From positions 41,312 through 105,311 of the forward strand of contig JAPOQU010000055.1 of assembly GCA_026710545.1 (NCBI GenBank): a stretch of 64,000 nucleotides of DNA, written 5' to 3'. How positions within the stretch are numbered: position 1 is the first letter of the stretch; every line of letters starts with the position of its first letter. This document shows positions 1 to 64,000 of this stretch, one piece after another. The translations under genes were made by a program, and so were the position numbers. Below the pieces are notes generated by a model, which worked only from the letters and a program-made list of their open reading frames with translations, did not search any database and had not been told where the DNA came from. The DNA is from Gammaproteobacteria bacterium. GTDB lineage: Bacteria; Pseudomonadota; Gammaproteobacteria; Eutrophobiales; Eutrophobiaceae.

Positions 1-36
1 GGCGTGTGGCCGGCAATCTGTTAAAACGCTTCTATC

Positions 37-2421
37 TTGAAACAACAGGTGTTGAAACCTCGGTCTGGGCACAGCATGGCTGACAAACAGGACAATCTTG
101 CTGTCGGCAAGGCGCTGCCCCATGAGAGCGCCCACCTGCACGTGAGCGGGGAAGCCGGGTACGTGGACGACCAGCCTGAGCCCAGGGGTCTGCTGTATGC
201 CGCCATCGGCTGCAGCGACCGGGCCCATGCCCGTATCAGGCACATAGACTTCTCTGCGGTCCGCGCAGCACCCGGCGTGGTGGAGATCATCAGCGCCGGG
301 GATATTCCCGGCGCCAACAATCACGGTCCCGTGATAGCGGACGATCCGGTGTTTGCCGACGGCCTGGTCGAATACGTCGGCCAATCGGTGTTTGCCGTGC
401 TGGCCGATACCGCGAACAATGCCCGCAAGGCCGCACGCATGGCCAGGATAGATTATGAGGAACTGCCGGCAATTCTGGATATAGACAGCGCCGTGGCGCA
501 GGGTTCCTTCGTGCTTCCCTCCCAGACCATTGAACGCGGCCAACCGGATCAAGCGATTGCCGGGGCATCCCACCAGTTGCAGGGCCGCCTGAGGGTCGGC
601 GGGCAGGACCATTTTTACCTGGAAGGGCAGATTGCCGTGGCGTATCCGCGTGAAGATGGCGCCACGCTGGTCCATGTTTCCACCCAGCACCCGACGGAGG
701 TACAACACCTGGTTGCCGCTGCGCTGGGTAAATCGTCCAAGGATGTGGTGGTTGAATGCCGGCGCATGGGAGGCGGTTTCGGCGGCAAGGAAACCACACC
801 GGCCCTGTTCGCGGTGATTGCGGCGGTAGCCGCGCACCGGACGGGCCGGCCGGTAAAATTACGCGTGGACCGTGATGCCGACATGATGATCACCGGCAAG
901 CGTCACGGCTTCCGTATCGATTACAAGGCAGGCTTTGATGCGCGCGGACTGATACGGGGCATAGACCTGGAGCTGGCCTCGGACTGCGGCCGCTCGACCG
1001 ATTTATCGGGTCCCATCAACGTGCGCGCCATGTTCCACAGCGACAACTGCTATTTCCTGGAGCACGTGCGCATTACCTCCCACCGCTGCAAAACCCACAA
1101 GGCGTCAAACGTGGCCTTCCGGGGTTTTGGCGGCCCCCAGGGGATGATGGGGATCGAGAATGTCATCGACGAGATTGCCCGCTATCTTGATAAAGACCCC
1201 CTTGACGTGCGGAAAATCAACTTCTACGGAAAAAATGACAGTAACGTAACGCCGTACGGCATGACGGTGGAAGACAACATCATCCATGAACTGGTGGATG
1301 AACTGGAGATAAAATCCGGCTACCGGGAAAGACGCCGGCAGGTAGATGAATTCAACGACTCCGGCGGCATACTCAAACGCGGTATCGCCCTGACCCCGGT
1401 CAAGTTCGGGATTTCGTTTACCGCAACGTTCTATAACCAGGCCGGCGCCTTGCTGCACGTTTACCGCGACGGCAGCATCATGTTGAACCACGGAGGCACC
1501 GAGATGGGGCAGGGGCTGTATACCAAGGTATCCCAGGTGATAGCCGAGGAGTTCCAGGTGGACCGGGACAGGATAAAATGCACCGCCGCCAACACCGGGA
1601 AAGTGCCTAACACCTCTGCGACGGCTGCCTCTTCCGGCAGTGACCTCAACGGTATGGCGGCAAGGGCTGCCGCCGTAGTAATCAAACGGCGCATGGCTGA
1701 GTTTGCGGCGCAACACTACGGGGCGCCGTTGGAACAGGTACGCTTTACCCGGGCAGGGGTGCAGGCAGGCAGGGAGCTGATAGATTTTGCCGAGTTGGCC
1801 AACCAGGCCTACCTGGCGCGTATCTCCCTGTCCTCCACCGGGTATTACCGCACCCCCAAAATCAATTATGACCAGGAAACCCTGAGCGGCCGCCCGTTCT
1901 TCTATTTTGCCTACGGCGCCGCGGTATCAGAGGTGGTGCTGGATACCCTGACAGGCGAGCACAGGATACTGCGTACGGACATCCTGCACGATGCCGGGGA
2001 ATCGTTGAACCCGGCCATTGACATGGGGCAGGTGGAGGGCGGTTACCTGCAGGGAGTCGGCTGGTTGACCGGCGAGGAACTGTGGTGGGACCCTCAGGGC
2101 ACACTCATGACCCATTCCCCGTCCACCTACAAGATTCCGGCCTGCAGTGACTGGCCGCGGGAATGCAATGTCGAGTTGGTCGACTGGGGCAGGAACCGGG
2201 AAGAGACCATCTACCGCTCCAAAGCGGTGGGCGAGCCTCCTCTCATGCTGGCGATTTCGGTATATCATGCGCTGAAAGACGCCATTGCCGCGCTGGGAGG
2301 CGTTAGGGCCCGGCCTGTATTGTCTGCGCCGGCTACCCCGGAACAGGTTTTGAACAGTATCGGGAACCTGTCGGGGCAGAAGCCCGGGACTGCAAACGGC
2401 AAGCGCCGGGCAGCCGCATGA
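37..2421 (+). CDS. xdhB: xanthine dehydrogenase molybdopterin-binding (large) subunit
   Basis: 794-aa ORF with the aldehyde oxidase/xanthine dehydrogenase hammerhead and MoCo-binding features (GGGFGGKE motif, RMGGGFGGKETT). Followed by xdhC and puuD. The window probably begins inside upstream xdhA. Confidence 0.85.
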   Translation: MKQQVLKPRSGHSMADKQDNLAVGKALPHESAHLHVSGEAGYVDDQPEPRGLLYAAIGCSDRAHARIRHIDFSAVRAAPGVVEIISAGDIPGANNHGPVIADDPVFADGLVEYVGQSVFAVLADTANNARKAARMARIDYEELPAILDIDSAVAQGSFVLPSQTIERGQPDQAIAGASHQLQGRLRVGGQDHFYLEGQIAVAYPREDGATLVHVSTQHPTEVQHLVAAALGKSSKDVVVECRRMGGGFGGKETTPALFAVIAAVAAHRTGRPVKLRVDRDADMMITGKRHGFRIDYKAGFDARGLIRGIDLELASDCGRSTDLSGPINVRAMFHSDNCYFLEHVRITSHRCKTHKASNVAFRGFGGPQGMMGIENVIDEIARYLDKDPLDVRKINFYGKNDSNVTPYGMTVEDNIIHELVDELEIKSGYRERRRQVDEFNDSGGILKRGIALTPVKFGISFTATFYNQAGALLHVYRDGSIMLNHGGTEMGQGLYTKVSQVIAEEFQVDRDRIKCTAANTGKVPNTSATAASSGSDLNGMAARAAAVVIKRRMAEFAAQHYGAPLEQVRFTRAGVQAGRELIDFAELANQAYLARISLSSTGYYRTPKINYDQETLSGRPFFYFAYGAAVSEVVLDTLTGEHRILRTDILHDAGESLNPAIDMGQVEGGYLQGVGWLTGEELWWDPQGTLMTHSPSTYKIPACSDWPRECNVELVDWGRNREETIYRSKAVGEPPLMLAISVYHALKDAIAALGGVRARPVLSAPATPEQVLNSIGNLSGQKPGTANGKRRAAA

Positions 2422-3527
2422 ACCGGTGTTTTTCGACGCTGCATGAGGTCGCAGACAGCGGGCAGCCATGCGCACTGGTGACGGTTGCCCATATTGCGGG
2501 ATCTGCGCCGCGTGAACCGGGCGCCCGCATGATCGTGACCGCCGGCGGGATAATGGGCACAATCGGCGGCGGAAATCTCGAACATGAAGCCATCCGCATC
2601 GCACGGACACGGCTGGATGAACCGGCGGATACGCGTTTTATCGAGTTGTTTCCCCTTGGGTCCATGCTGCAACAATGCTGCGGCGGCGCCGTATTCCTGC
2701 ATTTTGAGGTATTGGCAAACGGCAAACCCGACTGGGTCGCCGCGGCCGCAGAGAATGAACGGAACAACACCCGGACATTGCTGGTGAGCCGAACTCCACC
2801 CACAGCATTCCCGCATAGTCCCTGTACCGGCAAAATGCTCTTCACCACCTCAAGCGCCACAGGAACCCTCGGCGATAACAGCCTCGATGAACTTGCATCA
2901 GCAAAAGCGGCGACACTCCTCTCTTCCCCCCGCACCGGGGAAACGGTCCTGTTGCACTCCCTGGTCGAAACGCAATCGACCCTGCCCGACACAACGGACG
3001 TCCTGTTATACGAAGAGATTTCACCCTGTGACTTCCACGTCGTACTGTTTGGCGCGGGCCATGTAGGCCGGGCGCTGGTGAATGCCCTTACCGAGGCTAC
3101 TGCCTGCCGGATTACCTGGGTGGACAGCAGGGCGGGGCAGTTTCCGGATAACCTGCCGTACAACGTGGAACCCAGGCTCACCGATGACCCGGCAGGGGAA
3201 GCTGCCGGATTGTCTGATGGGGCATACTGCCTGGTCATGACCCACAGCCACGATCTCGACCAGGACCTGTGCGAGGCCCTGTTGCAGCGCAATGGTTTCG
3301 CTTTCCTCGGATTAATCGGGTCCGCAACCAAGCGCCGGCGTTTTATACACAGGCTGAAAGAAAAAGGAATGGATGATGAGCAACTGGCGCGGCTCACCTG
3401 TCCCATCGGTATCCCCGGCATCGAAGCAAAAGAACCCGGCGTCATAGCCCTCGCCGTTGCAGCCCAGTTGCTTAAAATAAAATCCGCAGATGACGCAGAT
3501 GATTATATTAAACAAACTCAAATTTAA
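2418..3527 (+). CDS. xdhC: xanthine dehydrogenase accessory/maturation factor XdhC (XdhC/CoxI family)
   Basis: 369-aa ORF overlapping the xdhB stop by 4 bp (ATGA). C-terminal Rossmann-like GAGHVG motif typical of XdhC/CoxI. Operon context with xdhB. Confidence 0.75.
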   Translation: MNRCFSTLHEVADSGQPCALVTVAHIAGSAPREPGARMIVTAGGIMGTIGGGNLEHEAIRIARTRLDEPADTRFIELFPLGSMLQQCCGGAVFLHFEVLANGKPDWVAAAAENERNNTRTLLVSRTPPTAFPHSPCTGKMLFTTSSATGTLGDNSLDELASAKAATLLSSPRTGETVLLHSLVETQSTLPDTTDVLLYEEISPCDFHVVLFGAGHVGRALVNALTEATACRITWVDSRAGQFPDNLPYNVEPRLTDDPAGEAAGLSDGAYCLVMTHSHDLDQDLCEALLQRNGFAFLGLIGSATKRRRFIHRLKEKGMDDEQLARLTCPIGIPGIEAKEPGVIALAVAAQLLKIKSADDADDYIKQTQI

Positions 3528-3572
3528 TCAGATTCCTGAATTCTATCCTTGTTCCAAATTCAAATTTCTCTT

Positions 3573-3609
3573 ATATCTGCGATAATCTGCGTCATCTGCG
3601 GATGAATCA
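3573..3609 (+). repeat. heptad-repeat element copy 1 (ATCTGCG x3): atatctgcgataatctgcgtcatctgcggatgaatca
   Basis: Nearly identical to sequences at 26114-26150, 58859-58908 (inverted) and 59063-59100. Ends 1 bp before the puuD ATG. Confidence 0.8.
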
Positions 3610-4827
3610 ATGATGGAAGCGTATATCCTTGAATGGCTGAACCTGTTGCTGCGCTGGGCGCACCTGATCGTGGGCATCGCCTGGATCGGCTCGTCCTTTT
3701 ATTTCGTCTGGCTGGATATGAACCTCAACGTCCCTCCCCGGGACCCGGAGGACGACGCGGTGGCCGGCGACCTGTGGGCGGTGCATGGCGGCGGGTTTTA
3801 CCATGCGCAGAAATACAAGGTCGCCCCGGGTGAGTTGCCTGAACCGCTGCACTGGTTCAAGTGGGAGGCCTATACCACCTGGTTGACCGGGTTTGCCTTA
3901 CTGGTGCTGATGTATTACGTCAATGCCGATGTGTACCTGGTCGATAAAAGCGTTGCCGATTTAACGGGCGGCCAGGCCATAGCAATCAGCATCGGTTTCA
4001 TCGTGGCGTCCTGGGTGGTTTACGACCTGCTGTGCAGAACCGGTCTGAGCGACGCCTGGATTGGACTGGTCGGTTTTTTATTCCTGGTTGCCGCAGTGTA
4101 CCTCCTGACGGACCTGTTCAGCGGGCGCGGCGCGTATATACAAACAGGCTCCATGCTGGGCACCATCATGGTCGCCAACGTGTTCATGGTGATCATTCCG
4201 GGCCAGCGCGAACTGGTGGAAGCCAAACTCCGTGGTGAAGACCCGGACCCGTTGCCCGGAATCAGGGGCAAGCAGCGCTCGGTGCATAACAATTACATCA
4301 CCCTGCCGGTGCTGTTTGTCATGTTGAGCCCGCACTATCCCATGACCTACGGGCATGAATACAACTGGTTGCTCCTCATCGCCATCTTCATCGCCGGGGT
4401 GCTGATCCGGCATTTCTTCAACCTCAGAAACCAGGGGAAAGCAGAGCCCCTGCTGCTGTTTATCGCACTTGTTATTATCATCCTGGCTGCGTTCATGGCT
4501 GCGCCGAAATCCAGGGCAATCCCTGACCGGGATGTGGCGCCGCGTGCCGAGCAACCCGTTGAACCCGTTTCATTTGCGCAAGTCAGACAGGTAATCGTCC
4601 AGCGCTGCAATAATTGCCATTCGATTGAACCGAACCATCCCACCGCGCCGGTCGCTCCCAACGCCGTGATGTTCGACACCCCGGAACAAATCGCACAATG
4701 GGCACAACGCATTCACGACAGGACCGTCACCACCAGGACCATGCCGCTGGCGAACCTGACGCAGATGACCGATGAAGAACGCCTGCTGGTGGCTCGTTGG
4801 TATAAAACCGGCGCCGAAATAGAATAG
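3610..4827 (+). CDS. puuD: urate hydroxylase PuuD (membrane cytochrome c urate oxidase)
   Basis: 405-aa polytopic membrane protein with a C-terminal CNNCH heme c motif (VIVQRCNNCHSIEP). Located downstream of xdhBC. Confidence 0.75.
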   Translation: MMEAYILEWLNLLLRWAHLIVGIAWIGSSFYFVWLDMNLNVPPRDPEDDAVAGDLWAVHGGGFYHAQKYKVAPGELPEPLHWFKWEAYTTWLTGFALLVLMYYVNADVYLVDKSVADLTGGQAIAISIGFIVASWVVYDLLCRTGLSDAWIGLVGFLFLVAAVYLLTDLFSGRGAYIQTGSMLGTIMVANVFMVIIPGQRELVEAKLRGEDPDPLPGIRGKQRSVHNNYITLPVLFVMLSPHYPMTYGHEYNWLLLIAIFIAGVLIRHFFNLRNQGKAEPLLLFIALVIIILAAFMAAPKSRAIPDRDVAPRAEQPVEPVSFAQVRQVIVQRCNNCHSIEPNHPTAPVAPNAVMFDTPEQIAQWAQRIHDRTVTTRTMPLANLTQMTDEERLLVARWYKTGAEIE

Positions 4828-4876
4828 AAGCAAAGCCGTTACAATCATCGCTTCACCACCGAGTTGATGCTTATGA

Positions 4877-4945
4877 TTACCCAGCCTGGCGTTCGCAGGA
4901 CTCCCGGCGGGAGGACCCGGACAGGTAGGTCAGGCGTTTGTAGCG
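4877..4945 (-). pseudogene. remnant 3' end of IMPDH-family gene (duplicated target-site fragment)
   Basis: Minus-strand reading gives ...KRLTYLSGSSRRESCERQAG*, which parallels the C-terminus ...KYLVPLSESSRRESYER* of the intact gene at 6294-7760. Contains direct repeat copy A. Confidence 0.5.
4889..4925. repeat. direct repeat copy A (gcgttcgcaggactcccggcgggaggacccggacagg) flanking the Fic islet
   Basis: 33/37 identity with 6297-6334; the four differences are all C/T transitions. Confidence 0.8.
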
Positions 4946-4960
4946 GCCAATATATTGGCC
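4945..4960. promoter_or_regulatory. perfect 16-bp palindrome GGCCAATATATTGGCC upstream of the Fic gene
   Basis: Seen directly. A related half-site TGGCCAAAA(A)T recurs at 4955 and 5043 in the AT-rich leader of fic. Confidence 0.35.
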
Positions 4961-5067
4961 AAAAATTTGTAATATTCTTGATTTATTCTATATTATAAGT
5001 TATAAAACAGACAGTTAGTTGAGTTTTAATCGGCCAACAAAGTGGCCAAAATATGCGTTGACCATGA

Positions 5068-6279
5068 ATGGTTACAACAAGTCATAATTTCACACCCTTT
5101 ATTCCTGACGATGTGGCATTAAACCGGTCTGACTTGCCGGATTTAGTGATATCAATGGTGGGCGCTGATGCGCAACTGGCTGGACATTTGACGGAAGTGA
5201 CAAAAGCAACGATTCGTCAATATATGGAAGTTATAAATTCATATTATTCGAACCTGATTGAAGGTAATCATACGCAACCGTACGAAATCCGCGCCGCACA
5301 AAGAGGTAAGTATCACGATGATCCGATCAAAAGAGATTTACAGAAGGAGTCCGTTGCGCATATACACGTTCAGAAGTGGATCAAGCAACAAGTCCTAGAC
5401 CAGAATACGATATATTCGAGCGATTTTCTAAAGGCCCTGCACAGGGAATTTTATACACAACTCCCTGAACGCATGTGGGAAATCAAGGATGATGAAGGAA
5501 ACACAAAGGGAAAGATCATACCGGGAGAATGGCGTACGGATACTGTCAAGGTTGGCCTGCACGTCCCCCCGTCTGCAGACAATCTGGAATCACTGATGCA
5601 ACAGTTTTGCGAGATATACCATCCCCGAAGGTACTCCGGAGAGAGAAAATATATCGCTCTTATGTGTGCGCATCACAGGTTTGTCTGGGTTCACCCGTTC
5701 CTTGACGGAAATGGAAGAGTCGCCAGGTTATTTACGGACGCTGCGCTCTCCAGTCTCGGATTGAACAGTGTAGGCGTATGGTATATCAGCCGAGGCGTAG
5801 CCAGGGCAGCAAATGGTTATAAGGGGTTACTGGCGCGCGCCGATTTCCCCCGTCAAGGTATGCATGATGGTCGCGGTTTGTTAAGTCAGGAAAACCTGGT
5901 GGATTTTTGTCGATTCATGCTTGCTGCCGCGATTGACCAGATAACGTACATGACCAGGTTGCTTGACCTGGGACAGATACAAAAAAGGATTTCCAGATAC
6001 ATACAAGCGCGAAATGACAACCGGGTCCCGGCAATCAGCGCTGAAATCAAGGAAATAGCATCACTGGTCCTGTACCAGGCGTTTATACACGGGGAATTGG
6101 AACGGCAAATGGCGTATGAACTGTGCGGCATGTCTGAGCGAAGCGCCCGCAGGTTGCTTGCGCAATTAAAGGAAGAAGGCCTGTTGACTGAAACATCATC
6201 ACGGTCACCGCTCAAGTGGTCAATCCCTGAACATGCGGAACCCTGGTACTTCCCTGAGTTAGTGCCAGGCCAGGTGTAG
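5068..6279 (+). CDS. Fic/DOC family protein (probable AMPylating toxin/effector)
   Basis: 403-aa ORF with canonical Fic motif HPFLDGNGRVARLF (HxFx(D/E)GNGRxxR). Gene and leader are AT-rich relative to the flanks. Confidence 0.85.
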   Translation: MVTTSHNFTPFIPDDVALNRSDLPDLVISMVGADAQLAGHLTEVTKATIRQYMEVINSYYSNLIEGNHTQPYEIRAAQRGKYHDDPIKRDLQKESVAHIHVQKWIKQQVLDQNTIYSSDFLKALHREFYTQLPERMWEIKDDEGNTKGKIIPGEWRTDTVKVGLHVPPSADNLESLMQQFCEIYHPRRYSGERKYIALMCAHHRFVWVHPFLDGNGRVARLFTDAALSSLGLNSVGVWYISRGVARAANGYKGLLARADFPRQGMHDGRGLLSQENLVDFCRFMLAAAIDQITYMTRLLDLGQIQKRISRYIQARNDNRVPAISAEIKEIASLVLYQAFIHGELERQMAYELCGMSERSARRLLAQLKEEGLLTETSSRSPLKWSIPEHAEPWYFPELVPGQV

Positions 6280-6293
6280 CTGACATTCTGTTT

Positions 6294-7760
6294 TCAGCGT
6301 TCGTAGGATTCCCGGCGGGAGGATTCGGACAGGGGTACCAGGTATTTCTCCGGGTTGCTGAGTATCTTCGCGCGCGCTGCCTGCAGCGTGGCTTCGCCCG
6401 CATAGCTGACGGACGAGCGCAGGTGGCCGCGCACGCGGTGCAGGATGTCGTTGACGCTGCCTTTGTACGGCACCTGTATTTCCTGGCCTTCGGGCGGGGT
6501 ATCGAGCGCGGCGTCGGTCGCTTCCGCGTTCTCCGGGTCATAGAGTGATTCCAGCACCGCTTCCGGTGAGGTCATGCCGCGGTAAATCTTCTTCTTGGTA
6601 TGGGTGACGGGGTCTTCGATGACCCTGCCGGGCGCCTCGTCGGTGCCGGACAATGCGCTGCCCAGCATGACCGTAGTTGCACCGCACACCAGGGCGAGAA
6701 AGATGTCCTTGTCCGTCTTGATGCCGCCATCGGCCATGATGGGGATTGAATCGCCCAGTGCCTTCCAGGTTTCGCGTATCGCCTGTAACTGCGGCACGCC
6801 GGCTGCGGTTTCCAGGCGGGTACGGCAGCCGCGGCCCGGCCCCACGCCGACCTTGACCGCGTCCGCGCCGATGTCCCGCATGAAGCGCGCCCCCTCGGCG
6901 GTGGCCACGTTGCCGCACACCAGGGGTACGCCGCCGAAGCGGCCGCGGAATCGTTCAACGGCCTCTTCCATCACCGTCGAATGGCCGTGGGCAATGTCGA
7001 TGAACAGGCAGTCAGCTCCTGCTTCCAGCAGTGCCGCACTACGGTCGAGGTAATCGCCCCGTGCGCCGATCGCGGCAGCAACCAGCAGGTGTCCCTTGTC
7101 ATCCTTGCTGGAGTAGGGACGTTCCCGCAGGGAAAAGATATCGCGACGCGTGATCAATCCGTGGATGCGTCGCTCGGCATCTACCAGCGGCAGGCGCTCG
7201 ATGCGATGTTCAAACAGTATCTTCGAGGCCTGTTCGATGGAAATCCCGGGTTTGTCGACAACCAGCCGGTCGAAAGAAGTCATGAAACGCTCCACAGGCT
7301 GGTCATCGTAGTCGCTGTTCCAGGGCATATCCCGCTGCGACAGCAGGCCGGCCAGGATATTGCTGCCGGGTTCCGTCTCGATCAGAATGCCGGTAATTGA
7401 ATGATTATGAGCGAAATTCCTGGCCTGCTGAATGGTAGTGCCCAGCGGCAGGCACAAGGGCTGATTGATGACCGCGCTCTGGCTGCGTTTTATCTGCGCT
7501 ACCTTGCGCGCCTGTCTCTCGATGGTCATGGCGCGATGGATCACGCCGATACCGCCTTCCATCGCCATCGCCCTGGCCATGTCCGCGCCGGTCACGCTGT
7601 CCATATTGGACGAGACGATGGGCAGTTCCAGGGAGATATGGCCGGTCAGTACACTAGCCAGACTGATGTCCCGGCGCGAGCCCGCCATCCCTTTTTGCGG
7701 GCGAAACAGGAAGTCGTCGAAGGTTTTTCCGACCCAGGATACATTATCTAAAGGTGTCAT
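6294..7760 (-). CDS. IMP dehydrogenase family protein (IMPDH/GMP reductase fold with CBS pair; non-canonical catalytic loop)
   Basis: 488 aa, clearly alignable to GuaB (GGIGVIH, CBS pair, ...GNVATAEGAR...ADAVKVGVGPG). The catalytic loop reads GVGPGRGCRTR rather than the canonical GIGPGSICTT (from memory), so this is probably a paralog rather than housekeeping guaB. GC-rich, core-like. Confidence 0.8.
   Translation of the reverse strand: MTPLDNVSWVGKTFDDFLFRPQKGMAGSRRDISLASVLTGHISLELPIVSSNMDSVTGADMARAMAMEGGIGVIHRAMTIERQARKVAQIKRSQSAVINQPLCLPLGTTIQQARNFAHNHSITGILIETEPGSNILAGLLSQRDMPWNSDYDDQPVERFMTSFDRLVVDKPGISIEQASKILFEHRIERLPLVDAERRIHGLITRRDIFSLRERPYSSKDDKGHLLVAAAIGARGDYLDRSAALLEAGADCLFIDIAHGHSTVMEEAVERFRGRFGGVPLVCGNVATAEGARFMRDIGADAVKVGVGPGRGCRTRLETAAGVPQLQAIRETWKALGDSIPIMADGGIKTDKDIFLALVCGATTVMLGSALSGTDEAPGRVIEDPVTHTKKKIYRGMTSPEAVLESLYDPENAEATDAALDTPPEGQEIQVPYKGSVNDILHRVRGHLRSSVSYAGEATLQAARAKILSNPEKYLVPLSESSRRESYER
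6297..6334. repeat. direct repeat copy B (gcgttcgtaggattcccggcgggaggattcggacagg), overlapping the last codons of the IMPDH-family gene
   Basis: Pairs with 4889-4925. Confidence 0.8.
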
Positions 7761-8177
7761 GAAGAACTTAGAAGATTAGACAGTGCTGGAGTGTCAGCTT
7801 GTTGATGATATGATACAGTTAACCGTGGCCAATCTATCAATTCTCACAGCTTTGATCAACGTCCGCATTCTAATTTTATCTTTGGTATTAGGAAACTTTG
7901 TAGTGTCTAAATACGTAAGCTTCATGCGAAATGATACATGCTTGATGATAGTCATGTCATCACTTAACGATTTATCAGTATTTGCTGCGTATTTATTATT
8001 AGTCAAACGTGTAATGACGCGCACACAATCAGGTAAATTATCGGAACGATACATTTGGGTGCTGGAGCAGAAAAAATGTGGATTTACTACTCGTCATCAA
8101 TTTGCTGCTCACCTTGCAGTAACAAAAAAAGTTATCCCAATCGAAATTTCATAGATGCCGAGAAGCAAATTATTTCT

Positions 8178-9674
8178 ATGAATGTTTTAGTTACTTTCAC
8201 AGGGTTCCATGATCCATACAGCCTAGGGTTAGTTGGGGAGGAGCAACAGGCTGGCCCGATCGTTTCCTTGGTAAGTGCAAAATCATTCGACCATGTAATA
8301 TTGATTTCTACGCTGAATACGAAGGAAAACACGACAGCGACGGAATCTGTACTCAAAGAGTTGAATCCTGAAGTGGGTATCTTAATCATCGAAGCTGGTT
8401 TGAGCGACCCTACGGATTATGCAGAAATATTAAATTTACTTCGCACCAAACTTTTGCCAAAATTAAATTTATTTGAAACACAGATAAACCTCTTTGTTGC
8501 TGTTGCGTCTGGTACACCACAAATGCACGCAGCATGGTTACTCTTGGTATCAAGCGGCGAAATACCTGCTCGAATTTTGCATATCAGACCAGCTCGATTT
8601 GTAACCACGGATAAACCTCTCGTAAGTGAAATCGACCTTTCATCGAAAGAGTTTCCTGAGGTTCGGAGTATTAGCTTGTCGAGACTGGAGTCTCCCGACA
8701 CGGCACTAGATGTCAACAAACTCATCCAATCGTTAGGAATTGTGGGTGACCACCCTGAACTCTCGAAAGCGCTTGATATATCAGCTACGCTCGCCTCCTC
8801 GAGTGTGCCAATTCTATTACTTGGAGAGACCGGAACTGGCAAAGAGTTACTGGCCAGATTCATCCACTTGGCCAGTGGCCGACCTAAGGATTGCTTCGTA
8901 GCAATCAACTGCGCAGCAATTCCTAGAGACTTGGTTGAGAGCATACTATTTGGTCACTGTAAAGGCGCCTTCACGGGAGCAGTATCCGACCAGAAGGGCA
9001 AATTTGCACAAGCAGATGGTGGCACGTTGTTTCTGGATGAACTTGGGGAACTACCGTTAGATACACAAGCGAAGTTGCTACGTGTTTTACAAGAAGGGCA
9101 GATTGAACCTGTCGGCACTGGTGAACCTCATAACGTAGATGTACGATTGATTGGTGCAACAAATGTCGACCTGCCTCGATCCATAAAGCAGGGTAACTTT
9201 CGTGAGGATCTCTATTACCGCTTGAATGTTGGCGAGATCCGCTTGCCACCGCTCAGGGAACGCCGTAGCGATATTCCGAAAATCGCACTCACATTGCTAG
9301 ATAAGGTAAATACAAGTCTGAAAGCGCCGAAACGACTGACCACAGGCGCGCTACAGCGATTACAGGCGCATGATTGGCCTGGAAACATTCGAGATCTGTC
9401 GAACACAATTGAGCGTACCGCACGACTAACACGCTCTGCGGTCTTAGATACAGACGATCTCATATTTGGCGAACCAGTAATCCATGCGGAGCCTTGGTCA
9501 ACATTACCAGAGCCAGCCGAGGGTTTTTCATTGGAGAATTTTCTATCTGATGCGCGAAAGCAGATTGTGATGCGGGCGCTGAAGATTAGCGGTGGTAATC
9601 AGAGTAAGGCAGCGCTCCTTCTTGGATTGACCCCCCAAGCCGTACACAAATATGTACAGAAGAATAGAACATGA
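8178..9674 (+). CDS. RtcR-like sigma54-dependent transcriptional activator (N-terminal CARF domain + AAA+ sigma54-interaction domain + C-terminal HTH)
   Basis: Start chosen at MNVLVTFTGF (ATG 8178); the longest ORF runs from 8055. Central domain has Walker A GETGTGKELLARFIH, the GAFTGA sigma54-contact motif and ESILFGH. C-terminal Fis-type HTH (QSKAALLLGLTPQAVHKYV). The N-terminal ~230 aa aligns with my recollection of the E. coli RtcR CARF domain (VLVTFTGFHDPY ~ VAFGFVGTVLDY; ASGTPQMHAAWLLLVSSGEIPARILHIRP ~ TTGTHVAQICWFLLAEARYLPARLIQSSP). Confidence 0.8.
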   Translation: MNVLVTFTGFHDPYSLGLVGEEQQAGPIVSLVSAKSFDHVILISTLNTKENTTATESVLKELNPEVGILIIEAGLSDPTDYAEILNLLRTKLLPKLNLFETQINLFVAVASGTPQMHAAWLLLVSSGEIPARILHIRPARFVTTDKPLVSEIDLSSKEFPEVRSISLSRLESPDTALDVNKLIQSLGIVGDHPELSKALDISATLASSSVPILLLGETGTGKELLARFIHLASGRPKDCFVAINCAAIPRDLVESILFGHCKGAFTGAVSDQKGKFAQADGGTLFLDELGELPLDTQAKLLRVLQEGQIEPVGTGEPHNVDVRLIGATNVDLPRSIKQGNFREDLYYRLNVGEIRLPPLRERRSDIPKIALTLLDKVNTSLKAPKRLTTGALQRLQAHDWPGNIRDLSNTIERTARLTRSAVLDTDDLIFGEPVIHAEPWSTLPEPAEGFSLENFLSDARKQIVMRALKISGGNQSKAALLLGLTPQAVHKYVQKNRT

Positions 9675-9685
9675 TTTTAACCAAG

Positions 9686-9702
9686 GTTTAAATAATTTAA
9701 AC
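9686..9702. promoter_or_regulatory. perfect palindrome GTTTAAATAATTTAAAC (7-3-7), 12 bp after the regulator stop
   Basis: Seen directly. AT-only, so not an intrinsic terminator. Candidate UAS/IHF-type site ~90 bp upstream of the sigma54 promoter. Confidence 0.35.
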
Positions 9703-9789
9703 TTCCATTGAAAATGGGTGATATCCAAAAATAAGCTTTGTTTAGATAACTACTTGAAAATAAATGAAATAAATATTTGTTGCGAAATG

Positions 9790-9805
9790 TGGCATAGCAT
9801 TTGCT
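9790..9805 (+). promoter_or_regulatory. sigma54 (RpoN) -24/-12 promoter TGGCATAGCATTTGCT
   Basis: GG (9791-92) and GC (9803-04) have exactly the consensus spacing of TGGCAC-N5-TTGCW, with one mismatch. Located 40 bp upstream of the ATG at 9845, with a GAGGAG Shine-Dalgarno in between, and immediately downstream of a sigma54 activator gene. Confidence 0.65.
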
Positions 9806-9844
9806 TTATCAGGGTATGACATCTTAGCCCAGAGGAGAAAAGCG

Positions 9845-10129
9845 ATGACACAGTTTAGAGTTTCAAAAATAATTGACGGGGATACATTCGAAGTGGCAGA
9901 GGGCTGGGAGTGGCATGGCAAAACCGGCTCAAGGGTGCGGCCTACCGGATATAACGCCCCGGAGTTACATACCGCTGCCGGGCAGTTGGCGAAACAAAAG
10001 CTCACAAGATTAATCCAGGGTGAGATAGTTAGTTTTGGAGAGGCTTATAGGATTGACCGTGGCCGTATTGTCTGCGTCGTGTATTATAATGGTCGTAATT
10101 TGGCGGACTATTTCAGAGAGTATCAATAA
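9845..10129 (+). CDS. thermonuclease (SNase/micrococcal nuclease) family protein, short form
   Basis: 94 aa with IDGDTFEV...RPTGYNAPE...GE.V.F...D.RGR.V..VY.NG.N, paralleling the SNase IDGDT / DxPE / YGR motifs. The Ca-binding Asp equivalent to SNase D40 appears replaced by Asn (YNAPE). First gene after the sigma54 promoter. Confidence 0.55.
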   Translation: MTQFRVSKIIDGDTFEVAEGWEWHGKTGSRVRPTGYNAPELHTAAGQLAKQKLTRLIQGEIVSFGEAYRIDRGRIVCVVYYNGRNLADYFREYQ

Positions 10130-10143
10130 CTCTCGCGAGGGAT

Positions 10144-12423
10144 ATGACGAAAGACACCACCAAAGAAACCGATGCTAGGATCGCCATTGATGACTGGCTA
10201 CGTCAGGCAGGTTGGGAGCCTTCAGATAAGTCTCAGGTCCAGACCGAGGTAAAGGCCAGTGGTGGTTTCGGTGGTATAGCTGATCCTGGGAGCGCTAGCG
10301 AACCTGGCGCTCTACATACATCTGATGGGGATGTTTTGCTTAGCGGCCGTGCTGACTACGTTTTGCTCGACCAGCGCGGGCAGCCCCTTGCGGTGGTCGA
10401 GGCAAAAAGGAAGGCCATCCATCCCTATGTAGCCAAACAACAAGCGCTCCCCTATGCCAAACAACTTGGTGCGCCGTTCATCTTTCTGACCAACGGTGAA
10501 CTGATCTACTTCTGGGATTATCAGAACGATGATGCCCGCATCGTCAACTCATTCTTCTCCCGTCGTGACATGGAGCGACTTGTGCATATGCGTAGTGAAC
10601 GCATGCCGCTCGCGACGATTGATATCCCTGACTACTTTACCCGCCAAGGTGAAACTCGCGAATTACGCCCATATCAGCGGGATGCTATGCGGGCTATGGA
10701 TCGCGCATTGGAACTTGGAAAGCGCCGTTTTCTGATCGAGTTGCCCACTGGTACGGGCAAGACCGACCTCATTTGTCAGTACATTCAACGGCTGATGCAG
10801 GCAGGACATGCGGAACGCGTCCTGTTTCTGGTTGACCGGGAACAGCTTGCTAAACAGGCTCTTGAGGCAATCACCGATCTGCTTGGTCATTACAGTCACT
10901 ATTGGCTCAAGCCCGGCATAGTACGCACCGAGCAGCAGATCACTGTTTGCCTGTTGCAAACCATGATCGGCCGTTACCATGAATACACTAGTGGTTATTT
11001 CGATATCGTCATCGCGGACGAATGCCACCGTTCCATATATGGTACCTGGCAGTCGGTATTGACCCATTTCGATGCCATTCATATCGGTTTAACTGCTACA
11101 CCGGCAGCATATATCGAGCGCAATACCTTCAGTTTCTACCAGTGCAAAGATAATACGCCAGATTTTTCTTATCCTATCCAAGACGCTTTCCAAAATGATT
11201 ATCTAGTACCCTACCGCTTCGCCGAAGGTATTACCGAGATAATCGCAGAAGGCGCGGACGTCGATGAGGAGCACTATGACCCCGCCGAGTTCGAGCGTAA
11301 GTGGACCAACGAAAAGACCAATCGTCTGATGATGGAGGAGTTTGACAAGCTGGCTTGGCAGAACTATCAAAGCCTGGCGCCAGGCCAGAAACCCGCACCG
11401 GGGAAGTCCATTGTATTTGCCATCACCAAACACCATGCCGCACGTCTGGCTCAGTATCTCAACGACTTGCATCCAGAATACAACGGACACTATGCTGAGG
11501 TGATCACCAGTGATGTGCAGAATACGGATGAACTGATCCGCAAGTTCAAGCGCGAGGATTACCCGCAAGTAGCCGTGAGTGTCGGTATGCTGGATACTGG
11601 TTTCGATTGCCGTGAGATCCTCCACTTAGTGATGTGTCGACGTGTGCGTAGTCCCATTCTCTATCAGCAGATGCGCGGGCGAGGTACGCGCACAGCACCG
11701 CATATCAGTAAGGGGAAGTTTGTGATTTACGACTTCTTTCGTAACCATCAGTACTTCAACGATAGCGATACAGATATCTTTATCGGTACGGGTACAGGCC
11801 ATGTTCCGACGATCCGTAAACCAAAGAGCATGTCCCAACGTGATCTCATTGAACTGGGGCTCGAAGATGAATGGTTGGAAGCAGTTAACTATGTCGAAGT
11901 GGGGCCCCAAGGAGAGCGCATCGACAAGCGTCAATACGTCACCGACTGGGAAAATACCGTTCGTGATGCCGTTGTGCACGATCCGATTATCAGGAAAATT
12001 CGATCGGGCAATTTGCTCAGTGATGGTGAAGAGCAGCAACTTGCTGTCCGACTCAACCAACCCGAACGCTACTTCAATGAAGAAAACCTGCGTCGTGCCT
12101 ATCGCAATCCGGGCGGCTCGCTGGTGGACTTCATTCGTGCAGCGCTGGGCCAGCAGAAGATCAAGAGCCGCGAAGAAACAGTGGACGAGAACTTCCGAGC
12201 CTGGCTGGTTACCCGCAACCTCAGTGCCGAGCAGGCACAGTACCTGGCTATGCTGAAAAACCGTGGTATTGCACGTGGCAAGCTAGCGCTGGACGATCTG
12301 TTTCAACCGCCACTCTCCATACTCAATGCCGCAAACCTCGGAATAGAATTCTTTGGCGAGCAGGGACTGAAAAAGGTCGTTGATGAAATGAACGATACAT
12401 TATTTAGCAGCGACAATAGATGA
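10144..12423 (+). CDS. hsdR: Type I restriction enzyme R subunit (HsdR), compact 759-aa form
   Basis: N-terminal restriction-endonuclease fold (VLLDQRGQPLAVVEAKRK) followed by SF2 helicase motifs: Q LRPYQRDAMRAM, I LPTGTGKT, II DECHRS, III LTATP. Immediately followed by hsdM and hsdS. Confidence 0.8.
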   Translation: MTKDTTKETDARIAIDDWLRQAGWEPSDKSQVQTEVKASGGFGGIADPGSASEPGALHTSDGDVLLSGRADYVLLDQRGQPLAVVEAKRKAIHPYVAKQQALPYAKQLGAPFIFLTNGELIYFWDYQNDDARIVNSFFSRRDMERLVHMRSERMPLATIDIPDYFTRQGETRELRPYQRDAMRAMDRALELGKRRFLIELPTGTGKTDLICQYIQRLMQAGHAERVLFLVDREQLAKQALEAITDLLGHYSHYWLKPGIVRTEQQITVCLLQTMIGRYHEYTSGYFDIVIADECHRSIYGTWQSVLTHFDAIHIGLTATPAAYIERNTFSFYQCKDNTPDFSYPIQDAFQNDYLVPYRFAEGITEIIAEGADVDEEHYDPAEFERKWTNEKTNRLMMEEFDKLAWQNYQSLAPGQKPAPGKSIVFAITKHHAARLAQYLNDLHPEYNGHYAEVITSDVQNTDELIRKFKREDYPQVAVSVGMLDTGFDCREILHLVMCRRVRSPILYQQMRGRGTRTAPHISKGKFVIYDFFRNHQYFNDSDTDIFIGTGTGHVPTIRKPKSMSQRDLIELGLEDEWLEAVNYVEVGPQGERIDKRQYVTDWENTVRDAVVHDPIIRKIRSGNLLSDGEEQQLAVRLNQPERYFNEENLRRAYRNPGGSLVDFIRAALGQQKIKSREETVDENFRAWLVTRNLSAEQAQYLAMLKNRGIARGKLALDDLFQPPLSILNAANLGIEFFGEQGLKKVVDEMNDTLFSSDNR

Positions 12424-12442
12424 CAGAAGGTGGTAACAACGC

Positions 12443-14095
12443 ATGAACCGCAGTTTACGAAGAAAGCTGGATCACATCACTGATGTCCTCTGGGCAGGTG
12501 GTGTTACTAATCCGGTTACCTATATTGAGCAGATCTCTTATTTGATCTTTCTGAAGTTGTTGGATGAGGAGGAACAGGACCGTGAACTGCGCGTTCGCCT
12601 CAGAGCCGCTAGTGGCAACGCTAAACTGTTGTTCCCCCAGCAGGCCGAACGTTATCGCTGGTCCAAGTGGCGTTTCATGAGCGGACCAGAGCTTCGCGAC
12701 TTCATCCGGGACGAAGTATTCCCTTACTTGGCATCGATAGCCAAAGATGAGCCTGAAGTGGCCGAGTATTTCCGCGATGCCGTGTTGGAGATTGTAGACC
12801 CTAATGTGCTGAAGCAGGTGGTGGACGAGATCGATACTTTCGAATTTCGCAAGCTTGGGCCAGACGTCAAAGGCGATATCTTCGAATATTTATTAACCCA
12901 TCTTGGTCAGTCGTCCCTGAATGGACAGTTTCGCACACCGCGCCAGATCCGTTCTTTCATGGTGGAAATGGTCGATCCAGAACTGGGTGATTCCGTTTTC
13001 GATCCAGCATGTGGAACAGCCGGTTTTCTTATAGACACAGTAGACTATCTGCTTGCTAAGTACAGCGAGACAGTACAAGAATATCCTATCTACGGCGAAG
13101 ACTGGTTGGAGAAGCGTGGACAGACTCTCGCTGAAGCTAGAAAAGAAATACCAAATCTCCAAACCTATCGCAAGGGTACAGGTGAAAAAATTCCAGACTG
13201 GAGCATGCTCGAAGCCTCGATTTTTGGCGTGGATGTTTCTCGTCAGATGATGCGCATAAGCATGATGAATCTCATACTACACAGCGTACGTCGAGCAAGG
13301 CTTAAACGCGGCAATTCATTGTCGGACCACGGAGGACTTACGGAGGAGGATTTATCGCGTCGCTACAAAGTGATACTGTCCAATCCGCCCTTCGCTGGAC
13401 AGATCCCGAAGGATTCCATCCGCTCAGACCTCTACACTAGTTCCAGGAAAAGTGAATTGCTCTTTCTGGGCTTAATGATGGAACATCTCGCCCCAGGTGG
13501 CCGTTGCGCTGTTGTGGTGCCGGAAGGTTTGCTGTTCGGCTCTACCAGCGCGCATAAGAATCTCCGAAAGAAACTTGTTGAGGATTTCGCTCTGCTCGCC
13601 GTGGTTTCTCTGCCAGCGGGTGTGTTTAGACCTTATGCGGGAGTAAAGACCAGCGTGCTGGTTTTCTGCAAACCCCAAAACGGAGGCAAGATAGAGAAAG
13701 CAGAGAAGATTTGGTTCTATGAGGTTTGCAACGACGGCTATGACCCCGACAAGATCTCTGATGGTGGTCGTGTGGAAACCCCCAACCTCAACGAGATTCC
13801 TGACCTACTCGCCAAATGGCAGGAGTACAAAGCATCTAAGTTCGATAATCCGCCTGGTGTGGAAGCCAATAGAATTCTGGAACCGGGGAATGAAATACCG
13901 CGATGTTGGTGGGCGGACGTGAAGACATTGGCGATTAATGATTTTCATTTGGCAGCGGGGCGTTACAAGCCGCAGGTCGCAGAAGCGGTACCAGAAGAAG
14001 ATCCGCTAGAATTAATAAAAGATACTTTAATAGTCGAAAAGGAGCTAACCCGAGGGCTTGAAAGATTGTTGCAAGAATTGGAAGCATCCCAGTGA
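12443..14095 (+). CDS. hsdM: Type I restriction-modification N6-adenine DNA methyltransferase subunit (HsdM)
   Basis: 550 aa; SAM motif I FDPACGTAGFL and catalytic motif IV NPPFAG; HsdM N-terminal domain. Confidence 0.9.
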   Translation: MNRSLRRKLDHITDVLWAGGVTNPVTYIEQISYLIFLKLLDEEEQDRELRVRLRAASGNAKLLFPQQAERYRWSKWRFMSGPELRDFIRDEVFPYLASIAKDEPEVAEYFRDAVLEIVDPNVLKQVVDEIDTFEFRKLGPDVKGDIFEYLLTHLGQSSLNGQFRTPRQIRSFMVEMVDPELGDSVFDPACGTAGFLIDTVDYLLAKYSETVQEYPIYGEDWLEKRGQTLAEARKEIPNLQTYRKGTGEKIPDWSMLEASIFGVDVSRQMMRISMMNLILHSVRRARLKRGNSLSDHGGLTEEDLSRRYKVILSNPPFAGQIPKDSIRSDLYTSSRKSELLFLGLMMEHLAPGGRCAVVVPEGLLFGSTSAHKNLRKKLVEDFALLAVVSLPAGVFRPYAGVKTSVLVFCKPQNGGKIEKAEKIWFYEVCNDGYDPDKISDGGRVETPNLNEIPDLLAKWQEYKASKFDNPPGVEANRILEPGNEIPRCWWADVKTLAINDFHLAAGRYKPQVAEAVPEEDPLELIKDTLIVEKELTRGLERLLQELEASQ

Positions 14096-15348
14096 AGTGG
14101 ACTACTACAACAATACAGCGAGTTTCGCAACAAACACAAGTGTGTAATCCTCGGGAACGTCAAGAAAGTCTGTTTAAGTATATAGATATATCATCAATTG
14201 ACCGCGATAAAAAAATTATTTCGCAGGCACCTGAAATAAAGGGAGCCAAGGCCCCAAGTCGCGCACGGAAAGAAGTAAATGCGGGTGACATCTTAGTATC
14301 CACTGTCAGGCCAAACTTGAATGCTGTGGCAATCGTACCGCCTGAATTGGACAGCCAAATCGCTTCTACTGGTTTTTCAGTCCTGCGTCCGGAAAGTGAT
14401 CTTATAAATGGACGTTATCTGTTTTATTTTGTCCAGACGTCTGGTTTTATTGATGCTTTGACGTCGAAAGTAAGAGGAGCCCATTACCCTGCAGTTTCAG
14501 ATACTGATGTAAAGAATGTTGAGCTTCCATTGCCTACGATAGCCGAACAACATCGCATCGTCGAAATTCTCGATCAGGCCCATGCTCTGCGTAAGAGTCG
14601 CACAAACGCTGACACTAAAGCTGTCCGCATCCTACCTGCATTGTTCTATCAGATGTTTGGCGATCCGTTATTGAATACCAAGGACTTTGAAAGAGTTTGC
14701 CTTGGCGACGCTGGTATTGCTGAGATCAATCCTCGGGCACCATCCCGAGACTTACCTAATGATCTGGAAGTTAGCTTCGTTCCAATGGCTGATGTAAATG
14801 AGGATTGGGGGCAGATTACTGGTTGCCAAATTAAGGAGCTAGGTGAAGTTAAGAAAGGATTTACTTCTTTTTTGGAGAACGATGTTCTATTTGCCAAAAT
14901 CACACCCTGTATGGAAAATGGAAAGGCTGCCATAGCTAGAGGACTCGGTAACGGATTGGGTTATGGTTCCACAGAATTTCATGTATTGCGAGCAGGAGAC
15001 CTGGTTACCCCAGAATGGATTTATGGGTTGACTAGACTGGACATTTTTAGAAATGTCGCAAAAGGAAATTTTATCGGTTCGGTGGGCCAACAGCGAGTAC
15101 CCGCTGACTTTTTGCGCAGTTTTCGCGTTCCTCTCCCTCCAAAAAAATTAATAGAAAAATTTTCAATTGTTGTGCGCGAGCTTCTTCAAGAGAACGATTA
15201 TAGGCGAGAGGCAGAAAAAAGAATTTCACAGTTAGTTCAAATAACAATGCATCATGCGTTTTCAGGAAAGCTGACTGAAGGCTGGCGAAGAGCCCACCTG
15301 AAGGAGGAGTTCCAAGAAATAGAGCACCAAGCGAGAGCAGGTACTTAA
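14092..15348 (+). CDS. hsdS: Type I restriction-modification specificity subunit (HsdS)
   Basis: 418 aa with two target-recognition domains separated by conserved central and distal repeats. Start overlaps the hsdM stop. Confidence 0.85.
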   Translation: MKWTTTTIQRVSQQTQVCNPRERQESLFKYIDISSIDRDKKIISQAPEIKGAKAPSRARKEVNAGDILVSTVRPNLNAVAIVPPELDSQIASTGFSVLRPESDLINGRYLFYFVQTSGFIDALTSKVRGAHYPAVSDTDVKNVELPLPTIAEQHRIVEILDQAHALRKSRTNADTKAVRILPALFYQMFGDPLLNTKDFERVCLGDAGIAEINPRAPSRDLPNDLEVSFVPMADVNEDWGQITGCQIKELGEVKKGFTSFLENDVLFAKITPCMENGKAAIARGLGNGLGYGSTEFHVLRAGDLVTPEWIYGLTRLDIFRNVAKGNFIGSVGQQRVPADFLRSFRVPLPPKKLIEKFSIVVRELLQENDYRREAEKRISQLVQITMHHAFSGKLTEGWRRAHLKEEFQEIEHQARAGT

Positions 15349-15363
15349 GGAATTTTTGAGGAT

Positions 15364-17034
15364 TTGATAATGATAAAAACGCTCTTCACCGGCAACTTCA
15401 AAGCCTTCGCCGAGACCCAACGAATTCCAATCAGACCGATTACAATGATCTTTGGTCCAAATAGCGCTGGTAAATCGAGCTTCATCCATAGCTTAGCGCT
15501 AGCGAGCGAAGCCGAGCGTACCGGACGGTTGGATGTATTCAAAACTGAGGTCGGCGGTAGTGCCATCGACCTGGGTGGATTCCGGCAGTACATCCATCGT
15601 GGCGAGGCAAAGCGTCGAATGGAATGGGGTGCAGAGTTAGATGTGTCATCACTTCAGGGTCGGCTAGAGGAACTTCTGGCTCCAGTCAATACGCTCAAAG
15701 TGGTTATGTTCACAGGTGTGGCACTGGACAACGAAGAACGACCGTTAGTAAGCGCCGAACCGGCTGTTACAGGATACGAGTTATTCGGAGATGACCAACT
15801 CCTATTGCGCATGAGTCGTCGGCCGGATGGGAAACTGCGGCTGGACCGGCTGAACCACGAGCACTTGGTCTTTCGTGAGGTTCTTAAGGCTATCGTCACT
15901 ACTGCAACCACAACGAACACTGTTACAAAGGAGGATTTCGAGGGGATTGACGACGTCATCAACGTTATGGTGCCTCGACTGAGTATAGGGGTGACTAAAC
16001 TGTTCCCCGAAGGGCTGACTGATCGGCGTGTCGATAATGAGGAACAGGAGCAAGCCACATTGTTTCCGGTTAGCAAGGGCAATCGGAGTGAGGACCTTGC
16101 TAATGCGATCAATTTCTTTCTGCCAAAGACACTTGATGAACTCATCATGGGGACTAGCCAGATTCTGGCGCAGGAACTCAAGAAACTGCAATACCTTGGT
16201 CCTCTCCGTTCTTTTCCGCCCCGGCACTTGGCCTTTTCGGAACACGAGGACGCAAACTGGTACGCAGGTGGCGGTTACGCTTGGGATATTGTACGCAGGG
16301 ACGACACGGTTCGCTCTGCGGTCAATGAATGGCTGGGATCGGAGGTATTGAAGACACCGTATGAACTTGTAGTCCGTCAGTTGGTGGGTATCAGCGATTT
16401 AGATCCTGTATTGGAGGAAGGCCTTGAGACGATCATTGATGACGGGGTGGAAATTGAGCATGAGCCGGAGTCCGAGTATACGGGTGGCGGAGCCTATCCG
16501 ATACTCCGGGATTCGGAGGCAGAGGCACGTCGTCTTCAAGAGTTGATCCAGACGTCCGATTTGAAAAAGCTCAAGGAGCTGGTCCTTATTGACAGACGAT
16601 CCAATACGGTGGTGTCACACCGTGATGTGGGGATCGGTATTACCCAGGTACTGCCTGTGCTTGTGTTGGCCTATGCATCTACAGACAAATTGATCGCCAT
16701 GGAGCAGCCGGAAATTCACCTACACCCTGCGCTACAGGCAGAGTTAGGTGACGTATTCATTAATTCGGCGTTGGGAGGGCGCGGCAATCGATTCATACTG
16801 GAAACTCACAGTGAGCACCTCCTTTTACGTATTATGCGTCGTATGCGAGAAACAGATGAACAAATGTTACCGGAAGGCACTAAGCCGATACATCCTGAAG
16901 ATGTGATGGTTCTTTACGTCGAGCCAGATGGTGGTCGTAGTATTGTGCGCGAGATGCCATTGAATGCCCGGGGCGAACTGGTAAAAGCGTGGCCAGGCGG
17001 TTTCTTCGAAGAAGGTCTACGGGAGATATTCTAA
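15364..17034 (+). CDS. ABC-type (AAA_21/AAA_15-like) ATPase, first gene of a two-gene module
   Basis: 556 aa. Walker A FGPNSAGKSS at residues ~29-38; Walker B/D-loop LIAMEQPEIHLHP; H-loop ETHSEHLL near the C-terminus, with a long inserted region between. This is the architecture of ATPases from OLD/Septu/AbiL/PARIS-type defence modules. Starts 16 bp after the hsdS stop. Confidence 0.8.
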   Translation: MIMIKTLFTGNFKAFAETQRIPIRPITMIFGPNSAGKSSFIHSLALASEAERTGRLDVFKTEVGGSAIDLGGFRQYIHRGEAKRRMEWGAELDVSSLQGRLEELLAPVNTLKVVMFTGVALDNEERPLVSAEPAVTGYELFGDDQLLLRMSRRPDGKLRLDRLNHEHLVFREVLKAIVTTATTTNTVTKEDFEGIDDVINVMVPRLSIGVTKLFPEGLTDRRVDNEEQEQATLFPVSKGNRSEDLANAINFFLPKTLDELIMGTSQILAQELKKLQYLGPLRSFPPRHLAFSEHEDANWYAGGGYAWDIVRRDDTVRSAVNEWLGSEVLKTPYELVVRQLVGISDLDPVLEEGLETIIDDGVEIEHEPESEYTGGGAYPILRDSEAEARRLQELIQTSDLKKLKELVLIDRRSNTVVSHRDVGIGITQVLPVLVLAYASTDKLIAMEQPEIHLHPALQAELGDVFINSALGGRGNRFILETHSEHLLLRIMRRMRETDEQMLPEGTKPIHPEDVMVLYVEPDGGRSIVREMPLNARGELVKAWPGGFFEEGLREIF

Positions 17035-17036
17035 GG

Positions 17037-17969
17037 ATGTTGCTCGCTGAGTATGCGATAACTCCAGACGTATTTGATGCGACGTCCTATGTCAACGAGG
17101 ATCTATGTGCTGCACGATTGGAGCTCATTCGCGAGGTAATGTTAAATGAGGGCGTGATACGCGATCTTAGAAATGGAAGCTGGTCTAACTTGTTCAGAAG
17201 TGACCATCGCTCCTGGCATCGTAGAGCTAAGGAGCTTGCCAAAAAGCTAGCCTCACAAAATAGATTAAGACCCTTTGTGCCACAGCTGGCAGTGAAGCCA
17301 TCCGTAGATTCAGAGTGGTGTGATGAGGCGTTGGTTACTCATGGGATCGAACCCTTGACAGGTATCATTGTAACGGACACGATTTCAGACGGCTACATAG
17401 GGAATCCCCTTGTTTCAAGGGTCGATAGATTGAACAGCGCTCCATGGTGGAGCGGAAGAAAACCATCCATGCGCCTCAATAGAACATTTACAGATTATCT
17501 AAACGCATTGTCATTGGTACTGAGACATGCCAACTCCATTATGTTTATTGACCCGCATATAGATCCGACTCAGCCCAAGTACAATGATTTTATTGAATTG
17601 ATAAAGAGAGCGGGCAATCGCAACCCATTACCATTGATTGAGATTCATCGAGTTTGTTATCGTGGCTCGGGACAACATAGGAAGATATTAGATCTTCAAC
17701 AATTGGAGGCTAGTTTCAGAAATGAACTTACCCAACCACTGCAGAGAGTGGGCTTGACTGCTGAAATTTTTGTCTGGGATGATTTTCATGACAGATATGT
17801 CTTAAGTAATCTAGTAGGAATTGCGCTCCTTAATAGTCTCGATACAACAATTATGCAAAATTCAACAACGACCTGGACTCGTTTAGGCCACAAAGACAGG
17901 GATGATGTGCAAAGAGAATTTGACCCAGCAAGTAATCAGCATAAATTAAAGAAGAAGTTCGCAATTTGA
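17037..17969 (+). CDS. hypothetical protein (311 aa), partner of the ABC ATPase
   Basis: ATG 2 bp after the ATPase stop, so translationally coupled. The longest ORF is 16989-17969. Acidic clusters (IMFIDPHIDP, VWDDFHDRY) could belong to a metal-dependent nuclease (TOPRIM/DUF4435-like?), but I cannot assign a domain from sequence. AT-rich. Confidence 0.6.
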   Translation: MLLAEYAITPDVFDATSYVNEDLCAARLELIREVMLNEGVIRDLRNGSWSNLFRSDHRSWHRRAKELAKKLASQNRLRPFVPQLAVKPSVDSEWCDEALVTHGIEPLTGIIVTDTISDGYIGNPLVSRVDRLNSAPWWSGRKPSMRLNRTFTDYLNALSLVLRHANSIMFIDPHIDPTQPKYNDFIELIKRAGNRNPLPLIEIHRVCYRGSGQHRKILDLQQLEASFRNELTQPLQRVGLTAEIFVWDDFHDRYVLSNLVGIALLNSLDTTIMQNSTTTWTRLGHKDRDDVQREFDPASNQHKLKKKFAI

Positions 17970-20962
17970 TTACCACTTTCTTCAAGATTCTGGTTTATGT
18001 ATTGGCTACGTTGATACTGCCTGCTATCGGGTTAGCAGCGGATGAGGTCATTGAGGAAGTTGTGGTAACCGGTTCCCACATCAAGGGCGCCCACGCGGAT
18101 GAGTCCCTGCCGGTCACCAGCCTGGCGAGGGATGACCTGGCTTACGAAGGCTCTCCCACCATAATCGACCTCATCAAGAACCTGTCTTTCAGCCAGGGAG
18201 CGGACGGCGAATCCGACTTCTTCCAGGCCGGCGCCGGACCCGACCGGGCAACGGCGAACCTGCGCGGGCTCGGACCCAGCCGCACCCTGGTGTTGCTCAA
18301 CGGGCGCCGCACCACATGGTCGCCCCATGCGATCAGCGCCCAGGCCCAGTTACTGGTGGACGTGAATATGCTGCCGTCGGTCGCCCTGGAACGGGTCGAG
18401 ATATTACGCGAAGGCGCCGCATCCACCTATGGTTCCGATGCTATAGCAGGAGTAATGAACTACATCACCCGCAGCGATTTTTCGGGGGTGGAGGTCTCGG
18501 CTGACTACAAGGGCATCGATGGTTCTGCCGGCGATGCTGCAGCAGGCATTATCCTCGGTGCCGACCTGCTGCAAAACCGGGGTCACGCGGTCAGCTCCTT
18601 CGGTTATATGAGGCGCAGCCGGCTCGAACTCATCAAACGTGACTGGGCGGTAGTGCCCTATGAGCAGAGTCCCCTGGGCGGCTGGTCCAGCATCGGCCGG
18701 CCGTCAGTTGTAGTGCCCCTGGAGCGCTGGCAGGCAGCGCCCGTGGGTGGTTTCACCGGTATGCTGGCAAGCGGTATCGTCGACCCGAACTGCGAAAAAC
18801 TCGGCGGCGCCCGTACCCACCAGGGTGTGCTGGGTAATCCGGACGGTGGTTTCTGCCATTTCCAGTATACGCCGTTCTACAGCCTGGCCGAGAAAACAGA
18901 GCGCTGGCAGTGGTTCACGGAACTCTCCCTGGAGGTGAATGATTCCACTACGCTGTCCGCTGAATTGCTCATGACGGACAGCCGCGTGCCCTCGCTGCAT
19001 ACCTCACCGTCTTATCCGCCCAACCGGTTGATCGACGAGAACCGGACCATACGCGCAAATCATCCCGGACTGGTCGACATGGCAAGCAAATACCCGGACC
19101 TGTACGGCGACTATGCCTGGTGCGACAGGGACTATTGTCGCTGGGACGGGGATCCGGAGCAGTCTCTGGCAGGTATTCCCCCGGCCTGGCAGGAGGTGGC
19201 CTGGTTCTTCGGCCGCTCCTACGGTCAGGATGGTCCGGTGCGCGGCACCGATCAGCAGACCGGGTTGTGGCGGGCGAACCTGGCCCTGGACGGTTCGTTC
19301 GCCGACTACGACTGGACTGTGGCGGCTACCTGGTCCGGATCGAAAAGAACATTCCATGCCGGCGATACGATGGTGTACCGGGACGCCAGGGCGCGCCAGG
19401 GACTTGCCGGTGCGGAGTGCGAGCAACTGGCGCCCAACCAGTATGACGAGGACGGCAGGATATTTTTTTCGCTGGAAACACTCATGACCCATGCCGGGCA
19501 GGGGCCCTGCCGGTACTGGACGCCTTTTTCCAATTCCATGGCAGGTTCACACCCGCGTGTTCCCGACGGTCTTGCAGCAAACCCCGACTATAACCCGGCA
19601 TTGAATAACCAGGAAATCTACGACTACATTGTGAACGACGATTACGGCAACCGCGGCAAGACGTCGCTGTTGGTGCTGGATGCCGTGTTTTCAGGCATCC
19701 TGCCCTGGTGGAGTCTGCCGGGTGGCGGCTTGAACTTTGCGGCCGGGTTCCAGTGGCGTAGCGAAACCTATAAAACCAACCCCCTCGGATTCAGTAATTT
19801 CGAGCTGTTCCCCTGTGCGGCAGGTCCCGAGATAGCTGACTGTACGATCGATCGCAACGGCCTCTACAGTTTCCTGGCTCCCGGGTTTCCCATCGATGAA
19901 GAACGTGATATCTATTCCTTCTTCGGCGAACTGCAGGCGCCCGTGACCGATGACCTGGAAGCTCATTTTTTCCTGCGCTACGAGGATTATGGCGGTTCAG
20001 TCGGCGCAAGCATCGACCCGAAGGTACACGTACACTGGCAGGCATTGCCCGGCATCGGTTTGCGCGCCTCTGTCGGCACAACCTTCCGCGGACCCACGCT
20101 GAACCAGATTGTTTCTTCCAATTCTTCGAATTCATTTCAATACGTGGCCTCGACCGCTGCTTTCAAGCGCATAGACACCAAGGGCAATCCACAGCTTGAT
20201 CCCGAAGAAGCCATCACGATCAATGCGGGGGTATTAATCGACCACGACAATCTCTTCCACGACGGGGACTACCTGACACTCAGTGCCGATTACTGGTCAT
20301 ACGACTTTGAAAAACCGCTGGTGACCGAACCCTATAACGCGGTGCTTGAGCGCGGCTGCCCCGGCGCTGTTACCGACCCCTGCGATGTATCCAGTCCCTA
20401 TTTCGAGCGGCTGTCCTTCGCCGGCAGTCCGGTCGCCGCCAATGTCGAGATTATCGACATCAACATCATCAACGGCCCCGATATCAAGACCGACGGCATC
20501 GACTTCAGCGGACTTTACTCCGCACCGGTGGGCCCCGGTCAGTTCAGCGCCGGTTTCAACGGCACGAGAATCCTGGGCTACGACATCGACGCCTGGGAAC
20601 TGGGAGAGGCCTACAACGCACTCGGCCGGTTGAACTACACCACGTCCCTGGCGCGTACCCTGGTCAAGCTGAAGTTGCGGGGTTTCCTGAACTACGCCTG
20701 GAAATCGTTAAATATGCGCTACGGCGTCAGTTATGCAGACGATTATGTAGACATTGACAGGAAAATCGACAGCCACGTCACCCACGATATACACGCAAAC
20801 TACAGGCTGTTGCAGGACCGGCTGGAACTCTGGGTTTCGGTCGTCAACCTGCTGGATGAAGACCCGCCGTTTGTACCCCGGGAGATGAACTACGATCCGT
20901 TTACCCACGACCCGTACGGACGTACGTTCAAGGTCGGTATTCGCTATAGAATGGGCGAATAA
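17966..20962 (+). CDS. TonB-dependent outer-membrane receptor
   Basis: 998 aa. Signal-peptide-like N-terminus, then plug-domain motifs (EEVVVTGS, LRGLGPSRTLVLLNGRR, ERVEILRE, YGSDAIAGVMNYITR) and a long beta-barrel. The ATG overlaps the preceding stop (ATGA). The first ~60 nt are AT-rich and the rest GC-rich. Confidence 0.85.
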   Translation: MITTFFKILVYVLATLILPAIGLAADEVIEEVVVTGSHIKGAHADESLPVTSLARDDLAYEGSPTIIDLIKNLSFSQGADGESDFFQAGAGPDRATANLRGLGPSRTLVLLNGRRTTWSPHAISAQAQLLVDVNMLPSVALERVEILREGAASTYGSDAIAGVMNYITRSDFSGVEVSADYKGIDGSAGDAAAGIILGADLLQNRGHAVSSFGYMRRSRLELIKRDWAVVPYEQSPLGGWSSIGRPSVVVPLERWQAAPVGGFTGMLASGIVDPNCEKLGGARTHQGVLGNPDGGFCHFQYTPFYSLAEKTERWQWFTELSLEVNDSTTLSAELLMTDSRVPSLHTSPSYPPNRLIDENRTIRANHPGLVDMASKYPDLYGDYAWCDRDYCRWDGDPEQSLAGIPPAWQEVAWFFGRSYGQDGPVRGTDQQTGLWRANLALDGSFADYDWTVAATWSGSKRTFHAGDTMVYRDARARQGLAGAECEQLAPNQYDEDGRIFFSLETLMTHAGQGPCRYWTPFSNSMAGSHPRVPDGLAANPDYNPALNNQEIYDYIVNDDYGNRGKTSLLVLDAVFSGILPWWSLPGGGLNFAAGFQWRSETYKTNPLGFSNFELFPCAAGPEIADCTIDRNGLYSFLAPGFPIDEERDIYSFFGELQAPVTDDLEAHFFLRYEDYGGSVGASIDPKVHVHWQALPGIGLRASVGTTFRGPTLNQIVSSNSSNSFQYVASTAAFKRIDTKGNPQLDPEEAITINAGVLIDHDNLFHDGDYLTLSADYWSYDFEKPLVTEPYNAVLERGCPGAVTDPCDVSSPYFERLSFAGSPVAANVEIIDINIINGPDIKTDGIDFSGLYSAPVGPGQFSAGFNGTRILGYDIDAWELGEAYNALGRLNYTTSLARTLVKLKLRGFLNYAWKSLNMRYGVSYADDYVDIDRKIDSHVTHDIHANYRLLQDRLELWVSVVNLLDEDPPFVPREMNYDPFTHDPYGRTFKVGIRYRMGE

Positions 20963-20987
20963 GATGCCATTACCGCGCCTCGCCGTT

Positions 20988-21004
20988 CCCCCGCTTGCGC
21001 GGGG
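20988..21004 (+). terminator. GC hairpin CCCCCGC-ttgc-GCGGGG after the TonB receptor gene
   Basis: Seen directly. No clear T-tract follows. Confidence 0.4.
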
Positions 21005-21202
21005 CAGGGAGCAGCTCCTGTGCAGCAGTGTACTTCCGGCAATAGTGTGTGATAACATCTTCGCAAGTCTTATATATACCCCCATAGGCCGACTACGGTG
21101 ATGACTGCAGCCTGTTGTGCAGACAAGGGATTTTGCATTGCTGTTTAAATATTAACTGGAAAGAGTACCAGCTCTTCAGACTAATAAGAAAAACAGGCTG
21201 AA

Positions 21203-22630
21203 ATGACTGCAAATCTCTCGATGACGCCGGAAGTTATGCTCGATCTTGCGCGTAAGACAGCAGAACTTGTGGTGCAGCGAATCGAGAGCCTGCCTGAGGA
21301 AAATGCCTGGGACGGAGAGTTCCGGCAGATTCTGTCGGATCAGCTGATGGAAGCCCCACCCGAGGACGGACGGCCCGCAGCAGAGGTTCTTGAGCAGGTC
21401 GCGCAAACTATCCTGCCATTCACAACCCGCCTGGACCACCCGCGCTGTTTCGGGTTTATTCCTTCGTCACCCACCTGGCCGGGGGTGCTGGCCGATTTTA
21501 TTGCCGCCGGGTACAACGTCAATGCCTGCACCTGGCTGGTTGCGAGCGGTCCAATCCAGCTTGAACTGGTAGTCATAGACTGGTTCCGGCGCTGGCTTGG
21601 CTATCCTGATAATGCGGGCGGACTGTTAACGAGCGGCGGTTCGGCGGCCAGTGTCGACGCCTTTGTTGCAGCCCGGGAAAATGCCGGCCATCCGGAACGG
21701 GCGACCGTATACGTGAGCAACCAGAGCCACAGTGCGCATATCCGTGCAGCCAGGATTGTGGGTATTCGTCCGGAAGGAATTCGTATGATCCCGGTCGATG
21801 AGCAGTTCCGTCTGGATATGGACGCACTTGCCCGCGCCGTTGCTGACGAACGCGCAGCCGGGTTCAGTCCCATCGCGGTATGTGCCAACGCCGGGGCCGC
21901 CAGCACGGGAGCTATCGACCCGTTGGAAGCGATGGCGGATTACTGCGCGGCGGAGGGTATCTGGCTGCACGTAGACGCCGCGTACGGCGGCTTTGCAACT
22001 GTGACCGGGAAGGGAAAAAAACTCTTAAGCGGAATTGAGCGCGCCGATTCAGTCGGTCTTGACGCACACAAGTGGTTCTTTCAGCCTTACGAGGTGGGAT
22101 GCCTGCTGGTCAGGGATGCGGCCACGCTTGAGCGGGCATTCGGAGTCAAGCACGATGTCCTGCAGGATACGATATGGGGTGCGGACCATCCGAACATTTC
22201 GGACCGGGGCCTGCAGTTGAGCCGTTCATTCCGGGCATTGAAAGTCTGGATGTCGGTACAAACCTTCGGCATGGCCGCGTTCCGGCAAGCCATATCCGGG
22301 GGGATGGAGCTTGCCGCCCGCGCCGAGGAGTATGTACGGAAAAGCCCGCACCTGGAGATGTTGAATCCGGCGTCGTTGGGAATCGTGTGCTTCCGTTTCA
22401 ACCCGGGCAATACCGATATGGAGGCGGACGGCCTGGAACAGGTCAACAGGACTATTCTCGCTCGTATATTCTGGGAAGATCCCGCGTTCATATCGTCAAC
22501 GTCTCTCCAGGGGGTATTTGCGCTCCGCCTCTGTATCATCAACCACAATACGACCTGGGATGACGTGCGGGAGACCCTGGACGCGGTCGAACGATTCGGG
22601 GTCGAGGCGTTATCAGAAAGGGAAGTGTGA
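21203..22630 (+). CDS. pyridoxal-phosphate-dependent group II amino-acid decarboxylase
   Basis: 475 aa. PLP-lysine context SVGLDAHKWFFQPYEVGCLLVRD, typical of the DOPA/tyrosine/glutamate/diaminobutyrate decarboxylase family. Confidence 0.8.
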   Translation: MTANLSMTPEVMLDLARKTAELVVQRIESLPEENAWDGEFRQILSDQLMEAPPEDGRPAAEVLEQVAQTILPFTTRLDHPRCFGFIPSSPTWPGVLADFIAAGYNVNACTWLVASGPIQLELVVIDWFRRWLGYPDNAGGLLTSGGSAASVDAFVAARENAGHPERATVYVSNQSHSAHIRAARIVGIRPEGIRMIPVDEQFRLDMDALARAVADERAAGFSPIAVCANAGAASTGAIDPLEAMADYCAAEGIWLHVDAAYGGFATVTGKGKKLLSGIERADSVGLDAHKWFFQPYEVGCLLVRDAATLERAFGVKHDVLQDTIWGADHPNISDRGLQLSRSFRALKVWMSVQTFGMAAFRQAISGGMELAARAEEYVRKSPHLEMLNPASLGIVCFRFNPGNTDMEADGLEQVNRTILARIFWEDPAFISSTSLQGVFALRLCIINHNTTWDDVRETLDAVERFGVEALSEREV

Positions 22631-22678
22631 CGTTCACCCCTGGAAAGAGTACCAGAGCCCCACGCGCACCTGCAGGAA

Positions 22679-23581
22679 ATGGTTGACGATTGGAAATTGC
22701 CCGTACCCCTGGCTACGGCAGAGGTCCGCATGGACGATGGCGCGCTGATTATTATCCGCCGGCACGGCAACCCGGAAGGCCCGCGCATCGTATTAAGCCA
22801 CGGCAACGGTTTATCGGCCGACCTGTATTATCCGTTCTGGTCCCTGTTGACCGACCAGTTCGACCTCGTCATCTATGATATTCGCAGCCATGGCTGGAAC
22901 CCGGCAAGCGATCTTCAGGCGCAGAATTTCTGGACGTTCATCAGCGACAATGCGCATGTTCTCCAGGCAATCGATAGACACTTCGGGGAGAAACCGAAAA
23001 TCGGCGTGTACCATTCCATGTCGGCATTAATGGCCATCATTCATGAACAAATGGAGGGCGTATTCACTACCATGATCCTGTTCGACCCGCCACTCAGACT
23101 TCCCAGGGGCACTTTTCTGCATATGGAAGCGATGGAGGACAAGATGAGTTCGCACACACTGAAACGTCGGGACAGGTTCAAAACCAGGGGAGAGTTTGCT
23201 GAGAAACTTCATGGCAAGTCCGCCTTTGCACGACTGGCGCCCGGCGTGACAGACCTGTTTGCCCGGACAGTGTTGCGTTCCAGCGCCGATGGTACGGGTT
23301 ATGAATTGTGCTGTCCGGTCGAACACGAGGCCCGCGCCTGGGAATATTTCTCCTGCTGGGTTGAATACTCAGAGTTGGAGAAGCTTACCTGCCGGGTGAA
23401 GGTTATCGGTGGTGACCCGAGCGAGCATTACTCGTTTATCCCAAGCAGGGATCTCAATACCATTATTCATGTGGACTATGATTTTATCCCCGAAACGTCG
23501 CATCTTCTCATTCTGGAGAAACCGGACGAGTGCGCCGCGCTGACACGGGAATTTCTGAGGGATATCGGTATAAACCCATAA
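22679..23581 (+). CDS. alpha/beta-fold hydrolase
   Basis: Alternative start at ATG 22730 (MDDGALIII). HGxG oxyanion-region motif LSHGNGLSAD and a nucleophile-elbow-like GVYHSMS. Confidence 0.7.
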   Translation: MVDDWKLPVPLATAEVRMDDGALIIIRRHGNPEGPRIVLSHGNGLSADLYYPFWSLLTDQFDLVIYDIRSHGWNPASDLQAQNFWTFISDNAHVLQAIDRHFGEKPKIGVYHSMSALMAIIHEQMEGVFTTMILFDPPLRLPRGTFLHMEAMEDKMSSHTLKRRDRFKTRGEFAEKLHGKSAFARLAPGVTDLFARTVLRSSADGTGYELCCPVEHEARAWEYFSCWVEYSELEKLTCRVKVIGGDPSEHYSFIPSRDLNTIIHVDYDFIPETSHLLILEKPDECAALTREFLRDIGINP

Positions 23582-23603
23582 TGTGGACAAGCCCTCTACC
23601 CCG

Positions 23604-23630
23604 TCGTTCCTGCTTTCGCAGGAATGACGA
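23604..23630. repeat. REP-like hairpin tcgTTCCTGCtttcGCAGGAAtgacga between convergent genes
   Basis: Same core as 47504-47526 (TTCCTGC-N-GCAGGAATGACGA). Confidence 0.6.
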
Positions 23631-23635
23631 ACTTC

Positions 23636-24505
23636 TTACCTCGGGTTGAACACGGCAAGCAGTTCGCGGACTTCCCCGCGGTTGCCGGCGTCGCTGCTGA
23701 TGTTTCTCCTGACCTTGAAACCGGTAATTTCTGCGTCTCTCACGCGGTATAACTCGCGCACCTGCCTGGTGTCGTGGTTTGAAATGACGACCTGGACCCG
23801 GTTGTGCGCCAGTTCGCAGGCAATATCGGCCAGGCGCACCTGGTCGTCCCAGGTGAAACCTCCCGCGTGGTAATCGGTAAAATGTGCTGTCTCCGATAAC
23901 GGAACATACGGCGGGTCGCAATAGACCGCATCGCCGGGACGCGCCAACGGCATGCTCTCATCGAAGCGTGCCTGCAGCAGCGTGGTGTTCTGTGCGCGCC
24001 CGACGAAGGCCAGCATTTCTTTTTCAGGGAAGTAGGGTTTGTCATAGCGGCCGAACGGCGTATTGAAACCGCCCTTGCCGTTGTAGCGGCACAAGCCGTT
24101 ATAGCCGTGCCGGTTCAGGTACAGAAACAGTGCTGACTTCCTCCTGGCGCGCCGGGTTTCATTGAATTCATCGCGATAAGCATAATAGGCCTCGCGGGTA
24201 TTGGCCGCGCCGTTAAAAAACCTGCGGCAATAGCTGATGAAAGCAGCGCCTTCTTCACACAACCGGCGGTACAGGCCGATCAGGTCCGGGTTGGCGTCGG
24301 CGAGCAGGTATGCGCCGTAATCCGTATTGAGAAATACCGCGCCCGAGCCGACAAACGGTTCTATCAGCCGTTTCCCCGGATGCAGGGCATTGCGTATCCT
24401 CGAGAGAAGCCGGTATTTCCCCCCGGGCCATTTTAAAAACGGCCTGATGTCCGGCCTGGATTTGTCACCGGTACGCCCGGATGCAGGCAGAGGCTCAGCC
24501 CGCAT
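23636..24505 (-). CDS. dam: DNA adenine methyltransferase, Dam family (orphan, GATC-type)
   Basis: FLKWPGGKYRLLSRIRNALHPGKRLIEPFVGSGAVFLNTDYGAYLLADANPDLIGLY matches the Dam N-terminus (FLKWAGGKY...EPFVGAGSVFLNT). Catalytic DPPY motif VYCDPPYVP. No cognate restriction gene adjacent. Confidence 0.8.
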   Translation of the reverse strand: MRAEPLPASGRTGDKSRPDIRPFLKWPGGKYRLLSRIRNALHPGKRLIEPFVGSGAVFLNTDYGAYLLADANPDLIGLYRRLCEEGAAFISYCRRFFNGAANTREAYYAYRDEFNETRRARRKSALFLYLNRHGYNGLCRYNGKGGFNTPFGRYDKPYFPEKEMLAFVGRAQNTTLLQARFDESMPLARPGDAVYCDPPYVPLSETAHFTDYHAGGFTWDDQVRLADIACELAHNRVQVVISNHDTRQVRELYRVRDAEITGFKVRRNISSDAGNRGEVRELLAVFNPR

Positions 24506-24797
24506 TTCTCACCAGGTCGCTGTCTGCCGCTGTCTCTTCTTCCGGAGTGCGCGCCCTGATGCTCAGCGCATGAATTTCTCCGGGCATCATGTCGCCGACG
24601 GCCTGGTAGACCAGGCGATGACGCGCCAGGGTGGCGCAGCCCCGGAAACGGGAACTGACGATTTTCACGGAAAAGTGGCCGCCCCCGCCCGCCGCGCCCG
24701 CATGACCCGCGTGCAGGTGAGAATCATCCGTTATCTCCAGGTGTTCAGGCGCCAGGGCCAGTTCGAGTTTTTCCGTTATGGTTTTGACCCGGTCCAT
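24495..24797 (-). CDS. BolA family protein
   Basis: 100 aa; BolA signature SHLHAGHAG...HFSVKIVSSRFRG. Confidence 0.75.
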   Translation of the reverse strand: MDRVKTITEKLELALAPEHLEITDDSHLHAGHAGAAGGGGHFSVKIVSSRFRGCATLARHRLVYQAVGDMMPGEIHALSIRARTPEEETAADSDLVRNAG

Positions 24798-24801
24798 AGC
24801 G

Positions 24802-25362
24802 TTATTTATCCGTTTCCGGTTGCTCTATCGCGTAGCGCGACAGGTACAGGGTGAGACCGACAATATAAACGATGTTCAACAGCAGAAAACCGAACAGTTT
24901 GAAGGTGGCCCAGGCCTCCGTGCTGAAATTATAGGCGACAAACAAATTGATAAAGCCACAGAGCAGGAAGAAGGCCACAAAGGATAAATTGACCTGGCGC
25001 CATACATTCCCCGGCGCGTCGAACAACTGTCCCATTAACCGTGCCGACAGGTTCCGGCTGCCGATGTAATCGCTCGCCAGGAAGGACAGGGAGAAGATCC
25101 AGAAGACGATGGTCGGTTTCCATTTGATAAACCGCTCGTCCTTCAACAGCAGGGTCGCAGTGCCCAGTACCAGCACCACCAGGAAAATGACGACGTATTG
25201 CCTTTCGATCTTTCTGGTGATAAGCCAGCCCAGGAATATCTGCAGGAATGTCGCGGCTATCAGGACCTTGGTGGCCAGGTATATCCCCTGGGTCCGGTCC
25301 TCAGGGATGAACAGCGCAACCAGGAACGCCAGTCCGGGGAAAAAATCGAGGAAAAATTTCAT
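24802..25362 (-). CDS. yciB: intracellular septation protein A (YciB/IspZ)
   Basis: 186-aa 5-TM protein MKFFLDFFPGLAFLVALF... with the YciB family N-terminus. Confidence 0.85.
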   Translation of the reverse strand: MKFFLDFFPGLAFLVALFIPEDRTQGIYLATKVLIAATFLQIFLGWLITRKIERQYVVIFLVVLVLGTATLLLKDERFIKWKPTIVFWIFSLSFLASDYIGSRNLSARLMGQLFDAPGNVWRQVNLSFVAFFLLCGFINLFVAYNFSTEAWATFKLFGFLLLNIVYIVGLTLYLSRYAIEQPETDK

Positions 25363-25396
25363 GTTATCGAGTCAGAAGTAATATCATAGTCCGTGT

Positions 25397-26020
25397 ATGG
25401 CCCAGTATTTTAAAATCCACCCTGACAATCCACAAGTGCGATTGTTAAACCAGGCTTCGCACATCCTGCAGCAAGGCGGCGTCATTGTCTACCCCACCGA
25501 CTCCTGCCTGGCCCTGGGCTGCCTGCCCGGCAACAAGAGCGCGTTCGATAGGATACTCGCCATACGCCGCTTGAACCACAAGCATAATTTCACGCTGTTG
25601 TGTTCGTCCATGGCAACCGTGGGTGCACTGGCGAAAACGGATAATACCGCGTTTCGCCTGATAAAACGGCTGACCCCCGGGCCGTATACGTTTCTGTTGC
25701 GAGCGTCCCACCAGGTGCCCCGGTACATCCAGCACCCGAAAAAGAAGACAATAGGGCTGAGGATCCCGGCGCATGAAACGCTGTTGGCGTTGCTGGACCT
25801 GGTCGCGCAGCCGATATTGAGCACCAGCCTGGTATTGCCGGACAAGGATACGCCCGAGACCGACCCGGAGGAGATCAGCAGTAAACTGGGCCGCGAGGTC
25901 GACCTGGTAATTGACGCCGGCCCCTGTGGAGGTGAGTTGACTACGGTCATTGACCTGACTTCCGACACGGTTGAAATCGTCCGGCAAGGCATAGGCTTTT
26001 TACAGGATATTCCGGGTTAA
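25397..26020 (+). CDS. YciO/TsaC/Sua5-fold L-threonylcarbamoyladenylate synthase family protein
   Basis: 207 aa with YrdC-domain motifs (VIVYPTDSCLALGC, PGPYTFLLRAS, LSTSLVLPD). Divergent from yciB, as with E. coli yciO. Confidence 0.8.
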   Translation: MAQYFKIHPDNPQVRLLNQASHILQQGGVIVYPTDSCLALGCLPGNKSAFDRILAIRRLNHKHNFTLLCSSMATVGALAKTDNTAFRLIKRLTPGPYTFLLRASHQVPRYIQHPKKKTIGLRIPAHETLLALLDLVAQPILSTSLVLPDKDTPETDPEEISSKLGREVDLVIDAGPCGGELTTVIDLTSDTVEIVRQGIGFLQDIPG

Positions 26021-26113
26021 GCCAGAGAGGACACGTAGATCACAGAGTTAAGGATTAAAGATTTTGTGCAGCCTGGTTAACAGGCTTCGTTTTACCTTGT
26101 CGTTTTAACAAGA

Positions 26114-26150
26114 ATAATCTGCGATAATCTGCGTCATCTGTGGATAAATA
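26114..26150 (+). repeat. heptad-repeat element copy 2: ataatctgcgataatctgcgtcatctgtggataaata
   Basis: Same element as at 3573. Ends ~20 bp before the trpS start. Its last heptad variant, TGTGGATAA, resembles a DnaA box. Confidence 0.8.
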
Positions 26151-26169
26151 ACATACCAAGAGGATTATT

Positions 26170-27381
26170 TTGGCAATCTCAGCTAACCAGCGGGTGATGT
26201 CCGGCATGAGGCCGACCGGCGCTTTGCACCTTGGCCATTACCACGGCGTGCTAAAGAACTGGGTCAGGTTACAGAACGAATACGAATGTTTCTACAGTGT
26301 CGTTGACTGGCATGCCCTGACGACGGAGTACGAAACTCCCGACACCATCGAGAAAAACGTCTGGGAGATGATCATCGACTGGCTGGCGGTCGGCATCAAT
26401 CCCGGATCGGCGAAGTTGTACATACAGTCCCGCATCCCCGAACATGCGGAACTGCACCTGCTGCTGTCCATGATCACCCCGCAAAGCTGGCTTGAACGGG
26501 TACCCTCGTACAAGGAGCAGCAGGAGCGGTTGCACGACAAGGACCTGACTACCTACGGCTTCCTCGGTTACCCGCTGCTTCAGACCGCGGATATCATCAT
26601 CTTCAAGGCCAGCTATGTCCCGGTGGGTGAGGACCAGGTCGCCCACGTGGAGATGGCCCGGGAAGTGGCCCGGCGTTTCAATTACCTGTACGGCCGCGAC
26701 CCCGGGTTTGAGAAGAAGGCGGAGAAGGCCGCCGGGAAAATGGGCAAGAAAAACAACAGGATGTATTTCGATCTGTTAAAAAAATACCAGGAACAGGGCA
26801 ACGTGCAGGCGCTGGAACGGGCCAGGGCGCTGGTGGAAGCGCAGCAGAATATCAGTATCGGCGATCGCGAACGCCTGGTCGGATACCTGGAAGGCGGCGG
26901 GAAGATGATCTTCCCCGAACCCCGCGCGCTGTTGACCGAGGCGCCGAAAATGCCCGGAACGGACGGGCAGAAGATGTCCAAGTCGTACAATAATACTATC
27001 TCGCTGCGGGAGAATGCCCGCAGTGTGGAAGGCAAGGTCAGAACCATGCCCACCGACCCGGCCCGGATCAGGCGCAAAGACCCGGGCGACCCGGAAAAAT
27101 GCCCGGTGTGGGACCTGCACAAGGTCTATTCAGGCGAGGATGTGAGGACCTGGGTACAGGAAGGTTGCCGCAGCGCCGGCATAGGATGCCTGGACTGTAA
27201 AAAACCCCTGATAGACGCCATCCTCAAGGAGCAGGGGCCCATCAGGGAGCGGGCCGACGAGTACCTGAACGACCCGGAAACGGTACGGGCGATCATTAAC
27301 GAGGGTTGCGAAACTGCGCGCGACCTGGCCAGGGAAACCCTGATGGAGGTGCGCGAAGCCATGGGACTGGATTATGGCTGA
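26170..27381 (+). CDS. trpS: tryptophan--tRNA ligase
   Basis: HIGH-type motif region PTGALHLGHYHG and KMSKS (GQKMSKSYNN). A TTG start at 26170 follows a strong AAGAGGA SD; an alternative ATG lies at 26197. 403 aa, a long-form TrpS. Confidence 0.85.
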   Translation: MAISANQRVMSGMRPTGALHLGHYHGVLKNWVRLQNEYECFYSVVDWHALTTEYETPDTIEKNVWEMIIDWLAVGINPGSAKLYIQSRIPEHAELHLLLSMITPQSWLERVPSYKEQQERLHDKDLTTYGFLGYPLLQTADIIIFKASYVPVGEDQVAHVEMAREVARRFNYLYGRDPGFEKKAEKAAGKMGKKNNRMYFDLLKKYQEQGNVQALERARALVEAQQNISIGDRERLVGYLEGGGKMIFPEPRALLTEAPKMPGTDGQKMSKSYNNTISLRENARSVEGKVRTMPTDPARIRRKDPGDPEKCPVWDLHKVYSGEDVRTWVQEGCRSAGIGCLDCKKPLIDAILKEQGPIRERADEYLNDPETVRAIINEGCETARDLARETLMEVREAMGLDYG

Positions 27382-28189
27382 CCCGGAATCGGATCAACTG
27401 CAGGGTAGCGCCACGCAGGAGGAAATGCCTTTTGCCGTCGTGCAGGGTGTGCCCTTAAGCGAGATCCCCAAGGACCTGTACATCCCGCCGGATGCCCTGG
27501 AAGTATTCCTGGAGGCCTTCGCAGGCCCGCTTGACCTGTTGCTGTACCTGATCAAGCGCCAGAACCTGGACATTCTCGACATTCCCATCGCCAGGGTCAC
27601 GGAACAATATATGACTTATATTGAACTGATGGAGGAACTGCACCTGGAACTGGCGGGAGAATACCTGGTCATGGCGGCCATGCTGGCCGAGATAAAATCG
27701 AGGATGCTGCTGCCGCGCCCCGAAGCGGATGAGGAGGAGGACGACCCGCGGGCCGAGCTGGTGCGCCGTTTGCAGGAATACGAGATATTCAAACAGGCCG
27801 CGCAGGATATCGACGAATTACCGCGCATCGGCCGTGACTGCTATGCCGCCATCATCGATTTTCCGGACAAGAGCATTCGCAGCCAGCCTCCCGAGGTGTC
27901 GCTTGATGCGATCATGCAGACCTTTGCCGAGGTACTGCGGCGCGCAGAAGTATTTTCCCACCACCATATCCAGCGGGAACCGTTATCCGTCAGGGAACGC
28001 ATGGTGACGATACTGGACAGGGTCAGTGCGGACGAATTTACCGACTTCAAGGATTTGTTTGTCGTGGAGGAGGGCAGGGCCGGCGTCATCGTCGTTTTGC
28101 TGGCGCTGCTCGAACTTGCCAAGGAAGCGCTGGTTGAACTGGTGCAGAATGAAACCAACGGCCCCATCTATATCAAGGGAGTTTCATGA
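27374..28189 (+). CDS. scpA: segregation and condensation protein A
   Basis: 271 aa; ScpA N-terminal helix LEVFLEAFAGPLDLLLYLIKRQNLDILDIPIA and a C-terminal winged helix. Followed by scpB. Confidence 0.85.
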   Translation: MADPESDQLQGSATQEEMPFAVVQGVPLSEIPKDLYIPPDALEVFLEAFAGPLDLLLYLIKRQNLDILDIPIARVTEQYMTYIELMEELHLELAGEYLVMAAMLAEIKSRMLLPRPEADEEEDDPRAELVRRLQEYEIFKQAAQDIDELPRIGRDCYAAIIDFPDKSIRSQPPEVSLDAIMQTFAEVLRRAEVFSHHHIQREPLSVRERMVTILDRVSADEFTDFKDLFVVEEGRAGVIVVLLALLELAKEALVELVQNETNGPIYIKGVS

Positions 28190-28869
28190 ACCACGCTGAA
28201 CTGAAAAAGATCGTGGAAGCAGCGCTGCTTGCCCTGGACGGCCCCCTGAGCTTGACTGAACTGTTGTCCATGTTTGAGGATGAGCCGGACAAACCCAACC
28301 GCCAGGCAATCAGGAAAGCGCTGCATGAATTGCAGGAAGACTACGCCGAGCGCGGCGTGGAACTGAAAGAGGTTGCCAGCGGTTTCCGTTTCCAGGTGCG
28401 TTCGGAACTGGCCGACTGGGTTAACCGGCTGTACGAGGAGAGGCCGCAGCGTTATTCCCAGGCGCTGCTGGAGACGCTGGCCATTATTGCCTACCGGCAA
28501 CCGGTGACCCGGGGAGAAATTGAAGATATCCGCGGCGTCAGCCTCAGTACGAGTATTGTCCGCACCCTGTTCGAACGTGAATGGATCAAGGTGGTGGGTC
28601 ACCGGGACGTTCCCGGTCATCCGGAGCTGTTGGCAACGACGAGCCGGTTTCTTGATTATTTCAACCTGAAGGAACTGGCGGAACTGCCGTTACTGGGAGA
28701 GTTGAAGGATCTTGATCAAATCGAACCCGACCTGTTTCAGAACATGGACCAGGTCCAGGATGGAGAAATACAGCCTGCCCCTGAGACTGCGGATGGGGAG
28801 GGATCTGCGGATGGCGTCTTCGAAGAGGACAACGTTATTCCTTTCACCAGCCCGGCCGCGGCTGACTGA
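28186..28869 (+). CDS. scpB: segregation and condensation protein B
   Basis: 227 aa with tandem winged-helix domains (EAALLALDGPLSL, TRGEIEDIRGV). Confidence 0.85.
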   Translation: MNHAELKKIVEAALLALDGPLSLTELLSMFEDEPDKPNRQAIRKALHELQEDYAERGVELKEVASGFRFQVRSELADWVNRLYEERPQRYSQALLETLAIIAYRQPVTRGEIEDIRGVSLSTSIVRTLFEREWIKVVGHRDVPGHPELLATTSRFLDYFNLKELAELPLLGELKDLDQIEPDLFQNMDQVQDGEIQPAPETADGEGSADGVFEEDNVIPFTSPAAAD

Positions 28870-28889
28870 ACCAGACTACCATAACGGCG

Positions 28890-29627
28890 GTGCCTGAGCG
28901 GATTCAGAAAGTCCTGGCGGCCCTGGGCGTGGGCTCGCGCCGCCATATCGACGGCCTGATCAAGGCGGGCCGCATACGCGTCAATGGCAGCGTGGCGCAA
29001 CCGGGAGACAGGCTCAGTGACAACGACCGGGTAACAATCGACCGGCGCAGGATCGGGTTACGCCCGCTGCAAGAGGGCACAGCCGGATCACGGCCGAAAG
29101 TACTGGCCTACTACAAGCCTGAAGGTGAAATCTGCTCCACCAAAGACCCACAGGGCCGCCGTACGGTTTTTGCAGGCCTGCCGAAACTGCGCCGGGGGCG
29201 CTGGATCAGTATCGGCCGTCTCGATATCAACTCCAGCGGCCTGCTGCTGTTCACCGACAATGGCGCCCTGGCGAATAACCTGATGCACCCGCGTAACCAG
29301 GTGGAACGGGAGTATGCCGTGCGCGTATCGGGCCGGGCCCGCCAGGAACAGCTCAATGCCTTGCTGAAAGGCGTCCGGCTTGAGGATGGCATAGCCCGCT
29401 TTGCCAGTATCAAGGATGGCGGAGGCAAGGGCAGGAATCACTGGTATCACGTAGTCATCATGGAAGGCCGGAACCGGGAAGTCCGGCGCCTTTGGGAATC
29501 CCAGGGCCTGTCGGCCAGCCGCCTGATCCGGATTCGGTACGGCTCTTGCAGCCTGCCCCGCAACAAGCGCCCGGGTCAGTTCTGGGAGTTGAAGCAGGAG
29601 GAGGTGGATGCTCTTCTCTCATCGTAG
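28890..29627 (+). CDS. rluB: 23S rRNA pseudouridine synthase, RluB/RsuA family
   Basis: N-terminal S4 domain (RIQKVLAALGVGSRR) followed by the RsuA-family catalytic core (LDINSSGLLLFTDNG; the active-site Asp lies in DINSSG). Confidence 0.8.
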   Translation: MPERIQKVLAALGVGSRRHIDGLIKAGRIRVNGSVAQPGDRLSDNDRVTIDRRRIGLRPLQEGTAGSRPKVLAYYKPEGEICSTKDPQGRRTVFAGLPKLRRGRWISIGRLDINSSGLLLFTDNGALANNLMHPRNQVEREYAVRVSGRARQEQLNALLKGVRLEDGIARFASIKDGGGKGRNHWYHVVIMEGRNREVRRLWESQGLSASRLIRIRYGSCSLPRNKRPGQFWELKQEEVDALLSS

Positions 29628-29696
29628 CTTTGACTTTTGAGCAATTTCCGTTAATCTTGGCATCCCTTTTTTTATCAAGCCGGTAAACCATCCGTT

Positions 29697-30452
29697 ATGA
29701 GTAACAGACAACCCCTGGTGGCAGCCAACTGGAAGATGAACGGCAGCCGTGAGTCCGTAGCGGCGTTGCTGGACGGGTTCAGGCAGGGACTGCCGGCAGA
29801 CGGTGTGGACGTCCTGGTCTGCGCGCCGTCCATCTACATCCCCCTGGCGGCGGATGAACTGGCCGGCAGCAACATCGGACTGGGCGCGCAAACGGTATCG
29901 GAATACGCCAACGGCGCCTACACCGGTGAGATATCGGCGGACATGCTGAAAGATTACGGTTGCCGGTATGTTATTATTGGCCACTCGGAGCGGCGCCATA
30001 TCTTTGCCGAAACCAACGAGACGGTGGCAAACAAGTTTTGCCACGCCAGGGAGCAGGGGCTGGAGGTAATACTGTGCCTGGGCGAACGGCTCGAGGAAAG
30101 GGAGGCGGGCATGACGGAGCAGGTATTGTCCGAACAACTGGAAGCAGTCATTGCCAGGGCCGGCATAGCTGCCTTTGACGGCGCAGTGATCGCGTATGAG
30201 CCGGTATGGGCAATCGGGACCGGGCTTACCGCAACGCCGGAACAGGCCCAGGCAGCACACAGTTTTATCAGGCTGCAGGTGGCCAGGCACGATGACCGGA
30301 TTGCCGACGAGTTGCGTATCCTCTACGGAGGCAGCGTAAAAGCGGACAATGCCGCGGGACTGTTTGCCATGGCGGACGTCGATGGCGGACTGATAGGCGG
30401 CGCATCTTTAAAAGTTGATGATTTCCTGGCAATCTGCCGGGCAGCGGGGTAG
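29697..30452 (+). CDS. tpiA: triose-phosphate isomerase
   Basis: 251 aa; PLVAANWKMNGS, IGHSERR and catalytic AYEPVWAIGTG. Confidence 0.9.
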   Translation: MSNRQPLVAANWKMNGSRESVAALLDGFRQGLPADGVDVLVCAPSIYIPLAADELAGSNIGLGAQTVSEYANGAYTGEISADMLKDYGCRYVIIGHSERRHIFAETNETVANKFCHAREQGLEVILCLGERLEEREAGMTEQVLSEQLEAVIARAGIAAFDGAVIAYEPVWAIGTGLTATPEQAQAAHSFIRLQVARHDDRIADELRILYGGSVKADNAAGLFAMADVDGGLIGGASLKVDDFLAICRAAG

Positions 30453-30454
30453 AT

Positions 30455-30826
30455 ATGGAGACATTACAGGCTCTATTACTGGTAGTGCAGGTGATCTGCG
30501 CTTTCGCATTGATCTGTTTCATCCTGGTCCAGCGCGGTAAGGGCGCGGATGCCGGTGTGGCGTTCGGCAGCGGCGCGTCCGCCACCGTCTTCGGCGCGTC
30601 AGGCTCCAGTAACTTCCTTACCAAGACAACTACAGCGCTGGCCTTTGTGTTCCTGCTCAACAGCCTGGCCCTGGCCTGGATGGCCAAGGAGCGCAGCATG
30701 GAGGCAAGGGAGTTGAATATCGTCGTGCCGGAAGCAATGGAGCAACCTGTTGAGGATATCGAAGTTATCCTGGACGAAGTTCCGCAGGATGTTCCTGATT
30801 CGGATATCCCGTCTATACCCGAATAA
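30455..30826 (+). CDS. secG: preprotein translocase subunit SecG
   Basis: 123 aa. Two TM helices with the Gly-rich loop LVQRGKGADAGVAFGSGASATVFGASGS. The tpiA-secG-tRNA-Leu arrangement is standard. Confidence 0.85.
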   Translation: METLQALLLVVQVICAFALICFILVQRGKGADAGVAFGSGASATVFGASGSSNFLTKTTTALAFVFLLNSLALAWMAKERSMEARELNIVVPEAMEQPVEDIEVILDEVPQDVPDSDIPSIPE

Positions 30827-30848
30827 GAAAGTTGTAATTCCTGACTGT

Positions 30849-30934
30849 GCCGATGTGGTGGAATTGGTAGACACGCTGTCTTGAGGGGGCAGTGCCCAAA
30901 AGGCGTGCCGGTTCGACTCCGGCCATCGGCACCA
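30849..30934 (+). tRNA. tRNA-Leu (anticodon GAG), 86 nt with long variable arm and encoded CCA
   Basis: Acceptor stem GCCGATG/CATCGGC, D-arm GTGGAATTGGTAGAC, anticodon stem CTGTC/GGCAG with loop TTGAGGG, T-arm GGTTCGACTCC, 3' ACCA. Confidence 0.85.
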
Positions 30935-30938
30935 TTTC
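30912..30938. repeat. att core: 3' end of tRNA-Leu (ttcgactccggccatcggcaccatttc)
   Basis: Identical 27-mer recurs at 33636-33662; a degenerate copy lies at 34713-34732. Confidence 0.85.
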
Positions 30939-31096
30939 ATATTATTTTTATCTAAGACGAATTTTGATAACCTTCAGGATGTAGTGACGATCTCCTAGCC
31001 GTTATTTATCTTTAGCTAAATACCGGCATTCTCACCTGAATTATATTTTTTATGCTATTATTGCCAATATCAGGCCATAGCGGAGAAATATATATC

Positions 31097-31915
31097 ATGG
31101 TGTCACTAGCAGGGATTGGAAAATCCTATCGTAATAAACTCAGTATGGTTTTAGAGCATAATTTTGCCGTAATTACTGTGGATCGGGTTGCAGAGACACT
31201 GAATGTGCATCATCAAGAAGCTGGCAGGCTACTGTCTCGTTGGTGTAAAAACGGTTGGTTAAAAAGACTGACTCGAGGTGCATACGTGCCAGTGCCATTA
31301 GAGGCGACTAGCAGTGAAGTAGTTGCAGAGGAACCCTTATTGATCGTCGATGCGTTGTATGCGCCTGGTTATATAGCGGGTTATAGCGCTATAAAACATT
31401 GGGATTTTTCTGAACAAATTTTTGAAACAACGACCTACTTTACTACGCGTAAGATTAAAAATAGATATCCATCCCACGGTGGTGTGAAGTACCAATTAAA
31501 AACTATTAAAGCTTATAAATTATTCGGTTTAAAACCACTTTGGTTTGGATCCAAAAAAGTCATGATTAGCGATCCAACAAAAACCCTGGTTGATATTCTG
31601 GATGATCCCAAGATTGTAGGCGGGATATCCATCGTCAGTGATGTGCTGGCAGAATACATGGAGTCAACGCATTATGAACCAGATGCAATAATCACATATG
31701 CAAGGAGAATGAATAATAAAACTATTTTCAAACGATTAGGTTTCTTACTTGAAACCAGATTTTCGCTTGACAAAGAATTATCAGAAGAATTACTGACAAA
31801 CGTCTCTGAAAGCTACTCCCATCTTGATCCCACTATCCAGTCACATCACAGTATTGCAAAATGGCGGTTAAAAATATCAGCGTCATGGAAAGACGAATAT
31901 GATAGAAAAAAATGA
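31097..31915 (+). CDS. AbiEi-family antitoxin/transcriptional regulator (type IV TA)
   Basis: Winged-helix N-terminus with the RWCKNGWLKRLTRGAYVPVP signature of AbiEi (NTD wHTH) plus the C-terminal AbiEi domain. Followed by an AbiEii toxin gene with a 17-bp overlap. Confidence 0.7.
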   Translation: MVSLAGIGKSYRNKLSMVLEHNFAVITVDRVAETLNVHHQEAGRLLSRWCKNGWLKRLTRGAYVPVPLEATSSEVVAEEPLLIVDALYAPGYIAGYSAIKHWDFSEQIFETTTYFTTRKIKNRYPSHGGVKYQLKTIKAYKLFGLKPLWFGSKKVMISDPTKTLVDILDDPKIVGGISIVSDVLAEYMESTHYEPDAIITYARRMNNKTIFKRLGFLLETRFSLDKELSEELLTNVSESYSHLDPTIQSHHSIAKWRLKISASWKDEYDRKK

Positions 31916-33278
31916 AGTCCTGAGACTAGCAACCGCACTGAGTCTACGCCCGGACACAGTGGAGAAAGATTATGTCCTGGGTTGGTTTTTATACGGGATT
32001 TACCATCATGGAAAAATATCGTCATGGGTGTTTAAAGGTGGAACAAGCCTGAAAAAGTGTTTTTTTGAAACCTATCGGTTTTCAGAAGATTTAGATTTTA
32101 CTGTCACAGATCCGAGTCAATTAACGCAAGAGTTTTTACAATCAGCGTTCGATGAAATTACTAAGTTTCTCTATGATGATGAAGTTGGAATAGAATTTTT
32201 TCCGGACAGATTCAATTTCAAGATTATTCCAAAAGATAACGGTCAAGTATCTGCACAGGCGAAAATTCACTATAACGGCCCGTTGCGAAGAACACAGGGA
32301 GTTGCATCGATAAAGTTGGATTTAACTACCGATGAAATATTAGTACTAAGTCCAGTGCGTAAAAGCGTACATCATCCCTATACCGATAAACCTGATGATG
32401 GTATTCACGTTAATTGTTATGCTTTTGAAGAGGTGGTTGCAGAAAAGATACGCGCCCTCAGCGAACGTGCACGACCGCGTGATTTATATGATGTAGTCCA
32501 CTTTTTCCGTAACCGAAACCTGATTCAAGAGCCAAAGTTAGTTTATAAAGTGCTGCAAAAAAAATGTGACTATAAAGCCATTGAAGTCCCAACATTTCAG
32601 CATATCGAGGCACACGAAAAAATTGACGAGTTAGAAACTCAATGGGAAAACATGTTGGCTCATCAATTAGCTCATTTGCCGCCGATGCAGGCTTTCTGGG
32701 ATGACTTGCCACTATTTTTTGAATGGTTAACAAACCAGTTAAATGTATCGCCAGCCATAAGCAATTATGCCAGAGTTGGTGAAACATTATTTCAGCCAGG
32801 GCGTGTAACTAGTGCCTTTACCGTTAACAAAATTTTGCATAATATCCAGTTTGCTTCAGCCAATCGTTTATGTGTATATGTGCAATATAATAATAAGAAT
32901 CGCACTATTGAACCCTTATCATTTCGTACATCCAGTGCTGGGAACCGTCTGTTTTATGGGTATGAACGAGAAGCAGGTCACGTCAAAGCTTATACCTTGT
33001 CAAAGATACAATCAGTTGATATTACAGAACAGCCGTATACTGAAAGATATCCGGTCGAAATCAGCTCAACCGGTATAATCTCAATGCCGCCGATTAGAAG
33101 AGCGCTTCAAACGAGTCAACACAGTCGTTCAATTGGTGAGTTAAAGTACCGTTACCAATGTTCGCACTGCGGTAAAATATTCTCTCGTATAAAACAAAAT
33201 AATAAACTCAGGCCACACAAGACCAAAACAGGCTGGTCCTGTACTGGGCGATATGGCGTTTATTTGGGATATAGATAA
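31899..33278 (+). CDS. AbiEii/AbiGii-family nucleotidyltransferase toxin with ~150-aa C-terminal extension
   Basis: DUF1814-type N-terminus EKDYVLGWFLYGI...VFKGGTSLKKCF...RFSEDLDFTV. At 459 aa it is far longer than the ~300 aa I recall for typical AbiEii. The extension is Cys/His-containing (YQCSHCGKIF...RPHKTKTGWSCTG). Confidence 0.75.
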   Translation: MIEKNEVLRLATALSLRPDTVEKDYVLGWFLYGIYHHGKISSWVFKGGTSLKKCFFETYRFSEDLDFTVTDPSQLTQEFLQSAFDEITKFLYDDEVGIEFFPDRFNFKIIPKDNGQVSAQAKIHYNGPLRRTQGVASIKLDLTTDEILVLSPVRKSVHHPYTDKPDDGIHVNCYAFEEVVAEKIRALSERARPRDLYDVVHFFRNRNLIQEPKLVYKVLQKKCDYKAIEVPTFQHIEAHEKIDELETQWENMLAHQLAHLPPMQAFWDDLPLFFEWLTNQLNVSPAISNYARVGETLFQPGRVTSAFTVNKILHNIQFASANRLCVYVQYNNKNRTIEPLSFRTSSAGNRLFYGYEREAGHVKAYTLSKIQSVDITEQPYTERYPVEISSTGIISMPPIRRALQTSQHSRSIGELKYRYQCSHCGKIFSRIKQNNKLRPHKTKTGWSCTGRYGVYLGYR

Positions 33279-33635
33279 TTAAGCTATTTTATATTTATCT
33301 TCTCTTTAAACGTGGTTCTAGAAAATAATGGGCTCATATATTCTTCTCAATAAAATAGTAGGGGGACTAATGATGTCTGTAAATCCTAGTGATCCTAAAT
33401 GGCTAGAAATACTTAAGGGTGGCAAACGGCCGCATTAGCACTTGCGTGCGTACTTATTGTCGTGCTAATAAACAAAGACGTTATACCAACTACAAGCAGT
33501 CCATTATGGATAACGGTACCTTCTATTGTTGCTGTAATTTGTGGTTGCCTATCTTTGGCCGCAATTGGAAAGGCTCTTGCCAAAACTTTCAAACCAGTAA
33601 TGAAGATTAATCAATGGCTTCTGGAACATTATAGC

Positions 33636-33662
33636 TTCGACTCCGGCCATCGGCACCATTTC
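33636..33662. repeat. att repeat copy 2 (perfect 27-bp copy of tRNA-Leu 3' end)
   Basis: Seen directly. Confidence 0.85.
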
Positions 33663-33691
33663 CGGGTTTTAACGGTTTATTATGGCCGAAT

Positions 33692-34030
33692 ATGGCTGGA
33701 TTTATGGCTGAAACAATCATGCTGAATTTCGACGATTATGCGGCTGCTATTGACGAATCGAAAACGGCGCGGATGGAACAGCGCACCAAACCGCATGTCA
33801 AGGCGCAAATACAACGAGCGGCGGCCCTGCTCGGTATCGATGAGACAACTTTCGTGACAAGCGTAGCGCTTGAGCGCGCCCAGGCAACGATTGCCGACCA
33901 CGAACGTACGATCCTGTCTGCCGCAGACCGTGACATGGTTCTGGCCGCCTTGGAAACGCCGGCGCCGCCGACCGACGCACTGCGGGAGGTCATGGCGATG
34001 CACGATGCCCGAGTGGCGCCGGGTGACTGA
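33692..34030 (+). CDS. DUF1778-family antitoxin (TacA-like, RHH)
   Basis: QRAAALLGIDETTFVTSVALERAQATIADHERTILSAADRDMVLAALETPAPPTDALREVMA matches the DUF1778 pattern (...RAA...G.S...FV...A...A..V...). Overlaps the downstream GNAT gene. Confidence 0.75.
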   Translation: MAGFMAETIMLNFDDYAAAIDESKTARMEQRTKPHVKAQIQRAAALLGIDETTFVTSVALERAQATIADHERTILSAADRDMVLAALETPAPPTDALREVMAMHDARVAPGD

Positions 34031-34595
34031 AGCCGGGCTGAACCCACGGCGGATATCCATCACACCGCTTGACCCGGAGAAACACGACAGGGCGTCTTTC
34101 TCATGCGGGACCTCCCGGCTCGACAACTTTCTCAAACGCAGCGCCAGGAAACACCAGTCGGGGGACTTTACACGGGTGTGGGTTGCTACTGAAGGTGGGC
34201 GAGATGAAATTCTGGGTTATTACGCACTGAACGCGCACTCGCTGGAAGGAGAGGGGATCCCGTCCAACCTGACGAAACACGCTCCCCGGTCCGGAAGTAT
34301 CCCGACAGCCTACCTCTCAATGATCGCCGTGGACCAGCGCCATCAGCGTCACGGCATCGGACGTTTGTTACTTGCTGACGCATTAGGGTGCGTGGTAGGC
34401 GCTGCCAATCAAATCGGACTGAAGGCCGTGGTGCTCGATGTGATTGAGGACGGCGGTCCCGATATCACGGAAAAACGCCCGGCATTTTATCTTGCTATGG
34501 GATTTCAGGCGCTGCCAACGCGCCCATTAAGAATGTTCATCAGCATAGATACGGTGCGCAACTGCTGGACGCAAATATCCCCGGACGACACCTGA
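34005..34595 (+). CDS. GNAT-family N-acetyltransferase toxin (TacT/AtaT/KacT-like)
   Basis: N-terminal HDRASFSCGTSRLDNFLKRSA motif typical of TacT-type toxins. Acetyl-CoA site IAVDQRHQRHGIGRLLLADAL. Start at ATG 34005; the longest ORF runs from 33870 in another frame relative to the antitoxin. Confidence 0.75.
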   Translation: MPEWRRVTEAGLNPRRISITPLDPEKHDRASFSCGTSRLDNFLKRSARKHQSGDFTRVWVATEGGRDEILGYYALNAHSLEGEGIPSNLTKHAPRSGSIPTAYLSMIAVDQRHQRHGIGRLLLADALGCVVGAANQIGLKAVVLDVIEDGGPDITEKRPAFYLAMGFQALPTRPLRMFISIDTVRNCWTQISPDDT

Positions 34596-34712
34596 AACCA
34601 TCGCCGACAGGGATCGTCATGAATACAGCCCCTAAATAATGTAGGAAAAAATGTTGGAATAGACAACATGCTCCACATGATATTTAGATAAAACAATAAG
34701 TTACATTATAGT

Positions 34713-34732
34713 TTCGAATCTGGCCATCGGCA
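34713..34732. repeat. degenerate att copy 3 (ttcgaAtcTggccatcggca)
   Basis: 18/20 identity with the tRNA 3'-end core. Confidence 0.6.
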
Positions 34733-34752
34733 TTCAAATTTTGTTGTCCTAA

Positions 34753-35019
34753 TCAGCTTACTTTTGCCTTGAGCGGAAACCTGCCGGGGTTTTTAATAAT
34801 CTCTTTGGTCAAATCCACGTCAATCGCCGGCCAGTAATAATGATCTGGAGATAACTCCTCTACATTCAGCACTGCCTCAATGGATTGTTTTTTGAACCAG
34901 GGGAAGTCCTCATAGGACATGAAAAATTCCTCATTATGCGCGAACAGCCATATTCCATGTAGGGAAACATGTGTAACCTCAACCGCTGAAGTGTCGCTCC
35001 CAAGCGCTGATGAACTCAT
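34753..35019 (-). CDS. DUF2442-domain protein
   Basis: ~88 aa from ATG 35019 (TTG at 35034 possible). Abuts a DUF4160 ORF; the two families commonly co-occur as a small two-gene cassette. Confidence 0.6.
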   Translation of the reverse strand: MSSSALGSDTSAVEVTHVSLHGIWLFAHNEEFFMSYEDFPWFKKQSIEAVLNVEELSPDHYYWPAIDVDLTKEIIKNPGRFPLKAKVS

Positions 35020-35034
35020 GGTAATATTCCTCAA

Positions 35035-35175
35035 TTAATTTTTCGCAAGTTCAATTTCCGGTTCCAGCCAAAATTTGGCTTCACCTTCCGCTGACAGGAC
35101 ATGTACGTGCTTGCGCTTCTTCTCTTGAAAAAAGAAAAACCGGTATCCATGCGCTCTGAAAATTGTGGGACTCAT
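35035..35175 (-). CDS. DUF4160-domain protein (46 aa; not in the ORF track because <60 aa)
   Basis: Minus-strand translation MSPTIFRAHGYRFFFFQEKKRKHVHVLSAEGEAKFWLEPEIELAKN matches the DUF4160 pattern (M..I.R.YG.RFFFYS.E...PHVHV....GEAKFWL). Confidence 0.55.
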   Translation of the reverse strand: MSPTIFRAHGYRFFFFQEKKRKHVHVLSAEGEAKFWLEPEIELAKN

Positions 35176-35872
35176 GCTTCAATCTGCAGACTGACACCCC
35201 GTCTGAATCTCCTAACCTGATAACAATACAAAATACCCTGGATAAACTGAACAAAAATCCGGAAGAGGCATTGCCCTGTTGCTGGAGTTGGCGGCGATCA
35301 ATAGACCCGTTACGCGCTGTACGGTGCCGGCATTACCGTTGTTTTCAGGAGCAGTTGCCACGTTTCAAGCTCATTCAGAGTGTTTTATGCAAACTCTCTA
35401 CACTGAACGTTCTGATTTTGCAGGATTACGCTATGTCAGTAAATCGTAATGGTAGGTCGGTATGACATAGCCGGGATCTGGATATAAAGTTGAAAAACCA
35501 TGATTTTCATGAACCGGAAGGAGAAGATTTAATCAGCGGCAAAGGAAAGATCCTGGTTACCGGTACCCTGTGAAACCATCATGCCGGAAAATACCGGCGC
35601 CTTCCTCGGCGCTACCCGTATTGGCGCGGAAGCAGGTGAATAATTCGCGCCCCATATGCGGGTTTGCGAGATACCGGGAATATAAAATAATAAATGTGGT
35701 TTAATAATTACAATAGCAATCATATTATACAAATAATAACGTAAAAATAAAGATTTAAATTTACTATAGAATCTTATATAACCAGCAGTATTGCTGCCCG
35801 TTGTAATAACTTGTATAATCAGGCACCGAATTAGCTCGGGGAGAATCGAGCCTGTAAAGGCAGATAGAGGCT

Positions 35873-37096
35873 ATGGGTAAAGGCAGCAATTCCAGCGGCC
35901 TGCGGCGTTACAACGAACGCGCCGTCCTGACGGCGCTACGGAAGATGGAAACAGCATCCAAATCGGATTTGGCGCGTGCGAGCAACCTGACTCCGCAAGC
36001 AATAACACGTATTGTTGATGACCTGGAACACACCGGACTGGTTGCGAAGGGAGGACGCCGTCTGGGCAAGATTGGCCAACCCTCGACGATGTATGTCATC
36101 AACCCTGCGGGCGCTTATTCAATCGGCGTCAAGGTGGGACGGCAGGACCTGGAACTTCTGCTAATGGATTTTGGCGGGTCAATTGTTGAAAAATTACGGC
36201 ACAGGTTCGACTATCCGGACCCTGACTTCATGTTACGGAAAATTGCAGACAGTATCGCGCAACTGGTATCTGTCCTGCGTCCTGGAAACGCAGGAAAATT
36301 AATTGGTGTGGGTGTGGCGATGCCCTGGTTTATGGGCGCATGGACCAAAGAACCTTTCATGAAAAAGGAAATTACCCGGAAATGGGATGAAATCAATTTT
36401 TCTGATGAACTTGCCAAAGTGGTGGATCTGCCCCTGTTCATTGAGAATGATTGCTCTGCCGCCGCAGTCGCAGAATTGCAGTTTGGAGTCGGCAATCAAA
36501 AATCGAATTTCCTGTATGTATTCATCGGTACTTTTGTCGGTGGGGGGCTGGTGCTGCACGGCAATGTAGAAACGGGGATATACGGCAACGCCTGCTCGCT
36601 GGGTACGATGCCTGTGCCCGGGTCCACACTCGACACAGCCCCCGGGCATAGCGGGAGTTACGAGATGTTGCTGGACCGCGCCTCGCTGTTCTGTTTGATC
36701 CGCCATTTAAGCGGTCATGGGATTGAAATCAACGATATAAACGGGTTGGACGCGGTAATGGACCAGGCAAGACCGTTGATCCAGGAATGGCTGGAAGATT
36801 GTGCGGACGCTTTGGTTTATGTATTTATGTCGGCGATAGGGATACTGGATTTTGAATCCATCGTAATCGATGCGCATTTGCCCCGGTACCTGTTAATTGA
36901 ACTGGTAGAAATTATTTCCCGGCGGATCCGGCAAAATGCGCCGCGATCGGGTACCTTCATTCCGGAAATTCTACCAGGCAAGGTCGGTATCGATGCCATT
37001 GCCGTAGGAGGCGCAATGCTACCGTTTTATTCAAATTTTGCCGCAGACAAGACGGTCATGCTGAAGGGCGGGGTGCCGGAAAAGGTCCCGGTATGA
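35873..37096 (+). CDS. ROK-family transcriptional regulator (NagC/XylR-like)
   Basis: 407 aa; N-terminal wHTH RRYNERAVLTALRKMETASKSDLARASNLTPQAITRIVDDLEHTGLV and ROK sugar-kinase-like body. Preceded by a 400-bp AT-rich leader. Confidence 0.8.
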   Translation: MGKGSNSSGLRRYNERAVLTALRKMETASKSDLARASNLTPQAITRIVDDLEHTGLVAKGGRRLGKIGQPSTMYVINPAGAYSIGVKVGRQDLELLLMDFGGSIVEKLRHRFDYPDPDFMLRKIADSIAQLVSVLRPGNAGKLIGVGVAMPWFMGAWTKEPFMKKEITRKWDEINFSDELAKVVDLPLFIENDCSAAAVAELQFGVGNQKSNFLYVFIGTFVGGGLVLHGNVETGIYGNACSLGTMPVPGSTLDTAPGHSGSYEMLLDRASLFCLIRHLSGHGIEINDINGLDAVMDQARPLIQEWLEDCADALVYVFMSAIGILDFESIVIDAHLPRYLLIELVEIISRRIRQNAPRSGTFIPEILPGKVGIDAIAVGGAMLPFYSNFAADKTVMLKGGVPEKVPV

Positions 37097-37112
37097 CAAG
37101 TCAATGACGCCG

Positions 37113-37129
37113 CTGCGTATTTGCGCCGC
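37113..37129. terminator. bidirectional hairpin CCTGATCG-g-CGATCAGG between convergent ROK and Smr genes
   Basis: Seen directly (8-1-8 perfect inverted repeat). Confidence 0.4.
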
Positions 37130-37156
37130 GCCTGATCGGCGATCAGGTATTCCTGC

Positions 37157-37735
37157 TTACACCCGGTAATTCTTGAGCAGCACGTAAATAGCCCCGGTGC
37201 CGCCGTCGACCTGCCGCGCCGAGCAATAGGCCAGCACTTCCTGCCGTTGCTGCAACCATTTTCCTATCCGGCTTTTTATGGTCGGCCTGCCTTGTCTGGA
37301 ACGCAGGCCCTTGCCGTGGATGATGCGTACGCAACGCCGGTTGCGGGTTGTGCATTCCCGGAGAAAATCGGACAGGCTGTCCTTGGCCTGTTGGACGGTG
37401 TAGCCGTGCAGGTCCAGTTCCGCGGCGATGGCAAATTGTCCCCGGCGCAGTTTTCTGAACACCTTGTCCTGGATGCCCGGTTTTTTGTACAGGAGTTCGT
37501 CTCCGGTTTCCGCAGCCTCGGTGTCGAAAAAGCCATCAGCCATCTCCTTGATGACCGCTGCTTCGTCGGCCATTCGCTGTGTCGCTTCAGGCGCAGGTTT
37601 TCTGGTTTGCGGTATCACCTTGTCGTTTGTAACCGGGGTAACATCGCCGACCGAGCGCCGGAACAGTTCGTTCTCACCAAGTGCGGTCTTACGGTGTTTC
37701 ATTGGTATCCCCCTTGGCCGGCTCAGCCGTTGCAT
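37157..37735 (-). CDS. Smr-domain protein (SmrB/YfcN-like endonuclease)
   Basis: 192 aa; C-terminal Smr domain AELDLHGYTVQQAKDSL...RCVRIIHGKG. Confidence 0.75.
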   Translation of the reverse strand: MQRLSRPRGIPMKHRKTALGENELFRRSVGDVTPVTNDKVIPQTRKPAPEATQRMADEAAVIKEMADGFFDTEAAETGDELLYKKPGIQDKVFRKLRRGQFAIAAELDLHGYTVQQAKDSLSDFLRECTTRNRRCVRIIHGKGLRSRQGRPTIKSRIGKWLQQRQEVLAYCSARQVDGGTGAIYVLLKNYRV

Positions 37736-37742
37736 GGCATGG

Positions 37743-38345
37743 TTATGTAGGTCTCAATACCGGCCTTTTACCTGGTTTCAGCCTGGGAGAGCGCAGGGCG
37801 AGTAACAGGCAAAGGATGAGGCCGTAGATTACCGGGGGCAGGATATCCGCCTTGACCAGCCACAGGTAGTGGAAGATGACCAGGACCGCGATGGGGTAGA
37901 TCAGGGAGTGGAGTCTGCGCCAGTTGTTTCCCAGGCGCTGCACCATCTTATTCGTAGACGTGACTGCCAGGGGGATCAGTAACACAAATGCCGTGAAGCC
38001 GACGGTGATGTACGGCCGTTTCGCCACATCGCGCACGATTTCGTCCCAGTCGAAGAACTGGTCCAGCACCAGGTAGGTGGAAAAGTGCAGGCAGGCGTAA
38101 AAAAATGCAAACAGGCCCAGCATTCTCCGGAACCGGATCAGCGCGTTCTTGCGGGTGAGTGTCCGTAATGGTGTGATCGACAGGGTAACAAGCAGGAAGT
38201 TCAGCGCCCATTCACCGGTGAAATGGGTGATCTCCTTGATCGGGTTGGCCGTCAGGTTATTGGTGAAGCCGTTGTAGACCAGTACGCAGAACGGGATCGT
38301 ACAGAGCAGGAACAGCAGCGGCTTGGACCAGCGCGAGGTCATCAA
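37743..38345 (-). CDS. msrQ: protein-methionine-sulfoxide reductase heme-binding subunit MsrQ
   Basis: 200-aa multi-TM protein with conserved His residues. Overlaps msrP by 4 bp. Confidence 0.8.
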
Positions 38346-39289
38346 TAATGTTTCCGCAAATCCATGCCGCGGTAGAGTGAAGCAACCTGCTCGCCGTAGC
38401 CGTTGAACATCAGGGTCTCGCGTTTCAGGAAGTCCCCGATACGGCGTTCCTTGCGCTGGCTCCAGCGCGGGTGGTCCACTTCGGGATTGACGTTGGAATA
38501 AAACCCGTATTCCTGCGGCGCCGACATATTCCAGGATGTTTTCGGTTGTTTGCGGGTGAATTCAATCCTGACGATGGACTTGATGCTTTTGAAGCCGTAT
38601 TTCCAGGGCACGACCAGGCGGATGGGCGCGCCGTTCTGGTTCGGCAGCACCTCGCCGTACAGTCCCACGGTCAGCAGGGTCAGGGGATGCATGGCCTCGT
38701 CAATGCGCAATCCTTCCCGGTAGGGCCAGTCCAGCACCCGGCGCCTGAGGCCGGGCATTTCCTCGGGACGCATGACGGTGGTAAACGCCACGTATTTTGC
38801 CTCTGACGTGGGTTCAAACCGTTTCAGCACATCAGCAAGCGCTATCCCGACCCAGGGAATCACCATGGACCAGGCTTCGACACAACGCAGACGGTAGATG
38901 CGTTCCTCCAGTTGATGGGGATTGATGATGTCTTCATAGCTGTACGTACCCGGTTTCATGCACTCGCCGTCAACCACGACGGACCAGGGTTGCGGCTGGA
39001 ATTTGCCGGCGTTCTCGGACGGGTCGCTCTTATGGGTGCCGAATTCGTAAAAGTTGTTGTAACTGGTGATTGCGTCATAGGGCGTCAACTCCTCGTCCGT
39101 GGAATAGTCGCGGTTTTTAACCGTGGACAGTTTCGTAGCAGCCAGGGCTCCCGATATGGTGAGAGTGTTGAGCAAGGCGCCGGCAATGCCGAGGTTTGCG
39201 CCGGCGCGGATGAATTTACGCCTGTTCAGGTACAGCTGCCTGTCCGTGATCTCGGAAGGTTTAATCAAATCCGGTGTTTTTATCAGCAT
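38342..39289 (-). CDS. msrP: protein-methionine-sulfoxide reductase catalytic subunit MsrP (molybdopterin oxidoreductase YedY)
   Basis: 315 aa; Tat signal ([17 protein letters not shown]) and YedY-family core. Confidence 0.85.
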
Positions 39290-39348
39290 GTCGGTTGCCT
39301 CGCGTTCATTTAAATTATTGACCAGGACCAGCGTGAAAAGTTCTGTAT

Positions 39349-42300
39349 TCAGTCAACCCATTGTCTTGCATTATAGAACATCTGCATCCAGGGGCTGTCG
39401 GCGCCGGGTTGGTCATGGTCTATCCAGGACATCTGTTGTTTCAGGAATACCCGTTCCGGGTGCGGCATCAGTATGGTAAAGCGTCCGTCGTCACTGGTAA
39501 AACCCGTCAGACCCCCGCTCGAGCCGTTGGGATTGTAAGGGTAAGTGTTCGTCACTGCACCGCGGTTATCGACAAACCGCAAAACCGGCAGGGTGTGTGC
39601 CTGGGCTTCGCCGGTCTCCACGCGCCCCTCCCCGTGAGCCACCACGATGGGCAACCTGGCCCCGGCCATGCCTTGCATGAACAGGGAAGGGGAGTCCATG
39701 ACCTCGACCATGACCACGCGGGATTCAAATTGCTCCGAGCGGTTGCGTTCGAAATCCGGCCAGTGAGCGGCGCCGGGTATGATGCTGCGCAGCCGGGACA
39801 ACATCTGGCAGCCGTTACAGACGCCCAGGCCGAAGCTGTCGGTGCGCTTGAAGAACTGCTCGAATTCATCCCTGAGGCGGTCATTGAAGAGTATGGATTT
39901 TGCCCAGCCGCCGCCGGCGCCCAGGACGTCGCCGTAGGAAAAACCGCCGCAGGCCACCAGGCCTGCCAGGCCGGCCAGGGACGCAGACCCGCGTTGCAGG
40001 TCGTTCATGTTGATATCCAGGCATTCGAAACCCGCGCGTTCAAACGCAGCAGCCATCTCGACGTGGCCGTTCACACCCTGTTCGCGCAGGATACCGACGG
40101 CAGGCTTCGGCTTGAGGCCTGCCGGGGCGGACACGGTGTCCGGGTTCCCGTTTGCGCGGGAACGACGGCCCGTGATTGACAGGCCCGGGTCGGAAAGATC
40201 CTGCAGGGCTGCAAATTCCTCTGCGGCGCAGGCCGGGTTATCCCGTATTGATTGCATATGAAAAGTAGTGAGTGACCAGAGCCGGTGCAGGTGGTCAATC
40301 CCTGCTGAATAAACCTCCCGTTGCCGGTGCCTGATGCGTACCCGGTGGTCCGCGTTCGGGCGGGCAACCGGCAGCAGGCAGGTTTCGGGAAGGCCGGATT
40401 GAATTAACGTTTCCAGTACTTCCTGAACGTGGTCCGAGCGGACCTGGAGTACGATACCGGGCTCCTCGTTGAACAGGTATGCCACCAGGCCGGCGCTGCC
40501 CGCGTCCATGTCCAGGCCGCAACGGCCGGCAAACGCCATCTCGCACAGGGTAGCGAAGACCCCGCCGTCGGAACGATCGTGGTAGGCCAGGATATAACCG
40601 GCTTCATTCAACAACTGGACGGCATGGAAACAGGCGGCCAGCAGGGACGGCTCGTCCAGGTCGGGGGTGGTCAAACCGGTCTGCTGCGTTACCTGGGACA
40701 AGGCAGAGCCGCCCAGGCGGTTTTTCCCCATCCCCAGGTCGACCAGTAACAGGGTGGAATCTTCCAGTCTCTGCAACTGCGGCGTCAGGGTCTTGCGGAT
40801 ATCGGCAACCGGGGCAAACGCGGTGACGTTCAACGATACCGGGGCCGTTGTCCGCCGTTCCAGGCCTTGCCGTGTCCACGCCACGCTCATCGACATCGAA
40901 TCCTTGCCTACCGGGATCGGGATACGCAACTGCTGCGCCAGCGTTGAAACGGCTTCGACGGTAGCATACAGGGCGGCCTGCTGATCCGGGTCGGCGGCGG
41001 CCGCCATCCAGTTTGCGGACAGCGCCACGTCGTCCAGGCGCAGGATACGGCTGGAACAGATATTTGTCAGGGCCTCGGCAACAGCCAGCCGTCCGGATGC
41101 CGGCGCGTTGCTGACGGCTACGGGTGGGCGTTCGCCAAGGGCCATGGCCTCTCCGGTCAAGGCGCCGTACGAGGAAGCGGTCACCGCGCAGTCCGCTACC
41201 GGGGTTTGCCAGGGTCCCACCATCTGGTCGCGCACCACCAGGCCGGAAACACTACGGTCGCCGATGGTTATCAGGAAGCGCTTGTCGGCTACGGACGGAA
41301 CCTGCAACACCCTGGAAATGAGTTCGTCCAGGCTGAGATCAGGAGGTTCACGCGTTTCCATGGCAGGCGTGTAGTCCTTTGCCTGTATGGACAGCCCGGG
41401 GGTTTTGCCGAGTATCAGGTCCAGGGGCAGGTCTATGGGGTCCGCACCGGTCCGGCTGTCGGTCACGGTCAGCCGTCCGCTGCCGTTGGTCTCGCCGATG
41501 GCTGCATAGGGCGCCCGTTCCCGCTCACACAGGTCGCCGAACTGTTTCAACCCGTCTGCGGCGATGGCCAGGACGTACCTTTCCTGGGCTTCGTTACACC
41601 ATAATTCCATCGGCGACATGCCCTGGTCCGCGCTGTGGACTGCGCGCAGTTCAAACACGGCGCCGCTGCGGTGAACCAGTTCAGGTAGCGCATTGGACAG
41701 GCCGCCGGCGCCTACGTCATGGATGGACAGGATCGGGTTTGCCGCGCCCAGCGCCCAGCACTGGTCGATGACTTCCTGGCAACGCCGCTGCATTTCCGCG
41801 TTATCACGCTGTACCGATGCAAAGTCCAGTTCCCGGTCGCTGGCGCCCGCGGTCATCGAGGACGCGGCGCCGCCGCCGAGACCGATCAACATCGCCGGGC
41901 CGCCCAGGACGACGATCCTGCTGCCCGCGGGAAGTTCGTTCTTGTTGACGTGACCGGGGCGGACCACACCGAAACCGCCGGCAAGCATGATGGGCTTGTG
42001 GTAGCCCCAGCTGTTGCCTGGCGCCTTGTCTGCCTGTTCAAACGTGCGGAAATAACCGGCGAGGGCGGGGCGGCCGAATTCATTGTTGTATGATGCCGCG
42101 CCTATCGGCCCCTCCAGCATGATATCCAGGGGGGAGGCAAGATGATCGGGCTTCTCTGCAGCCTGTTCCCAGGGTTGCGGCAGCGCCGGTATGTTCAGGT
42201 TGGAAACGCTGAAACCCGTGAGGCCGGCCCTGGGCTTCGCCCCGCATCCGGTCGCAGCCTCATCTCGAATTTCACCGCCGGACCCGGTGGCTGCGCCGGG

Positions 42301-43221
42301 AAACGGTGAGATGGCCGTAGGGTGGTTGTGGGTTTCCACTTTCATAAGTATATGTACATCTTCATGTACATATTGATAGCTGCGATCCAGGGGCGATGCG
42401 AAGAAGCGCGCGGCCCGCTGGCCGCGCATGACCGCGGCATTGTCAGAATAGGCGGACAAGACCCTGCCGGGATGCGCGGCATGAGTATCCCTGATGAGGT
42501 CGAACAGGCTTTTAGCCCTGGCTTCTCCCCCGATAGTCCAGCGCGCATTGAATGTCTTGTGGCGGCAGTGTTCCGAGTTGACCTGGGCAAACGTCATCAG
42601 TTCCACGTCCGTGGGGTCGCGCCCAAGCCCGCCGAATGCAGCGTACAGGTAATTTATTTCCTCATCCGATAATGCCAGCCCCATCAATATGTTAGCTTCC
42701 TGTAGCGCGGCTTTGCCGCCAGTGCCCAGGGGGATATGCGCCAATCCGTCCGCGGCACGGACAGCAAACAGGCGTGCGGCCTCGTTGATGTCCTCCACTA
42801 CCACCTGGGTCATCCGGTCATGCAGGCAGCGCCTGACCGCGTCCGTCAGCCCCTGGCCGGGGTGCCGGCCGTCTGCGTATTCCAGGTACCAGCAGGTGCC
42901 GCGCTCTATGCGTTTCACCGCCGTCAGGCCGCAATGGTGCAGGATATCCGTGGCTTTGCTGGACCAGGGCGAGATCATGCCGGGTCTCGGGATCACGATA
43001 CAGGCTGGTTTTGCGCGGTCAGGGATATCCGCAGCCGGGCCGTAAGCGAGCAACTCGCCCAGCCGCGCTTGCTCGTGCCCGCCCAGGGGGGCGTCAAGAT
43101 CCAGGATATGTACGAACCGGGTCCGTATATTGTGCAGGCCCGGCAGGAACGTTGCCAGTTCGGCCAGCTTCTTGTCGATACGGAACTGTGAGGCGGCGGC
43201 CGGGCCGGGGACGATGAGCAT
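39349..43221 (-). CDS. purL: phosphoribosylformylglycinamidine synthase (FGAM synthase, large single-chain form)
   Basis: ~1290 aa. Start chosen at [19 protein letters not shown] by similarity to the E. coli PurL N-terminus; the longest ORF runs to 43275. C-terminal glutaminase domain. Confidence 0.9.
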
Positions 43222-43246
43222 TATTGCCGCCAATCCTGCAGGTCGC

Positions 43247-44641
43247 TCAGCCTTTGCCCTCTTTCCAACCGGCAATAATCTGCCCGGTTTGTTCTACGGC
43301 ATTGCCGATGTAATCCCGGGGGGCCAGGTCCGACAAGGTGGCTTTAACGTCAGCCGGCAGGTCGAGTCCGGCAGTGAATTTCCGCAGGGCTTCCCGGTCA
43401 AGCCGTTGTCCCCGGGTCAGTTCCCTGAGTTGTTCATAGGACCCCTCGATACCGTGCCGGCGCATCGCGGTCTGTATCGCCTCGGCCAGGACTTCGGGGT
43501 TGTCATCCAGGTCGGCGTTGATGCGGTCCGCGTTCGCCTCCAGTTTGCCCAGGCCTTTCAGGCATGACTGGTAGGCGATGAGGCAGTGGGCGATGGCCGA
43601 ACCCGTGTTCCGGTTGACGGTAGAATCGGTGAGATCCCGCTGCCAGCGGGACACGGGCAGTTTTTCCGCCAGGAAGCCGAGCAGGGCATTGGCGACTCCC
43701 AGGTTGCCTTCCGCGTTCTCGAAGTCGATGGGATTCACCTTGTGCGGCATGGTTGACGAGCCTGTTTCGCCGGCAACGGCTTTCAGCCGGAAGTAATCCA
43801 GGGCGATATAACCCCAGGTATCGCGGCACAGGTCAACCAGGATCGTGTTGATGCGGCCGAGCGCCTGGAAGTATTCGGCCTGGTAGTCATGGGCTTCTAC
43901 CTGGGTGGTATGCGGGTTGTGCGAAAGACCCAGCGATTCGACGAAGTTGCGGGAAAACTCCATCCAGTCAACGCCGGGACAGGCAACGAGGTGCGCATTG
44001 AAATTTCCCACAGCACCGTTCATCTTGCCCAGAATTTCAACTTGCCTGAACAGGTCGATCTGCCGCTGTAACCGGTGTACGAATACGGCCAGTTCCTTGC
44101 CCAGGGTGGTGGGGGAGGCGGGCTGTCCGTGGGTTCTGGACAACATGGGCTGTGCGGCCCAGCGTTCCGCGAGATCACTCAACTCATCCAGGAGCGAGGA
44201 CAAGGCTGCGCACAGGTGTTTTTCCCGGGCTTCCGCCAGTTGCAGGCCCTGGCTCAGGTTGTTGATGTCTTCCGAGGTACAGGCAAAGTGTATGAATTCG
44301 GACAGGGATCGCAGTTCGTCATCGCCGCTGATTTTTTCCCGGATGAAGTATTCCACCGCTTTCACGTCATGGTTTGTGGTTTTTTCGAGCTGCTTGATCC
44401 TGGCGGCATCAGCCTGTGAGAAATCGCGGATGATCGCGTCGAGTGCCTGTACGGCCGCCGGGCTTAATCCGTCCGGCCCGGTAATGCCGGGATGATTTGC
44501 CAGGGCTTGCAGCCAGCGTATCTCGACTTCCAGCCGCTTGTGAAACAGGCCGTATTCGCTGAACAGGTTGCGCAGTTCTGCTGTCCTTGACCCGTAACGG
44601 CCGTCTATTGGCGATATTGCGGTAAGGTGGCTTAATTCCAT
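43247..44641 (-). CDS. purB: adenylosuccinate lyase
   Basis: 464 aa; N-terminus [32 protein letters not shown] closely matches E. coli PurB. Confidence 0.9.
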
Positions 44642-44657
44642 CTGTCAGGTCCCGTGT

Positions 44658-45701
44658 TCATGGGCTGGGATTGGGTTGTGAGCGGTGGATTTCATCGATC
44701 CGTTTCATCGTGGTCTTGTCCAGTTCAAGATCGACACTGGCTATATTGGCGGCAAGCTGTTCCATGGAGGTGGCGCCGATTATCGTGCTGGTGACGAACG
44801 GCCGCCGGTTGACGAAGGCCAGGGCCATCTGCGCCGGGTCCAGACCGTTTTCATCGGCGATTGCCGCGTATTGCCGTGTGCACTGCGCGGCCGCCTTGTT
44901 GTTATAGCGTTTGTATGTTTCACCGAATAAGGTCAGGCGCGCCCCTTCAGGTTGGTTTCCATTCAGGTATTTACCCGATAATACACCGAATCCCAGTGGT
45001 GAATAAGCCAACAGGCCGACTTTTTCCCGGTGCGCGATTTCTGCAAGGCCGATATCAAAGCTCCGGTTAAGCAAACTGTACGGGTTTTGTATGGAAACGA
45101 CCCGCGGCAGGTTTAATTCCCGCGACAAACGGAGGTATTCGCACAGTCCCCAGGGGGTTTCATTGGAAACACCGGCGTAGCGGATTTTCCCTGCCCTGAT
45201 CTGTTCATCCAGGGCTTCGAGCGTTTCCGCTAACGGTACCCCGTCCTTGACGGGGGCATGGTAGTAATCAAGCTGGCCGAAATAATTCGCATCCCGTTCC
45301 GGCCAGTGTACCTGGTACAGGTCGATATAGTCCGTCTGCAGGCGTTTGAGACTGGCGTCGACAGCCATCTGCATGTTTTTCCTGTCCAGCCGGTTATCTC
45401 CGCCGCGCAGGTACTTGATGTGGGCTGCCGCAGGACAGATCTTCGTGGCAATGATCAGCCGCTCCCGGTCCGGGCGTTGTTTCAGCCATGTGCCCAGGTA
45501 TTCTTCCGTCCTGCCCTGGGTCCCGGCCCGGATCGGCATGGGATAGAGTTCCGCGGTGTCGATGAAGTTGATACCTTGTGCTACGGCAAAATCGAGCTGC
45601 CGGCGGGCTTCTGCCGGCGTGTTCTGTTCGCCCCAGGTCATGCTGCCAAGGCAGATTACACTGACGTCGATATCGGTGTGTCCCAGTTTCCGGTATTGCA
45701 T
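44658..45701 (-). CDS. NADP(H)-dependent aldo/keto reductase (Tas-like)
   Basis: 347 aa; N-terminus MQYRKLGHTDIDVSVICLGSMTWGE and AKR core. Confidence 0.8.
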   Translation of the reverse strand: MQYRKLGHTDIDVSVICLGSMTWGEQNTPAEARRQLDFAVAQGINFIDTAELYPMPIRAGTQGRTEEYLGTWLKQRPDRERLIIATKICPAAAHIKYLRGGDNRLDRKNMQMAVDASLKRLQTDYIDLYQVHWPERDANYFGQLDYYHAPVKDGVPLAETLEALDEQIRAGKIRYAGVSNETPWGLCEYLRLSRELNLPRVVSIQNPYSLLNRSFDIGLAEIAHREKVGLLAYSPLGFGVLSGKYLNGNQPEGARLTLFGETYKRYNNKAAAQCTRQYAAIADENGLDPAQMALAFVNRRPFVTSTIIGATSMEQLAANIASVDLELDKTTMKRIDEIHRSQPNPSP

Positions 45702-45739
45702 GTGACGGAATGATATACTAGTTTTGGTTCTTAGTGGAT

Positions 45740-45819
45740 ATTTGGGGTCAGAGTAAAAATACCTGAAGACAGATATCTGCCATATGCCAACTCAACGGTA
45801 TTTTTACTCTGACCCCAAA
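45740..45819. repeat. 81-bp element: perfect 24-bp inverted repeat (ATTTGGGGTCAGAGTAAAAATACC / GGTATTTTTACTCTGACCCCAAAT) with 33-nt loop containing palindrome CAGATATCTG
   Basis: Seen directly in the divergent AKR/pyrC intergenic region. Confidence 0.8.
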
Positions 45820-45838
45820 TAGCTGAAAACTGAAAGCT

Positions 45839-46879
45839 GTGGATACGATCACACTGATTAAGCCTGATGATTTCCACCTGCACCTGCGTGACGGGGCGGA
45901 AATGGCCAGCGTTGTACATGACAGTGCCAGGCGCTTCGCCAGGGCGGTAATCATGCCGAACCTGGTTCCGCCGATCGTATCCGTCGAACAGGCCCTGGAC
46001 TATCGCCGGAGAATACTCGCACACCTGCCGCAAGACCCGGGGTTCAATCCATTGATGACCCTGTACCTGACCGATGACACCGGCAGGGATGAAGTGGACC
46101 GTGTGGCGGAAAACGAGCAGGTCTGTGCGTTCAAGTATTACCCGGCCGGCGCCACGACCAATTCTGCTTCCGGCGTAACCGCTATCGGCAAAGTGATGCC
46201 GTTGCTGGAATACATGGCGCAAAGAGACGTGCCGCTGCTGGTCCATGGAGAGGTGACGGATGCCGGCGTCGATGTGTTTGACCGGGAAAAGGTATTCATC
46301 GAACAGGTTCTGTCTCCACTGGTCGAGGATATCGGTTCGCTGCGCATCGTTTTTGAGCATGCCACCACCAGGGATGCGGTACAGTTCGTAACCGGCGCAC
46401 CGGCAAAGGTCGCGGCCACGATTACCCCGCACCACCTGATGTTAAACCGGAATGCCATGCTCTCCGGCGGTATCAATCCACACCATTATTGCCTGCCCAT
46501 CCTGAAAAGAGAGATACACCGGCAGGCCCTGGTGGACGCGGCGACCAGCGGCAACCCGAAGTTTTTCCTCGGCACCGACAGCGCTCCCCATCCCGTACGG
46601 TCGAAGGAAAAGCCACCCTGCTGCGCAGGCATCTACAACGCTTATGCAGCCATTGAGTTGTATGCATCCGTATTCGATTCCATGGACAGCCTGGATACCC
46701 TGGAAAACTTTGCCAGCAGGAACGGCGCCCGGTTTTACGGGTTGCCGCTGAACACACAGACAATCACCATGCGCCGTGAACGATGGCGTATTCCCGATAC
46801 GATAAGTTTCGCGGGCAACATGCTCGTGCCGTTCAGGGCAGGAGAGTCCTGCCAATGGAAATTACTTTATGAACGATGA
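45839..46879 (+). CDS. pyrC: dihydroorotase (class II)
   Basis: 346 aa; N-terminus KPDDFHLHLRDG matches E. coli PyrC (RPDDWHLHLRDG). Confidence 0.85.
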   Translation: MDTITLIKPDDFHLHLRDGAEMASVVHDSARRFARAVIMPNLVPPIVSVEQALDYRRRILAHLPQDPGFNPLMTLYLTDDTGRDEVDRVAENEQVCAFKYYPAGATTNSASGVTAIGKVMPLLEYMAQRDVPLLVHGEVTDAGVDVFDREKVFIEQVLSPLVEDIGSLRIVFEHATTRDAVQFVTGAPAKVAATITPHHLMLNRNAMLSGGINPHHYCLPILKREIHRQALVDAATSGNPKFFLGTDSAPHPVRSKEKPPCCAGIYNAYAAIELYASVFDSMDSLDTLENFASRNGARFYGLPLNTQTITMRRERWRIPDTISFAGNMLVPFRAGESCQWKLLYER

Positions 46880-47486
46880 CGTGGAAAATTTGATCGCCGG
46901 CCGCTTCAGGAGCTACTATCCCGTAGTCGTCGACGTGGAAACGGCGGGGTTTGACCCCGTGAAGGATGCCTTGCTGGAGGTTGCAGTAGTTTTCCTGGAG
47001 GTAAACAAGGACGGCATGTGGTCCCCAATGGAGACCATTTCAAAGCATATACAACCCTTTCCGGGAGCCAACCTGGACAAGGCCGCGCTGGAATTTACCG
47101 GTATCGACCCTGATCATCCTTTCCGCAAGGAGATTGCCGTATCCGAGAAAGAGGCATTGCGTGAAATTTTTCAGACCGTGAAGAGGATGATGAAGCAGAA
47201 CGGATGCACCCGCGCCATCCTGGTGGGGCACAACCCGGCCTTTGACCTGAGCTTCATTAATGCCGCCGCCGGCCGCTCCGGCCTGACGCGCAACCCGTTT
47301 CACCCCTTCAGCACTTTTGATACGGCTACGCTCGGCGGCCTGGCATACGGCCAGACAGTATTGTCCCGGGCGGTGAAGGCGGCGGGACTGGATTGGGAAG
47401 AGGAAGAAGCACATTCGGCCCTCTACGATGCGGAACGCACGGCCGAGTTATTCTGCAGTATCGTCAATCTCTGGCCACTTCGTTAG
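46869..47486 (+). CDS. rnt: ribonuclease T
   Basis: 205 aa; DEDDh exonuclease with RFRSYYPVVVDVETAGF, matching the E. coli RNase T N-terminus. Confidence 0.8.
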   Translation: MNDDVENLIAGRFRSYYPVVVDVETAGFDPVKDALLEVAVVFLEVNKDGMWSPMETISKHIQPFPGANLDKAALEFTGIDPDHPFRKEIAVSEKEALREIFQTVKRMMKQNGCTRAILVGHNPAFDLSFINAAAGRSGLTRNPFHPFSTFDTATLGGLAYGQTVLSRAVKAAGLDWEEEEAHSALYDAERTAELFCSIVNLWPLR

Positions 47487-47503
47487 ACTTCACAGCTGTC
47501 CGC

Positions 47504-47526
47504 CATTCCTGCGCAGGAATGACGAT
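47504..47526. repeat. REP-like hairpin CATTCCTGCGCAGGAATGacgat after rnt
   Basis: 8-2-8 perfect inverted repeat sharing the core TTCCTGC..GCAGGAATGACGA with 23604-23630. Confidence 0.6.
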
Positions 47527-47649
47527 TTAATGACAGTTTTATCTGTCGTTACCCATCTGATTGTGGTAAAATTTCCGCTTTTACATCTAACTCCATTTCA
47601 AGTGGGAAACAGCAGGGAATAAACCTGTCAAGTGCCTGATTAGAGAAAC

Positions 47650-50229
47650 ATGACTAACAATGAGATTGCCCGGTCTGTTTTACCGGTAACCATAGAAGAT
47701 GAGATGCGTCAATCCTACATGGATTACGCAATGAGTGTCATCGTCGGCAGGGCCTTGCCGGACGTTCGTGACGGACTGAAGCCCGTGCACAGGCGCGTGC
47801 TGTATGCCATGAACGAAATGGGCAATGATTACAATAAACCGTACAAGAAATCTGCCCGCATCGTTGGTGATGTCATCGGTAAATACCACCCTCATGGAGA
47901 TTCTGCGGTCTATGACACCATAGTGCGTATGGCGCAGAATTTTTCACTGCGCTATGTGCTGGTGGACGGGCAAGGCAATTTCGGATCGGTAGACGGTGAT
48001 GCGCCTGCCGCGATGCGCTATACCGAAATACGCATGAGCAGGATCGCCCATGAGTTATTGGAGGATATCGACAAGGAAACCGTCGATTACATACCCAATT
48101 ATGACGGCACGGAACGGGAGCCCGCGGTTCTGCCCGCGCGCCTGCCCAACCTCCTGGTGAACGGTTCCAGCGGTATTGCTGTCGGTATGGCCACCAATAT
48201 CCCGCCGCATAATCTGACGGAAGTCATTAATGCCTGTATCGCCCTCCTGGAGAATGAGGACCTCAGCGTAGATAAACTGATCGAGTATATACCGGGACCG
48301 GATTTTCCCACTGCCGCCATCATCAACGGTTCCCAGGGCATTCAGGAAGCCTACCGTACCGGACGCGGACGTATCTACCTGCGCGCCCGTTCACATATCG
48401 AATCTGATGACAAGTCCGGGGACAACACCATTGTCATTACCGAATTGCCCTACCAGGTGAACAAGGCCCGGCTCCAGGAAAAGATTGCCGAACTGGTCAA
48501 GGAGAAAAAGCTGACCGGCATTCGCGAACTGCGCGATGAGTCCGACAAGGACGGCATGCGCCTGGTAATCGAGTTGCGCCGCGGCGAGGTGCCGGAGGTC
48601 ATCCTGAACAACCTGTACCAGTTCACCGCGATACAGAGCGTGTTCGGCATCAACCTGGTCGCGCTGGATGACGGCCAGCCGCGCCTGATGACGCTGAAAG
48701 GCATGCTCGATGCGTTTATCAGGCACCGCCGCGAAGTGGTAGTCCGGCGCACCCTGTTCGAGTTGCGCAAGGCGCGTGCCCGTGCGCATATCCTCGAGGG
48801 GTTGGCGGCAGCCCTGGCCAACATCGACCCGATCATCGCCCTCATCAAAGGGTCCTCGACGCCGGCCGAGGCAAAACACGCCCTGCTGGCGGAGTCCTGG
48901 CAACCCGGGGTGGTGGTGGCGCTGCTGGAACGGGTGAACGCGGATATTTCCCGGCCCGATGACCTGCCGCCGGAGTTGGGACTGGGTGCGGACGGGTATC
49001 GCCTGTCTGAGGTTCAGGCCCAGGCCATTCTGGAAATGCGCCTGCAGAAACTGACCGGACTGGAACAGGAAAAGATTGTCAGCGAATACGAGGAGATACT
49101 TGAGAGAATTATTGACCTTCTTGACGTGCTGTCGCGACCGCAACGGCTGATAGAGGTAATCAGGGTTGAACTGGAAGAGATCCGGGAGCAGTACGGCGAT
49201 GAGCGCCGCACCGAGATTAACGAAGACCGGTTGAACCTGACCATGGAAGACCTGATTACCGAGCAGGATGTGGTAGTTACCCTGTCCCATGCAGGGTATG
49301 CGAAAACGCAACCCCCCGATGTGTACCGGTTGCAGCGGCGCGGCGGCAGGGGGAAGTCGGCTACGGCCGTGAAGAATGAGGACTTTATCGACAAGTTATT
49401 CATCGCCAGCACCCACGATACCCTGCTGTGCTTTTCCAGCCTGGGCCGGTTGTACTGGCTGAAGGTGTATGAACTGCCCCAGGCAAGCCGCTTGGCCAAG
49501 GGTAAACCCATCGTCAACCTGTTGCCCTTGAGTGAGGGTGAGCGCATCAATGCAATCCTGCCCATACGTGAGTTCGGCGAAGACCTGTACGTATTCATGG
49601 CCACCGCGAACGGTACTGTGAAAAAGACCTCACTGAAGAGTTTTTCCCGCGCCCGGCCCAGCGGGATCAGGGCCATCGAACTTACCGACGGGAATCAACT
49701 GGTCAATGTTGAACTGACGGACGGAGAGCACGAAGTCATGCTGTTCAGTGATGCCGGCAAGGTAGTCCGTTTCAGGGAATCCGACGTGCGCCCGATGGGG
49801 CGCACGGCAAGAGGTGTCAGAGGCATTAAACTGGGTCCGGATGACAAGGTCATATCACTGATCATCGTCAAGGAAGGGATGGCGGTACTGACCGCGACCG
49901 AGAATGGCTTTGGCAAGCGCACTTCCCTGGAGGATTACCGGCTGACGTCCCGCGGCGTTCAGGGCGTGATATCCATCCAGACCAACGAGCGCAATGGCAG
50001 GGTCATCGGCGCGCTGATGGTCGATGAAGACGATGAGATCATGTTGATAAGTGACCAGGGCACCCTGATCCGTATGCCGGTCAGCGATGTTTCAGTTGTC
50101 GGCCGCGCAACAATGGGTGTGACACTGGTTAACCTGAATGATGGCGAGACGCTTGCCGGACTTGAGCGGATCATTGACTACGGTGACGTCGACAGTGAAG
50201 CAGCCCCGGATACCCCGGACGAGGGCTGA
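47650..50229 (+). CDS. gyrA: DNA gyrase subunit A
   Basis: 859 aa; active-site region [10 protein letters not shown]; [18 protein letters not shown]. Confidence 0.95.
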
Positions 50230-50231
50230 AC

Positions 50232-51332
50232 GTGACGGCAAACCCGGTCTATAACTTCAGCCCCGGTCCCGCGCAGTTACCCGGCGCGGTGATGGCGAGG
50301 GTCCAGGAAGAATTTCTCGACTGGCACGGTCACGGCGTCTCCATCGTTGAAATGAGTCACCGAAGCCGGGCTTTCACGGGTATCGCCGAGCAATCCGTCC
50401 GGGATTTATCTGCATTGCTCGACATACCGGATAATTACAAAATTCTGTTCCTGCAGGGCGGCGCCACCCATATGATGAGCATGGCGCCGTTGAACCTGTG
50501 TAACGGCAGCGGCACCGCCGATTACCTGGTTACCGGCAACTGGTCGAAAAAGGCCGCCGGAGAGGCTGCCCGTCTGACCGGCATGAACGTTGCGGCTACG
50601 TCTGCAGCAACGAATTTCACCGCCATTCCCGACCCTGCCGAATGGCGGCTGAGCGAGCAGCCGTCATACCTGTACTTTTGTGACAATGAGACGATCGCAG
50701 GCGTGGAATTCCAGTCTGCACCTGAATTGCCGGACGGTTACGAAGATACCGTGCTGGTCAGCGACATGACATCGAACTTTTTGTCCCGTCCCGTGCCGGT
50801 GGCGCGCTACGGGCTTATATTTGCCGGCGCACAAAAGAATATCGCGCCGGCCGGGTTGACCATCGTCCTGGTCCGGGAAGACCTGCTCGGCCGGGCGCGC
50901 CCGGACGTGCCTTTTTTGTACGATCTCAAGTTACTGGCCGAGCATGGTTCCATGTTCAATACGCCGCCTGTCTTTAACTGGTACATGGCGGGTTTGACGT
51001 TTGCCTGGGTCAGGGAACAGGGGGGAGTAGAACAGATGCACAGGAATGCGCTGCTGCGTTCGGGCAAACTGTACGAGTTTATCGATAATAACGATTTTTA
51101 CAGTAATCCCGTAGCCGCAACCTGCCGCTCGAGGATGAACGTGTCGTTCATACTTGCGGACTCGAGCCTGGACGGTAGATTTCTTGCTGAAGCCGCGCAC
51201 AACGGCTTGATAGAATTGAAAGGCCACCGCAGCGTGGGCGGGATGCGCGCCAGCATGTACAACGGGATGCCGGAAACAGGCGCGCACACCCTGGTTGATT
51301 TCATGGCAGATTTTGCCGCCCGTTACGGCTGA
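50232..51332 (+). CDS. serC: phosphoserine aminotransferase
   Basis: 366 aa; class V aminotransferase. N-terminus VYNFSPGPAQLP. gyrA-serC linkage. Confidence 0.9.
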   Translation: MTANPVYNFSPGPAQLPGAVMARVQEEFLDWHGHGVSIVEMSHRSRAFTGIAEQSVRDLSALLDIPDNYKILFLQGGATHMMSMAPLNLCNGSGTADYLVTGNWSKKAAGEAARLTGMNVAATSAATNFTAIPDPAEWRLSEQPSYLYFCDNETIAGVEFQSAPELPDGYEDTVLVSDMTSNFLSRPVPVARYGLIFAGAQKNIAPAGLTIVLVREDLLGRARPDVPFLYDLKLLAEHGSMFNTPPVFNWYMAGLTFAWVREQGGVEQMHRNALLRSGKLYEFIDNNDFYSNPVAATCRSRMNVSFILADSSLDGRFLAEAAHNGLIELKGHRSVGGMRASMYNGMPETGAHTLVDFMADFAARYG

Positions 51333-51347
51333 ACTGAAGCACCGATC

Positions 51348-52430
51348 ATGAACAACTCGAAGCTGGAACAAATCCGGCATGAAATAGATGCCGTCGATGA
51401 GCAACTGGTAGCGTTGCTCAACCGGCGCGCGCGGCTGGCGCTGGATGTCGCTGAAGTGAAGAAACTGGTAGATGATGTGCTCCCGTTGTACCGGCCTGAA
51501 CGGGAAGCCTGGGTGCTGGACAGGGTAAAAAGTCTTAATACCGGGCCCTTGTCGGATGACGAGGTCGGCAGGCTGGTGCGGGAAGTGATGTCAGCCTGCC
51601 TGGCCCTGGAAGCCCCGCTTGATATTGCCTGCCTGGGACCGGAAGGAACATTTTCGCAGTCCGCGGCGTTGAAACACTTCGGACAAACCGTGGGATTGTC
51701 CCTGCTGGGCAGTATTGACCAGGTATTCCGGGAAGTCGAGGCCGGTGTCTGCCAGTACGGGGTAGTCGCGGTGGAGAATTCAACCGAAGGCACGGTGAAC
51801 CAGACTCTGGATATGCTGGTGGAATCCGACCTGAAGCTTTGCGGTGAGGTGGAGTTGCGCATCCATCAACACCTGCTCAGCCACGCAGAAAGCCTGGCAG
51901 ATATCGAGATCGTGTATTCCCACGACCAGTCACTGGCGCAATGCCGCCGCTGGCTCGACGAAAACCTGGCGCAGGCGCGGCGCGTGCCCGTGCCGAGCAA
52001 CGCGGAAGCAGCATTGAATGCCGGCAAGGACAGGAGAAGAGCGGCCGTGGCCGGTGAGCGCGCGGCACAGGTTTACCAGTTACCCATTCTCAGCAAAAAC
52101 ATCGAGAATGACCCGGACAATACCACCCGTTTCCTGGTTCTCGGCAAGGAGACTGTTGCCCCCAGCGGCAACGACAAGACTTCGGTATTATTCGCCATGC
52201 CGAGCACACCCGGCGCCTTGATGAACATGCTTGCATGTTTTGCCGACCATGAGGTGAACATGACGAAGATAGAATCGAGACCGTCGCGCCAGGGAATATG
52301 GGAATACGTGTTTTTCGTGGACATTGCCGGCCATGCAGAGGATGCTGCGGTTGCAAAAGCCCTGTCCGACCTGGACAGCAAGGCTGCCATGGTGAAATTA
52401 CTGGGTTCCTACCCCGCAGCCGGCAATTAG
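51348..52430 (+). CDS. pheA: bifunctional chorismate mutase/prephenate dehydratase (P-protein)
   Basis: 360 aa; N-terminal CM domain (LEQIRHEIDAVDEQLVALLNRRARLA), PDT domain and C-terminal ACT domain. Confidence 0.9.
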   Translation: MNNSKLEQIRHEIDAVDEQLVALLNRRARLALDVAEVKKLVDDVLPLYRPEREAWVLDRVKSLNTGPLSDDEVGRLVREVMSACLALEAPLDIACLGPEGTFSQSAALKHFGQTVGLSLLGSIDQVFREVEAGVCQYGVVAVENSTEGTVNQTLDMLVESDLKLCGEVELRIHQHLLSHAESLADIEIVYSHDQSLAQCRRWLDENLAQARRVPVPSNAEAALNAGKDRRRAAVAGERAAQVYQLPILSKNIENDPDNTTRFLVLGKETVAPSGNDKTSVLFAMPSTPGALMNMLACFADHEVNMTKIESRPSRQGIWEYVFFVDIAGHAEDAAVAKALSDLDSKAAMVKLLGSYPAAGN

Positions 52431-52460
52431 TTTTCAGTACCAGTAACCGGACACCGGGCA

Positions 52461-53573
52461 ATGACAACAAACCTGACCAGACTGGCGGCGCCGGGTATAG
52501 CATCCTTACCTGCTTACAAGCCCGGTAAATCCGCTGAGGAAGTACAGCGCGAACTGGGTTTGACCAATGTAATCAAGCTGGCTTCAAACGAAAACTCCCT
52601 GGGGCCCAGCAAAAAGGTGCAGGAGGCGCTGGCATCCGGCGGCTTTGACCTGTGCCGTTACCCGGACGGTTCGGGGATTTCCCTGAAGCGCGCCCTGGGG
52701 GAATACCACGGTGTCGGTATTGAGCAGATTACCCTGGGCAACGGCTCCAACGACGTGCTGGAACTGATCGCCCGCAGTATCGTCACCAGCGCTCACGAAG
52801 TCATTTATTCGGAAAATGCATTCATTGTTTACCACCTGGCGACACATTCGATAGGCGCCACTCCTGTCGTCATTCCGACCAGGGACCACAAGCATGACCT
52901 GGCGGCGATGCTGGATGCGGTCACCGGGCGTACGCGACTGATCTTTCTCGATAACCCGGGAAACCCGACCGGCGGCTGGATCGACAAGAACCGGTTGCTT
53001 TCGTTTCTGGCTGCCGTGCCTGAAGACGTGGTCGTCGTTGTCGACGAGGCCTATTATGAATATGCCGCTTCCCTGTGTGCCGACTATCCGAATTCAATCG
53101 GCTTCCTGGCGGATTTTCCCAACCTGGTCACTACCCGTACCTTTTCCAAAGCCTACGGCCTGGCCGGGCTCCGGGTCGGCTATGCCGTAAGCCACCCCGA
53201 CCTGGCCGATTTAATGAACCGGGTAAGACAGCCTTTCAACGTGAATTCCCTGGCCCTGCTTGCTGCGGAGGTGGCGCTGGAAGACCAGGAGCACCTGCGC
53301 CGCTGTGTGGCAATGAATGACCAGGGCATGCAGACCCTGACCGCAGCGTTTGCCGGGCTGGGAATGGAATGGTTCGAATCCATAGCCAACTTCGTCAGCT
53401 TCGACCTGGAACGGCCCGCGGACCCGGTTTACCAGGCCATAATGCGCGAGGGCGTCGTTGTCAGGTCGATAGCCGAATACGGATTGCCCAATCACCTGCG
53501 GGTGACCATCGGCCAGGAACATGAGAACGCCGCGTTCCTGGATGCCCTGAACAAGGTTCTGGCTGCAGGCTGA
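52461..53573 (+). CDS. hisC: histidinol-phosphate aminotransferase
   Basis: 370 aa; class II aminotransferase with PLP-lysine context (TFSKAYGLAGLRVGY). Confidence 0.85.
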   Translation: MTTNLTRLAAPGIASLPAYKPGKSAEEVQRELGLTNVIKLASNENSLGPSKKVQEALASGGFDLCRYPDGSGISLKRALGEYHGVGIEQITLGNGSNDVLELIARSIVTSAHEVIYSENAFIVYHLATHSIGATPVVIPTRDHKHDLAAMLDAVTGRTRLIFLDNPGNPTGGWIDKNRLLSFLAAVPEDVVVVVDEAYYEYAASLCADYPNSIGFLADFPNLVTTRTFSKAYGLAGLRVGYAVSHPDLADLMNRVRQPFNVNSLALLAAEVALEDQEHLRRCVAMNDQGMQTLTAAFAGLGMEWFESIANFVSFDLERPADPVYQAIMREGVVVRSIAEYGLPNHLRVTIGQEHENAAFLDALNKVLAAG

Positions 53574-53600
53574 TCCCTGTGTCCCCGGTGGCAGAAACAC

Positions 53601-54473
53601 ATGCTGGCTGAAAACGTAAGTATTATCGGGTTGGGGCTGATTGGGGGATCGCTGGCGCGCGGCCTGAAACGGGCCGGCCTGTGCAACACGGTCAGGGGTT
53701 ATGGCCGGCGTGAGGCGGCACTGCAACAAGCCGTGGAAGACGGGGTTATCGATGATTACAGCCTGGACCTTCGGGAGGCGGTTGCCGGCGCCGATCTTGT
53801 TGTGCTGGCAACACCGTTGTCAACCACCGAAGCCCTGATGCGCGAGATCTCCGACGTGTTGAAACCGGAATGTATCATCACCGACGTCGGTAGCGCCAAG
53901 GGTGTGGTAGTGGCAGCGGCGCGCAAAGCCCTTGCCGGCCGGCTCGCGTATTTTGTCCCCGCGCACCCCATTGCCGGAACGGAGAAAAGCGGGGTGGAGG
54001 CGTCTTTTGCCGAGTTGTTCGAAAATCATATCGTCATCATTACGCCGCTCACCGAGACGGACCGCGGCGCCAGGGATACGGTTGCCGCACTGTGGCGCGG
54101 CGTCGGTGCTACAGTTGTCGACCTGGATGTCGAACACCACGATGAGGTGCTGGCGGCAACCAGCCACCTGCCCCATGTGCTGGTGTATACCTTGATCGAT
54201 TGCCTGGCGCAGATGCAGGACAGGAATGAAATATTTACTTACGCAGCCGGGGGGTTTGCAGACTTCACCCGGGTAGCTTCCAGCAGCCCGGAAATGTGGC
54301 GCGACATCTGTATAGCCAACAAGGCTTCGTTACTGGCCGTCCTGGACCGGTTTGAAAAGCACCTGCATGGAGCAAGGGAGGCGATAGCCGCGGGTGACGG
54401 CGGCAGGTTAATGGACGTTTTTTCCCGGGCCAAGCAGGCCAGGGACGCGTTTGCCAGGAACACGGGGCGTTAA
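53601..54473 (+). CDS. tyrA: prephenate/cyclohexadienyl dehydrogenase
   Basis: 290 aa; Rossmann IIGLGLIGGSLARGL; TyrA core. Confidence 0.8.
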   Translation: MLAENVSIIGLGLIGGSLARGLKRAGLCNTVRGYGRREAALQQAVEDGVIDDYSLDLREAVAGADLVVLATPLSTTEALMREISDVLKPECIITDVGSAKGVVVAAARKALAGRLAYFVPAHPIAGTEKSGVEASFAELFENHIVIITPLTETDRGARDTVAALWRGVGATVVDLDVEHHDEVLAATSHLPHVLVYTLIDCLAQMQDRNEIFTYAAGGFADFTRVASSSPEMWRDICIANKASLLAVLDRFEKHLHGAREAIAAGDGGRLMDVFSRAKQARDAFARNTGR

Positions 54474-54492
54474 CCCCGCTGACGTCGGCATA

Positions 54493-55830
54493 ATGAGCAA
54501 CAGCAGCGCCGGCGCCGGTTCGAGGGTCGATTACCTTGTCAATCCGGTGGATAGACCGTTACAGGGCAGGATACGCGTCCCGGGGGACAAATCCATCTCG
54601 CACAGGGTAGTGATACTCGCGTCGCTGGCTGAAGGAGTGAGTGGTTGCAGCGGCTTCCTGGACAGTGCCGATACCCGTGCGACAGTGTCTGCCATGCGCC
54701 GGATGGGAGTGCAGATCATACAGGAGGATAACTACCTGTCCATACATGGGGCAGGTCTGCACGGCTTGTCGGCGCCGCCGGATATACTGGACCTGGGTAA
54801 CTCCGGCACGTCTGCGCGCCTGCTGCTGGGAGCGCTGGCCGGGCAGCGTTTTGCGTCCACCCTGAGCGGAGACGAATCGCTGGTGCGCAGGCCGATGCGG
54901 CGCGTTGCCGACCCGCTCAATGCAATGAACGCTGAGGTGCGGATAACTCCGCAAGGGACCCTGCCCGCGCAGATAACGGGCAACAGGCGTCTGCGCGCGA
55001 TTGACTACGAATTACCCGTTGCCAGCGCCCAGCTGAAATCAGCGTTGCTGCTGGCAGGTTTGTATGCCGAGGGCAGGACCGTGATAACCGAACCCGCGCC
55101 TACCCGTGATCATACGGAAAGGTTACTGGCGCATTTTGCCTGCCCGGTCAAGCGCTCCGGTAAACGGATAACGATTGACAGCGGGGTGTTGCAGGCGAAC
55201 GATATACATATCCCCGGCGATATTTCTTCTGCGGCGTTTTTCCTGGTCGCGGGCTGCATCGTTCCCGGCTCGGACCTGCTCATAGAAGGAGTCGGACTTA
55301 ATCCGACCCGGCGTGCGGTGCTGGATATTCTCAAGCTGATGGGGGCGGATATCACTACCTCCAACATTGTCGAGGCAGCGGGGGAACCACTCGCGGACCT
55401 GCGGGTGAAATACCGGCCGCTGCAGGGGATTTCAATACCCGTCGACCTGGTGCCGGGGGCCATTGATGAATTTCCGGCGATCATGGTGGCGGCCTGTTAT
55501 GCAGCAGGCGAAACCGTGCTCAGGGGAGCGCAGGAACTGCGTGTGAAGGAAAGCGACCGCATCCAGGCCCTCGCGCACGGGTTGGAAAGAACAGGTATCG
55601 GCGCGGAAACCCGCCCGGACGGACTGAGCGTGACCGGAGGACGGCCCGGTGCAGCTACGGTGGACAGTTACGGAGACCACCGTATCGCCATGGCCTTCTC
55701 CCTGGCCGGCCTGGGCGCGGCAGGACCGATCACCGTCCGGAACTGTAAAAACGTCGATACTTCCTTCCCCGGCTTCACCGGTTGCGCCGCAGAAGTCGGC
55801 TGGGAGATAAAGGCCGCTCATGCAGGCTGA
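54493..55830 (+). CDS. aroA: 3-phosphoshikimate 1-carboxyvinyltransferase (EPSP synthase)
   Basis: Start at ATG 54493 (MSNSS...); the longest ORF runs from 54451. Motif VPGDKSISHR and EPSPS fold. Confidence 0.9.
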   Translation: MSNSSAGAGSRVDYLVNPVDRPLQGRIRVPGDKSISHRVVILASLAEGVSGCSGFLDSADTRATVSAMRRMGVQIIQEDNYLSIHGAGLHGLSAPPDILDLGNSGTSARLLLGALAGQRFASTLSGDESLVRRPMRRVADPLNAMNAEVRITPQGTLPAQITGNRRLRAIDYELPVASAQLKSALLLAGLYAEGRTVITEPAPTRDHTERLLAHFACPVKRSGKRITIDSGVLQANDIHIPGDISSAAFFLVAGCIVPGSDLLIEGVGLNPTRRAVLDILKLMGADITTSNIVEAAGEPLADLRVKYRPLQGISIPVDLVPGAIDEFPAIMVAACYAAGETVLRGAQELRVKESDRIQALAHGLERTGIGAETRPDGLSVTGGRPGAATVDSYGDHRIAMAFSLAGLGAAGPITVRNCKNVDTSFPGFTGCAAEVGWEIKAAHAG

Positions 55831-56518
55831 CATTCCGGTCGTTACCATAGATGGACCGAGCGGGACCGGCAAGGGCACGCTTTGCAGCCGTATCAGCCGC
55901 TGGTTGGACTGGAACCTGCTGGACAGCGGCGCGCTGTACCGTATCCTGGCCCTGCTGGCGCAACAGCAACAGGTCCCTGTAGCCGATGCTGCCGGTGTGG
56001 CGGCCCTGGCGCGCGACCTCAATGTCCGGTTTATGGCTGCTGACGACGAACCGGTGAAAGTCATACTGGATGGAAAAGATGTCGGTTCCCGGATCCGGCA
56101 GGAGGATTGCGGCAATGCGGCCTCAAGCCTGGCTGAGCACGGTATTGTACGCGCTGCCATACTGGGATGGCAGCGGAGTTTTCAGCAACCCCCCGGCCTT
56201 GTGGCTGATGGACGTGATATGGGTACCGTGGTTTTTCCAGGCGCAGGATTAAAGGTCTTTTTGACGGCGAATCCGCAGGTGCGCGCGAAAAGACGATATA
56301 AACAGTTGAATGTTAAAGGGATTAATGTTAAATTCGCCGATCTTGTAGGGTCGATCGCTGAACGGGACAAACGGGACAAGCAACGTATTCACTCTCCTTT
56401 GAAGCCGGCAGACGGCGCAGTCGTAGTCGATACCTCTGACAGCGGTATAGATGATGTATTCACACAGGTGGCGGCAATTATTGAGAAACGCTTCGACCTG
56501 TCGGCTATACGCAGTTGA
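55820..56518 (+). CDS. cmk: cytidylate kinase
   Basis: 232 aa; P-loop ITIDGPSGTGKGT. Confidence 0.85.
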   Translation: MQADIPVVTIDGPSGTGKGTLCSRISRWLDWNLLDSGALYRILALLAQQQQVPVADAAGVAALARDLNVRFMAADDEPVKVILDGKDVGSRIRQEDCGNAASSLAEHGIVRAAILGWQRSFQQPPGLVADGRDMGTVVFPGAGLKVFLTANPQVRAKRRYKQLNVKGINVKFADLVGSIAERDKRDKQRIHSPLKPADGAVVVDTSDSGIDDVFTQVAAIIEKRFDLSAIRS

Positions 56519-56552
56519 TATTGAACATTAATATATAGAGATAACTTATTGT

Positions 56553-58235
56553 ATGAGCGAGAGTTTTGCGGAACTATTTGAGCAAAGTCAAGTAGAGGCA
56601 AAAATGCGCCTGGGCGCTATTTTGCACGGGGTCGTCGTTGACGTTTACCAGGATAATGTCATAGTCAGCGCCGGTTTGAAATCGGAATCATGGATACCCA
56701 TCGACCAGTTTTTCGATGAAAACGGTGAACTTGAAGTTGCCGTAGGTGATCAGGTCGAAGTGGCCCTGGATGCGGTCGAAGACGGTTACGGCGAGACCCG
56801 GTTGTCCAGGGAGAAAGCAAAACGGTTGCTGGCGTGGAACAGCCTGGAACAGGCCCACGAAACGGATAAAACCGTACACGGCGTGATAACGGAACGGGTC
56901 AAGGGGGGATTTACCGTTGACGTTGAAGGTATCAGGGCATTTTTGCCGGGGTCGCTTGTCGATGTGCGGCCTGTCAAGGATACGATCTACCTCGAAGGCA
57001 AGCCGCTCGATTTCAAGGTTATCAAGATCGACCGGAAGCGGAGTAACGTTGTGGTTTCCCGCCGGGCCGTGGTGGAGAGTGAGAACATCGCAGAGCGGCA
57101 AAGCCTGATTGAAAAACTCAAGGAAGGCGTTACTGTAACAGGCGTGGTGAAGAACCTGACCGATTACGGCGCGTTCCTGGATCTTGGCGGTATTGACGGA
57201 TTGCTGCATATCACGGACATGGCCTGGAAACGGGTCAAGGACCCGTCCGATATTGTCAGTATCGGTGACGAAATAGACGTCAAGGTATTGAAATTCGACC
57301 GTGAACGCAACCGGGTTTCCCTGGGACTGAAACAAATGGGAGATGATCCCTGGGGTGATTTGACCAAGCGTTTCCCGGAAGGGTCGCGTTTGCACGGGAC
57401 GGTGACCAACCTGGCAGATTATGGTTGTTTTGTCGAACTTGAAGAAGGTGTCGAGGGACTGGTGCATGTTTCGGAAATGGATTGGACGAACAAGAATATT
57501 CATCCTTCAAAACTGGTGCAGACGGGTGACGAGGTTGACGTAATCGTGCTGGATATCGACCAGGAACGGCGCCGTATCTCGCTGGGGATGAAGCAGTGTC
57601 AACCGAATCCCTGGGAGGAATTTGCCGCACTGCACAACAAGGGAGACAAGGTCAGCGGCCAGATCAAGTCCATTACCGATTTCGGTATCTTCATCGGCTT
57701 GCCGGGAGGTATAGACGGTTTGGTGCATTTATCGGATGTGTCCTGGGTAGATGAGGGTGAGCTGGCGCTGCGAAATTACAAGAAAGGCACCCAGATTGAG
57801 ACCGTAGTGCTCGCCGTAGACACCGAGAGAGAGCGCATTTCGTTGGGGATTAAACAACTGGAAAGAGATCCGTTCACGGCTTATGTGGCAGAGAATCCCA
57901 AGGGTACGGTGGTGCTCGGAAAGGTCACAGCCATCGAAACCAGGAATATTATAGTTGAGTTGGCCCAGGGAGTTGATGGGCAGTTAAAACTGTCTGAATT
58001 GTCAGGTGACAAGAAAGCCAAGGATGCAAAAAGCAGTGGGGTGAAGGAAGAAGACGAACTAGAGGTCAAGATTACTGCAGTCGACAGGAAGAAACGTACA
58101 ATTTCCGTCTCGGTAAAGGCAAAGGAATCAGATGAAGAATCTGCAGCAATCAAGGAATACAAACCCGATCCTTCATCCGGCGCCAAGTTGGGCGACCTGC
58201 TGAAGAAGCATCTGAATAGCGGAGGAAGTGGTTGA
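56553..58235 (+). CDS. rpsA: 30S ribosomal protein S1
   Basis: 560 aa; six S1 repeats; N-terminus [12 protein letters not shown]. Confidence 0.95.
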
Positions 58236-58266
58236 TTTTTCGCACAAACAATGCGAGATTAGAACA

Positions 58267-58548
58267 ATGACCAAATCTGAACTGATTGAAGCTTTAAGCA
58301 GGCAGCAGCCTCAGTTTACATCTAAAGATATAGAATCGGCAGTAAAAACAATTCTCGAGTCCATGGCCCAGAGCCTGGCGACCGGCGAGAGAATTGAAAT
58401 TCGGGGGTTCGGCAGTTTCTCGCTGCACTACAGGCCGCCGCGCATCGGTCGTAACCCCAAATCCGGTGAATCTGTTTCCTTGCCGGCCAAGTTCGTTCCA
58501 TATTTCAAACCGGGAAAGCAAATGCGAGAACGGGTGGACCAGGATTAG
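58267..58548 (+). CDS. ihfB: integration host factor subunit beta
   Basis: Start at [10 protein letters not shown] (ATG 58267); the longest ORF runs from 58228. DNA-binding arm [22 protein letters not shown]. Confidence 0.9.
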
Positions 58549-58585
58549 TTGTGACCACACAGAGCCAAGGTCTGCCTGAACCCGT

Positions 58586-58870
58586 TTGATGTCCATCGTT
58601 AGAATTGCGCTGATCCTGCTTGTTGTCGTGGCCGGATTGGCATTCCACGTTCGTAACGACCAACTGGTCGTGGTTGATTTCTATCTCGGAAACTACGAGA
58701 TACCGTTATCACTGGCCCTTGCCATAGCCCTGCTCGGCGGCGCAGTCCTGGGAGTTTTATCCGGTCTGCCGTCATGGTTGAAACTGAAACGCGCCAAGGC
58801 AAAACTGGGCAGGCAACTCAAAGCACACCAACCGGATTCTCAGGCTTCTGAAGAACAATCCGCAGATTAA
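58586..58870 (+). CDS. LapA-family (DUF1049/YciS-like) inner-membrane protein
   Basis: 94 aa; two TM helices and a basic C-terminal tail LKLKRAKAKLGRQLK. Position after ihfB. Confidence 0.6.
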   Translation: MMSIVRIALILLVVVAGLAFHVRNDQLVVVDFYLGNYEIPLSLALAIALLGGAVLGVLSGLPSWLKLKRAKAKLGRQLKAHQPDSQASEEQSAD

Positions 58871-58908
58871 TGATTCATCCGCAGATGACGCAGATTAACG
58901 CAGATATA
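58859..58908 (-). repeat. heptad-repeat element copy 3 (inverted orientation, 4 heptads; first heptad overlaps the lapA-like stop codon)
   Basis: Reverse complement is ttatatctgcgttaatctgcgtcatctgcggatgaatcattaatctgcgga, near-identical to copy 1. Confidence 0.8.
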
Positions 58909-59062
58909 AAATAAAAATAACTTGCAGTGTGGCAATGTGCCGGTATAGCGGCTAAATCATATAATCTCGAGACTACAACCCTTAGGACACCGGAGAGATT
59001 TCTCCATTTGTTTGATGATTACCCGTTTGTAGTAACAAAAATCCTTGATCAAAGAATTTTCA

Positions 59063-59100
59063 TATAATCTGCGTTAATCTGCGTCATCTGCGGATAAAAT
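59063..59100 (+). repeat. heptad-repeat element copy 4: atataatctgcgttaatctgcgtcatctgcggataaaat, 12 bp upstream of mfd ATG
   Basis: Contains a perfect TATAAT hexamer at its 5' end. Inverted relative to copy 3, 160 bp away. Confidence 0.8.
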
Positions 59101-59111
59101 AATTAACTGAT

Positions 59112-62100
59112 ATGTGTGCAAGTCCTCTGCAGCCTGAGATCCCCGCGTCAAGGGAACAGCGGGTGGTGTGGGAGCGGCTGCATGGTTGCAGCAAGGCATT
59201 GGCGATCACGTCTGCAGCAAAGCGGCATGCTGCGATGTTTGTGGTTGTCACTGCCGACCAGTCCGGCGCCCATCGTCTCATGGAAGAACTGGCCTTTTTC
59301 AACCCCGCCGGCAGCGGGCAGAGGGTGTTGCTGTTCCCGGATTGGGAGACCCTGCCTTATGACCAGTTTTCCCCGTACCAGGACATTGTGTCCGACAGGC
59401 TGGCGGCACTGGTGGAATTGCGCAGCATGCACAGCGGGATCCTGGTGGTTCCGGTTTCCACCCTGATGCATCGATTGCTGCCGGCGGATTATCTCCTGGC
59501 GAACAGCCTGGTGTTACGTACGGGGCAGACCCTGGAAACAGAAAATTTCAGGAAGGACCTGGGCAACAGGGGTTACCGCAGCGTGTCCCAGGTCATGGAG
59601 CACGGGGACATGGCCGTAAGGGGGTCAATTCTTGATATTTACCCCATGGGTTCCGATGTTCCGTTCCGGCTGGATCTGTTCGATAACGACATCGACAGTA
59701 TCCGCGTGTTCGACATTGAAACCCAGAGATCCCTGGAAAAAACGGATGAAATCAGGATATTACCTGCCAGGGAAGTCCCTCTGACCGCCCCGGCCATAGA
59801 CCTGTTCCGGAGTAACTGGCGTCTCCGGTTTGCGGGAAACCCCGGCCGCTCCCCGGTTTATGCCGATGTCAGCAACGGCATTGCGCCGGCAGGAATTGAA
59901 TACTACCTGCCGTTGTTTTACTCGCATACCGGCAGCCTGGTCGATTATTTCCCGGAAAACCCGGTCATCATGCTGGATGAGGGGGTATATGACGCGGCGC
60001 GGGAATTCCAGGATCTGGCGGAAAACCGTTATGAACAGAGAGAACATAACGAAGAACGCCCCTTGTTGACACCGCAGGAAATGTTTTTCCCGGCCGATGA
60101 AGCGCTTGGAATGCTGGCTGAGTACCCGCAGGTCCATGCCGGCAGCAGCGGCATCGGCAGCGCGGCGGATAAGACAATCAACTACAGTACCGGCTTCCCG
60201 CGCAAGTTCCCCATCAATGCGCGGGCACAGGATCCCATGGCTGTTTTCCGCCACTTCCTGGAGGAGTTCAGTGGGCGTGCGTTGATCGTGGCTGAGTCGG
60301 TCGGCCGCCGGGAAACCGTCATGGAGTTGTTCCGCGAGGAAAAAACCAGGCCGGCCCTGTGCAGGGACTGGGATGAGTTCATGGCGGACGAGGTTGGGTT
60401 CGGTCTGACTGTTGCCCCCCTGGAACGGGGGGCGGTGCTGGAACGCCCCAGTGTCGTCATACTGAGTGAATCCCAGTTGTTCGGTGAGCGGGCGCAGCAG
60501 CGCCGCTTACGCAAGAGACGCCGGCAACTTACCGACTCGATTGTCGGCAGTTTGACGGAATTGTCCGTCGGCGCGCCGGTCGTTCACGAAGAACACGGCG
60601 TAGGCCGCTACCGCGGCCTCGTGACCCTTACGGTGAACGGCATCGAAGCGGAATTTATCAGCCTGGAGTATGACCAGGGTGACAAGTTATACGTACCGGT
60701 GGCTGCGCTGGACCTTGTGAGCCGCTTCGTCGGCATGGATGCGGAACATGCGCCGCTGCACCGCCTTGGCAGCGGCCAGTGGCTGAAGGCGAAGCGCAAG
60801 GCCCTGAAAAAAGTCTATGACGTGGCTGCGGAACTGCTGGAACTGCATGCCCGCAGGGCCGCTGTTGACGGCCATGCGTTTACCGTTGACAACAATGCCT
60901 ACCAGGCATTTGCCCAGGATTTCCCTTTTGAAGAGACTCCGGGCCAGGCGGATGCGATACAAGGGGTGCTGGAGGACATGCGGGCTGCCGCCCCGATGGA
61001 CCGGCTTGTATGCGGCGATTCGGGCTTCGGCAAGACGGAAGTCGCCATGCGGGCTGCCTTTGTCGCGGTGGAAAACAACAAGCAGGTTGCCCTGCTTGCC
61101 CCCACCACCTTGCTGGCGCAGCAGCATTACCAGAACTTCAGGGACCGGTTTGCGGACTGGCCCGTGCGTATAGAAATGTTATCCAGGTTTGTTTCCAGGA
61201 AGGAACAGTCTGCGATTGAGGAAGCCCTGTGCGCCGGCCAGGTGGATATTGTCATCGGCACGCACAAACTGTTACAGAGTGGTCTTGCCTACAAAAACCT
61301 CGGGCTGGTGATCATCGATGAGGAACATCGCTTCGGGGTGCGCCAGAAGGAAAAACTGAAGTCGGCACGCGCACACGTGGATGTGTTGACGCTGACCGCG
61401 ACCCCGATCCCGCGTACGCTTAACCTGGCATTGTCGGATTTGCGTTCCCTGTCCATCATCGCCACGCCGCCATCCAAACGCCTGCCGATCAAGGTTTTTA
61501 TCCAGGAATGGAACAGTGAGTGGGTTACCGAGGCGCTGCTGCGGGAAATCAAGCGCGGGGGGCAGGTCTATTTCGTACATAACGCAATAGAATCCATCGA
61601 TAAGACAGCCGCCGAAGTCAGGCGCCTGGTGCCGGAAGCAAGGATCAGGATAGCGCACGGACAGATGCCGGAAAAGGAGCTCGAGCAGGTCATGCTGGAC
61701 TTTTACCACCTCAGGTTCAACGTCCTGGTCTGTACGACGATTATTGAGACCGGCATCGACGTTCCCAGCGCCAATACCATTATCATCAACAGGGCGGACA
61801 AGTTCGGCCTGGCGCAACTGTACCAGTTACGCGGCAGGGTGGGACGTTCGCATCACCAGGCCTATGCGTACCTGATCACACCGGAAAGACAGGCGATCAG
61901 CGCCAGCGCAGCCAAGCGGTTCGAAGCGGTGGAAGCGCTGGAAGAACTGGGTATGGGCTTTACCCTGGCAACACATGATATGGAAATACGCGGGGTGGGA
62001 GAAATCCTGGGTGACGAGCAAAGCGGCCAGGTTCAGGAAATCGGCTTCGGCTTGTATATGAGCCTGCTGGAACGGGCGGTAGCTTCGCTGCAGGCCGGGC

Positions 62101-62606
62101 GGCAGCCGGAACTGGACCGCCCCCTGGACCACGGCACCGAAGTTGACCTGCACATCCCCGCATTGATACCGGCTGACTACCTGCCCGACGTGCATGCCAG
62201 GCTGGTAATGTACAAGCGCATAGCCGGGGCCGAACAGGATGCCGCGTTGTGGGACTTGAAGGAGGAATGTATAGACCGGTTCGGCCTGTTGCCGGAAGCC
62301 CTGCAGAACCTGTTCCGTCTGGCCGGGCTCAAACAGAGGACACAGGCCCTGGGGATACGCAAGATTGACCTGGGCGGGAAGGGCGGCAGGATATACTTTC
62401 AGGAAAACGCCGATATCGACACGGGAAAACTGATAAACCTGCTCCAGGCAAACCCCCGTTCATATAAACTCGAAGGAGGAGACAAATTGAGGGTCAGCCA
62501 GGAGCTTGCCGACGCCCAGGCCCGTTTCCGGTTTCTCGACGAGTTCCTGGACAGCCTGGATTCAGCGCCCGCTATTAATCGCGTCCGGGCAAAACAAGAT
62601 TCATGA
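59112..62606 (+). CDS. mfd: transcription-repair coupling factor
   Basis: 1164 aa; UvrB-homology N-terminus, RNAP-interaction domain, SF2 translocase motifs (GDSGFGKTEVAMRAA, DEEHRFG) and TRG motif region. Confidence 0.9.
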   Translation: MCASPLQPEIPASREQRVVWERLHGCSKALAITSAAKRHAAMFVVVTADQSGAHRLMEELAFFNPAGSGQRVLLFPDWETLPYDQFSPYQDIVSDRLAALVELRSMHSGILVVPVSTLMHRLLPADYLLANSLVLRTGQTLETENFRKDLGNRGYRSVSQVMEHGDMAVRGSILDIYPMGSDVPFRLDLFDNDIDSIRVFDIETQRSLEKTDEIRILPAREVPLTAPAIDLFRSNWRLRFAGNPGRSPVYADVSNGIAPAGIEYYLPLFYSHTGSLVDYFPENPVIMLDEGVYDAAREFQDLAENRYEQREHNEERPLLTPQEMFFPADEALGMLAEYPQVHAGSSGIGSAADKTINYSTGFPRKFPINARAQDPMAVFRHFLEEFSGRALIVAESVGRRETVMELFREEKTRPALCRDWDEFMADEVGFGLTVAPLERGAVLERPSVVILSESQLFGERAQQRRLRKRRRQLTDSIVGSLTELSVGAPVVHEEHGVGRYRGLVTLTVNGIEAEFISLEYDQGDKLYVPVAALDLVSRFVGMDAEHAPLHRLGSGQWLKAKRKALKKVYDVAAELLELHARRAAVDGHAFTVDNNAYQAFAQDFPFEETPGQADAIQGVLEDMRAAAPMDRLVCGDSGFGKTEVAMRAAFVAVENNKQVALLAPTTLLAQQHYQNFRDRFADWPVRIEMLSRFVSRKEQSAIEEALCAGQVDIVIGTHKLLQSGLAYKNLGLVIIDEEHRFGVRQKEKLKSARAHVDVLTLTATPIPRTLNLALSDLRSLSIIATPPSKRLPIKVFIQEWNSEWVTEALLREIKRGGQVYFVHNAIESIDKTAAEVRRLVPEARIRIAHGQMPEKELEQVMLDFYHLRFNVLVCTTIIETGIDVPSANTIIINRADKFGLAQLYQLRGRVGRSHHQAYAYLITPERQAISASAAKRFEAVEALEELGMGFTLATHDMEIRGVGEILGDEQSGQVQEIGFGLYMSLLERAVASLQAGRQPELDRPLDHGTEVDLHIPALIPADYLPDVHARLVMYKRIAGAEQDAALWDLKEECIDRFGLLPEALQNLFRLAGLKQRTQALGIRKIDLGGKGGRIYFQENADIDTGKLINLLQANPRSYKLEGGDKLRVSQELADAQARFRFLDEFLDSLDSAPAINRVRAKQDS

Positions 62607-63864
62607 TAATGGCGGTCAGGATTGCGGGAACCAGGCCTGTTTCCATTGTGATACGCAACTGCCCTGGCAGGCGTTCAAGAAACCCGGTCTGTTCGGGCAG
62701 CCCGATGCCGATGGCAAGGGCCAGGCCGATGATCAGCATGTTCCGTTGATTGAAACTGGCCAGTCCGATCATCTTCAGGCCGGCTGCAACCACGGAACCG
62801 AATAACAGGATCGATACGCCACCCAGGACCGCGGCCGGTATGGCTCCGATAATTGCCGCCAGTTTCGGGAACAGTCCGGTAATGATCAGGAAGACGCCGG
62901 CCAGGGATACCACGTGACGGCTCACTACTCCGGTCAAGGCTATCAGCCCGACGTTCTGGCTGTACGTGACCAGCGGCATGCAACCGAATGCCGATGCCAG
63001 GGTGGTAGCGCAACCGTCAGCCATTACCCCGCCGGACATTTCCTTGTCCGTGGGCTCCCTGTCGACGCCCGCAATAGTCGTACCGGAAATGTCACCGATG
63101 GTTTCGGTAATCGCCACCAGTGAAATCAGCACAAAACTGAATACCGCGGAAAACTCGAAACTCAGACCGAACGGCACCACGGCGGGGGTGGCCGCCCACC
63201 TGGCCTGCTCCAATACGGTGAGGTCGACAAACCCCATGAACCAGGCGATCAGGTAGCCGGCGATCATGGCAATGATGATCGATACCAGGGAGAGGAAGCC
63301 CTTGCCGAATTGATGCAGCACAATGGCTGTGACAAGCACTGTCATGGCAAGCAGCGAGTGCCGTGTGGCGCCGAAATCGGCCGCATCGGCGCCGCCGAAT
63401 GCCAGGCTGAACGCCAGCGGCAGGAGATTGAGGCCGATCAGCAGGATACACAGGCCGGTAATGAGCGGGGGAAACAGGAACCGCAGGTACTTGATGATGT
63501 ACCCGGCAAAGATCAGGAACAGGCCGGCCGCCAGCGCGCCGCCAAATACCGCGCTCAGCCCGAGTTGTCCGCCAATGGTGACGGCAATGCCGATAAAGGC
63601 GAAATTGGTGCCCAGCACTAACGGCAACCTTGCTCCCACCGGTCCGATCCCGACTGATTGCAACAGGGTTCCCAGGCCCGACATGAACAATGTTGCCTGG
63701 ATGATCAGGGTCTTGTCTGCCGGGATCAAACCCAGCGCTTCAGCCACAATGAGCGGCGCGGCCACGGTACCGGCAAAAATAGCCAGCATGTGCTGGAGTC
63801 CCAGGGGCAACGCCTGCAGCAGCGGCAGTTTGCCGTGGATGGCTTGTTCCCGGGCGTCAGACAT
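62575..63864 (-). CDS. nucleobase:cation symporter-2 (NCS2) family permease (uracil/xanthine-type)
   Basis: Start at MSDAREQ... (ATG 63864); the longest ORF runs to 63924. ~13 TM segments and NCS2-like features. Convergently overlaps the mfd 3' end by 32 bp. Confidence 0.8.
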   Translation of the reverse strand: MSDAREQAIHGKLPLLQALPLGLQHMLAIFAGTVAAPLIVAEALGLIPADKTLIIQATLFMSGLGTLLQSVGIGPVGARLPLVLGTNFAFIGIAVTIGGQLGLSAVFGGALAAGLFLIFAGYIIKYLRFLFPPLITGLCILLIGLNLLPLAFSLAFGGADAADFGATRHSLLAMTVLVTAIVLHQFGKGFLSLVSIIIAMIAGYLIAWFMGFVDLTVLEQARWAATPAVVPFGLSFEFSAVFSFVLISLVAITETIGDISGTTIAGVDREPTDKEMSGGVMADGCATTLASAFGCMPLVTYSQNVGLIALTGVVSRHVVSLAGVFLIITGLFPKLAAIIGAIPAAVLGGVSILLFGSVVAAGLKMIGLASFNQRNMLIIGLALAIGIGLPEQTGFLERLPGQLRITMETGLVPAILTAIIMNLVLPGRD

Positions 63865-64000
63865 GGCTATGTCAATGCAGACCGGGGTCCGTCCACCCCT
63901 TGACCAGGCCGCGCAATCCAGCACGGTCGATCAGGCGGCCTGATGCCTGTACCGCGTCGGCAACGATCCTGTCCTGGTCCACCCTGGTGGAACGGCCGTT

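Follow-up and report, generated by a model that had tools for sequence, protein, structure and literature searches.

The ATCTGCG repeats that lie beside puuD, trpS and mfd in the stretch of DNA analysed here (64,000 nt, hereafter the window) are probably the arms (terminal inverted repeats) of small palindromic elements that lie between genes and form one family, and the window holds three gene-less members, at the xdhC|puuD, tsaC|trpS and lapA|mfd junctions. In a full-length member, a gene of approximately 370 nt for a GxxExxY protein (PF13366/TIGR04256), a minimal PD-(D/E)XK nuclease, forms the spacer between two divergent arms, and the N- and C-terminal tails of the protein are read from the arms themselves. 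Gene-less members, with a spacer of 0-200 nt of unrelated AT-rich DNA, are much commoner. We found no published description of the element.

A 29-nt core (ATCTGCGWTAATCTGCGTCATCTGYGGAT) matches exactly at four places in the window (3575-3603, 26117-26145 and 59067-59095 on the forward strand, and 58877-58905 on the reverse), for which 100 shuffles of the window gave an expectation of 0; there are 22 ATCTGCG heptads where 9.8 would be expected. The repeat reported in the initial annotation is therefore real, and its description there as a small dispersed element is supported over chance, but the count of four copies has to be raised to five arms in the 64 kb, the fifth being the two-heptad arm at 3482-3500 (-), ATCCGCAGATGACGCAGAT. 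Each of the five arms is a direct array of ATCTG(C/T)G heptads, two to four in number and 9-10 nt apart, with GGAT at the end (Table 1). Within the window copies the heptads start 10 and then 9 nt apart, one helical turn as had been noted, and we agree that direct heptads phased in this way can reasonably be taken as the mark of a protein binding in oligomeric form.

Table 1. Arms, spacers and associated features of the three elements in the window.
Feature	Position	Strand	Description
Pair 1 left arm	3482..3500	-	Two heptads, ATCCGCAGAT-GA-CGCAGAT
Pair 1 spacer, AT-rich	3501..3574		Holds the xdhC stop codon at 3525-3527
Pair 1 right arm	3575..3609	+	Three heptads, then GGATGAATCA; ends at the first ATG of puuD
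Candidate decayed left arm, trpS copy	26039..26062		ATCACAGAGTTAAGGATTAAAGAT, 18 nt past the tsaC stop codon
Right arm at trpS	26117..26150	+	Three heptads, the third ATCTGTG; no intact partner
Pair 2 left arm	58858..58905	-	Outer heptad 58858-58867 plus three heptads 58877-58905
14-codon mini-ORF	58870..58914	+	MIHPQMTQINADIK and stop; reads through the pair 2 left arm
Pair 2 spacer, 161 nt	58906..59066		Between the inverted arms
Pair 2 right arm	59067..59109	+	Three heptads, GGAT, 14 more nt of inverted repeat

Two of the three loci are inverted pairs, in which a left arm after a stop codon is followed by an AT-rich spacer and then by a right arm before the next start codon. Pair 1 (arms of 22 nt in an element of ~128 nt) folds into a long hairpin of -39.5 kcal/mol (z -6.4); pair 2 (an element of ~252 nt, the 43-nt arms of which are 86% complementary) reaches -88.4 kcal/mol (z -8.2). 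By itself the 19-mer ATCTGCGTCATCTGYGGAT forms only a 7-bp stem that includes two G-U pairs. At trpS a clear partner arm is absent; the sequence after tsaC that contains CACAGAG (the heptad of a CTCTGTG variant found elsewhere) is a weak, statistically unsupported candidate for a decayed one. In an Rfam search of the window only tRNA-Leu scored above its gathering score, and the best match near pair 2 was to a plant miRNA model (27.8 bits, the gathering score being 85), an effect of the long hairpin.

Each left arm adjoins or overlaps the stop codon of the gene before it. That of pair 1 is translated as the final part of the xdhC ORF (ending in KSADDADDYIKQTQI), and the end of lapA, its last three codons (SAD) and TAA stop (58868-58870), comes from that of pair 2. 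The ATG of the mini-ORF, at 58870, overlaps this stop (TAATG), and its product, as we read the sequence, is similar to MNPQITQMNAD, the N-terminus that the arm encodes in GxxExxY proteins. On the other side, the first ATG of puuD is at 3610, with the real start at 3613 according to homologues; the TTG start of trpS is at 26170, 19 nt beyond the arm; and the ATG of mfd is at 59112, 2 nt after the pair 2 arm. The gaps to these three starts were correctly given at the outset. Each junction is taken up by its element, so that the start codon that follows comes directly after the right arm and the stop codon that precedes adjoins the left arm or is encoded by it, and nearness to start codons is most simply a consequence of the elements filling very short gene junctions. 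For annotation this matters, as the elements lengthen ORFs (the tail of xdhC, the stop of lapA), give rise to spurious starts (the puuD ATG at 3610) and can be mistaken for operators.

The exact 19-mer was found in at least 119 genome stretches, with more than 15 phylum labels among the matches listed, where chance would give about 9 matches in 596 Gb (our own estimate, assuming equal base frequencies), and also in 35 viral contigs; many matches come from MAGs, and some phylum labels, archaeal ones especially, may be binning errors. Only the heptads and GGAT are conserved across the matches, the flanks being variable. Near-invariant DNA of 19-29 nt common to distant phyla and phages is rare; it must either have spread horizontally very widely or be recognised by a conserved protein. 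Neighbouring arms are divergent in 149 cases, against 38, 33 and 33 for the three other arrangements, and the divergent spacers are bimodal in length (106 below 200 nt, 3 of 200-350 nt and 37 of 350-600 nt), with a GxxExxY gene present in 36 of the 37 long ones. An inverted partner lies on the inner side of half of 159 arms and on the outer side of 6%. Among divergent pairs at genome loci sampled by motif, 53 of 59 are gene-less, and approximately 40% of gene-containing pairs show non-canonical arm orientations. The gene-less spacers have no sequence in common with one another (97 pairs) or with the GxxExxY gene, so they are neither ordinary MITE copies nor recognisable deletion derivatives.

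The gene found between arms belongs to the GxxExxY family (PF13366, E 1e-40; TIGR04256, E 1e-43), which is very large (at least 8000 matches in our search) and whose function is listed as unknown in the one survey that we found (PMC3424549). The association also appears from the side of the gene. Just downstream of 80 GxxExxY genes, sampled by N-terminal peptide patterns and so independently of the DNA motif, forward heptads were present in 54 (three heptads in 34) and reverse heptads in 18; just upstream, the reverse orientation prevailed (47 of the 80, against 20 forward). When ORFs beside the arms were clustered, for the 119 genome loci listed and the window, PF13366 was the sole recurrent neighbour; no regulator, recombinase or HUH Y1 transposase (RAYT) gene recurred there. 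In the protein the residues D, E and K are invariant and arranged as D..ExK, and its AlphaFold2 model (pLDDT 84) matches the folds of Cas4, lambda exonuclease, RecE and Hjc, so that residues and predicted fold are compatible with an active nuclease. GxxExxY proteins gave no tblastn match to the window, its spacers hold no coding remnant of the gene, and none was present at any examined locus of this gammaproteobacterial lineage; an enzyme acting here in trans is thus hypothetical.

The arms persist at orthologous junctions in relatives. The right arm at mfd is identical to that of L241 at 32 of 32 positions, where third codon positions are 56% identical, and the puuD heptads match those of L267 at 21 of 21 positions, with third positions 65% identical. 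At this same level of synonymous identity (56-65%) the spacers at xdhC|puuD and lapA|mfd differ completely from those of relatives: the pair 2 spacer is unlike them in both sequence and length, and the pair 1 spacer, which is the same in L236, is shortened to 4 nt in L238 and L266 and replaced by an unrelated 57 nt in L267. Relatives also show further differences, with four heptads at the pair 1 left-arm position in L236, a CTCTGTG-type palindrome nested within ATCTGTG-type outer arms in L239, and no element at all at xdhC|puuD in L237, where XdhC has a different C-terminus and the junction is an unrelated 288 nt with no readable element boundary or duplication. Neither a clean pair of filled and empty alleles nor a target-site duplication was found among the loci compared, and no near-identical GxxExxY gene was found at two different loci; mobility is therefore presumed rather than observed.

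We infer that the element is mobile and recognised by the GxxExxY nuclease. This enzyme, alone or as an oligomer, may recognise either the phased heptads themselves or a hairpin or cruciform formed by two arms, and could bring about the copying or renewal of arms through repair resembling homing or transposition, in the way that RAYT maintains REPINs. Transcripts crossing a pair would fold into a stem of at least about 29 bp, which could punctuate operon mRNAs. Our tentative proposal, which we hold at rather less than even confidence, is that GxxExxY genes and their arms form an undescribed, cross-phylum class of selfish element, a PD-(D/E)XK counterpart of the REPIN-RAYT system, in which the nuclease reads the heptads or cruciform and renews or spreads the arms, and gene-less palindromes have turned into long-lived punctuation at operon junctions, supplying stops, tails and 5' leaders to core genes.

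The resemblance to REPIN-RAYT, with a different enzyme, is an analogy of several parts. Like REPs and REPINs, these are short extragenic repeats, mostly inverted doublets with a short spacer, present many times in a genome; the repeats flank the enzyme gene, too, in inverted orientation, as they do RAYT genes; and in both systems the repeat sequence follows the enzyme lineage and copies persist at orthologous sites. In contrast to RAYT, an HUH Y1 transposase, the putative enzyme here is a PD-(D/E)XK nuclease of ~125 aa. The arm is an array of direct heptads rather than a GTAG-headed palindrome (the GTAG head is absent from the arms in the window), one arm sequence is common to many phyla and phages where REP families are species- or genus-specific, and arms here, unlike those of REPINs, are translated as protein tails.

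The elements also recall MITEs (Correia of Neisseria, ERIC, RUP, Nezha) in being small, non-coding and intergenic with terminal inverted repeats; MITEs, too, can alter the ends of genes, provide promoters and give transcripts with hairpins that are RNase III-sensitive. They differ in that internal sequence is not common to copies (within the window, at orthologous sites or among the 97 pairs), no target-site duplication was identified here, the spacer varies from 0 to 200 nt, and the putative partner enzyme does not belong to the known transposases. Free-standing homing endonuclease genes include PD-(D/E)XK types, such as I-Ssp6803I. The GxxExxY gene is likewise a small predicted nuclease gene, patchy across phyla, at conserved gene junctions, and fresh arms around changing centres are what homing with co-conversion of flanks would be expected to produce. 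However, its putative site is a dispersed repeat and not a unique conserved host sequence, and filled and empty alleles of one site were not seen among our loci.

The arm conservation at orthologous sites fits a host function equally well. The elements might be palindromic RNA or DNA signals maintained by the host, like REPs or BIMEs, with the stem selected for mRNA punctuation (as an RNase III site, a 3' stabiliser or a control of the start codon) or for binding of a nucleoid protein, and with the GxxExxY gene as an occasional passenger. The great stability of both window pairs, the large excess of gene-less over gene-containing pairs, the retention of arms where synonymous sites have diverged and the positions of phage pairs (one after a probable capsid gene, judged from its translation only, and others between structural genes) all suit such a signal. 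A stem, however, needs complementarity and not one fixed sequence in phylum after phylum, and the heptads are simply identical across phyla, with no compensatory variation. No U-tract follows the stem at the window loci, the 300 nt on the inner side hold no partner heptad for 43% of arms, and the tight link to one protein family, with heptad variants that track its lineage, would go unexplained. We regard a purely host-maintained signal as unlikely.

Less probable still is an outward-facing promoter or 5'-UTR module, made of a -10-like box and a short leader in which GGAT would act as a weak ribosome-binding site, although such a role could hold alongside that of a nuclease-linked element. Linkers in this lineage are for the most part (A/T)TA, which creates TAATCT or GATAAT hexamers, there are weak sigma-70-like matches at two loci, clear Shine-Dalgarno sequences precede few genes here, and arms end 5-30 nt upstream of start codons in the window and related MAGs. 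Against this, sigma-70 scans gave 1-2 weak matches per locus where 0.3-0.9 were expected, which is chance level, and arms of the same sequence are directed into xdhC and lapA at their 3' ends. The -10-like hexamer originally described is no more than AT-rich inner flank, as the cross-phylum consensus at that position is T-rich and has no -10 box (TATAAT). The bias towards gene starts is modest over all phyla (a start codon within 30 nt of 31 arms, against 19 in a flipped control, with crude ORF calls).

It had further been suggested that the repeat is an operator at which an oligomeric host repressor co-regulates puuD, trpS and mfd. Direct repeats at helical-turn spacing near three start codons do invite this, but it is largely refuted and we give it very little credence: the three genes are functionally unrelated, the same arms occur at gene 3' ends and in inverted pairs around arbitrary spacers, the identical sequence is present in distant phyla and phages, the arms are linked to a nuclease gene, and no regulator gene recurs beside them at the 119 genome loci listed and in the window. 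An attC-like recombination site of a cassette system is equally far-fetched, since despite the imperfect palindrome with conserved outer arms, a centre of variable length that sometimes encloses a small gene, and a position between stop and next start, the window arms lack GTTRRRY/RYYYAAC cores, there is no integrase, no recombinase recurs nearby at the 119 genome loci listed and in the window, and the flanks are housekeeping genes in conserved order and not cassette arrays.

With a defined DNA partner (phased heptad arrays in inverted pairs), the function of PF13366 becomes directly testable on a 30-mer. Carriers of the elements include Polaromonas sp. CT11-55, Salinisphaera japonica and Sphingomonas parapaucimobilis. 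Cultured isolates repeat the arm layout with other heptads: in Sphingomonas the arms and gene lie between fabD and fabG with the heptad CTTCGCG, Bacteroides finegoldii and Bernardetia have CTCTGTG, and in Gemmatirosa a gene-less ATCCGCG pair adjoins a GxxExxY gene. Were the nuclease sequence-specific, with a lineage-specific modular heptad code (ATCTGCG, CTCTGTG, CTTCGCG, ATCCGCG), it could become a tool. A further GxxExxY gene lies inside a restriction-modification operon.

The 29-nt core ATCTGCGWTAATCTGCGTCATCTGYGGAT was found exactly at each of the four places where the initial annotation had seen the element, against zero matches expected in shuffled window sequence, and its heptads are, as had been claimed, direct repeats about one helical turn apart (start-to-start 10, then 9 nt). 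A search with the last two heptads revealed a fifth copy, so that two of the three window loci are inverted pairs, each consisting of two divergent arms (an arm being an array of 2-4 direct ATCTG(C/T)G heptads, 9-10 nt apart and ending in GGAT) around a spacer; no further tandem-heptad arrays were found elsewhere in the window. The copies occupy the junctions xdhC/puuD, tsaC/trpS and rpsA-ihfB-lapA/mfd. The left arm touches the end of the upstream gene in both pairs: the xdhC ORF runs through that of pair 1 to a stop inside the spacer, and in pair 2 the outer heptad of the left arm supplies lapA with its final three codons and its TAA stop.

Heptad arrays and other features of the window
Feature	Position	Strand or orientation	Description
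Core copy, xdhC/puuD	3575-3603	+	exact 29-nt core
Core copy, tsaC/trpS	26117-26145	+	exact 29-nt core
Core copy, lapA/mfd	58877-58905	-	exact 29-nt core
Core copy, lapA/mfd	59067-59095	+	exact 29-nt core
Fifth copy, xdhC/puuD	3482-3500	-	last two heptads
Pair 1	3482-3503 vs 3582-3603	inverted	22 nt, 95% complementary, 78 nt apart
Pair 2	58863-58905 vs 59067-59109	inverted	43 nt, 86% complementary, 161 nt apart
puuD start	3610-3615		two adjacent ATGs
lapA stop and ORF after it	58868-58914		14 codons, through left arm of pair 2
Low-GC block	8055-17969		45-51% GC vs ~57-60%
tRNA-Leu(GAG) and low-GC stretch	30849-33278		stretch 42-48% GC
AbiEii-type toxin gene	31899-33278		upstream partner ORF

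The 19-mer ATCTGCGTCATCTGYGGAT occurs in at least 119 stretches of a 596-Gb genome scan, where we estimate, assuming equal base frequencies, about 9 by chance. Among the matches listed, the MAG labels include Verrucomicrobiota, Planctomycetota, Acidobacteriota, Chloroflexota, Latescibacterota, Lentisphaerota, Nitrospirota, Bacteroidota, Cyanobacteriota, Hydrogenedentota, WOR-3, Alpha-, Beta- and Gammaproteobacteria, Desulfobacterota and others; two matches are isolates (Polaromonas and Salinisphaera) and two are archaeal MAGs, for which binning errors are possible. The 19-mer is also present in 35 viral contigs. BLASTN showed no synteny between the window and the 119 motif-bearing genome loci among the matches listed, so each is an independent context. 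The arm consensus across loci is tttN-ATCTGCG-TTC-ATCTGCG-TC-ATCTGCGGAT-aaa, with no conservation beyond the heptads in the aligned arms, and Rfam holds no relevant family for the arms at gathering scores or relaxed E-values. In GC-rich phage contigs (L134, 1490-1626 and 2267-2285; L142, 8304-9639) arms fill short gaps between structural genes, one pair lying directly 3′ of a probable major capsid gene, a call read from translation only.

When all ORFs within 1.5 kb of arms were clustered, the sole recurrent neighbour among the matches listed was a protein of ~125 aa, matching PF13366 (PDDEXK_3, E 1e-40) and TIGR04256 (‘GxxExxY protein’, E 1e-43). Wherever this gene was found near arms, it had a reversed arm on one side and a forward arm on the other, and no other recurrent cargo was found between arms. 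To remove ascertainment bias, 80 metagenomic GxxExxY genes were drawn by N-terminal peptide patterns only: in the 60 nt after the gene, 54 of the 80 had forward heptads (all three in 34) and 18 reverse ones, and in the 70 nt before it 47 had reverse and 20 forward heptads. The ORF usually begins immediately outside the left arm (MNPQITQMNAD...) and runs into the right arm, where it ends (...NLRxSAxSAD), and such arm-encoded tails are present in most of the 140-150-aa family members aligned; the fixed heptads, free linkers and 10/9-nt period are not codon-like, and the constraint thus falls on nucleic acid rather than on protein.

Across all loci, 149 pairs of neighbouring arms are divergent, versus 38, 33 and 33 for the other arrangements, and an inverted partner within 300 nt lies on the inner side of half of 159 arms and on the outer side of 6%. 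Divergent spacers fall into two size classes, with 106 below 200 nt, 37 of 350-600 nt, all but one of which contain the gene, and three between. Among the listed matches for motif-sampled genome loci, gene-less pairs make up 53 of 59 divergent pairs. The window belongs to this typical gene-less class, with 74 and 161 nt between the heptad arrays of pairs 1 and 2 and no tblastn match to GxxExxY. Gene-less spacers are AT-richer than their flanks (47% vs 59% GC, in 86 of 97 pairs), and no shared motif was found in them. The idea that they are decayed GxxExxY genes is rejected, as 73 spacers held no trace of the gene and spacers of intermediate length are lacking. In an Akkermansia MAG contig (L057, 4830-5563) a GxxExxY gene is adjoined by three arms that share identical flanks and lie ~220 and 495 nt apart; they reflect a tandem duplication or else an artefact of assembly.

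A small sample of cultured organisms, taken from annotated plasmid and chromid records, repeats this arrangement with different heptads. The genes fabD and fabG are normally adjacent in the fab cluster, and thus the GxxExxY gene between them in Sphingomonas parapaucimobilis, whose 25-nt inverted repeat is made up of CTTCGCG heptads, is an insertion. In Bacteroides finegoldii the gene is flanked by radA and a gene for a FAD-dependent protein, and three CTCTGTG heptads make up the 30-nt inverted repeat; Bernardetia has the CTCTGTG heptad, Gemmatirosa a gene-less ATCCGCG pair adjoining a GxxExxY gene, and Treponema a 16-nt inverted repeat at the gene that is not heptad-based. Three other GxxExxY records lacked a clear repeat. 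In the annotated records the gene is named ‘GxxExxY protein’ and the arms carry no annotation. Within this small sample, different lineages appear to have different heptad types, suggesting that the GxxExxY protein recognises the heptads.

Residues D70, E80 and K82 are invariant in the family alignment and form a D..ExK arrangement, and an AlphaFold2 model (pLDDT 84) matches Cas4 (SSO0001), lambda exonuclease, RecE, MGME1, Hjc and tRNA-splicing endonuclease with TM-scores of 0.33-0.51 (normalised to query); the predicted fold is a generic PD-(D/E)XK nuclease core. No close solved structure was found by PDB sequence search, and the family is absent from PADLOC and PHROGs, with no informative matches. 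In the only survey that we found (PMC3424549) the family is listed as of unknown function, with ‘multiple transfers’. No GxxExxY gene was confirmed in viral contigs; identical proteins on several contigs were always one locus from different samples, and a near-identical gene in two different contexts was not found. One GxxExxY gene, in an arrangement identical across ten samples (L256-L265), sits within an apparent type III restriction-modification operon: it overlaps the N6_N4 methyltransferase gene on one side and the RhuM gene on the other by 4 nt each, and a restriction endonuclease gene lies downstream.

The motif is thus best read as the arm of a GxxExxY-associated palindromic element, analogous to REPINs with their RAYT transposase, although the enzyme is another one and the arm is an array of heptads. 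The nuclease would recognise the heptads and would drive the mobility or renewal of the arms. Such an element fills short co-directional junctions, with its partner arm at the preceding stop codon, and this is the simplest account of the closeness of arms to start codons. A crude distance test over all phyla found a modest enrichment near starts that was noisy in GC-rich genomes. Two possible further roles are compatible with the GxxExxY-element reading. One is a host-selected function of the hairpin, consistent with the predicted folds of pair 1 (-39.5 kcal/mol, z -6.4) and pair 2 (-88.4 kcal/mol, z -8.2). The other is an outward promoter arising by exaptation, for which sigma-70 scans at the arms gave matches at chance level; in the terminator scans the sole match was the weak hairpin within the 19-mer. 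The proposal that the copies are operators for puuD, trpS and mfd is not supported. DnaA, Fur and Pho boxes, CsrA sites and 16S-rRNA complementarity were dropped as candidates, each resembling the motif only in part and leaving the inverted pairs and the gene link unexplained.

Searches by motif or family name found no published description of the heptad repeats, although unsearched literature or database comments may hold one; motif strings matched primer coincidences only, and papers mentioning GxxExxY, PDDEXK_3, PF13366 or TIGR04256 did so in passing, with no account of these repeats.

The window comes from an uncultured gammaproteobacterial MAG lineage, and its relatives record the history of these junctions. 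At xdhC/puuD, a close relative (L236, PuuD 97% identical) has the element with the window's spacer but four left-arm heptads (9858-9892) versus two in the window, which suggests slippage or unequal exchange within the arrays. L238 and L266 (PuuD 85-87%) have the element with a 4-nt spacer, and L237 (92%) lacks it. In L267 (84%) the spacer is an unrelated 57 nt, and an IS carrying a DDE_Tnp_1 transposase (162-1205) has inserted into the element, between an extra outer heptad and the complete inner pair. At lapA/mfd every relative examined has a pair, with spacers of unrelated sequence and length; L239 has a CTCTGTG-type palindrome nested within ATCTGTG-type outer arms, and L241 carries, outside its intact right arm, an additional decayed one. 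The flanking genes share only 52-69% identity at third codon positions in all comparisons except with L236 (89%), and yet window and L241 agree at 32/32 positions of the mfd right arm, and window and L267 at 21/21 positions of the puuD heptads. The arms are thus either selected or repeatedly renewed while centres turn over. Neither a filled-versus-empty allele nor a target duplication was found at the compared junctions.

Some minor features of the window deserve mention. The first puuD ATG is part of the element's outer flank (GGATGAATCAATG), and element-free homologues begin at the second (ATGGAAGCG); one database entry gives the window's PuuD as 404 aa. The stop of lapA overlaps, as TAATG, the start of a 14-codon ORF (MIHPQMTQINADIK*), which mimics the arm-encoded N-terminus of GxxExxY proteins. 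In the low-GC block lie genes for a type I restriction-modification system (HsdR, HsdM, HsdS), a sigma-54 activator and an AAA_21 ATPase. Because the flanking guaB and TonB-dependent receptor genes are adjacent in L236, the block appears to be an inserted island. The toxin-encoding stretch behind tRNA-Leu(GAG) is likely an island inserted at the tRNA. Few of the window's genes, judged at the starts of most long ORFs, show a recognisable Shine-Dalgarno sequence; in a gammaproteobacterium this is unusual.

Follow-up and report, generated by a model that had tools for sequence, protein, structure and literature searches.

The window (the whole stretch of DNA that was analysed, 64 kb) carries a puuD-like urate hydroxylase gene and an IMPDH-family gene that converge on each other, and between them a single SoFic-type Fic gene is enclosed by two copies, A and B, of the end of the IMPDH-family gene. 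The features of this interval and of its flanks are collected in Table 1.

Table 1. Features in and around the puuD-IMPDH interval of the window
Feature	Coordinates	Strand	Basis or remark
puuD-like urate hydroxylase gene, left border of hotspot	3610-4827	+	Pfam Urate_ox_N, E 5e-132
Spacer, puuD stop to pseudo-tail, 61 nt	4828-4888	.	last 12 nt (4877-4888, minus strand) are read-through codons, QAG and stop
Copy A, decayed displaced IMPDH-family pseudo-tail (LSGSSRRESCER, stop lost)	4889-4925	-	repeat and tail comparison
Distal operator-like site (GGCCAATATATTGGCCAA), left end of conserved Fic module	4945-4962	+	motif and conservation
AT-rich promoter-like stretch between operator sites	4967-4996	+	TTGTAA-16/18-TATATT/TATTAT, consensus match only
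Proximal operator-like site (GGCCAACAAAGTGGCCAA)	5032-5049	+	motif and conservation
SoFic-type Fic (AMP-transferase) gene, 403 aa	5068-6279	+	Pfam Fic, E 4e-16
Spacer, Fic stop to IMPDH stop, 14 nt	6280-6293	.	first 5-13 nt (CTGACATTCTGTT) common to the L154 and L052 Fic modules
IMPDH-family gene, 488 aa, CBS domain, native high-GC core gene	6294-7760	-	Pfam IMPDH, E 3e-100
Copy B, working last 12 codons of the IMPDH-family gene	6297-6333	-	repeat and conservation in relatives
Second low-GC defence island, across IMPDH	7763-18039	+	profile/domain matches

The two copies of the gene end

The direct repeat detected by repeat search is 37 nt long, with identity at 33/37 positions (89%) and an identical core of 14 nt; at the four differing positions (4896/6304, 4901/6309, and 4916-4917/6324-6325) copy A has C and copy B has T. 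The preliminary description of the locus had reported the same repeat with four C/T differences, placing only its right end one base too far (6334 instead of 6333); a 37-mer common throughout the genome would have spoken against its reading. When up to 3 mismatches were allowed, no copies beyond these two came up in the 64-kb window, and 100 shuffles gave 0.

Copy B is the functional one. Its ending …SSRRESYER and stop (…PLSESSRRESYER and stop) is kept in 15/15 close relatives, and its earlier designation as the C-terminus of the IMPDH-family protein is upheld. Copy A reads on the minus strand as …KRLTYLSGSSRRESCERQAG (…SSRRESCERQAG) with a stop at 4877-4879; with three amino-acid changes and the original stop lost it is indeed a dead duplicate of that C-terminus, as had been proposed. 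It is about 10% diverged, somewhat above the expectation for the time since the split from the closest relative, L004 (Poisson P ~0.05, against our own rough expectation of 1.4 changes, which is not derived from a computed dS). The similarity of copy A to the tail perhaps extends by a further 15 nt, to ~4940, at a weak level (best 9/15, empirical P ~0.02); a longer duplicate reaching -52 was set aside as marginal on these values, and the 'GCCTGA' that L155 shares just past the operator suggests that these bases are part of the Fic module. The CTCCCGCCGGGAG dyad in the tail was also considered as a hairpin recombination hotspot and rejected, its stability being that of shuffled sequence (z ~0).

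The interval between the copies (4926-6296, 1.37 kb) has a GC content of 46.7% versus 57.6% and 61.7% in the flanking genes and holds the Fic ORF as its sole gene, as the AT-rich single-gene insert had been characterized. No recombinase lies between copies A and B, in agreement with the recombinase-free insert reported before. The 61-nt spacer on the puuD side had no match at any related locus apart from the identical contigs L001-L003, and its comparison with the flanks of older pseudo-tails in relatives was unconvincing. The Rfam scan of 4600-8200 returned zero matches at E <= 1.

The Fic module

The Fic protein possesses the active-site motif HPFLDGNGR and, in its N-terminal helix, the inhibitory motif SNLIEGN, which fit the patterns HPFx[D/E]GN[G/K]R and (S/T)xxxE(G/N) and lie in invariant columns of an alignment of 40 homologues, while the C-terminal part is a helical, winged-helix-like domain. 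The PADLOC SoFic profile matches residues 53-378 (E 1.5e-34), and the AlphaFold model (pLDDT 88) is aligned by Foldseek over its full length (~380-420 columns) with 7xux (TM 0.65-0.76) and with SoFic 3eqx/3zcn (prob 1.0). The known SoFic, a class II Fic AMP-transferase and single-gene anti-phage defence, is described as an AMPylating abortive-infection toxin (Sofic, PMC12249575). The window protein resembles it in the PADLOC match, in the full-length fold including the C-terminal domain, and in the catalytic and inhibitory motifs, and differs from it in showing 16-21% identity to solved SoFic-like structures; against the NCBIfam SoFic equivalog NF046030 it scores 32.3 bits, below the cut-off of 550. 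According to these sequence comparisons it is classified as a distant member of the SoFic family and not as an orthologue of Shewanella SoFic. The earlier label "Fic toxin" is therefore right about a Fic enzyme and imprecise about its kind, the fold and profile indicating the auto-inhibited SoFic type rather than a FicT/FicA toxin-antitoxin pair; there is no space for a downstream AS1-like antitoxin gene because the Fic and IMPDH stops are only 14 nt apart. The predicted function of the cargo is abortive-infection defence by an auto-inhibited AMP-transferase.

The "palindromic leader" formerly ascribed to this gene is instead a pair of operator-like sites, each a tandem GGCCAA-N6-GGCCAA, which are conserved 5' of nearly all of the ~80 Fic relatives compared. 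Homology with L052, L154, L155, and L156 begins at the distal site, and homology among close relatives ends at this site on one side and 5-13 nt past the Fic stop codon on the other. Probably the Fic protein is self-regulated through binding of its C-terminal DNA-binding-like domain to the two sites. The abstract and outline of the Sofic paper (PMC12249575) do not describe a conserved double operator, which may deserve attention in defence-system research as a feature standing before SoFic-type genes.

The interval in related genomes

In L004 the order TonB-IMPDH-puuD-xdhC is uninterrupted and Fic is absent; because puuD and IMPDH are adjacent there without it, Fic in the window is an insertion, and the empty site of L004 confirms the earlier proposal of insertion at the 3' end of the IMPDH-family gene. 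The puuD-like orthologue adjoins IMPDH in L005 and L006 as well. Across ~16 related genomes the IMPDH-puuD interval ranges from 0.1 to >6 kb and carries phosphoribosyltransferases, HTH/HigB-like genes, a Schlafen/AlbA_2 ATPase, a GcvT cluster or Fic, and no integrase was found in it in any of them. The preliminary description had named, as grounds for refuting its reading, relatives with Fic ancestral at this position and no duplicated gene tail. This is largely what is seen, the orthologous Fic standing without duplication of the IMPDH tail beside IMPDH in L155 and L052 and beside puuD in L154, with a divergence that matches that of the flanking core genes. In L155 the Fic-IMPDH gap is 76 nt and contains the native terminator. 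All three metagenomic contigs with the window Fic allele have the insert, and exact-protein look-ups of the window IMPDH and PuuD found no empty-site population variants.

The IMPDH-family protein scores 389.8 bits with TIGR01302, below the cut-off of 481.5, and is called "IMPDH-family" rather than canonical GuaB because its gene sits in a xanthine dehydrogenase/urate cluster. Between the window and L004 the gene is 97.4% identical in nucleotides and 97.5-98% in amino acids. A 508-aa variant (P0042/L142), whose homology to the window protein ends at residue 391, was considered as a tail replacement and rejected; a frameshift in that long-read contig is the probable cause, the normal tail sequence being still present in the DNA.

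The second low-GC island, on the other side of the IMPDH-family gene, encodes an RtcR/PspF-like CARF-sigma54 activator, type I R-M hsdR/M/S, an NsnB/PDC-M55A-like ATPase, and a 326-aa partner. Compared with L004, the island stands in place of the region between IMPDH and TonB and of the TonB signal-peptide codons, and no flanking repeats were found around it. The contiguous Fic-RtcR-like-HsdR order in L084 gave the idea that Fic and this island were once one unit split by IMPDH, which was ruled against by the native character of IMPDH (97.4% to L004) and by the right-hand island being a repeat-free, separate intergenic replacement. A further hotspot of the window lies 23 kb away at tRNA-Leu, where integrase-less TA cassettes are separated by tRNA-Leu 3'-end repeats; at the corresponding tRNA-Leu/SecG site integrases are present in the relatives L148 and L152.

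Duplication of the IMPDH tail recurs in the relatives as several separate events that differ in boundaries and cargoes. The boundary is -37 in the window, where the cargo is Fic. The L009 pseudo-tail (~-35..+1) goes with GcvT and a truncated adenosine-deaminase gene, a piece of the neighbouring chromosomal operon, and is still attached to its native downstream sequence (L011-type junction), while that of L012 (~-33..+1) ends 5 nt from the puuD stop. In L143 (-66..-11) and in L147 (-26..+11) the cargo is two phosphoribosyltransferase (purine-salvage) genes; old pseudo-tails are common to these two genomes and L011 (-7..+28). In L006 the stop region is tandemly duplicated.

Origin of the insert and its repeat

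The explanation favoured here, to which about an even chance is given, is that the window repeat is a scar of duplicative recombination, anchored by homology at one end and joined without homology at the other, in a hotspot for defence genes that lies between two converging core genes; it is thus probably an ordinary scar of gene swapping rather than a site at which a mobile element attached. In an L004-like ancestor puuD and the IMPDH-family gene would have been convergent, almost stop to stop. A single-gene defence module of ~1.35 kb, comprising the two operators, the promoter, and the SoFic-type fic, may then have been imported from a related genome with fic beside IMPDH. The first crossover would have been homologous, within the last ~25-140 nt of IMPDH, and since it fell inside the gene end, the end of the working tail with its TGA stop and the 14-nt spacer would have arrived with the module. 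The second join would have been non-homologous and would have joined the DNA just past the distal operator to the recipient's tail near position -37, so that the recipient's last 12 codons came to lie beyond the insert, where they decayed. As the pathway we infer illegitimate recombination facilitated by homology, or else a related route of break repair or template switching. The host reading frame would in this manner have been kept through the import of a replacement tail. The stops would fit such an origin of the two tails: the stop position of copy A is CAG, one transition away from the TAG that only L004 has, whereas the working copy has TGA, as do all other relatives. The scar is also favoured by the empty site of L004, by mismatches to L004 that cluster at the end of IMPDH (some of them polymorphic among relatives, see below), by the age of Fic in this hotspot, which relatives carry with no duplicated IMPDH tail and which has diverged like the core genes, by the variable, integrase-free interval, and by the independent tail duplications with other boundaries and cargo.

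Several observations stand against such a scar. The boundaries at -37, -35, and ~-33 in the window, L009, and L012 fall within ~6 nt, which could mark a preferred crossover of the kind a recombinase gives and is only partly explained by ascertainment, short repeats being stable and those below ~20 nt undetectable. The insert also comprises little more than the functional module, which a random illegitimate join would not lead one to expect. The duplicated gene ends at 6/41 loci of this Fic family and the boundary common to three tail copies in L066 (see below) suggest a more regular process, and the pseudo-tail is somewhat more diverged than expected.

The close boundaries would fit site-specific integration, in which a tyrosine-recombinase element whose attP contained a substitute for the IMPDH tail would have entered the gene's 3' end and either lost its integrase or used one in trans, leaving a CIME-like attL/attR cassette that can be mobilised in cis. 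The repeats cover precisely the stretch between ~-37 and the final sense codon and have the 14-nt identical core, and the displaced original and replaced working tail fit the icd/icdC pattern of e14 and phage 21 in E. coli, where the working tail comes, slightly altered, from the insert and the icdC pseudo-tail is displaced (PMC13626634). As there, a metabolic gene was entered at its 3' end and a fragment of the original tail lies beyond the insert; by contrast, e14 is a 15-kb prophage that has its own integrase and is excised on SOS induction, while the window insert is one gene with a 37-nt repeat, a 14-nt core, and no recombinase at the site in ~16 genomes. CIMEs are by definition att-flanked cargo that has lost its integrase, enclosed by repeats of the target 3' end and accumulating in hotspots (PMC5704250), and tycheposon-type island arrays similarly accumulate repeat-bounded cargo without integrase in hotspots (bioRxiv 10.1101/2020.12.28.424599). 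The tRNA-Leu array of the window resembles both, and its integrase-less TA cassettes, together with the integrase at that tRNA site in relatives, indicate that decayed att-flanked cassettes exist in this genome. However, CIME and tycheposon arrays occupy sites with integrase-bearing relatives, whereas no such relative was found for the IMPDH tail, where the boundaries vary between events and include -66, -26, and -7; the truncated operon piece of L009 and the purine-salvage genes of L143 and L147 are not discrete mobile cassettes; integrases are rare near this Fic family (2/149 neighbouring ORFs); and relatives carry Fic here without a duplicated IMPDH tail. Site-specific integration is considered rather unlikely; the earlier reading is supported in part, but its view of the 37-mer as the att of a site-specific element is not supported, given the integrase-free interval, the variable boundaries, and the non-mobile cargoes. 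A direct repeat built from a gene 3' end is by itself no proof of an att site.

The recombination scar favoured here has its nearest likeness in the orphan arrays of T6SS, Rhs, and CDI loci, with their conserved anchor, non-homologous new cargo, displaced older sequence, and repeated 3' fragments of the anchor; for T6SS/Rhs orphan arrays a one-sided-homology mechanism was proposed (PMC5361080). Those arrays displace a toxin tip or an immunity gene, whereas in the window only the last 12 codons of a housekeeping-type IMPDH paralogue are displaced. The locus may serve as a clean, dated case of small defence genes entering and leaving a core-gene hotspot without visible mobile-element machinery.

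Vertical inheritance of Fic, with the tail duplicated in place independently of Fic arrival (through a tandem duplication or a template switch where the two genes converge so closely) and with later loss of Fic in L004 (the repeats having recombined with each other or the interval having been replaced), is considered unlikely. The divergence of Fic (85-86% nucleotide identity) does follow that of the flanking core genes (82-91%), the old pseudo-tails of L143, L147, and L011 are long-lived duplications at this gene end, L006 offers a tandem one, and the differences between copies A and B are mostly derived non-synonymous changes in copy A, as fits decay in place. Against this, the GC content of the insert is still 47% versus ~60% in the flanks, the closest relative has no insert, and the end of the working tail departs from L004 precisely where the imported segment would lie: 5 of the 40 mismatches between the two IMPDH genes fall in the last 25 nt, versus 2.4% elsewhere, at least 2 of these 5 (1443 C/G and 1461 A/G) being polymorphic among relatives.

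Finally, duplicated ends of neighbouring genes bracket 6/41 Fic loci (~15%) versus 2/113 control windows (Fisher P = 0.005), an enrichment of interest for defence-system research. Besides the IMPDH tail of the window they comprise a 201-aa gene in L052 (61 nt, 77%), a PatZ-like gene in L066 (160 nt, three tail copies with one common boundary), a quinone oxidoreductase gene in L076 (215 nt), a terminator in L140 (26 nt), and a tmRNA array in L064; the flanking repeat of L141 was discounted as a REP-like element that occurs in control windows too. Together with the homology that stops at the distal operator and shortly after the Fic stop, they could speak for the Fic module being itself a mobile cassette that targets gene 3' ends or terminators by an unspecified mechanism and duplicates 20-215 bp of target, which is nevertheless judged very improbable. 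The same scars surround AbiE, zeta-like TA, GcvT, and AlbA_2 cargoes and so are a property of the sites or of the process, not of Fic; neutral flanks would be unrecognisable anyway at 82-88% identity; the repeat lengths vary too much for a transposase; and to our knowledge Fic enzymes have no DNA-strand-transfer chemistry. It is a quite unlikely option that SoFic-type modules, and perhaps other TA/defence cassettes, spread by an undescribed recombinase-independent route at convergent or terminal gene ends which regularly duplicates 20-215 bp; it would leave cassette arrays separated by pseudo-tails, as are seen at IMPDH, PatZ, Qor, and the 201-aa gene.

The insertion and its two gene tails

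A repeat search of the window recovered the 37-nt direct repeat of the preliminary description (33 identical positions, four differences, each C in copy A and T in copy B), with the end of copy B corrected from 6334 to 6333. In a degenerate search at ≤3 mismatches the 64 kb contained only these two copies; 100 shuffles gave none. In 15/15 close relatives the IMPDH-family gene keeps the tail ending …PLSESSRRESYER*, which marks copy B as the functional C-terminus and copy A, whose minus-strand reading is …KRLTYLSGSSRRESCERQAG*, as dead, as had been proposed. The likeness of copy A to real tails possibly extends a further 15 nt upstream, at only 9/15 identities (empirical P about 0.02).

Features of the window and of related loci (L-numbers); pseudo-tail limits are nt relative to the IMPDH-family gene end
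Locus	Feature	Position	Remarks
Window	Copy A, pseudo-tail repeat	4889-4925	
Window	Operator-like site	4945-4962	GGCCAA-N6-GGCCAA
Window	Operator-like site	5032-5049	GGCCAA-N6-GGCCAA
Window	Fic ORF	5068-6279	Sole ORF between copies
Window	Copy B, working tail	6297-6333	Final 12 sense codons
Window	IMPDH-family ORF	6294-7760 (-)	488 aa
Window	Defence island	7763-18039	10 kb, low GC
Window	tRNA-Leu array	30849-34739	
Window	tRNA-Leu 3' end	30912-30938	
Window	AbiEi/AbiEii pair	31052-33278	Low GC
Window	Repeat of tRNA-Leu 3' end	33636-33662	Perfect
Window	GNAT acetyltransferase	33870-34595	
Window	Repeat of tRNA-Leu 3' end	34713-34739	67%
L004	Element at IMPDH-puuD junction	7468-7735	
L009	Pseudo-tail	about -35..+1	Cargo GcvT gene and truncated adenosine-deaminase gene
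L012	Pseudo-tail	about -33..+1	Cargo AlbA_2 ATPase gene; 5 nt from puuD stop
L143	Pseudo-tail	-66..-11	Older; after phosphoribosyltransferase pair
L147	Pseudo-tail	-26..+11	Older; after phosphoribosyltransferase pair
L011	Pseudo-tail	-7..+28	Older; after phosphoribosyltransferase pair
L052	Spacer adjoining IMPDH	7444-7535 and 8746-8900 (with next row)	
L052	Duplicated 3' end of neighbouring 201-aa gene	8746-8900	61 nt, 77%; flanks Fic
L064	tmRNA array		Beside Fic
L066	Cassette array with PatZ-like gene ends	5568-9495	Three 160-nt copies, one common boundary; zeta-type TA system in next slot
L076	Cassette array with quinone oxidoreductase gene ends	1-7135	Alternates with AbiE pairs
L084	Fic, RtcR-like activator, HsdR	5995-12273	
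L140	Duplicated terminator		Beside Fic

The IMPDH-family ORF encodes an IMPDH/CBS-domain protein (Pfam E 3e-100) scoring below the GuaB equivalog cut-off TIGR01302. It is not canonical guaB but probably a paralogue serving purine catabolism or salvage. Its neighbours in the window (1-4827) are xanthine dehydrogenase, xdhC and puuD-like urate hydroxylase genes, joined in relatives by two phosphoribosyltransferases.

When one genome was scanned for each species, relatives of the IMPDH-family gene turned up at 58 loci. The closest, L004 (97.4% nt identity, amino acid identity 98%, or 97.5% in a second comparison), has the empty order TonB-IMPDH-puuD-xdhC and lacks both the Fic gene and the low-GC island of 10 kb that lies beyond IMPDH in the window. 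By this comparison the Fic segment is an insertion between puuD and the IMPDH-family gene. The L004 junction carries an apparently MITE-like element of about 265 bp with 34-nt perfect terminal inverted repeats (GTACTCTTTCAACCTGATATTGCCATGTTCAG…) and TAG/CTAG flanks, minus which the IMPDH and puuD stop codons would overlap.

The codon at the stop position of copy A is CAG, the stop is TAG in L004 alone among relatives, and it is TGA in copy B and every other relative; moreover, the IMPDH genes of the window and L004 show 40 mismatches, 5 of them within the last 25 nt. Together with the tail ending in relatives, these features suggest that the tail original to this lineage is copy A and that copy B owes its end to the insert.

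The Fic gene and its double operator

The 1371 nt between the copies have 46.7% GC, below the 58-62% of the genes on either side, and carry the single Fic-domain (Pfam) ORF reported earlier. The protein matches the PADLOC SoFic defence profile over nearly its full length (E 1.5e-34), its AlphaFold model (40 sequences, pLDDT 88) matches the SoFic-like structures 7xux, 3eqx, 3zcn and 8cil end to end, and the catalytic HPFLDGNGR and intramolecular inhibitory SNLIEGN motifs occupy invariant alignment columns. On this basis it is assigned, by sequence and model, to the auto-inhibited class II Fic enzymes, which are reported to act in abortive-infection defence (PMC12249575). Its relation to Shewanella SoFic is distant and well short of orthology. 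Thus, of the "Fic toxin" first described the Fic domain stands, while a two-gene FicT/FicA system is rejected.

What had been called a palindromic leader proved to be a double operator, namely a pair of tandem CGGCCAnnnAnCGGCCAAA sites, spaced by about 87 bp, that bracket an AT-rich promoter-like stretch. The pair precedes nearly all of about 80 metagenomic Fic relatives at 51-67% identity (L062-L141) and is therefore a regulatory feature that the family has conserved, at which Fic probably regulates itself through its C-terminal domain. The available text of the Sofic paper (PMC12249575) does not describe it.

Origin of the duplicated tail

The IMPDH-puuD interval varies throughout the clade, and no recombinase was found in it in about 16 distinct genomes. 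Depending on the genome, it contains nothing, a small palindromic element, two phosphoribosyltransferase genes, HTH/HigB-like genes, a Schlafen/AlbA_2 ATPase, a GcvT-adenosine deaminase-transporter cluster, or Fic. The L009 cargo is a random piece of an operon intact in L008 and L010, and its pseudo-tail still has the native downstream sequence attached.

Three further Fic-bearing genomes (L155, L052 and L154) contain no IMPDH pseudo-tail. In L155 Fic converges on IMPDH across a 76-nt gap with the native terminator still inside, in L052 the distance to IMPDH is 91 nt, and in L154 Fic lies 22 nt from puuD. Their Fic genes share 85-86% nt identity with that of the window, IMPDH and puuD 82-91%; by such core-like divergence Fic is old in this hotspot, and Fic without a duplicated tail, which the preliminary description had set against its own reading, is largely what these relatives present. 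In the L052 spacer next to IMPDH, about 14-17 nt of the phosphoribosyltransferase gene, its stop and a few codons before it, persist as a pseudo-tail.

The insertion, the tail duplication and the lack of a recombinase thus stand, while a recombination scar within a defence-gene hotspot fits the evidence better than the att site first proposed. A dedicated att site is opposed by the variable interval without recombinase, the recurrent IMPDH-tail duplications with differing limits and cargo, the age of Fic in the hotspot, the rarity of integrases beside the Fic family (2/149 neighbouring ORFs), and a tail without special structure (no significant hairpin on folding) or known RNA (no Rfam match at the locus). 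Att-site or regular-insertion alternatives are nevertheless kept, since three pseudo-tail boundaries fall inside 6 nt (-37 in the window, -35 in L009, about -33 in L012), the insert is trimmed nearly to a functional Fic module, and the layout resembles both icd/icdC around prophage e14 (PMC13626634) and CIMEs without integrase (PMC5704250).

For the scar, an L004-like ancestor with puuD and IMPDH nearly stop-to-stop would have taken up DNA from a relative with Fic already beside IMPDH. A homologous crossover within the final 25-140 nt or so of IMPDH would have imported the tail end, a 14-nt spacer and the Fic module; the second, non-homologous join, from just beyond the distal operator to about -37 of the resident tail, would have displaced the resident last 12 codons. 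Such a history, the most likely one, matches homology-facilitated illegitimate recombination as put forward for the orphan arrays of T6SS, Rhs and CDI loci (PMC5361080). Scars would accumulate at abutting convergent genes because only duplicative insertions leave both intact.

Duplicated gene ends and defence islands elsewhere

Fic loci are flanked by repeats of a neighbour-gene end in 6/41 cases, while the controls, windows shifted in position, gave 2/113 (Fisher P = 0.005; with the REP-rich L141 left out, 0.015). Examples are L066, L076, L140, L064 and L052, whose Fic is the closest genome-derived relative. This enrichment would also suit a regular, previously undescribed cassette-insertion route, but cargoes other than Fic carry the same scars, which are accordingly attributed to the sites and the process and not to Fic; such a route is considered improbable. 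L066 and L076 hold TA/defence cassette arrays (Fic, zeta-like toxin and antitoxin, RES-Xre, AbiE pairs), and between the cassettes lie 160-300-nt pseudo-copies of the 3' end of the neighbouring PatZ-like or quinone-oxidoreductase gene.

At the tRNA-Leu/secG site of the window, 27-nt repeats of the tRNA 3' end separate cassettes without integrase and bracket the AbiEi/AbiEii pair and the acetyltransferase; L147 has a TacA-GNAT pair there. A tyrosine integrase occurs at this site in 2/7 related contigs (L148, L152), so integrases are detectable where they act.

The 10-kb island on the other side of IMPDH from Fic, for which no flanking repeats were found, encodes an RtcR/PspF2-like CARF-sigma54 activator, a 94-aa ORF, type I hsdR/M/S, an NsnB/PDC-M55A-like ATPase with DUF3696 and a 326-aa protein without family. 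Where L004 has the IMPDH-TonB intergenic region and the signal-peptide codons of the TonB receptor, the window has this island, which gives TonB a new 5' end. Among the neighbours of the Fic family type I restriction genes are the most frequent, which points to a possible functional link with type I R-M. In L084 Fic directly precedes an RtcR-like CARF-sigma54 activator, 37% identical to that of the window, and a large HsdR, in the order and orientation of the window, where IMPDH intervenes.

Follow-up and report, generated by a model that had tools for sequence, protein, structure and literature searches.

A Type I restriction-modification (R-M) operon in the window (the whole 64-kb stretch of DNA that was analysed) is proposed to be a sigma54-gated defence operon switched by its own CARF activator, and we put the probability of this full explanation at about 0.8. 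The layout of the locus was established from sequence and comparison with related loci, while the switching steps are inferred by analogy with RtcR. The features are as follows.

8178..9674, + strand: regulator, a CARF-AAA+(GAFTGA)-HTH bacterial enhancer-binding protein of the 'RtcR_PspF2' family (Pfam, PADLOC, NCBIfam, AF2/Foldseek, HHalign)
8178-8657: CARF domain of the regulator (about aa 1-160)
8739-9239: sigma54-interaction AAA+ domain of the regulator (aa 188-354)
9558-9644: Fis-type HTH of the regulator (aa 461-489)
9675..9692, no strand: UAS dyad 1, TTTTAACCAAGGTTTAAA, one mismatch; centre at about -106 relative to the start of the promoter motif
9696..9713, no strand: UAS dyad 2, TTTAAACTTCCATTGAAA, a degenerate copy with 3 mismatches; centre 21 bp from dyad 1
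9790..9805, + strand: predicted sigma54 (-24/-12) promoter TGGCAT-N5-TTGCT, TGGCATAGCATTTGCT (55/55 homologous intergenic regions, information-content profile)
9845..10129, + strand: 94-aa cytoplasmic mini-SNase (thermonuclease fold), first gene of the operon (AF2, Foldseek, conserved residues)
10144..12423, + strand: HsdR, Type I restriction subunit, EcoAI/EcoEI-like, with HSDR_N nuclease, ResIII/SF2 helicase and EcoEI_R_C (Pfam, NCBIfam, PADLOC)
12443..14095, + strand: HsdM, Type I N6-adenine DNA methyltransferase (Pfam HsdM_N and N6_Mtase; PADLOC MTase_I, 451 bits)
14092..15348, + strand: HsdS, specificity subunit with two target-recognition domains (Pfam Methylase_S in two stretches; PADLOC Specificity_I)
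15364..17034, + strand: ABC/OLD-type ATPase with AAA_15/AAA_21, SMC_N head and DUF3696 tail (Pfam, PADLOC)
17037..17969, + strand: 310-aa uncharacterised ATPase partner (family of 657 cluster representatives)

Pfam models Sigma54_activat (E 1e-65), AAA_lid_14 and HTH_8 matched the regulator, and a GAFTGA motif is seen in its translation, in agreement with the AAA+ and C-terminal HTH architecture put forward in the original prediction. The longest open reading frame opens at 8055, and homologues all begin at the M of 8178. The claimed resemblance of the N-terminal region to the CARF domain of RtcR was borne out by profile and fold searches. Pfam RtcR (PF06956) scores 24.7 bits, above its gathering score of 23.1, HHalign with residues 1-200 of E. 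coli RtcR gives a probability of 96.7%, and the predicted N-terminal fold (AF2 model of the regulator, pLDDT 87) retrieves only CARF domains among the top 50 Foldseek matches, the best being cA6-bound Csm6 (E 1e-7). The domain spans about 160 aa, not the ~230 aa first proposed. Identity to E. coli RtcR is 32% over residues 62-426. By these profile and fold matches, the regulator is an RtcR-like CARF/sigma54 activator.

The promoter motif lies where it was originally predicted, 115 nt past the regulator stop, which leaves 39 nt to the ATG at 9845; the predicted transcription start is at about 9815-9817. Within the window alone the sigma54 pattern is not significant (2 matches against 2.8 expected, with 1 mismatch allowed). 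Comparison was made across 55 loci from many phyla in which a SNase or hsdR gene adjoins the regulator; GG-N10-GC with at least 9/12 consensus positions occurs in the homologous intergenic region of every one, against about 1 in shuffles. Sigma54 is common in all the listed host phyla, which include no actinobacterial or cyanobacterial host. No RpoN-box motif occurs in the 64-kb window, to which the search for rpoN was confined. Sigma70-like sites in the region show no excess over chance, one 10/12 match (9845-9873, +) overlapping the SNase start codon.

The conserved UAS consists of two 16-bp dyads (consensus TTYAACC-NN-GGTTRAA) placed 21 bp, or two helical turns, apart. They start right after the regulator stop codon, with the promoter about 77 bp beyond them. 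At least two dyads are present at -106/-85 in 50 of the 55 related loci (0.01 loci in shuffles), their spacing is exactly 21 bp in 45 of these 50, and the promoter-to-dyad distance is fixed. The dyad pattern with 3 mismatches is not enriched within the window alone. An information profile of the diverged spacers shows conservation only of the dyads, an IHF-like CAA-N4-TT element, the promoter and the RBS; the IHF-like element, though conserved in related loci, is not evident at the window locus. The palindrome GTTTAAATAATTTAAAC (9687-9703), earlier offered as a candidate UAS, is real but was mis-parsed: it spans the junction of the two conserved dyads, combining the right half of dyad 1 with the left half of dyad 2. 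The dyads are likely the activator binding sites. Strong purifying selection acts on the UAS/sigma54 module.

Six co-directional genes follow the promoter, with gaps of 14, 19, -4, 15 and 2 nt, as described previously except that the last start moves to 17037 (M17 of the reading frame), not the GTG at 16989. The assignments of hsdR, hsdM and hsdS agree between Pfam, NCBIfam and PADLOC, and the ABC ATPase was confirmed by Pfam (AAA_15/AAA_21/DUF3696); its PADLOC matches are PDC-M55A (3e-42), HEC-03B (5e-40), NsnB (3e-38) and AriA (2e-19). The partner protein of the window has no match in Pfam, PDB or PADLOC models. Weak MIT_C (PLD-like) matches were found in 7 of 33 members of its family (best E 3e-4), in which H251 and R253 are invariant, and the pattern H-x-R-x4-D...G...N suggests that it is possibly a PLD-like nuclease.

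The first gene, called SNase-like in the original prediction, indeed has a predicted staphylococcal nuclease fold and retains catalytic residues. Its AF2 model (pLDDT 96.6) matches staphylococcal nuclease in all of the top 50 Foldseek entries (E 3e-5, TMq 0.67), although the C-terminal helices of SNase are missing. Pfam SNase matches are weak, and occur in 28 of 37 family members. Family-conserved residues are D11, D13, T14, R30, R32, D/N37, E40, D71, R72 and R74; most members keep the full catalytic set, and the window protein has N instead of D at one Ca2+-ligand position. The regulator is followed by a mini-SNase in 38 of 50 loci, and reverse sampling from the SNase family returned the same neighbourhood in independently sampled loci. 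It is missing from the other 12, which retain the regulator. Four of these with adjacent hsdR were examined (L010, L048, L063 and L076), and in each the UAS and promoter still lie immediately ahead of the R-M genes; the eight with other cargo gave mixed results. Because the SNase-less, hsdR-adjacent loci retain regulator, UAS and promoter, the mini-SNase is not essential for the switch.

The linkage of regulator and R-M genes, for which a conservation check had been suggested, recurs in related loci. The order regulator, SNase, HsdR, HsdM, HsdS, with or without the ATPase and partner, is shared by loci from Gammaproteobacteria, Nitrospirota, Planctomycetota, Acidobacteriota, Verrucomicrobiota and other groups, with HsdR and HsdM about 70% identical; HsdR orthologues ~70% identical are present in 32 of 50 loci, and an ATPase homologue lies downstream in 22 of 50. 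The regulator and control region also head other cargo: distant Type I systems, Mrr, an Eco57I-like methyltransferase, and sets of vWA/Card1-like CARF nuclease/kinase/PP2C/FtsK-HerA genes. The SNase gene accompanies them in about half of these other-cargo loci. From this gene-order comparison, the regulator and control region are a portable control module. GC content is 0.44-0.52, against 0.55-0.62 in the flanks, a composition that marks the ~10-kb region as a defence island gained by horizontal transfer.

RtcR lacking its N-terminal domain is a constitutive activator (Genschik 1998; Hughes 2020, PMC7790460). By analogy, the CARF domain would keep the AAA+ ring inactive until a nucleotide-type ligand binds, presumably one that arises when the cell is infected or its nucleic acids are damaged. 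This ligand might be a cyclic oligoadenylate, or else RNA ending in a 2',3'-cyclic phosphate or a 3'-phosphate. No Cas10 or CD-NTase that might make such a ligand was seen in the island. The dyad-bound activator would then remodel the sigma54 holoenzyme and the operon would fire. Products of the Rtc operon feed back on RtcR (Kotta-Loizou 2022, PMC9650030; Hughes 2020, PMC7790460), a possible analogy for the SNase-like protein. This product of the commonest first gene probably acts back on the signal, either producing the ligand or breaking it down, and it may bind the CARF domain as well, in the way that RtcA and RtcB bind that of RtcR. Restriction of incoming DNA would fall to the Type I enzyme, and a second-line module of abortive-infection type would be made up of the ATPase and its putative PLD-like partner. 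If hsdM were strictly inducible, the chromosome would go unmethylated; the model therefore has to assume either that hsdMS is expressed at a basal level or from an internal promoter, or that restriction is alleviated.

Chance resemblance in an AT-rich spacer, as the origin of the sigma54-like sequence and the palindromes, would fit the window alone, where neither pattern exceeds expectation. This reading was refuted by the shuffle controls and information profile, which show sequence, spacing and position conserved across phyla, and it is given practically no weight. Very improbable too is a genuine RtcR serving an rtcBA operon elsewhere in the genome, with incidental R-M adjacency. The Pfam RtcR score and the name 'RNA repair transcriptional activator RtcR family protein', carried by some homologues at NCBI, would agree with it, but the NCBIfam RtcR equivalog gives 319.6 bits, below its cut-off of 650, and PADLOC PDLC01995 ('RtcR_PspF2--CARF_AAA_HTH') covers the regulator at full length with 450 bits, ~2x the 224 bits of the RtcR profile. 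In the CARF region, identity with E. coli RtcR is just ~21%, rtcA and rtcB are not adjacent to the regulator (as originally stated), and UAS and promoter face the defence operon in all 55 loci.

Type I systems require continuous methylation of the host chromosome, and the R-M genes could instead be mainly constitutive, transcribed from sigma70 promoters within or upstream of the operon (e.g., the hsdR 3' end driving hsdMS), so that sigma54 only boosts an ordinary always-on system with an add-on regulator, or mainly serves the SNase-like gene. Internal RtcR-independent promoters are expected by Bell et al. 2024 (PMC11090510), and a few weak sigma70-like matches exist (e.g., 14891-14919, +), though no more than chance. 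Gene gaps of -4 to 19 nt leave no intergenic room, a conserved sigma70-like element was not detected, and the strongly selected UAS/sigma54 module keeps its place just ahead of the R-M genes in loci without the SNase gene; constitutive expression is considered rather unlikely. Somewhat more credence, though still the lesser share, is given to the mini-SNase being simply an effector that acts against invaders by degrading DNA or RNA (or a toxin) and has no part in signalling, as the fold, the catalytic set of most members and its dispensability for the switch would allow. Against this, a non-specific nuclease in the cytoplasm would be toxic if left unregulated, the protein is only 94 aa without the C-terminal helices, and it accompanies the regulator even through complete changes of cargo, as expected of part of a control module.

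The sigma54-gated arrangement had been thought undescribed, but comparative genomics had already recorded arrangements of this kind. Makarova et al. 2014 (Front Genet, PMC4012209, Supplementary File 4) tabulate regulator-HsdR-HsdM-HsdS-DUF3696 ATPase operons (pfam12476), such as that of Desulfobacterium autotrophicum HRM2 (HsdR with EcoEI_R_C, ATPase with pfam13304 and pfam12476). A PADLOC-DB profile dedicated to the regulator family also predates this work, as do the RtcR-homologue-headed defence superoperons, Type I R-M included, described around Type II/III-A CoCoNuTs by Bell et al. 2024 (eLife, PMC11090510). These independent papers arrived at the same functional prediction; no experimental test of such an arrangement was found in the literature. 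The RtcR_PspF-type regulators of Makarova et al. share domain architecture (the 450-bit full-length profile) and R-M association with the window locus, but the published examples compared have no small gene between regulator and hsdR, and the paper describes no promoter, UAS, SNase-like gene or experiments. The superoperons of Bell et al. likewise place an RtcR-like CARF activator at the 5' end of co-directional defence genes, follow the same logic (CARF senses a nucleotide or RNA signal, sigma54 drives transcription), and include vWA, S/T kinase and PP2C modules that also occur in the alternative-cargo loci here. The window operon differs in being short (6 genes) and in lacking a CoCoNuT (McrBC-type CnuB/C, CnuH), and Bell et al. 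mention no SNase-like gene, mapped promoter or UAS motif. Neither the conserved UAS/promoter layout, nor the mini-SNase as usual first gene, nor the regulator and control-region unit (with or without mini-SNase) heading varied cargo was found in these two papers.

RtcR of E. coli and Salmonella is likewise a CARF-AAA+-HTH sigma54 activator with a homologous CARF domain (HHalign 96.7%), but it drives RNA-repair genes in a divergent operon, whereas the window has defence genes in a co-directional operon; the window regulator falls below the RtcR equivalog threshold, and its N-terminal TFTGF(H/Q)DP motif does not align with RtcR. Type I systems with embedded abortive-infection modules (EcoprrI-PrrC, RloC; R-M-linked AAA_15/21 ATPases of AriA/GajA/PtuA type) resemble the window in appending an ABC/OLD-type ATPase to hsdRMS. 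Compared with EcoprrI-PrrC/RloC-type loci, the window partner matches no PADLOC model and has no anticodon-nuclease domain, and dependence on sigma54 is predicted. Controller (C) protein and WYL/BrxR defence systems also place a dedicated transcription factor gene at the operon head; their promoters are of the sigma70 type and their regulators are small HTH or WYL proteins, whereas the window has a predicted ATP-driven enhancer-binding protein with a CARF sensor.

A block of about 10 kb between an IMPDH gene and a TonB-dependent receptor gene has a G+C content of 0.44–0.52, compared with 0.55–0.62 in the flanking DNA. It carries seven plus-strand genes, a regulator followed by a six-gene operon:

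6294–7760, minus strand: IMPDH gene, left flank
8178–9674, plus strand: regulator (PF00158, AAA lid, Fis-type HTH, N-terminal PF06956)
9790–9805: motif TGGCATAGCATTTGCT, within the 170-nt spacer between regulator and operon
9845–10129, plus strand: 94-aa ORF, first gene of the operon
10144–12423, plus strand: HsdR (HSDR_N, ResIII, EcoEI_R_C)
12443–14095, plus strand: HsdM (N6-MTase)
14092–15348, plus strand: HsdS (two TRDs)
15364–17034, plus strand: ATPase (AAA_15/AAA_21/DUF3696)
17037 (start, set by homologues), plus strand: 310-aa protein, family not recognised
17966–20962: TonB-dependent receptor gene, right flank (signal peptide at its first residues)

The coordinates and distances given in the original prediction were correct, and the gaps between genes run from -4 to 19 nt. 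Mechanical ORF calling starts the last gene at a GTG (16989), so that 46 nt are shared with the ATPase gene; homologues place the true start at ATG 17037, 2 nt past the ATPase stop. The components of a Type I R-M system, HsdR (nuclease and SF2 motor), HsdM and HsdS, are encoded together, and all three ORFs are intact.

The AAA+ domain of the regulator matches PF00158 (E 1e-65, covering profile positions 1–167 of 168), its translation shows GAFTGA (at 8964) and the Walker A sequence GETGTGKE, and its C-terminus scores 25.0 bits to HTH_8 (cut-off 22). The N-terminus matches PF06956 (RtcR-type) at 24.7 bits, above the gathering score of 23.1. Over its full length (residues 1–496, on profile positions 1–478 of 481) the protein fits the PADLOC profile PDLC01995, RtcR_PspF2--CARF_AAA_HTH (450 bits, E 2.4e-135), compared with 224 bits for the PADLOC RtcR profile proper. 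An AlphaFold2 model of residues 1–190, built from 30 homologues (pLDDT 87.4), was compared with the PDB by Foldseek. The best 50 matches were all CARF proteins, 45 of them at E ≤ 1e-3; cyclic-hexa-adenylate-bound Csm6 came first (E 1e-7), followed by Cam1, Card1, Cad1, Can2, Csa3 and ring nucleases. The N-terminal profile of the family aligns to residues 28–167 of E. coli RtcR (96.7% probability, ~21% identity), and the full-length proteins are 32% identical across residues 62–426. An RtcR-like N-terminus had been predicted originally, and the PADLOC profile, the Foldseek matches and the alignment to RtcR bear this out; by the modelled fold it is a CARF domain. Two family motifs that are invariant or nearly so, TFTGF(H/Q)DP following beta1 and SGTPQMH following beta4, are putative ligand-pocket motifs.

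The regulator is not a bona fide RtcR, as it scores 319.6 bits against the NCBIfam equivalog NF038308 (cut-off 650) and is not adjacent to rtcBA. In E. coli, rtcBA is adjacent to rtcR and divergent from it, whereas neither rtcA nor rtcB adjoins the regulator here; its neighbours, consistent with the absence of rtcB and rtcA noted originally, are the opposite-strand IMPDH gene and the SNase/R-M operon. The RpoN box did not occur within the 64-kb window.

Taken by itself, the window contains two matches to the sigma54 promoter pattern, compared with 2.8 expected, which is no more than chance; relatives of the locus were therefore compared. One genome per species was scanned for the CARF motifs of the family, giving 151 confirmed matches, of which 80 loci were kept. 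These span Gammaproteobacteria, Nitrospirota, Desulfobacterota, Planctomycetota, Acidobacteriota, Verrucomicrobiota, Gemmatimonadota, Cloacimonadota, Latescibacterota and others. In 55 cases the spacer separating a full-length regulator from the gene that follows it could be compared. All 55 contain GG-N10-GC matching the consensus at 9 or more of 12 positions, against about one among shuffled spacers; 51 match at 10 or more. The motif lies 35–61 nt ahead of the start codon in nearly all of them. A chance promoter is ruled out by this cross-locus conservation and the shuffle controls, and the sigma54 promoter proposed at 9790–9805 is upheld.

Two 16-bp dyads, TTYAACC-NN-GGTTRAA, begin immediately past the regulator stop codon, with centres at -106 and -85 relative to the first base of the promoter motif. 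Both are present in 50 of the 55 loci, 45 of which have the exact 21-bp centre spacing (shuffles, 0.01 loci). In the window, dyad 1 lies at 9675–9692 (one mismatch) and dyad 2 at 9696–9713 (three mismatches). These tandem dyads, about 80–110 bp upstream of the promoter, are candidate upstream activating sites for the regulator HTH. The palindrome at 9687–9703, put forward originally for this role, does exist, but it is the junction of dyads 1 and 2. Across 23 non-redundant spacers, an ungapped information-content profile picks out only the dyads, an IHF-like element, the promoter and the ribosome-binding site as conserved, and the rest has diverged. Conserved blocks within diverged spacers argue for selection and against recent common descent. 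The IHF-like element of the relatives (CAA-N4-TT) lies ~20 nt upstream of the promoter; in most of them an A/T-rich tract precedes CAA-N4-TT, the whole spanning roughly -41 to -16 relative to the promoter motif. No such element can be recognised in the AT-rich spacer of the window itself (9749–9789).

When the window proteins were used in tblastn searches, most related loci showed the order regulator, small ORF, HsdR, HsdM, HsdS (and in some ATPase and partner), so the linkage of regulator and R-M genes is conserved. HsdR and HsdM are ~70% identical between phyla, which indicates horizontal spread. Cargo was tallied in the 50 loci that have a complete regulator and no less than 3 kb of sequence beyond it. 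The small ORF is the next gene after the regulator in 38; a close HsdR is present in 32, a distant (~30%) Type I HsdR in 6 and other cargo in 12, and the ATPase occurs in 22. The other cargo comprises an Mrr-type endonuclease with DUF4007 and an Eco57I-like methyltransferase, a lone N6-methyltransferase, and vWA proteins, Card1-like CARF nucleases, an S/T kinase, PP2C and FtsK/HerA ATPases. Dyads and promoter are retained in several loci that lack the small ORF. A search begun from the other side, with two small-ORF family members, likewise showed an RtcR-family activator immediately upstream and Type I R-M genes downstream; one of the two lies in an ICE-like setting together with ArdC-N, DUF3150 and HTH_17.

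Two loci, L078:10001-19467 on the chromosome of Pseudoalteromonas phenolica strain a1 (NZ_CP173161.1) and L044:3601-10934, have the same control module and SNase-like gene with different cargo: a vWA protein, an unknown protein, an AAA ATPase, a Card1-like CARF-endonuclease and a PP2C phosphatase, with an S/T kinase as well in L044. The second CARF protein hints at a shared cyclic-oligonucleotide signal. On the metagenomic contig of L085 (5375-8329) the cassette lies just 3′ of genes for ArdC-N (antirestriction), DUF3150, DUF1257/DUF2997 and HTH_17, and the excisionase-like HTH_17 gene overlaps the regulator start, a context that suggests carriage on an integrative/conjugative element. A tblastn search of PLSDB with the CARF domain gave no match to plasmids. 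One copy of the regulator (L047, JAKPCO010000059.1) comes from a 2-kb contig assigned to the bin 'Methanobacteriota archaeon', probably a binning error, since a sigma54 activator is implausible in an archaeon. In five relatives (L035, L036, L054, L063 and L074) the gap between hsdR and hsdM is ~450–520 nt, compared with 19 nt in the window, suggesting that these versions have an additional small gene there or a promoter region within the operon.

The 94-aa product of the first operon gene has no Pfam match to PF00565 (SNase); 28 of 37 homologues match it weakly (best E 9e-4), and a profile of the family gave no significant match to PDB sequences. The AlphaFold2 model (pLDDT 96.6) is more informative, as the 50 top-ranked PDB structures in its Foldseek comparison are without exception staphylococcal nuclease (E 3e-5, TMq 0.67), and the protein is accordingly modelled as an OB-fold of the SNase type. 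It has neither a signal peptide nor the C-terminal helices of SNase. The family exceeds 526 clusters, several named 'endonuclease YncB (thermonuclease family)' by JGI, and conserves IDGDT, R-V-R-P, (D/N)-A-P-E and D-R-G-R. By motif alignment, as distinct from structural superposition, these correspond to D19/D21/T22, R35, D40-E43 and R87 of SNase; on the same basis D21, R35, D40, E43 and R87 pair with D13, R32, D37, E40 and R74 of the family. In the window copy, position 37, the equivalent of D40, is N. We regard this mini-SNase as part of the control module because it is kept with the regulator when the cargo changes; its absence from 12 of the 50 loci shows that it is not indispensable.

In PADLOC the ATPase is similar to ABC/OLD-type ATPases from PDC-M55, HEC-03, Nsn, PARIS, Gabija and Septu. 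For the last three systems the likeness is partial: it matches AriA, GajA and PtuA in part, but their partners (AriB TOPRIM, GajB helicase and PtuB HNH) are not matched. The 310-aa partner encoded next to it has no Pfam, PADLOC or PDB-sequence match. In its family (657 cluster representatives) H-x-R is invariant, with D, G and N after it, and 7 of 33 members match MIT_C (PLD-like) weakly (best E 3e-4), so that a PLD-type nuclease is a lead, not a finding. The ATPase and partner lie directly behind the regulator in a locus lacking R-M genes (L050), and more distant versions do so in L023, L080 and L007, indicating that the pair is a separable module.

Two described defence systems were considered for the operon as a whole. 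MADS is rejected, as mad2, mad3 and mad5 score 127, 19 and 37 bits (cut-offs 720, 420 and 400) and the Type I profiles score far higher. A CoCoNuT superoperon is likewise rejected: none of the six genes encodes McrB, McrC or HEPN domains, and the next gene is the TonB-dependent receptor, with host-like GC. The well-supported reading, from gene content and comparative sequence, is a Type I R-M and accessory defence operon controlled by sigma54 and a CARF activator. The original prediction held this arrangement to be undescribed, which is wrong. Supplementary File 4 of Makarova et al. 2014 (PMC4012209) lists regulator, HsdR, HsdM, HsdS and ATPase (pfam13476, pfam13304, pfam12476) in, for example, Desulfobacterium autotrophicum HRM2, the same gene order as in the window operon, and Bell et al. 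2024 (PMC11090510) report RtcR homologues heading co-directional defence superoperons with Type I R-M and propose UAS binding by the HTH. The window operon is thus a further example of a class predicted since 2014, and less novel than was thought. No description of an SNase-like first gene, of dyad operators with fixed 21-bp and ~77-bp spacings, or of a universally conserved promoter was found in these two studies, and the literature searched contained no experimental work on this class.

At the level of sequence, the locus combines the gene of a CARF enhancer-binding protein with tandem operators and a -24/-12 promoter, both conserved, and a tightly packed defence operon. The CARF domain would repress the AAA+ domain until ligand is bound, by analogy with RtcR, which becomes constitutively active when its N-terminus is truncated (Genschik 1998, cited in Hughes 2020, PMC7790460). 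From the dyads, the bound activator would then reach the sigma54 holoenzyme by DNA looping, probably assisted by IHF in the relatives. Bell et al. 2024 (PMC11090510), also by analogy with RtcR, favour RNA ends with 2′,3′-cyclic phosphate as the signal. Three observations speak for a cyclic oligoadenylate or other small nucleotide: the nearest structural matches bind cA6 and cA4, at least two alternative cargos include a Card1-like CARF nuclease, and RNA-repair genes are absent. The SNase-like protein might yield 3′-phosphate products that act as the ligand or give rise to it; alternatively it might open a cyclic ligand into a linear form, or bind the CARF domain, as is reported for RtcA and RtcB with RtcR (PMC9650030).

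A bolder reading, which we consider rather improbable, is that regulator, two dyads, sigma54 promoter and mini-SNase form a self-contained, portable sense-and-feed-back cassette for nearly any defence cargo, with the mini-SNase a new signal-processing nuclease for the CARF sensor and Type I restriction pulsed and induced by infection. The mini-SNase could then generate a 3′-phosphate or cyclic-phosphate (oligo)nucleotide ligand, a positive feedback like that of RtcA in Rtc, or linearise cyclic oligoadenylate, a negative feedback analogous to that of a ring nuclease. If so, Type I restriction would not be a constitutive barrier.

R-M is usually viewed as a constitutive, methylation-based barrier. 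Type I transcription dependent on sigma54 and on a CARF ATPase that senses a ligand would instead be signal-induced, which raises the question of how the host spares its own unmethylated DNA. Self-restriction from a strictly inducible hsdM might be avoided by basal or internal hsdMS expression, or by ClpXP-type restriction alleviation, which is known for Type I enzymes. The window operon is a useful and sharply defined system for testing signal-induced restriction, with a defined promoter, two 16-bp operator dyads at fixed spacing and a 94-aa candidate signal processor as testable handles. P. phenolica a1, which carries the same control module, is cultured and has a complete genome, making it a practical experimental host. 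As the control region is conserved across phyla, the arrangement dyad, 21 bp, dyad, ~77 bp, TGGCAY-N5-TTGCT can be used as a search signature for new defence cargo.

No att-like repeats were found flanking the island. A small ORF upstream of the regulator (7783–8154) has no homologue in any related locus and probably does not belong to the module as a gene. A Dam-like, D12-class N6-adenine DNA methyltransferase is encoded at 23636–24505 (minus strand), with no obvious restriction partner nearby. At the right boundary the TonB-dependent receptor ORF begins 4 nt ahead of the last stop codon of the island, leaving zero intergenic region, and G+C steps from 0.43 to 0.62; the island seems to have been inserted directly against the receptor gene start. 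Two weak sigma70-like sites lie within the last gene of the island (17754–17783 and 17920–17947). On the left, a gene for a Fic/DOC-domain protein (5068–6279) sits in a low-GC patch (0.46–0.48) between the urate oxidase and IMPDH genes, and may be another acquired gene adjoining the island.

Follow-up and report, generated by a model that had tools for sequence, protein, structure and literature searches.

An ABC-type ATPase and its 310-aa partner, found in a 64,000-nucleotide stretch of a Gammaproteobacteria contig (hereafter “the window”, to which all coordinates refer), form the 3′-terminal part of a larger conserved unit headed by an RtcR-like activator and a sigma-54 promoter. The pair, presumably an ATP-driven switch with a probable nuclease, is a widespread, unnamed relative of the anti-phage system Menshen (NsnA-NsnB-NsnC; Li et al., NAR 2025, PMC12065111). 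The explanation we favor, and consider reasonably probable as a whole, is that the two genes close a horizontally acquired ~10-kb defense operon, and that they correspond to the transducer (NsnB) and effector (NsnC, “inPIN + PB-PLD1” type) of Menshen without its sensor NsnA.

The low-GC island at 8.2–18.0 kb is a single regulated unit (Table 1). It lies between guaB and a gene for a TonB receptor, with a GC content of 0.43 at 17–18 kb vs 0.57–0.62 in the flanks, and includes a complete type I restriction-modification (R-M) system (HsdR, HsdM, and HsdS, by Pfam and PADLOC). Intergenic gaps in the operon are ≤21 nt, including the 21 nt between the end of hsdS and the ATPase ATG. Since a scan of positions 7600–18600 for sigma-70 promoters and terminators gave no signal above chance, the extent of the transcript was deduced from gene spacing only. 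The 94-aa protein had no significant match in a phmmer search of the PDB.

Table 1 Features of the regulated island, from activator to effector.
Feature	Position	Strand	Basis or content
RtcR-like activator	8178..9674	+	CARF, sigma-54 AAA+ domain with GAFTGA loop, Fis-type HTH
Candidate enhancer (UAS)	9675..9714	.	Palindrome scan
Sigma-54 promoter TGGCATagcatTTGCT	9790..9805	+	-24 GG, -12 GC
94-aa protein, staphylococcal-nuclease-like OB fold	9845..10129	+	First gene past the promoter
HsdR, type I restriction subunit	10144..12423	+	Pfam ResIII, EcoEI_R_C, HSDR_N, Helicase_C; PADLOC REase_I 7e-82
HsdM, type I methyltransferase	12443..14095	+	Pfam N6_Mtase, HsdM_N; PADLOC MTase_I 1e-135
HsdS, type I specificity subunit	14092..15348	+	Pfam Methylase_S; PADLOC Specificity_I 1e-76
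NsnB-type ABC ATPase, 554 aa	15370..17034	+	Pfam/PADLOC profiles, motifs
Effector PIN-like domain, N-terminal, ~residues 1-140	17037..17456	+	
Effector single-lobe phospholipase-D (MIT_C / PB-PLD1-like), C-terminal, with stop codon	17457..17969	+	

A preliminary description of this DNA had read the 556-aa product of the longest open reading frame at the ATPase locus (15364–17034, + strand, starting from TTG) as an ABC-type ATPase. Pfam agrees, with matches to both AAA_21 (2.7e-18) and AAA_15 (4.5e-17) and a marginal one to DUF3696 (21.8 bits, just under the cutoff of 22 bits; 27.6 bits in a paralogue). Because an alternative ATG at 15370 lies 7 nt past a GAGGA motif, and because gene callers choose the equivalent start (554 aa) in relatives at 89% identity, the gene likely spans 15370–17034. 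The three motifs on which the description had relied, i.e., Walker A GPNSAGKSS (15454–15480), LIAMEQPEIHLHP, and the H-loop ETHSEHLL, are all present and kept in 64 homologues. An invariant E-Q-P-E-x-H-L-H-P occupies 16702–16728, and Walker B reads E-Q without exception in 64 homologues, a form that may allow ATP to be bound yet hardly hydrolysed. The best PADLOC matches were PDC-M55A (3e-42), HEC-03B (5.3e-40), and NsnB (3e-38): the NsnB match runs from residue 3 to 550 against profile positions 1–334 of 345, while the best stretch of the HEC-03B match spans only the C-terminal third of the protein. By these profiles and motifs, the protein is an NsnB-type ABC ATPase in which Walker B is deviant and the C-terminus (about 16888–17016) has a DUF3696-like helix. 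Its sole phmmer match in the PDB was the N-terminus of an OLD nuclease (E 0.009), and differences from an 89%-identical relative fall mostly on third codon positions (23/19/89).

The pairing and its genomic setting are conserved. The ATPase adjoins the effector in 69 of 74 loci, and of the 60 loci for which 9 kb or more of upstream sequence was available, 55 carry a type I R-M system and/or an RtcR-like gene upstream of the pair. Where the ATPase as a whole is down to 28–35% identity, its C-terminal quarter still shows 50–69%. Placement directly 3′ of hsdS, initially noted as a classic R-M-embedded position, proved to be conserved across phyla (32 of the 60 loci, often with 0–70 nt in between); in 23 others the pair sits directly behind the activator without R-M. 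For 17 R-M-linked loci, no activator was found in the sequence examined, which in several cases comprised 2–3 kb upstream of hsdR. Genes for pAgo, SIR2, OLD, RAMP, DUF3800, and pPIWI nuclease proteins lie near the pair in relatives. In Latescibacterota and Vicinamibacterales, the regulator-promoter-module cassette has multiplied in tandem. The effector family is found almost wholly in metagenome-assembled genomes, and tblastn searches of plasmid and phage collections with the effector returned no match, which explains why RefSeq-based surveys missed it.

Given this linkage, R-M-linked pairs, including the one in the window, might instead guard the type I enzyme: they would monitor it as PrrC does in EcoprrI and fire when a phage anti-restriction protein disables HsdRMS. 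We regard this as somewhat unlikely, although several observations suit it. Beyond the close spacing behind hsdS, HsdR and HsdM keep 64–74% identity between related loci from many phyla; because both exceed the pair's own conservation, the cassette travels as a unit. The ATPase also differs sharply between settings in its N-terminal and insert part, with 45–62% identity in R-M-linked loci vs 28–35% in R-M-less loci. PARIS and PrrC, moreover, are known ABC-ATPase defenses set off by anti-restriction proteins. A guard is harder to reconcile, however, with the 23 loci that lack R-M and with the unrelated defense genes inserted between hsdS and the ATPase in many R-M loci.

The effector gene follows the ATPase closely: the stop codon TAA (17032–17034), then “gg”, then the effector ATG at 17037, so that the 2-bp gap and tight coupling described earlier are borne out by the letters themselves. 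The reading frame at 17037–17969 is likewise real, but encodes 310 aa, the length of 311 first given having included the stop codon. That it might be non-coding is contradicted by more than 567 full-length homologues (41–89% identity) in many phyla, and by a third-position bias in the differences from an 89%-identical relative (19/20/50 by codon position). The family comprises 1404 cluster representatives at 50% identity and is uniform, at about 310 aa and 41–59% identity between phyla.

The partner had been described as lacking any recognisable motif, which holds for sequence profiles but not for structure. Nothing usable was found in Pfam (E ≤ 10), NCBIfam (E ≤ 1), or PADLOC (E ≤ 10); PHROGs (E ≤ 1) gave two weak matches (0.006 and 0.06) to families of unknown function, and the effector alignment (A1), used as a profile against PDB sequences, gave 0 matches at E ≤ 10. 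The sole PADLOC model to hit, NsnC, matched the phospholipase-D (PLD) half with an E value of 0.045, probably spuriously, since the reference NsnC has a BECR domain in that region. The AF2 model (pLDDT 93.8), in contrast, shows by structure comparison a PIN-like domain at the N-terminus, followed by an MIT_C-like PLD domain. In the latter, D172 (17550–17552) follows strand 167–171 and H251-D-R253 (17787–17795) precedes strand 254–257, within a motif H251-D-R253-x4-[D/N]258-x2-G261 that has Arg where the classical H-x-K-x4-D has Lys; paralogues carry H-N-R at the same site. The PIN-like domain has an invariant D11, which follows beta1, and an invariant D91, which caps the N-terminus of the helix preceding beta4 (a position that is non-acidic in paralogues), and, as read from the sequence, no conserved acidic residue at the usual second and fourth PIN acidic positions.

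The effector is a probable nuclease. It is unlikely, in our view, that the MIT_C-like PLD domain instead binds or hydrolyses membrane phospholipid, or acts as an adaptor without catalytic activity, so that the cell is killed or arrested via the membrane. Such a role would fit the top structural match, MITD1 MIT_C, which is a membrane-binding domain, the Arg in place of the classical HKD lysine, and the scores of Streptomyces PLD and phosphatidylserine synthase, which are level with those of nucleases. Yet the small single-lobe PLD proteins known from defense contexts, found among the structural matches (Nuc, NucT, BfiI, SauUSI, and Zucchini), are nucleases, and the PIN-like partner domain suggests nucleic acid. 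D172, H204, H251, and R253 are, in addition, invariant and retained even in diverged paralogues, which argues for catalysis.

At the other end of the island, the activator matches the PADLOC model RtcR_PspF2--CARF_AAA_HTH at 3.2e-135 (positions 1–478 of 481) and, in Pfam, Sigma54_activat (1e-65), HTH_8, and RtcR (24.5 bits). It contains “KGAFTGAV”, and its start was set at the Met that aligns both to the first position of the profile and to the 498-aa gene call in loci L083 and L084. The layout is thus of the RtcR type: a CARF-AAA+(GAFTGA)-HTH activator opens the unit, runs in the same direction as the genes that follow, and has a -24/-12 promoter behind it. This promoter is kept in L083, and overall 34 of 37 loci have a sigma-54 motif past the activator (-30 to +400 nt from its stop codon), vs 3.4% of random segments. 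Transcription is predicted to start at ~9816, ahead of the ribosome-binding site GAGGAGAA and the ATG at 9845. The candidate enhancer, ~90–110 bp upstream of the -24 element, consists of tandem palindromic half-sites of the type TTYAAAC-N4-GTTYAAA, with a perfect palindrome GTTTAAATAATTTAAAC at 9686–9702. L021, L022, L036, L038, L049, and L083 carry similar tandem repeats at the corresponding site, and the activator presumably binds there.

Because the regulator is an RtcR homologue, the pair could also be imagined as an RtcR-controlled healing system like rtcBA, in which a Tdp1-like PLD phosphodiesterase trims damaged RNA or DNA 3′ ends with no immune role. We consider this very unlikely: the genes always lie amid defense genes (R-M, OLD, pAgo, SIR2, RAMP), the nearest relatives of the ATPase belong to validated or candidate defense systems, the island is low in GC and horizontally acquired, and tandem diversified paralogues suit an arms race better than housekeeping repair.

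The analysis establishes the genes, their folds and motifs, the conserved linkage, and the promoter motifs; for the defense operon we favor, we infer the immune function, the ligand, the docking, and the substrate as follows. The CARF domain of the activator would sense an infection or RNA-damage ligand, whereupon the activator, bound to the palindromic enhancer at the 3′ end of its own gene, would fire the sigma-54 promoter so that the SNase-like gene, hsdR, hsdM, hsdS, and the ATPase and effector genes are transcribed together. The type I enzyme would restrict unmodified DNA, and ATPase oligomers would hold the effector through DUF3696-PIN contacts; upon a phage cue, ATP binding or turnover would release or activate the PLD domain, which would cleave nucleic acid and either stop the phage or abort the infection.

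A bolder version of this scheme, which we offer tentatively as possible though short of probable, treats the whole island as an alarm-driven immune operon. Its CARF sensor would detect RNA fragments with cyclic-phosphate ends, perhaps left by phage attack or by other RNase-based defenses of the cell, or else another nucleotide signal, and sigma-54 would then induce both DNA restriction and a sensor-less Menshen-type ATPase-PLD layer. The activator might in that case take the place of NsnA as sensor, at the level of transcription. If so, the island would represent a widespread, regulated, multi-layer defense unit that is mostly restricted to uncultured lineages and unseen by current defense-finding tools.

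A large family of proteins, which falls into 1404 clusters at 50% identity, lacks a model in Pfam, NCBIfam, and PADLOC, and has no significant PHROG match, is here defined as the effector of a probable ABC-ATPase defense module, and the transducer-effector pair of Menshen is found to exist without a DUF262 sensor. The combination of enhancer, sigma-54 promoter, and CARF activator also provides a concrete regulatory circuit, and therefore makes the long-predicted idea that RtcR-like proteins induce restriction and other defenses directly testable.

No named system covers both the ATPase and its partner in PADLOC and NCBIfam profile searches, in line with the preliminary description, which had suggested a novel partner for this ATPase class. 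That suggestion stands only in part: the effector type is not wholly new, since the PIN + PLD plan was published in 2025 for Menshen NsnC. The resemblance to PARIS that had been noted did not hold up, the AriA match (2e-19) being generic to AAA_15/AAA_21-like proteins and far weaker than those to PDC-M55A, HEC-03, and NsnB (3e-42 to 3e-38); the DUF4435/TOPRIM, HNH, and RloB/DUF4276 profiles proposed for the partner gave no match even at E ≤ 10. PARIS was accordingly rejected, the partner fold being PIN + PLD with no DUF4435/TOPRIM in Pfam or PADLOC at E ≤ 10. Septu, AbiL, Gabija, MADS, and RloAB were set aside as well: the ATPase matches were weak (PtuA 7e-8, AbiLi 3e-9, GajA 2e-8, mad3 1e-7; NCBIfam MAD3 19 bits vs a cutoff of 420), and the partner had no match to PtuB HNH, AbiLii, GajB helicase, Mad4 DUF4276, or RloB. 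For PDC-M55, a three-gene candidate cassette, the sole match was its ATPase profile. It is hence barely credible that the pair is a known system mis-filed, i.e., a Menshen that lost nsnA or a poorly recognised member of PARIS, Septu, AbiL, or Gabija: while the ATPase matches the NsnB, AriA, PtuA, AbiLi, and GajA profiles and gene sizes resemble AriA/AriB, the AriA, PtuA, and GajA matches are 20–35 orders of magnitude weaker than those to NsnB and HEC-03, searches of the partner at E ≤ 10 gave no sign of TOPRIM/DUF4435, HNH, AbiLii, or a helicase, no DUF262 gene adjoins the pair here or was found among the 10 proteins scanned directly upstream of related ATPases or in precomputed Pfam lists, and the NsnA-less layout is the rule over 82 loci, in a family of 1404 clusters.

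Compared with known systems, the pair shares with PARIS the combination of an ABC ATPase of ~550 aa and an effector of ~310 aa, in a two-gene module often found beside R-M, but AriB is a DUF4435/TOPRIM nuclease and no such protein is present here. PrrC, in the EcoprrI hsd locus, is likewise an ABC-type ATPase defense gene inside a type I R-M operon; unlike the pair, it consists of one protein to which an anticodon-nuclease domain is fused, is sited between hsd genes, and has neither a PLD/PIN partner nor sigma-54 control. HEC-03, a two-gene ABC ATPase + PIN-domain protein defense that is embedded in other defense systems, is experimentally protective and needs both genes (Payne et al., bioRxiv 10.1101/2024.01.29.577857). 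The pair follows the same two-gene plan, and the HEC-03 ATPase profile matches this ATPase at 5e-40. The HEC-03 partner, however, is described as a VapC-like PIN protein, the profile of which has no match on the effector at E ≤ 10 (PADLOC), whereas the PIN-like domain here is fused to a PLD domain and, judging from its residues, appears to have only two of the four acidic positions usual for PIN domains occupied.

The likeness to Menshen is closer. The NsnB profile matches the ATPase from end to end; the protein combines an AAA_15 core and DUF3696-like tail with a non-canonical Walker B (E-Q here; E-N as reported for NsnB, PMC12065111), and its gene lies immediately upstream of the effector gene, as in Menshen. 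The effector has the PIN-like N-terminus and MIT_C-like PLD C-terminus of the “inPIN + PB-PLD1” NsnC, for which a MIT_C-like fold, a D/E after beta2, and HDR before beta5 are described (PMC12065111); here, too, beta2 is followed by an acidic residue and beta5 is preceded by HDR. As no significant effector match was obtained to NsnC, HEC-03, or PLD profiles, the probable PB-PLD1 assignment is drawn from this published description together with the modeled fold and motif position. Published predictions also place the PIN-like domain of NsnC between two DUF3696 helices of NsnB. Four differences set the module apart. NsnA (ParB-DUF262 + ParBDB), the defining sensor of Menshen and anchor of its published census (PMC12065111), is absent, with hsdS upstream of the ATPase in the window and hsdS, an RtcR-like gene, or assorted defense genes upstream in related loci. 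The PADLOC NsnC model does not hit the effector significantly; the effector family is uniform, whereas NsnC is polymorphic; and the wiring of the module includes an RtcR-like sigma-54 activator and, usually, type I R-M.

The unit as a whole resembles the RtcR-led defense “superoperons” of CoCoNuT loci (Bell et al., eLife 2024, PMC11090510) and the RtcR-like CARF-NtrC-HTH proteins reported beside R-M (Makarova et al. 2014, PMC4012209), for which sigma-54 activation by infection-derived ligands had been predicted earlier (PMC11090510, PMC4012209). As in these published loci, an RtcR homologue lies 5′, the genes are co-directional, and a type I R-M system stands between regulator and terminal effector module. 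That terminal module is here an NsnBC-like ATPase-PLD pair rather than McrBC/HEPN, and the sigma-54 promoter and candidate enhancer are located and conserved.

The preliminary description had placed the pair directly 3′ of hsdS as two forward-strand open reading frames (ORFs), and both could be located there: hsdR, hsdM, and hsdS lie immediately upstream, with 21 nt between hsdS and the ATPase gene. The ATPase ORF, previously read from 15364, does open there with a TTG, but its likelier start is the ATG at 15370 (554 aa), which has a GAGGA motif 7 nt before it and is equivalent to the start picked by gene callers in 89%-identical relatives. The 2-bp gap to the partner was recovered as well (stop codon TAA at 17032-17034, then “gg”, then the partner ATG), and the partner ends where described but encodes 310 rather than 311 aa. 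The Walker A, Walker B/D-loop, and H-loop motifs noted in the ATPase are present and essentially invariant in 64 homologues. Since the E-Q-P-E sequence is constant in all of these (h-h-A-h-E-Q-P-E-x-H-L-H-P in 64/64), Walker B is E-Q instead of the usual D-E; NsnB, the Menshen ATPase, is reported to carry E-N at the corresponding position (PMC12065111).

Features of the locus and its surroundings in the window
Feature	Position	Strand	Remark
Fic/DOC-family gene	5068-6279	+	C-terminal HTH
guaB	6294-7760	-	Island boundary
Small ORF	~7897-8154	+	
RtcR-like activator gene	8178-9674	+	CARF/sigma-54
Tandem palindromes	9675-9714		
-24/-12 element	9790-9805		
SNase-like gene	9845-10129	+	94 aa
hsdR	10144-12423		
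hsdM	12443-14095		
hsdS	14092-15348		
ATPase gene	15370-17034	+	554 aa
Partner (effector) gene	17037-17969	+	310 aa
TonB-dependent receptor gene	17966-20962		Island boundary
Dam-like D12-class N6-adenine methyltransferase gene	23636-24505	-	
tRNA-Leu(GAG)	30849-30934		
AbiEi antitoxin-like gene	31052-31915		
AbiEii nucleotidyltransferase toxin gene	31899-33278		

In Pfam, the ATPase matched AAA_21 (2.7e-18) and AAA_15 (4.5e-17), and its C-terminal DUF3696 scored 21.8 bits, just below the 22-bit cutoff. The best PADLOC matches were PDC-M55A (3e-42), the HEC-03 ATPase (5e-40), and Menshen NsnB (3e-38), the latter profile aligning to residues 3-550 in a single alignment; AbiLi, GajA, PtuA, and mad3 profiles were far weaker, and NCBIfam MAD3 scored 19 bits, where the cutoff is 420. 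The comparison with PARIS raised earlier did not hold, the AriA match (2e-19) being likewise far weaker than NsnB and HEC-03 and the cognate partner absent. Overall, the earlier observation was confirmed and its interpretation only partly supported.

The pair lies in a low-GC island (GC 0.43-0.52 vs 0.53-0.63 in the flanks) which, because it is bounded by guaB and a TonB-dependent receptor gene, comprises exactly the activator, SNase-like gene, hsdRMS, ATPase, and effector. The activator was matched end to end by the PADLOC CARF-AAA-HTH model RtcR_PspF2 (3e-135) and includes a Sigma54_activat domain, a GAFTGA loop, and a Fis-type HTH. A canonical -24/-12 element, TGGCATagcatTTGCT, occupies the gap between the activator stop codon and the gene after it and is kept in the 89%-identical relative. 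All gaps between genes after this promoter are ≤21 nt, no sigma-70 promoter or terminator signal above chance was detected within the operon, and gene spacing suggests that the pair forms the 3′ end of a single regulated transcript. A small ORF just upstream of the activator gene is kept in the close relatives L083 (106-363) and L084 (519-776), where it is called at 85 aa; it had no family match, and small RelE/BrnT-like genes have been noted there in RtcR-led loci (PMC11090510). Just outside the island, beyond guaB, the Fic/DOC gene lies where GC is locally low (0.46). On the other side, the Dam-like methyltransferase gene has no adjoining restriction gene and is also found near the island in L083, and past tRNA-Leu(GAG), GC falls to 0.39 (31-33 kb) in a stretch with AbiEi- and AbiEii-type genes that looks like a second defence or toxin-antitoxin islet.

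To place the pair in a broader context, we collected loci from species-representative genomes (80) and assemblies (4), with L001-L082 annotated by phmmer using the window proteins as queries. Of the 74 loci with enough sequence, 69 had the ATPase gene immediately before that of the partner. In architecture A, the layout of the window, an RtcR-like activator is followed by sometimes the 94-aa gene, hsdR-hsdM-hsdS, 0-6 kb of assorted inserts, the ATPase, and the partner (Gammaproteobacteria, Desulfobacterota and other “Delta” lineages, Planctomycetota, Ignavibacteriota, Thermoanaerobaculia, Spirochaetia, and Cyanobacteria). In architecture B (Vicinamibacterales, Latescibacterota, and Binatia), the activator directly precedes ATPase and partner without restriction-modification (R-M) genes, and extra ATPase-effector paralogue pairs often come next. 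Among loci with ≥9 kb upstream (n = 60), 23 had the activator only, 15 both R-M and activator, 17 R-M only, and 5 neither; some of the 17 may have an activator beyond the fetched flank. In cyanobacterial loci L066, L069, and L070, and in L073, the full hsdRMS-ATPase-partner cassette was present but the 2-3 kb upstream of hsdR contained no RtcR-like gene. Cyanobacteria are not known to have sigma-54, which would fit regulator loss in the first three.

HsdR and HsdM are 64-74% identical across the phyla of these loci. ATPase identity is 45-62% in architecture A and 28-35% over the full length in architecture B, where the C-terminal quarter still reaches 50-69%; judging from published NsnB-NsnC models, effector contacts are expected in this quarter. 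The inserts that separate hsdS from the ATPase are defence genes (OLD-type ATPase-TOPRIM, other AAA_21 ATPases, DUF6119, pPIWI-associated nuclease, DUF3800, DUF1016/YhcG, RAMP protein, and SIR2), with no DUF262 protein among them. Other neighbours include a Piwi (pAgo) gene and DpnII/MboI-like nuclease downstream of the pair in L001 (9169-12680) and, in L002 (2229-6050, 8947-12508), a 1273-aa SIR2 protein upstream and a Metallophos and SMC-like pair downstream. In L051 (8292-17688), L056, L057, L080, L010, and L005, a single RtcR-like gene precedes two or three tandem modules of ATPase and ~320-aa effector, the extra effectors being diverged partner paralogues (hhalign probability 96-97%, motif H-N-R-Y).

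Promoter signals recur across the fetched loci. The strict -24/-12 pattern occurred 46 times on the gene strand vs 11 on the opposite strand, and a match at ≥9/11 positions (GG and GC fixed) was found from -30 to +400 nt of the activator stop codon in 34/37 loci, compared to 3.4% of random 430-nt segments. In architecture A loci with the 94-aa gene, tandem palindromes with TTYAAAC-N4-GTTYAAA-type half-sites straddle the activator stop codon, ~90-110 bp upstream of the promoter, i.e., in the usual enhancer position, and are putatively bound by the activator. In architecture B, there is no spacer between the activator stop codon and the promoter (TGA-TGGCAC), and the ATPase gene begins within ~30 nt. 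This arrangement (TGATGGCAC) was seen in L005, L010, L012, L015, L020, L030, L037, L055, L058, L060, L061, L063, L065, and L074, where the start codon is only ~15-30 nt past the -12 element, implying a very short leader, and the enhancer would have to sit within the activator coding sequence. Downstream ATPase paralogues are often preceded by a -24/-12 motif of their own, as in Vicinamibacterales L005, L012, L015, L037, and L074; Latescibacterota L051, L056, L057, and L080 showed none there. Architecture A would also fit a PrrC- or PARIS-like role of the pair as guard of the type I enzyme; however, the pair occurs also without R-M, and we consider this unlikely.

The partner had been proposed as coding, and it is a bona fide protein with >567 homologues of 305-317 aa at full-length coverage. 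It had no match in Pfam (E ≤ 10), NCBIfam (E ≤ 1), or PADLOC (usual thresholds), and only two weak PHROGs matches at E ≤ 1 (0.006 and 0.06), both to families of unknown function. Against a library clustered at 50% identity, the partner matched 1404 representatives at E ≤ 1e-3, of which 292 reached E ≤ 1e-30; most of the top 150 are full-length (~310 aa), with a shorter, apparently truncated minority. The family is large yet has no curated model, is almost confined to uncultured lineages, and had no match in the plasmid and phage collections searched. The AlphaFold2 model of the partner, based on 41 homologues (mean pLDDT 93.8), comprises a PIN-like alpha/beta domain (residues ~1-140; 8.7 for SMG5, 7.6 for Utp24, and ~6-7 for VapC in comparisons with PIN domains) and a PLD domain (~141-310), as delineated from its secondary-structure map. 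Invariant columns include FID172P, H204, W-x-D-F-H251-D-R253-Y, D269, and a C-terminal D-x-x-Q-R-E-F; strand 167-171 directly precedes D172, strand 254-257 directly follows H251-D-R253, and H-D-R-x4-[D/N]-x2-G has arginine in place of the lysine of the classical H-x-K-x4-D-x6-G. Since two diverged paralogous effectors of a Latescibacterota locus retain D172, H204, H251, and R253 (as H-N-R-Y) but not the PIN-side D91, the PLD domain is the putative catalytic part, and the PIN-like domain may mainly serve docking or recognition. That the PLD domain is instead lipid-acting or non-catalytic, as MIT_C is, appears improbable.

We are highly confident in the homology and architecture of the pair, and a defence role is probable. 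In the best-supported but more tentative reading of the mechanism, the CARF activator would sense an infection-linked ligand and induce the operon, the type I enzyme would restrict DNA, and the ATPase would hold the effector via DUF3696-PIN contacts until a phage cue released or activated the PLD domain, which would then cleave nucleic acid. An RtcR-controlled repair module is a very unlikely alternative, and a decayed or mis-filed known system was rejected.

The system is a sensor-less, RtcR/sigma-54-wired Menshen-type ATPase-PLD module. PARIS, Septu, AbiL, Gabija, MADS, and RloAB were excluded because their cognate partners are missing. HEC-03, an experimentally validated two-gene ABC ATPase and PIN system (10.1101/2024.01.29.577857), has its ATPase clade but not its partner in common with the pair. 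Menshen is the closest system, although its defining NsnA (ParB-DUF262) is absent in the window and in the related loci examined; being anchored on DUF262, the published Menshen census could not find NsnA-less pairs. Across all fetched loci, the effector (41-59% identical) is also more uniform than the ATPase (28-62%), whereas Menshen shows the reverse pattern, NsnC being its hypervariable component. A literature search, which leaves out Krishnan et al. 2020, returned no published description of an NsnBC-like pair in this RtcR-led position. The regulatory frame does have precedents: in 2014, RtcR-like CARF-NtrC-HTH proteins were noted beside R-M genes and predicted to activate them via sigma-54 (PMC4012209), and a 2024 study described co-directional “superoperons” headed by RtcR, in which type I R-M separates the regulator from a terminal CoCoNuT module (PMC11090510).
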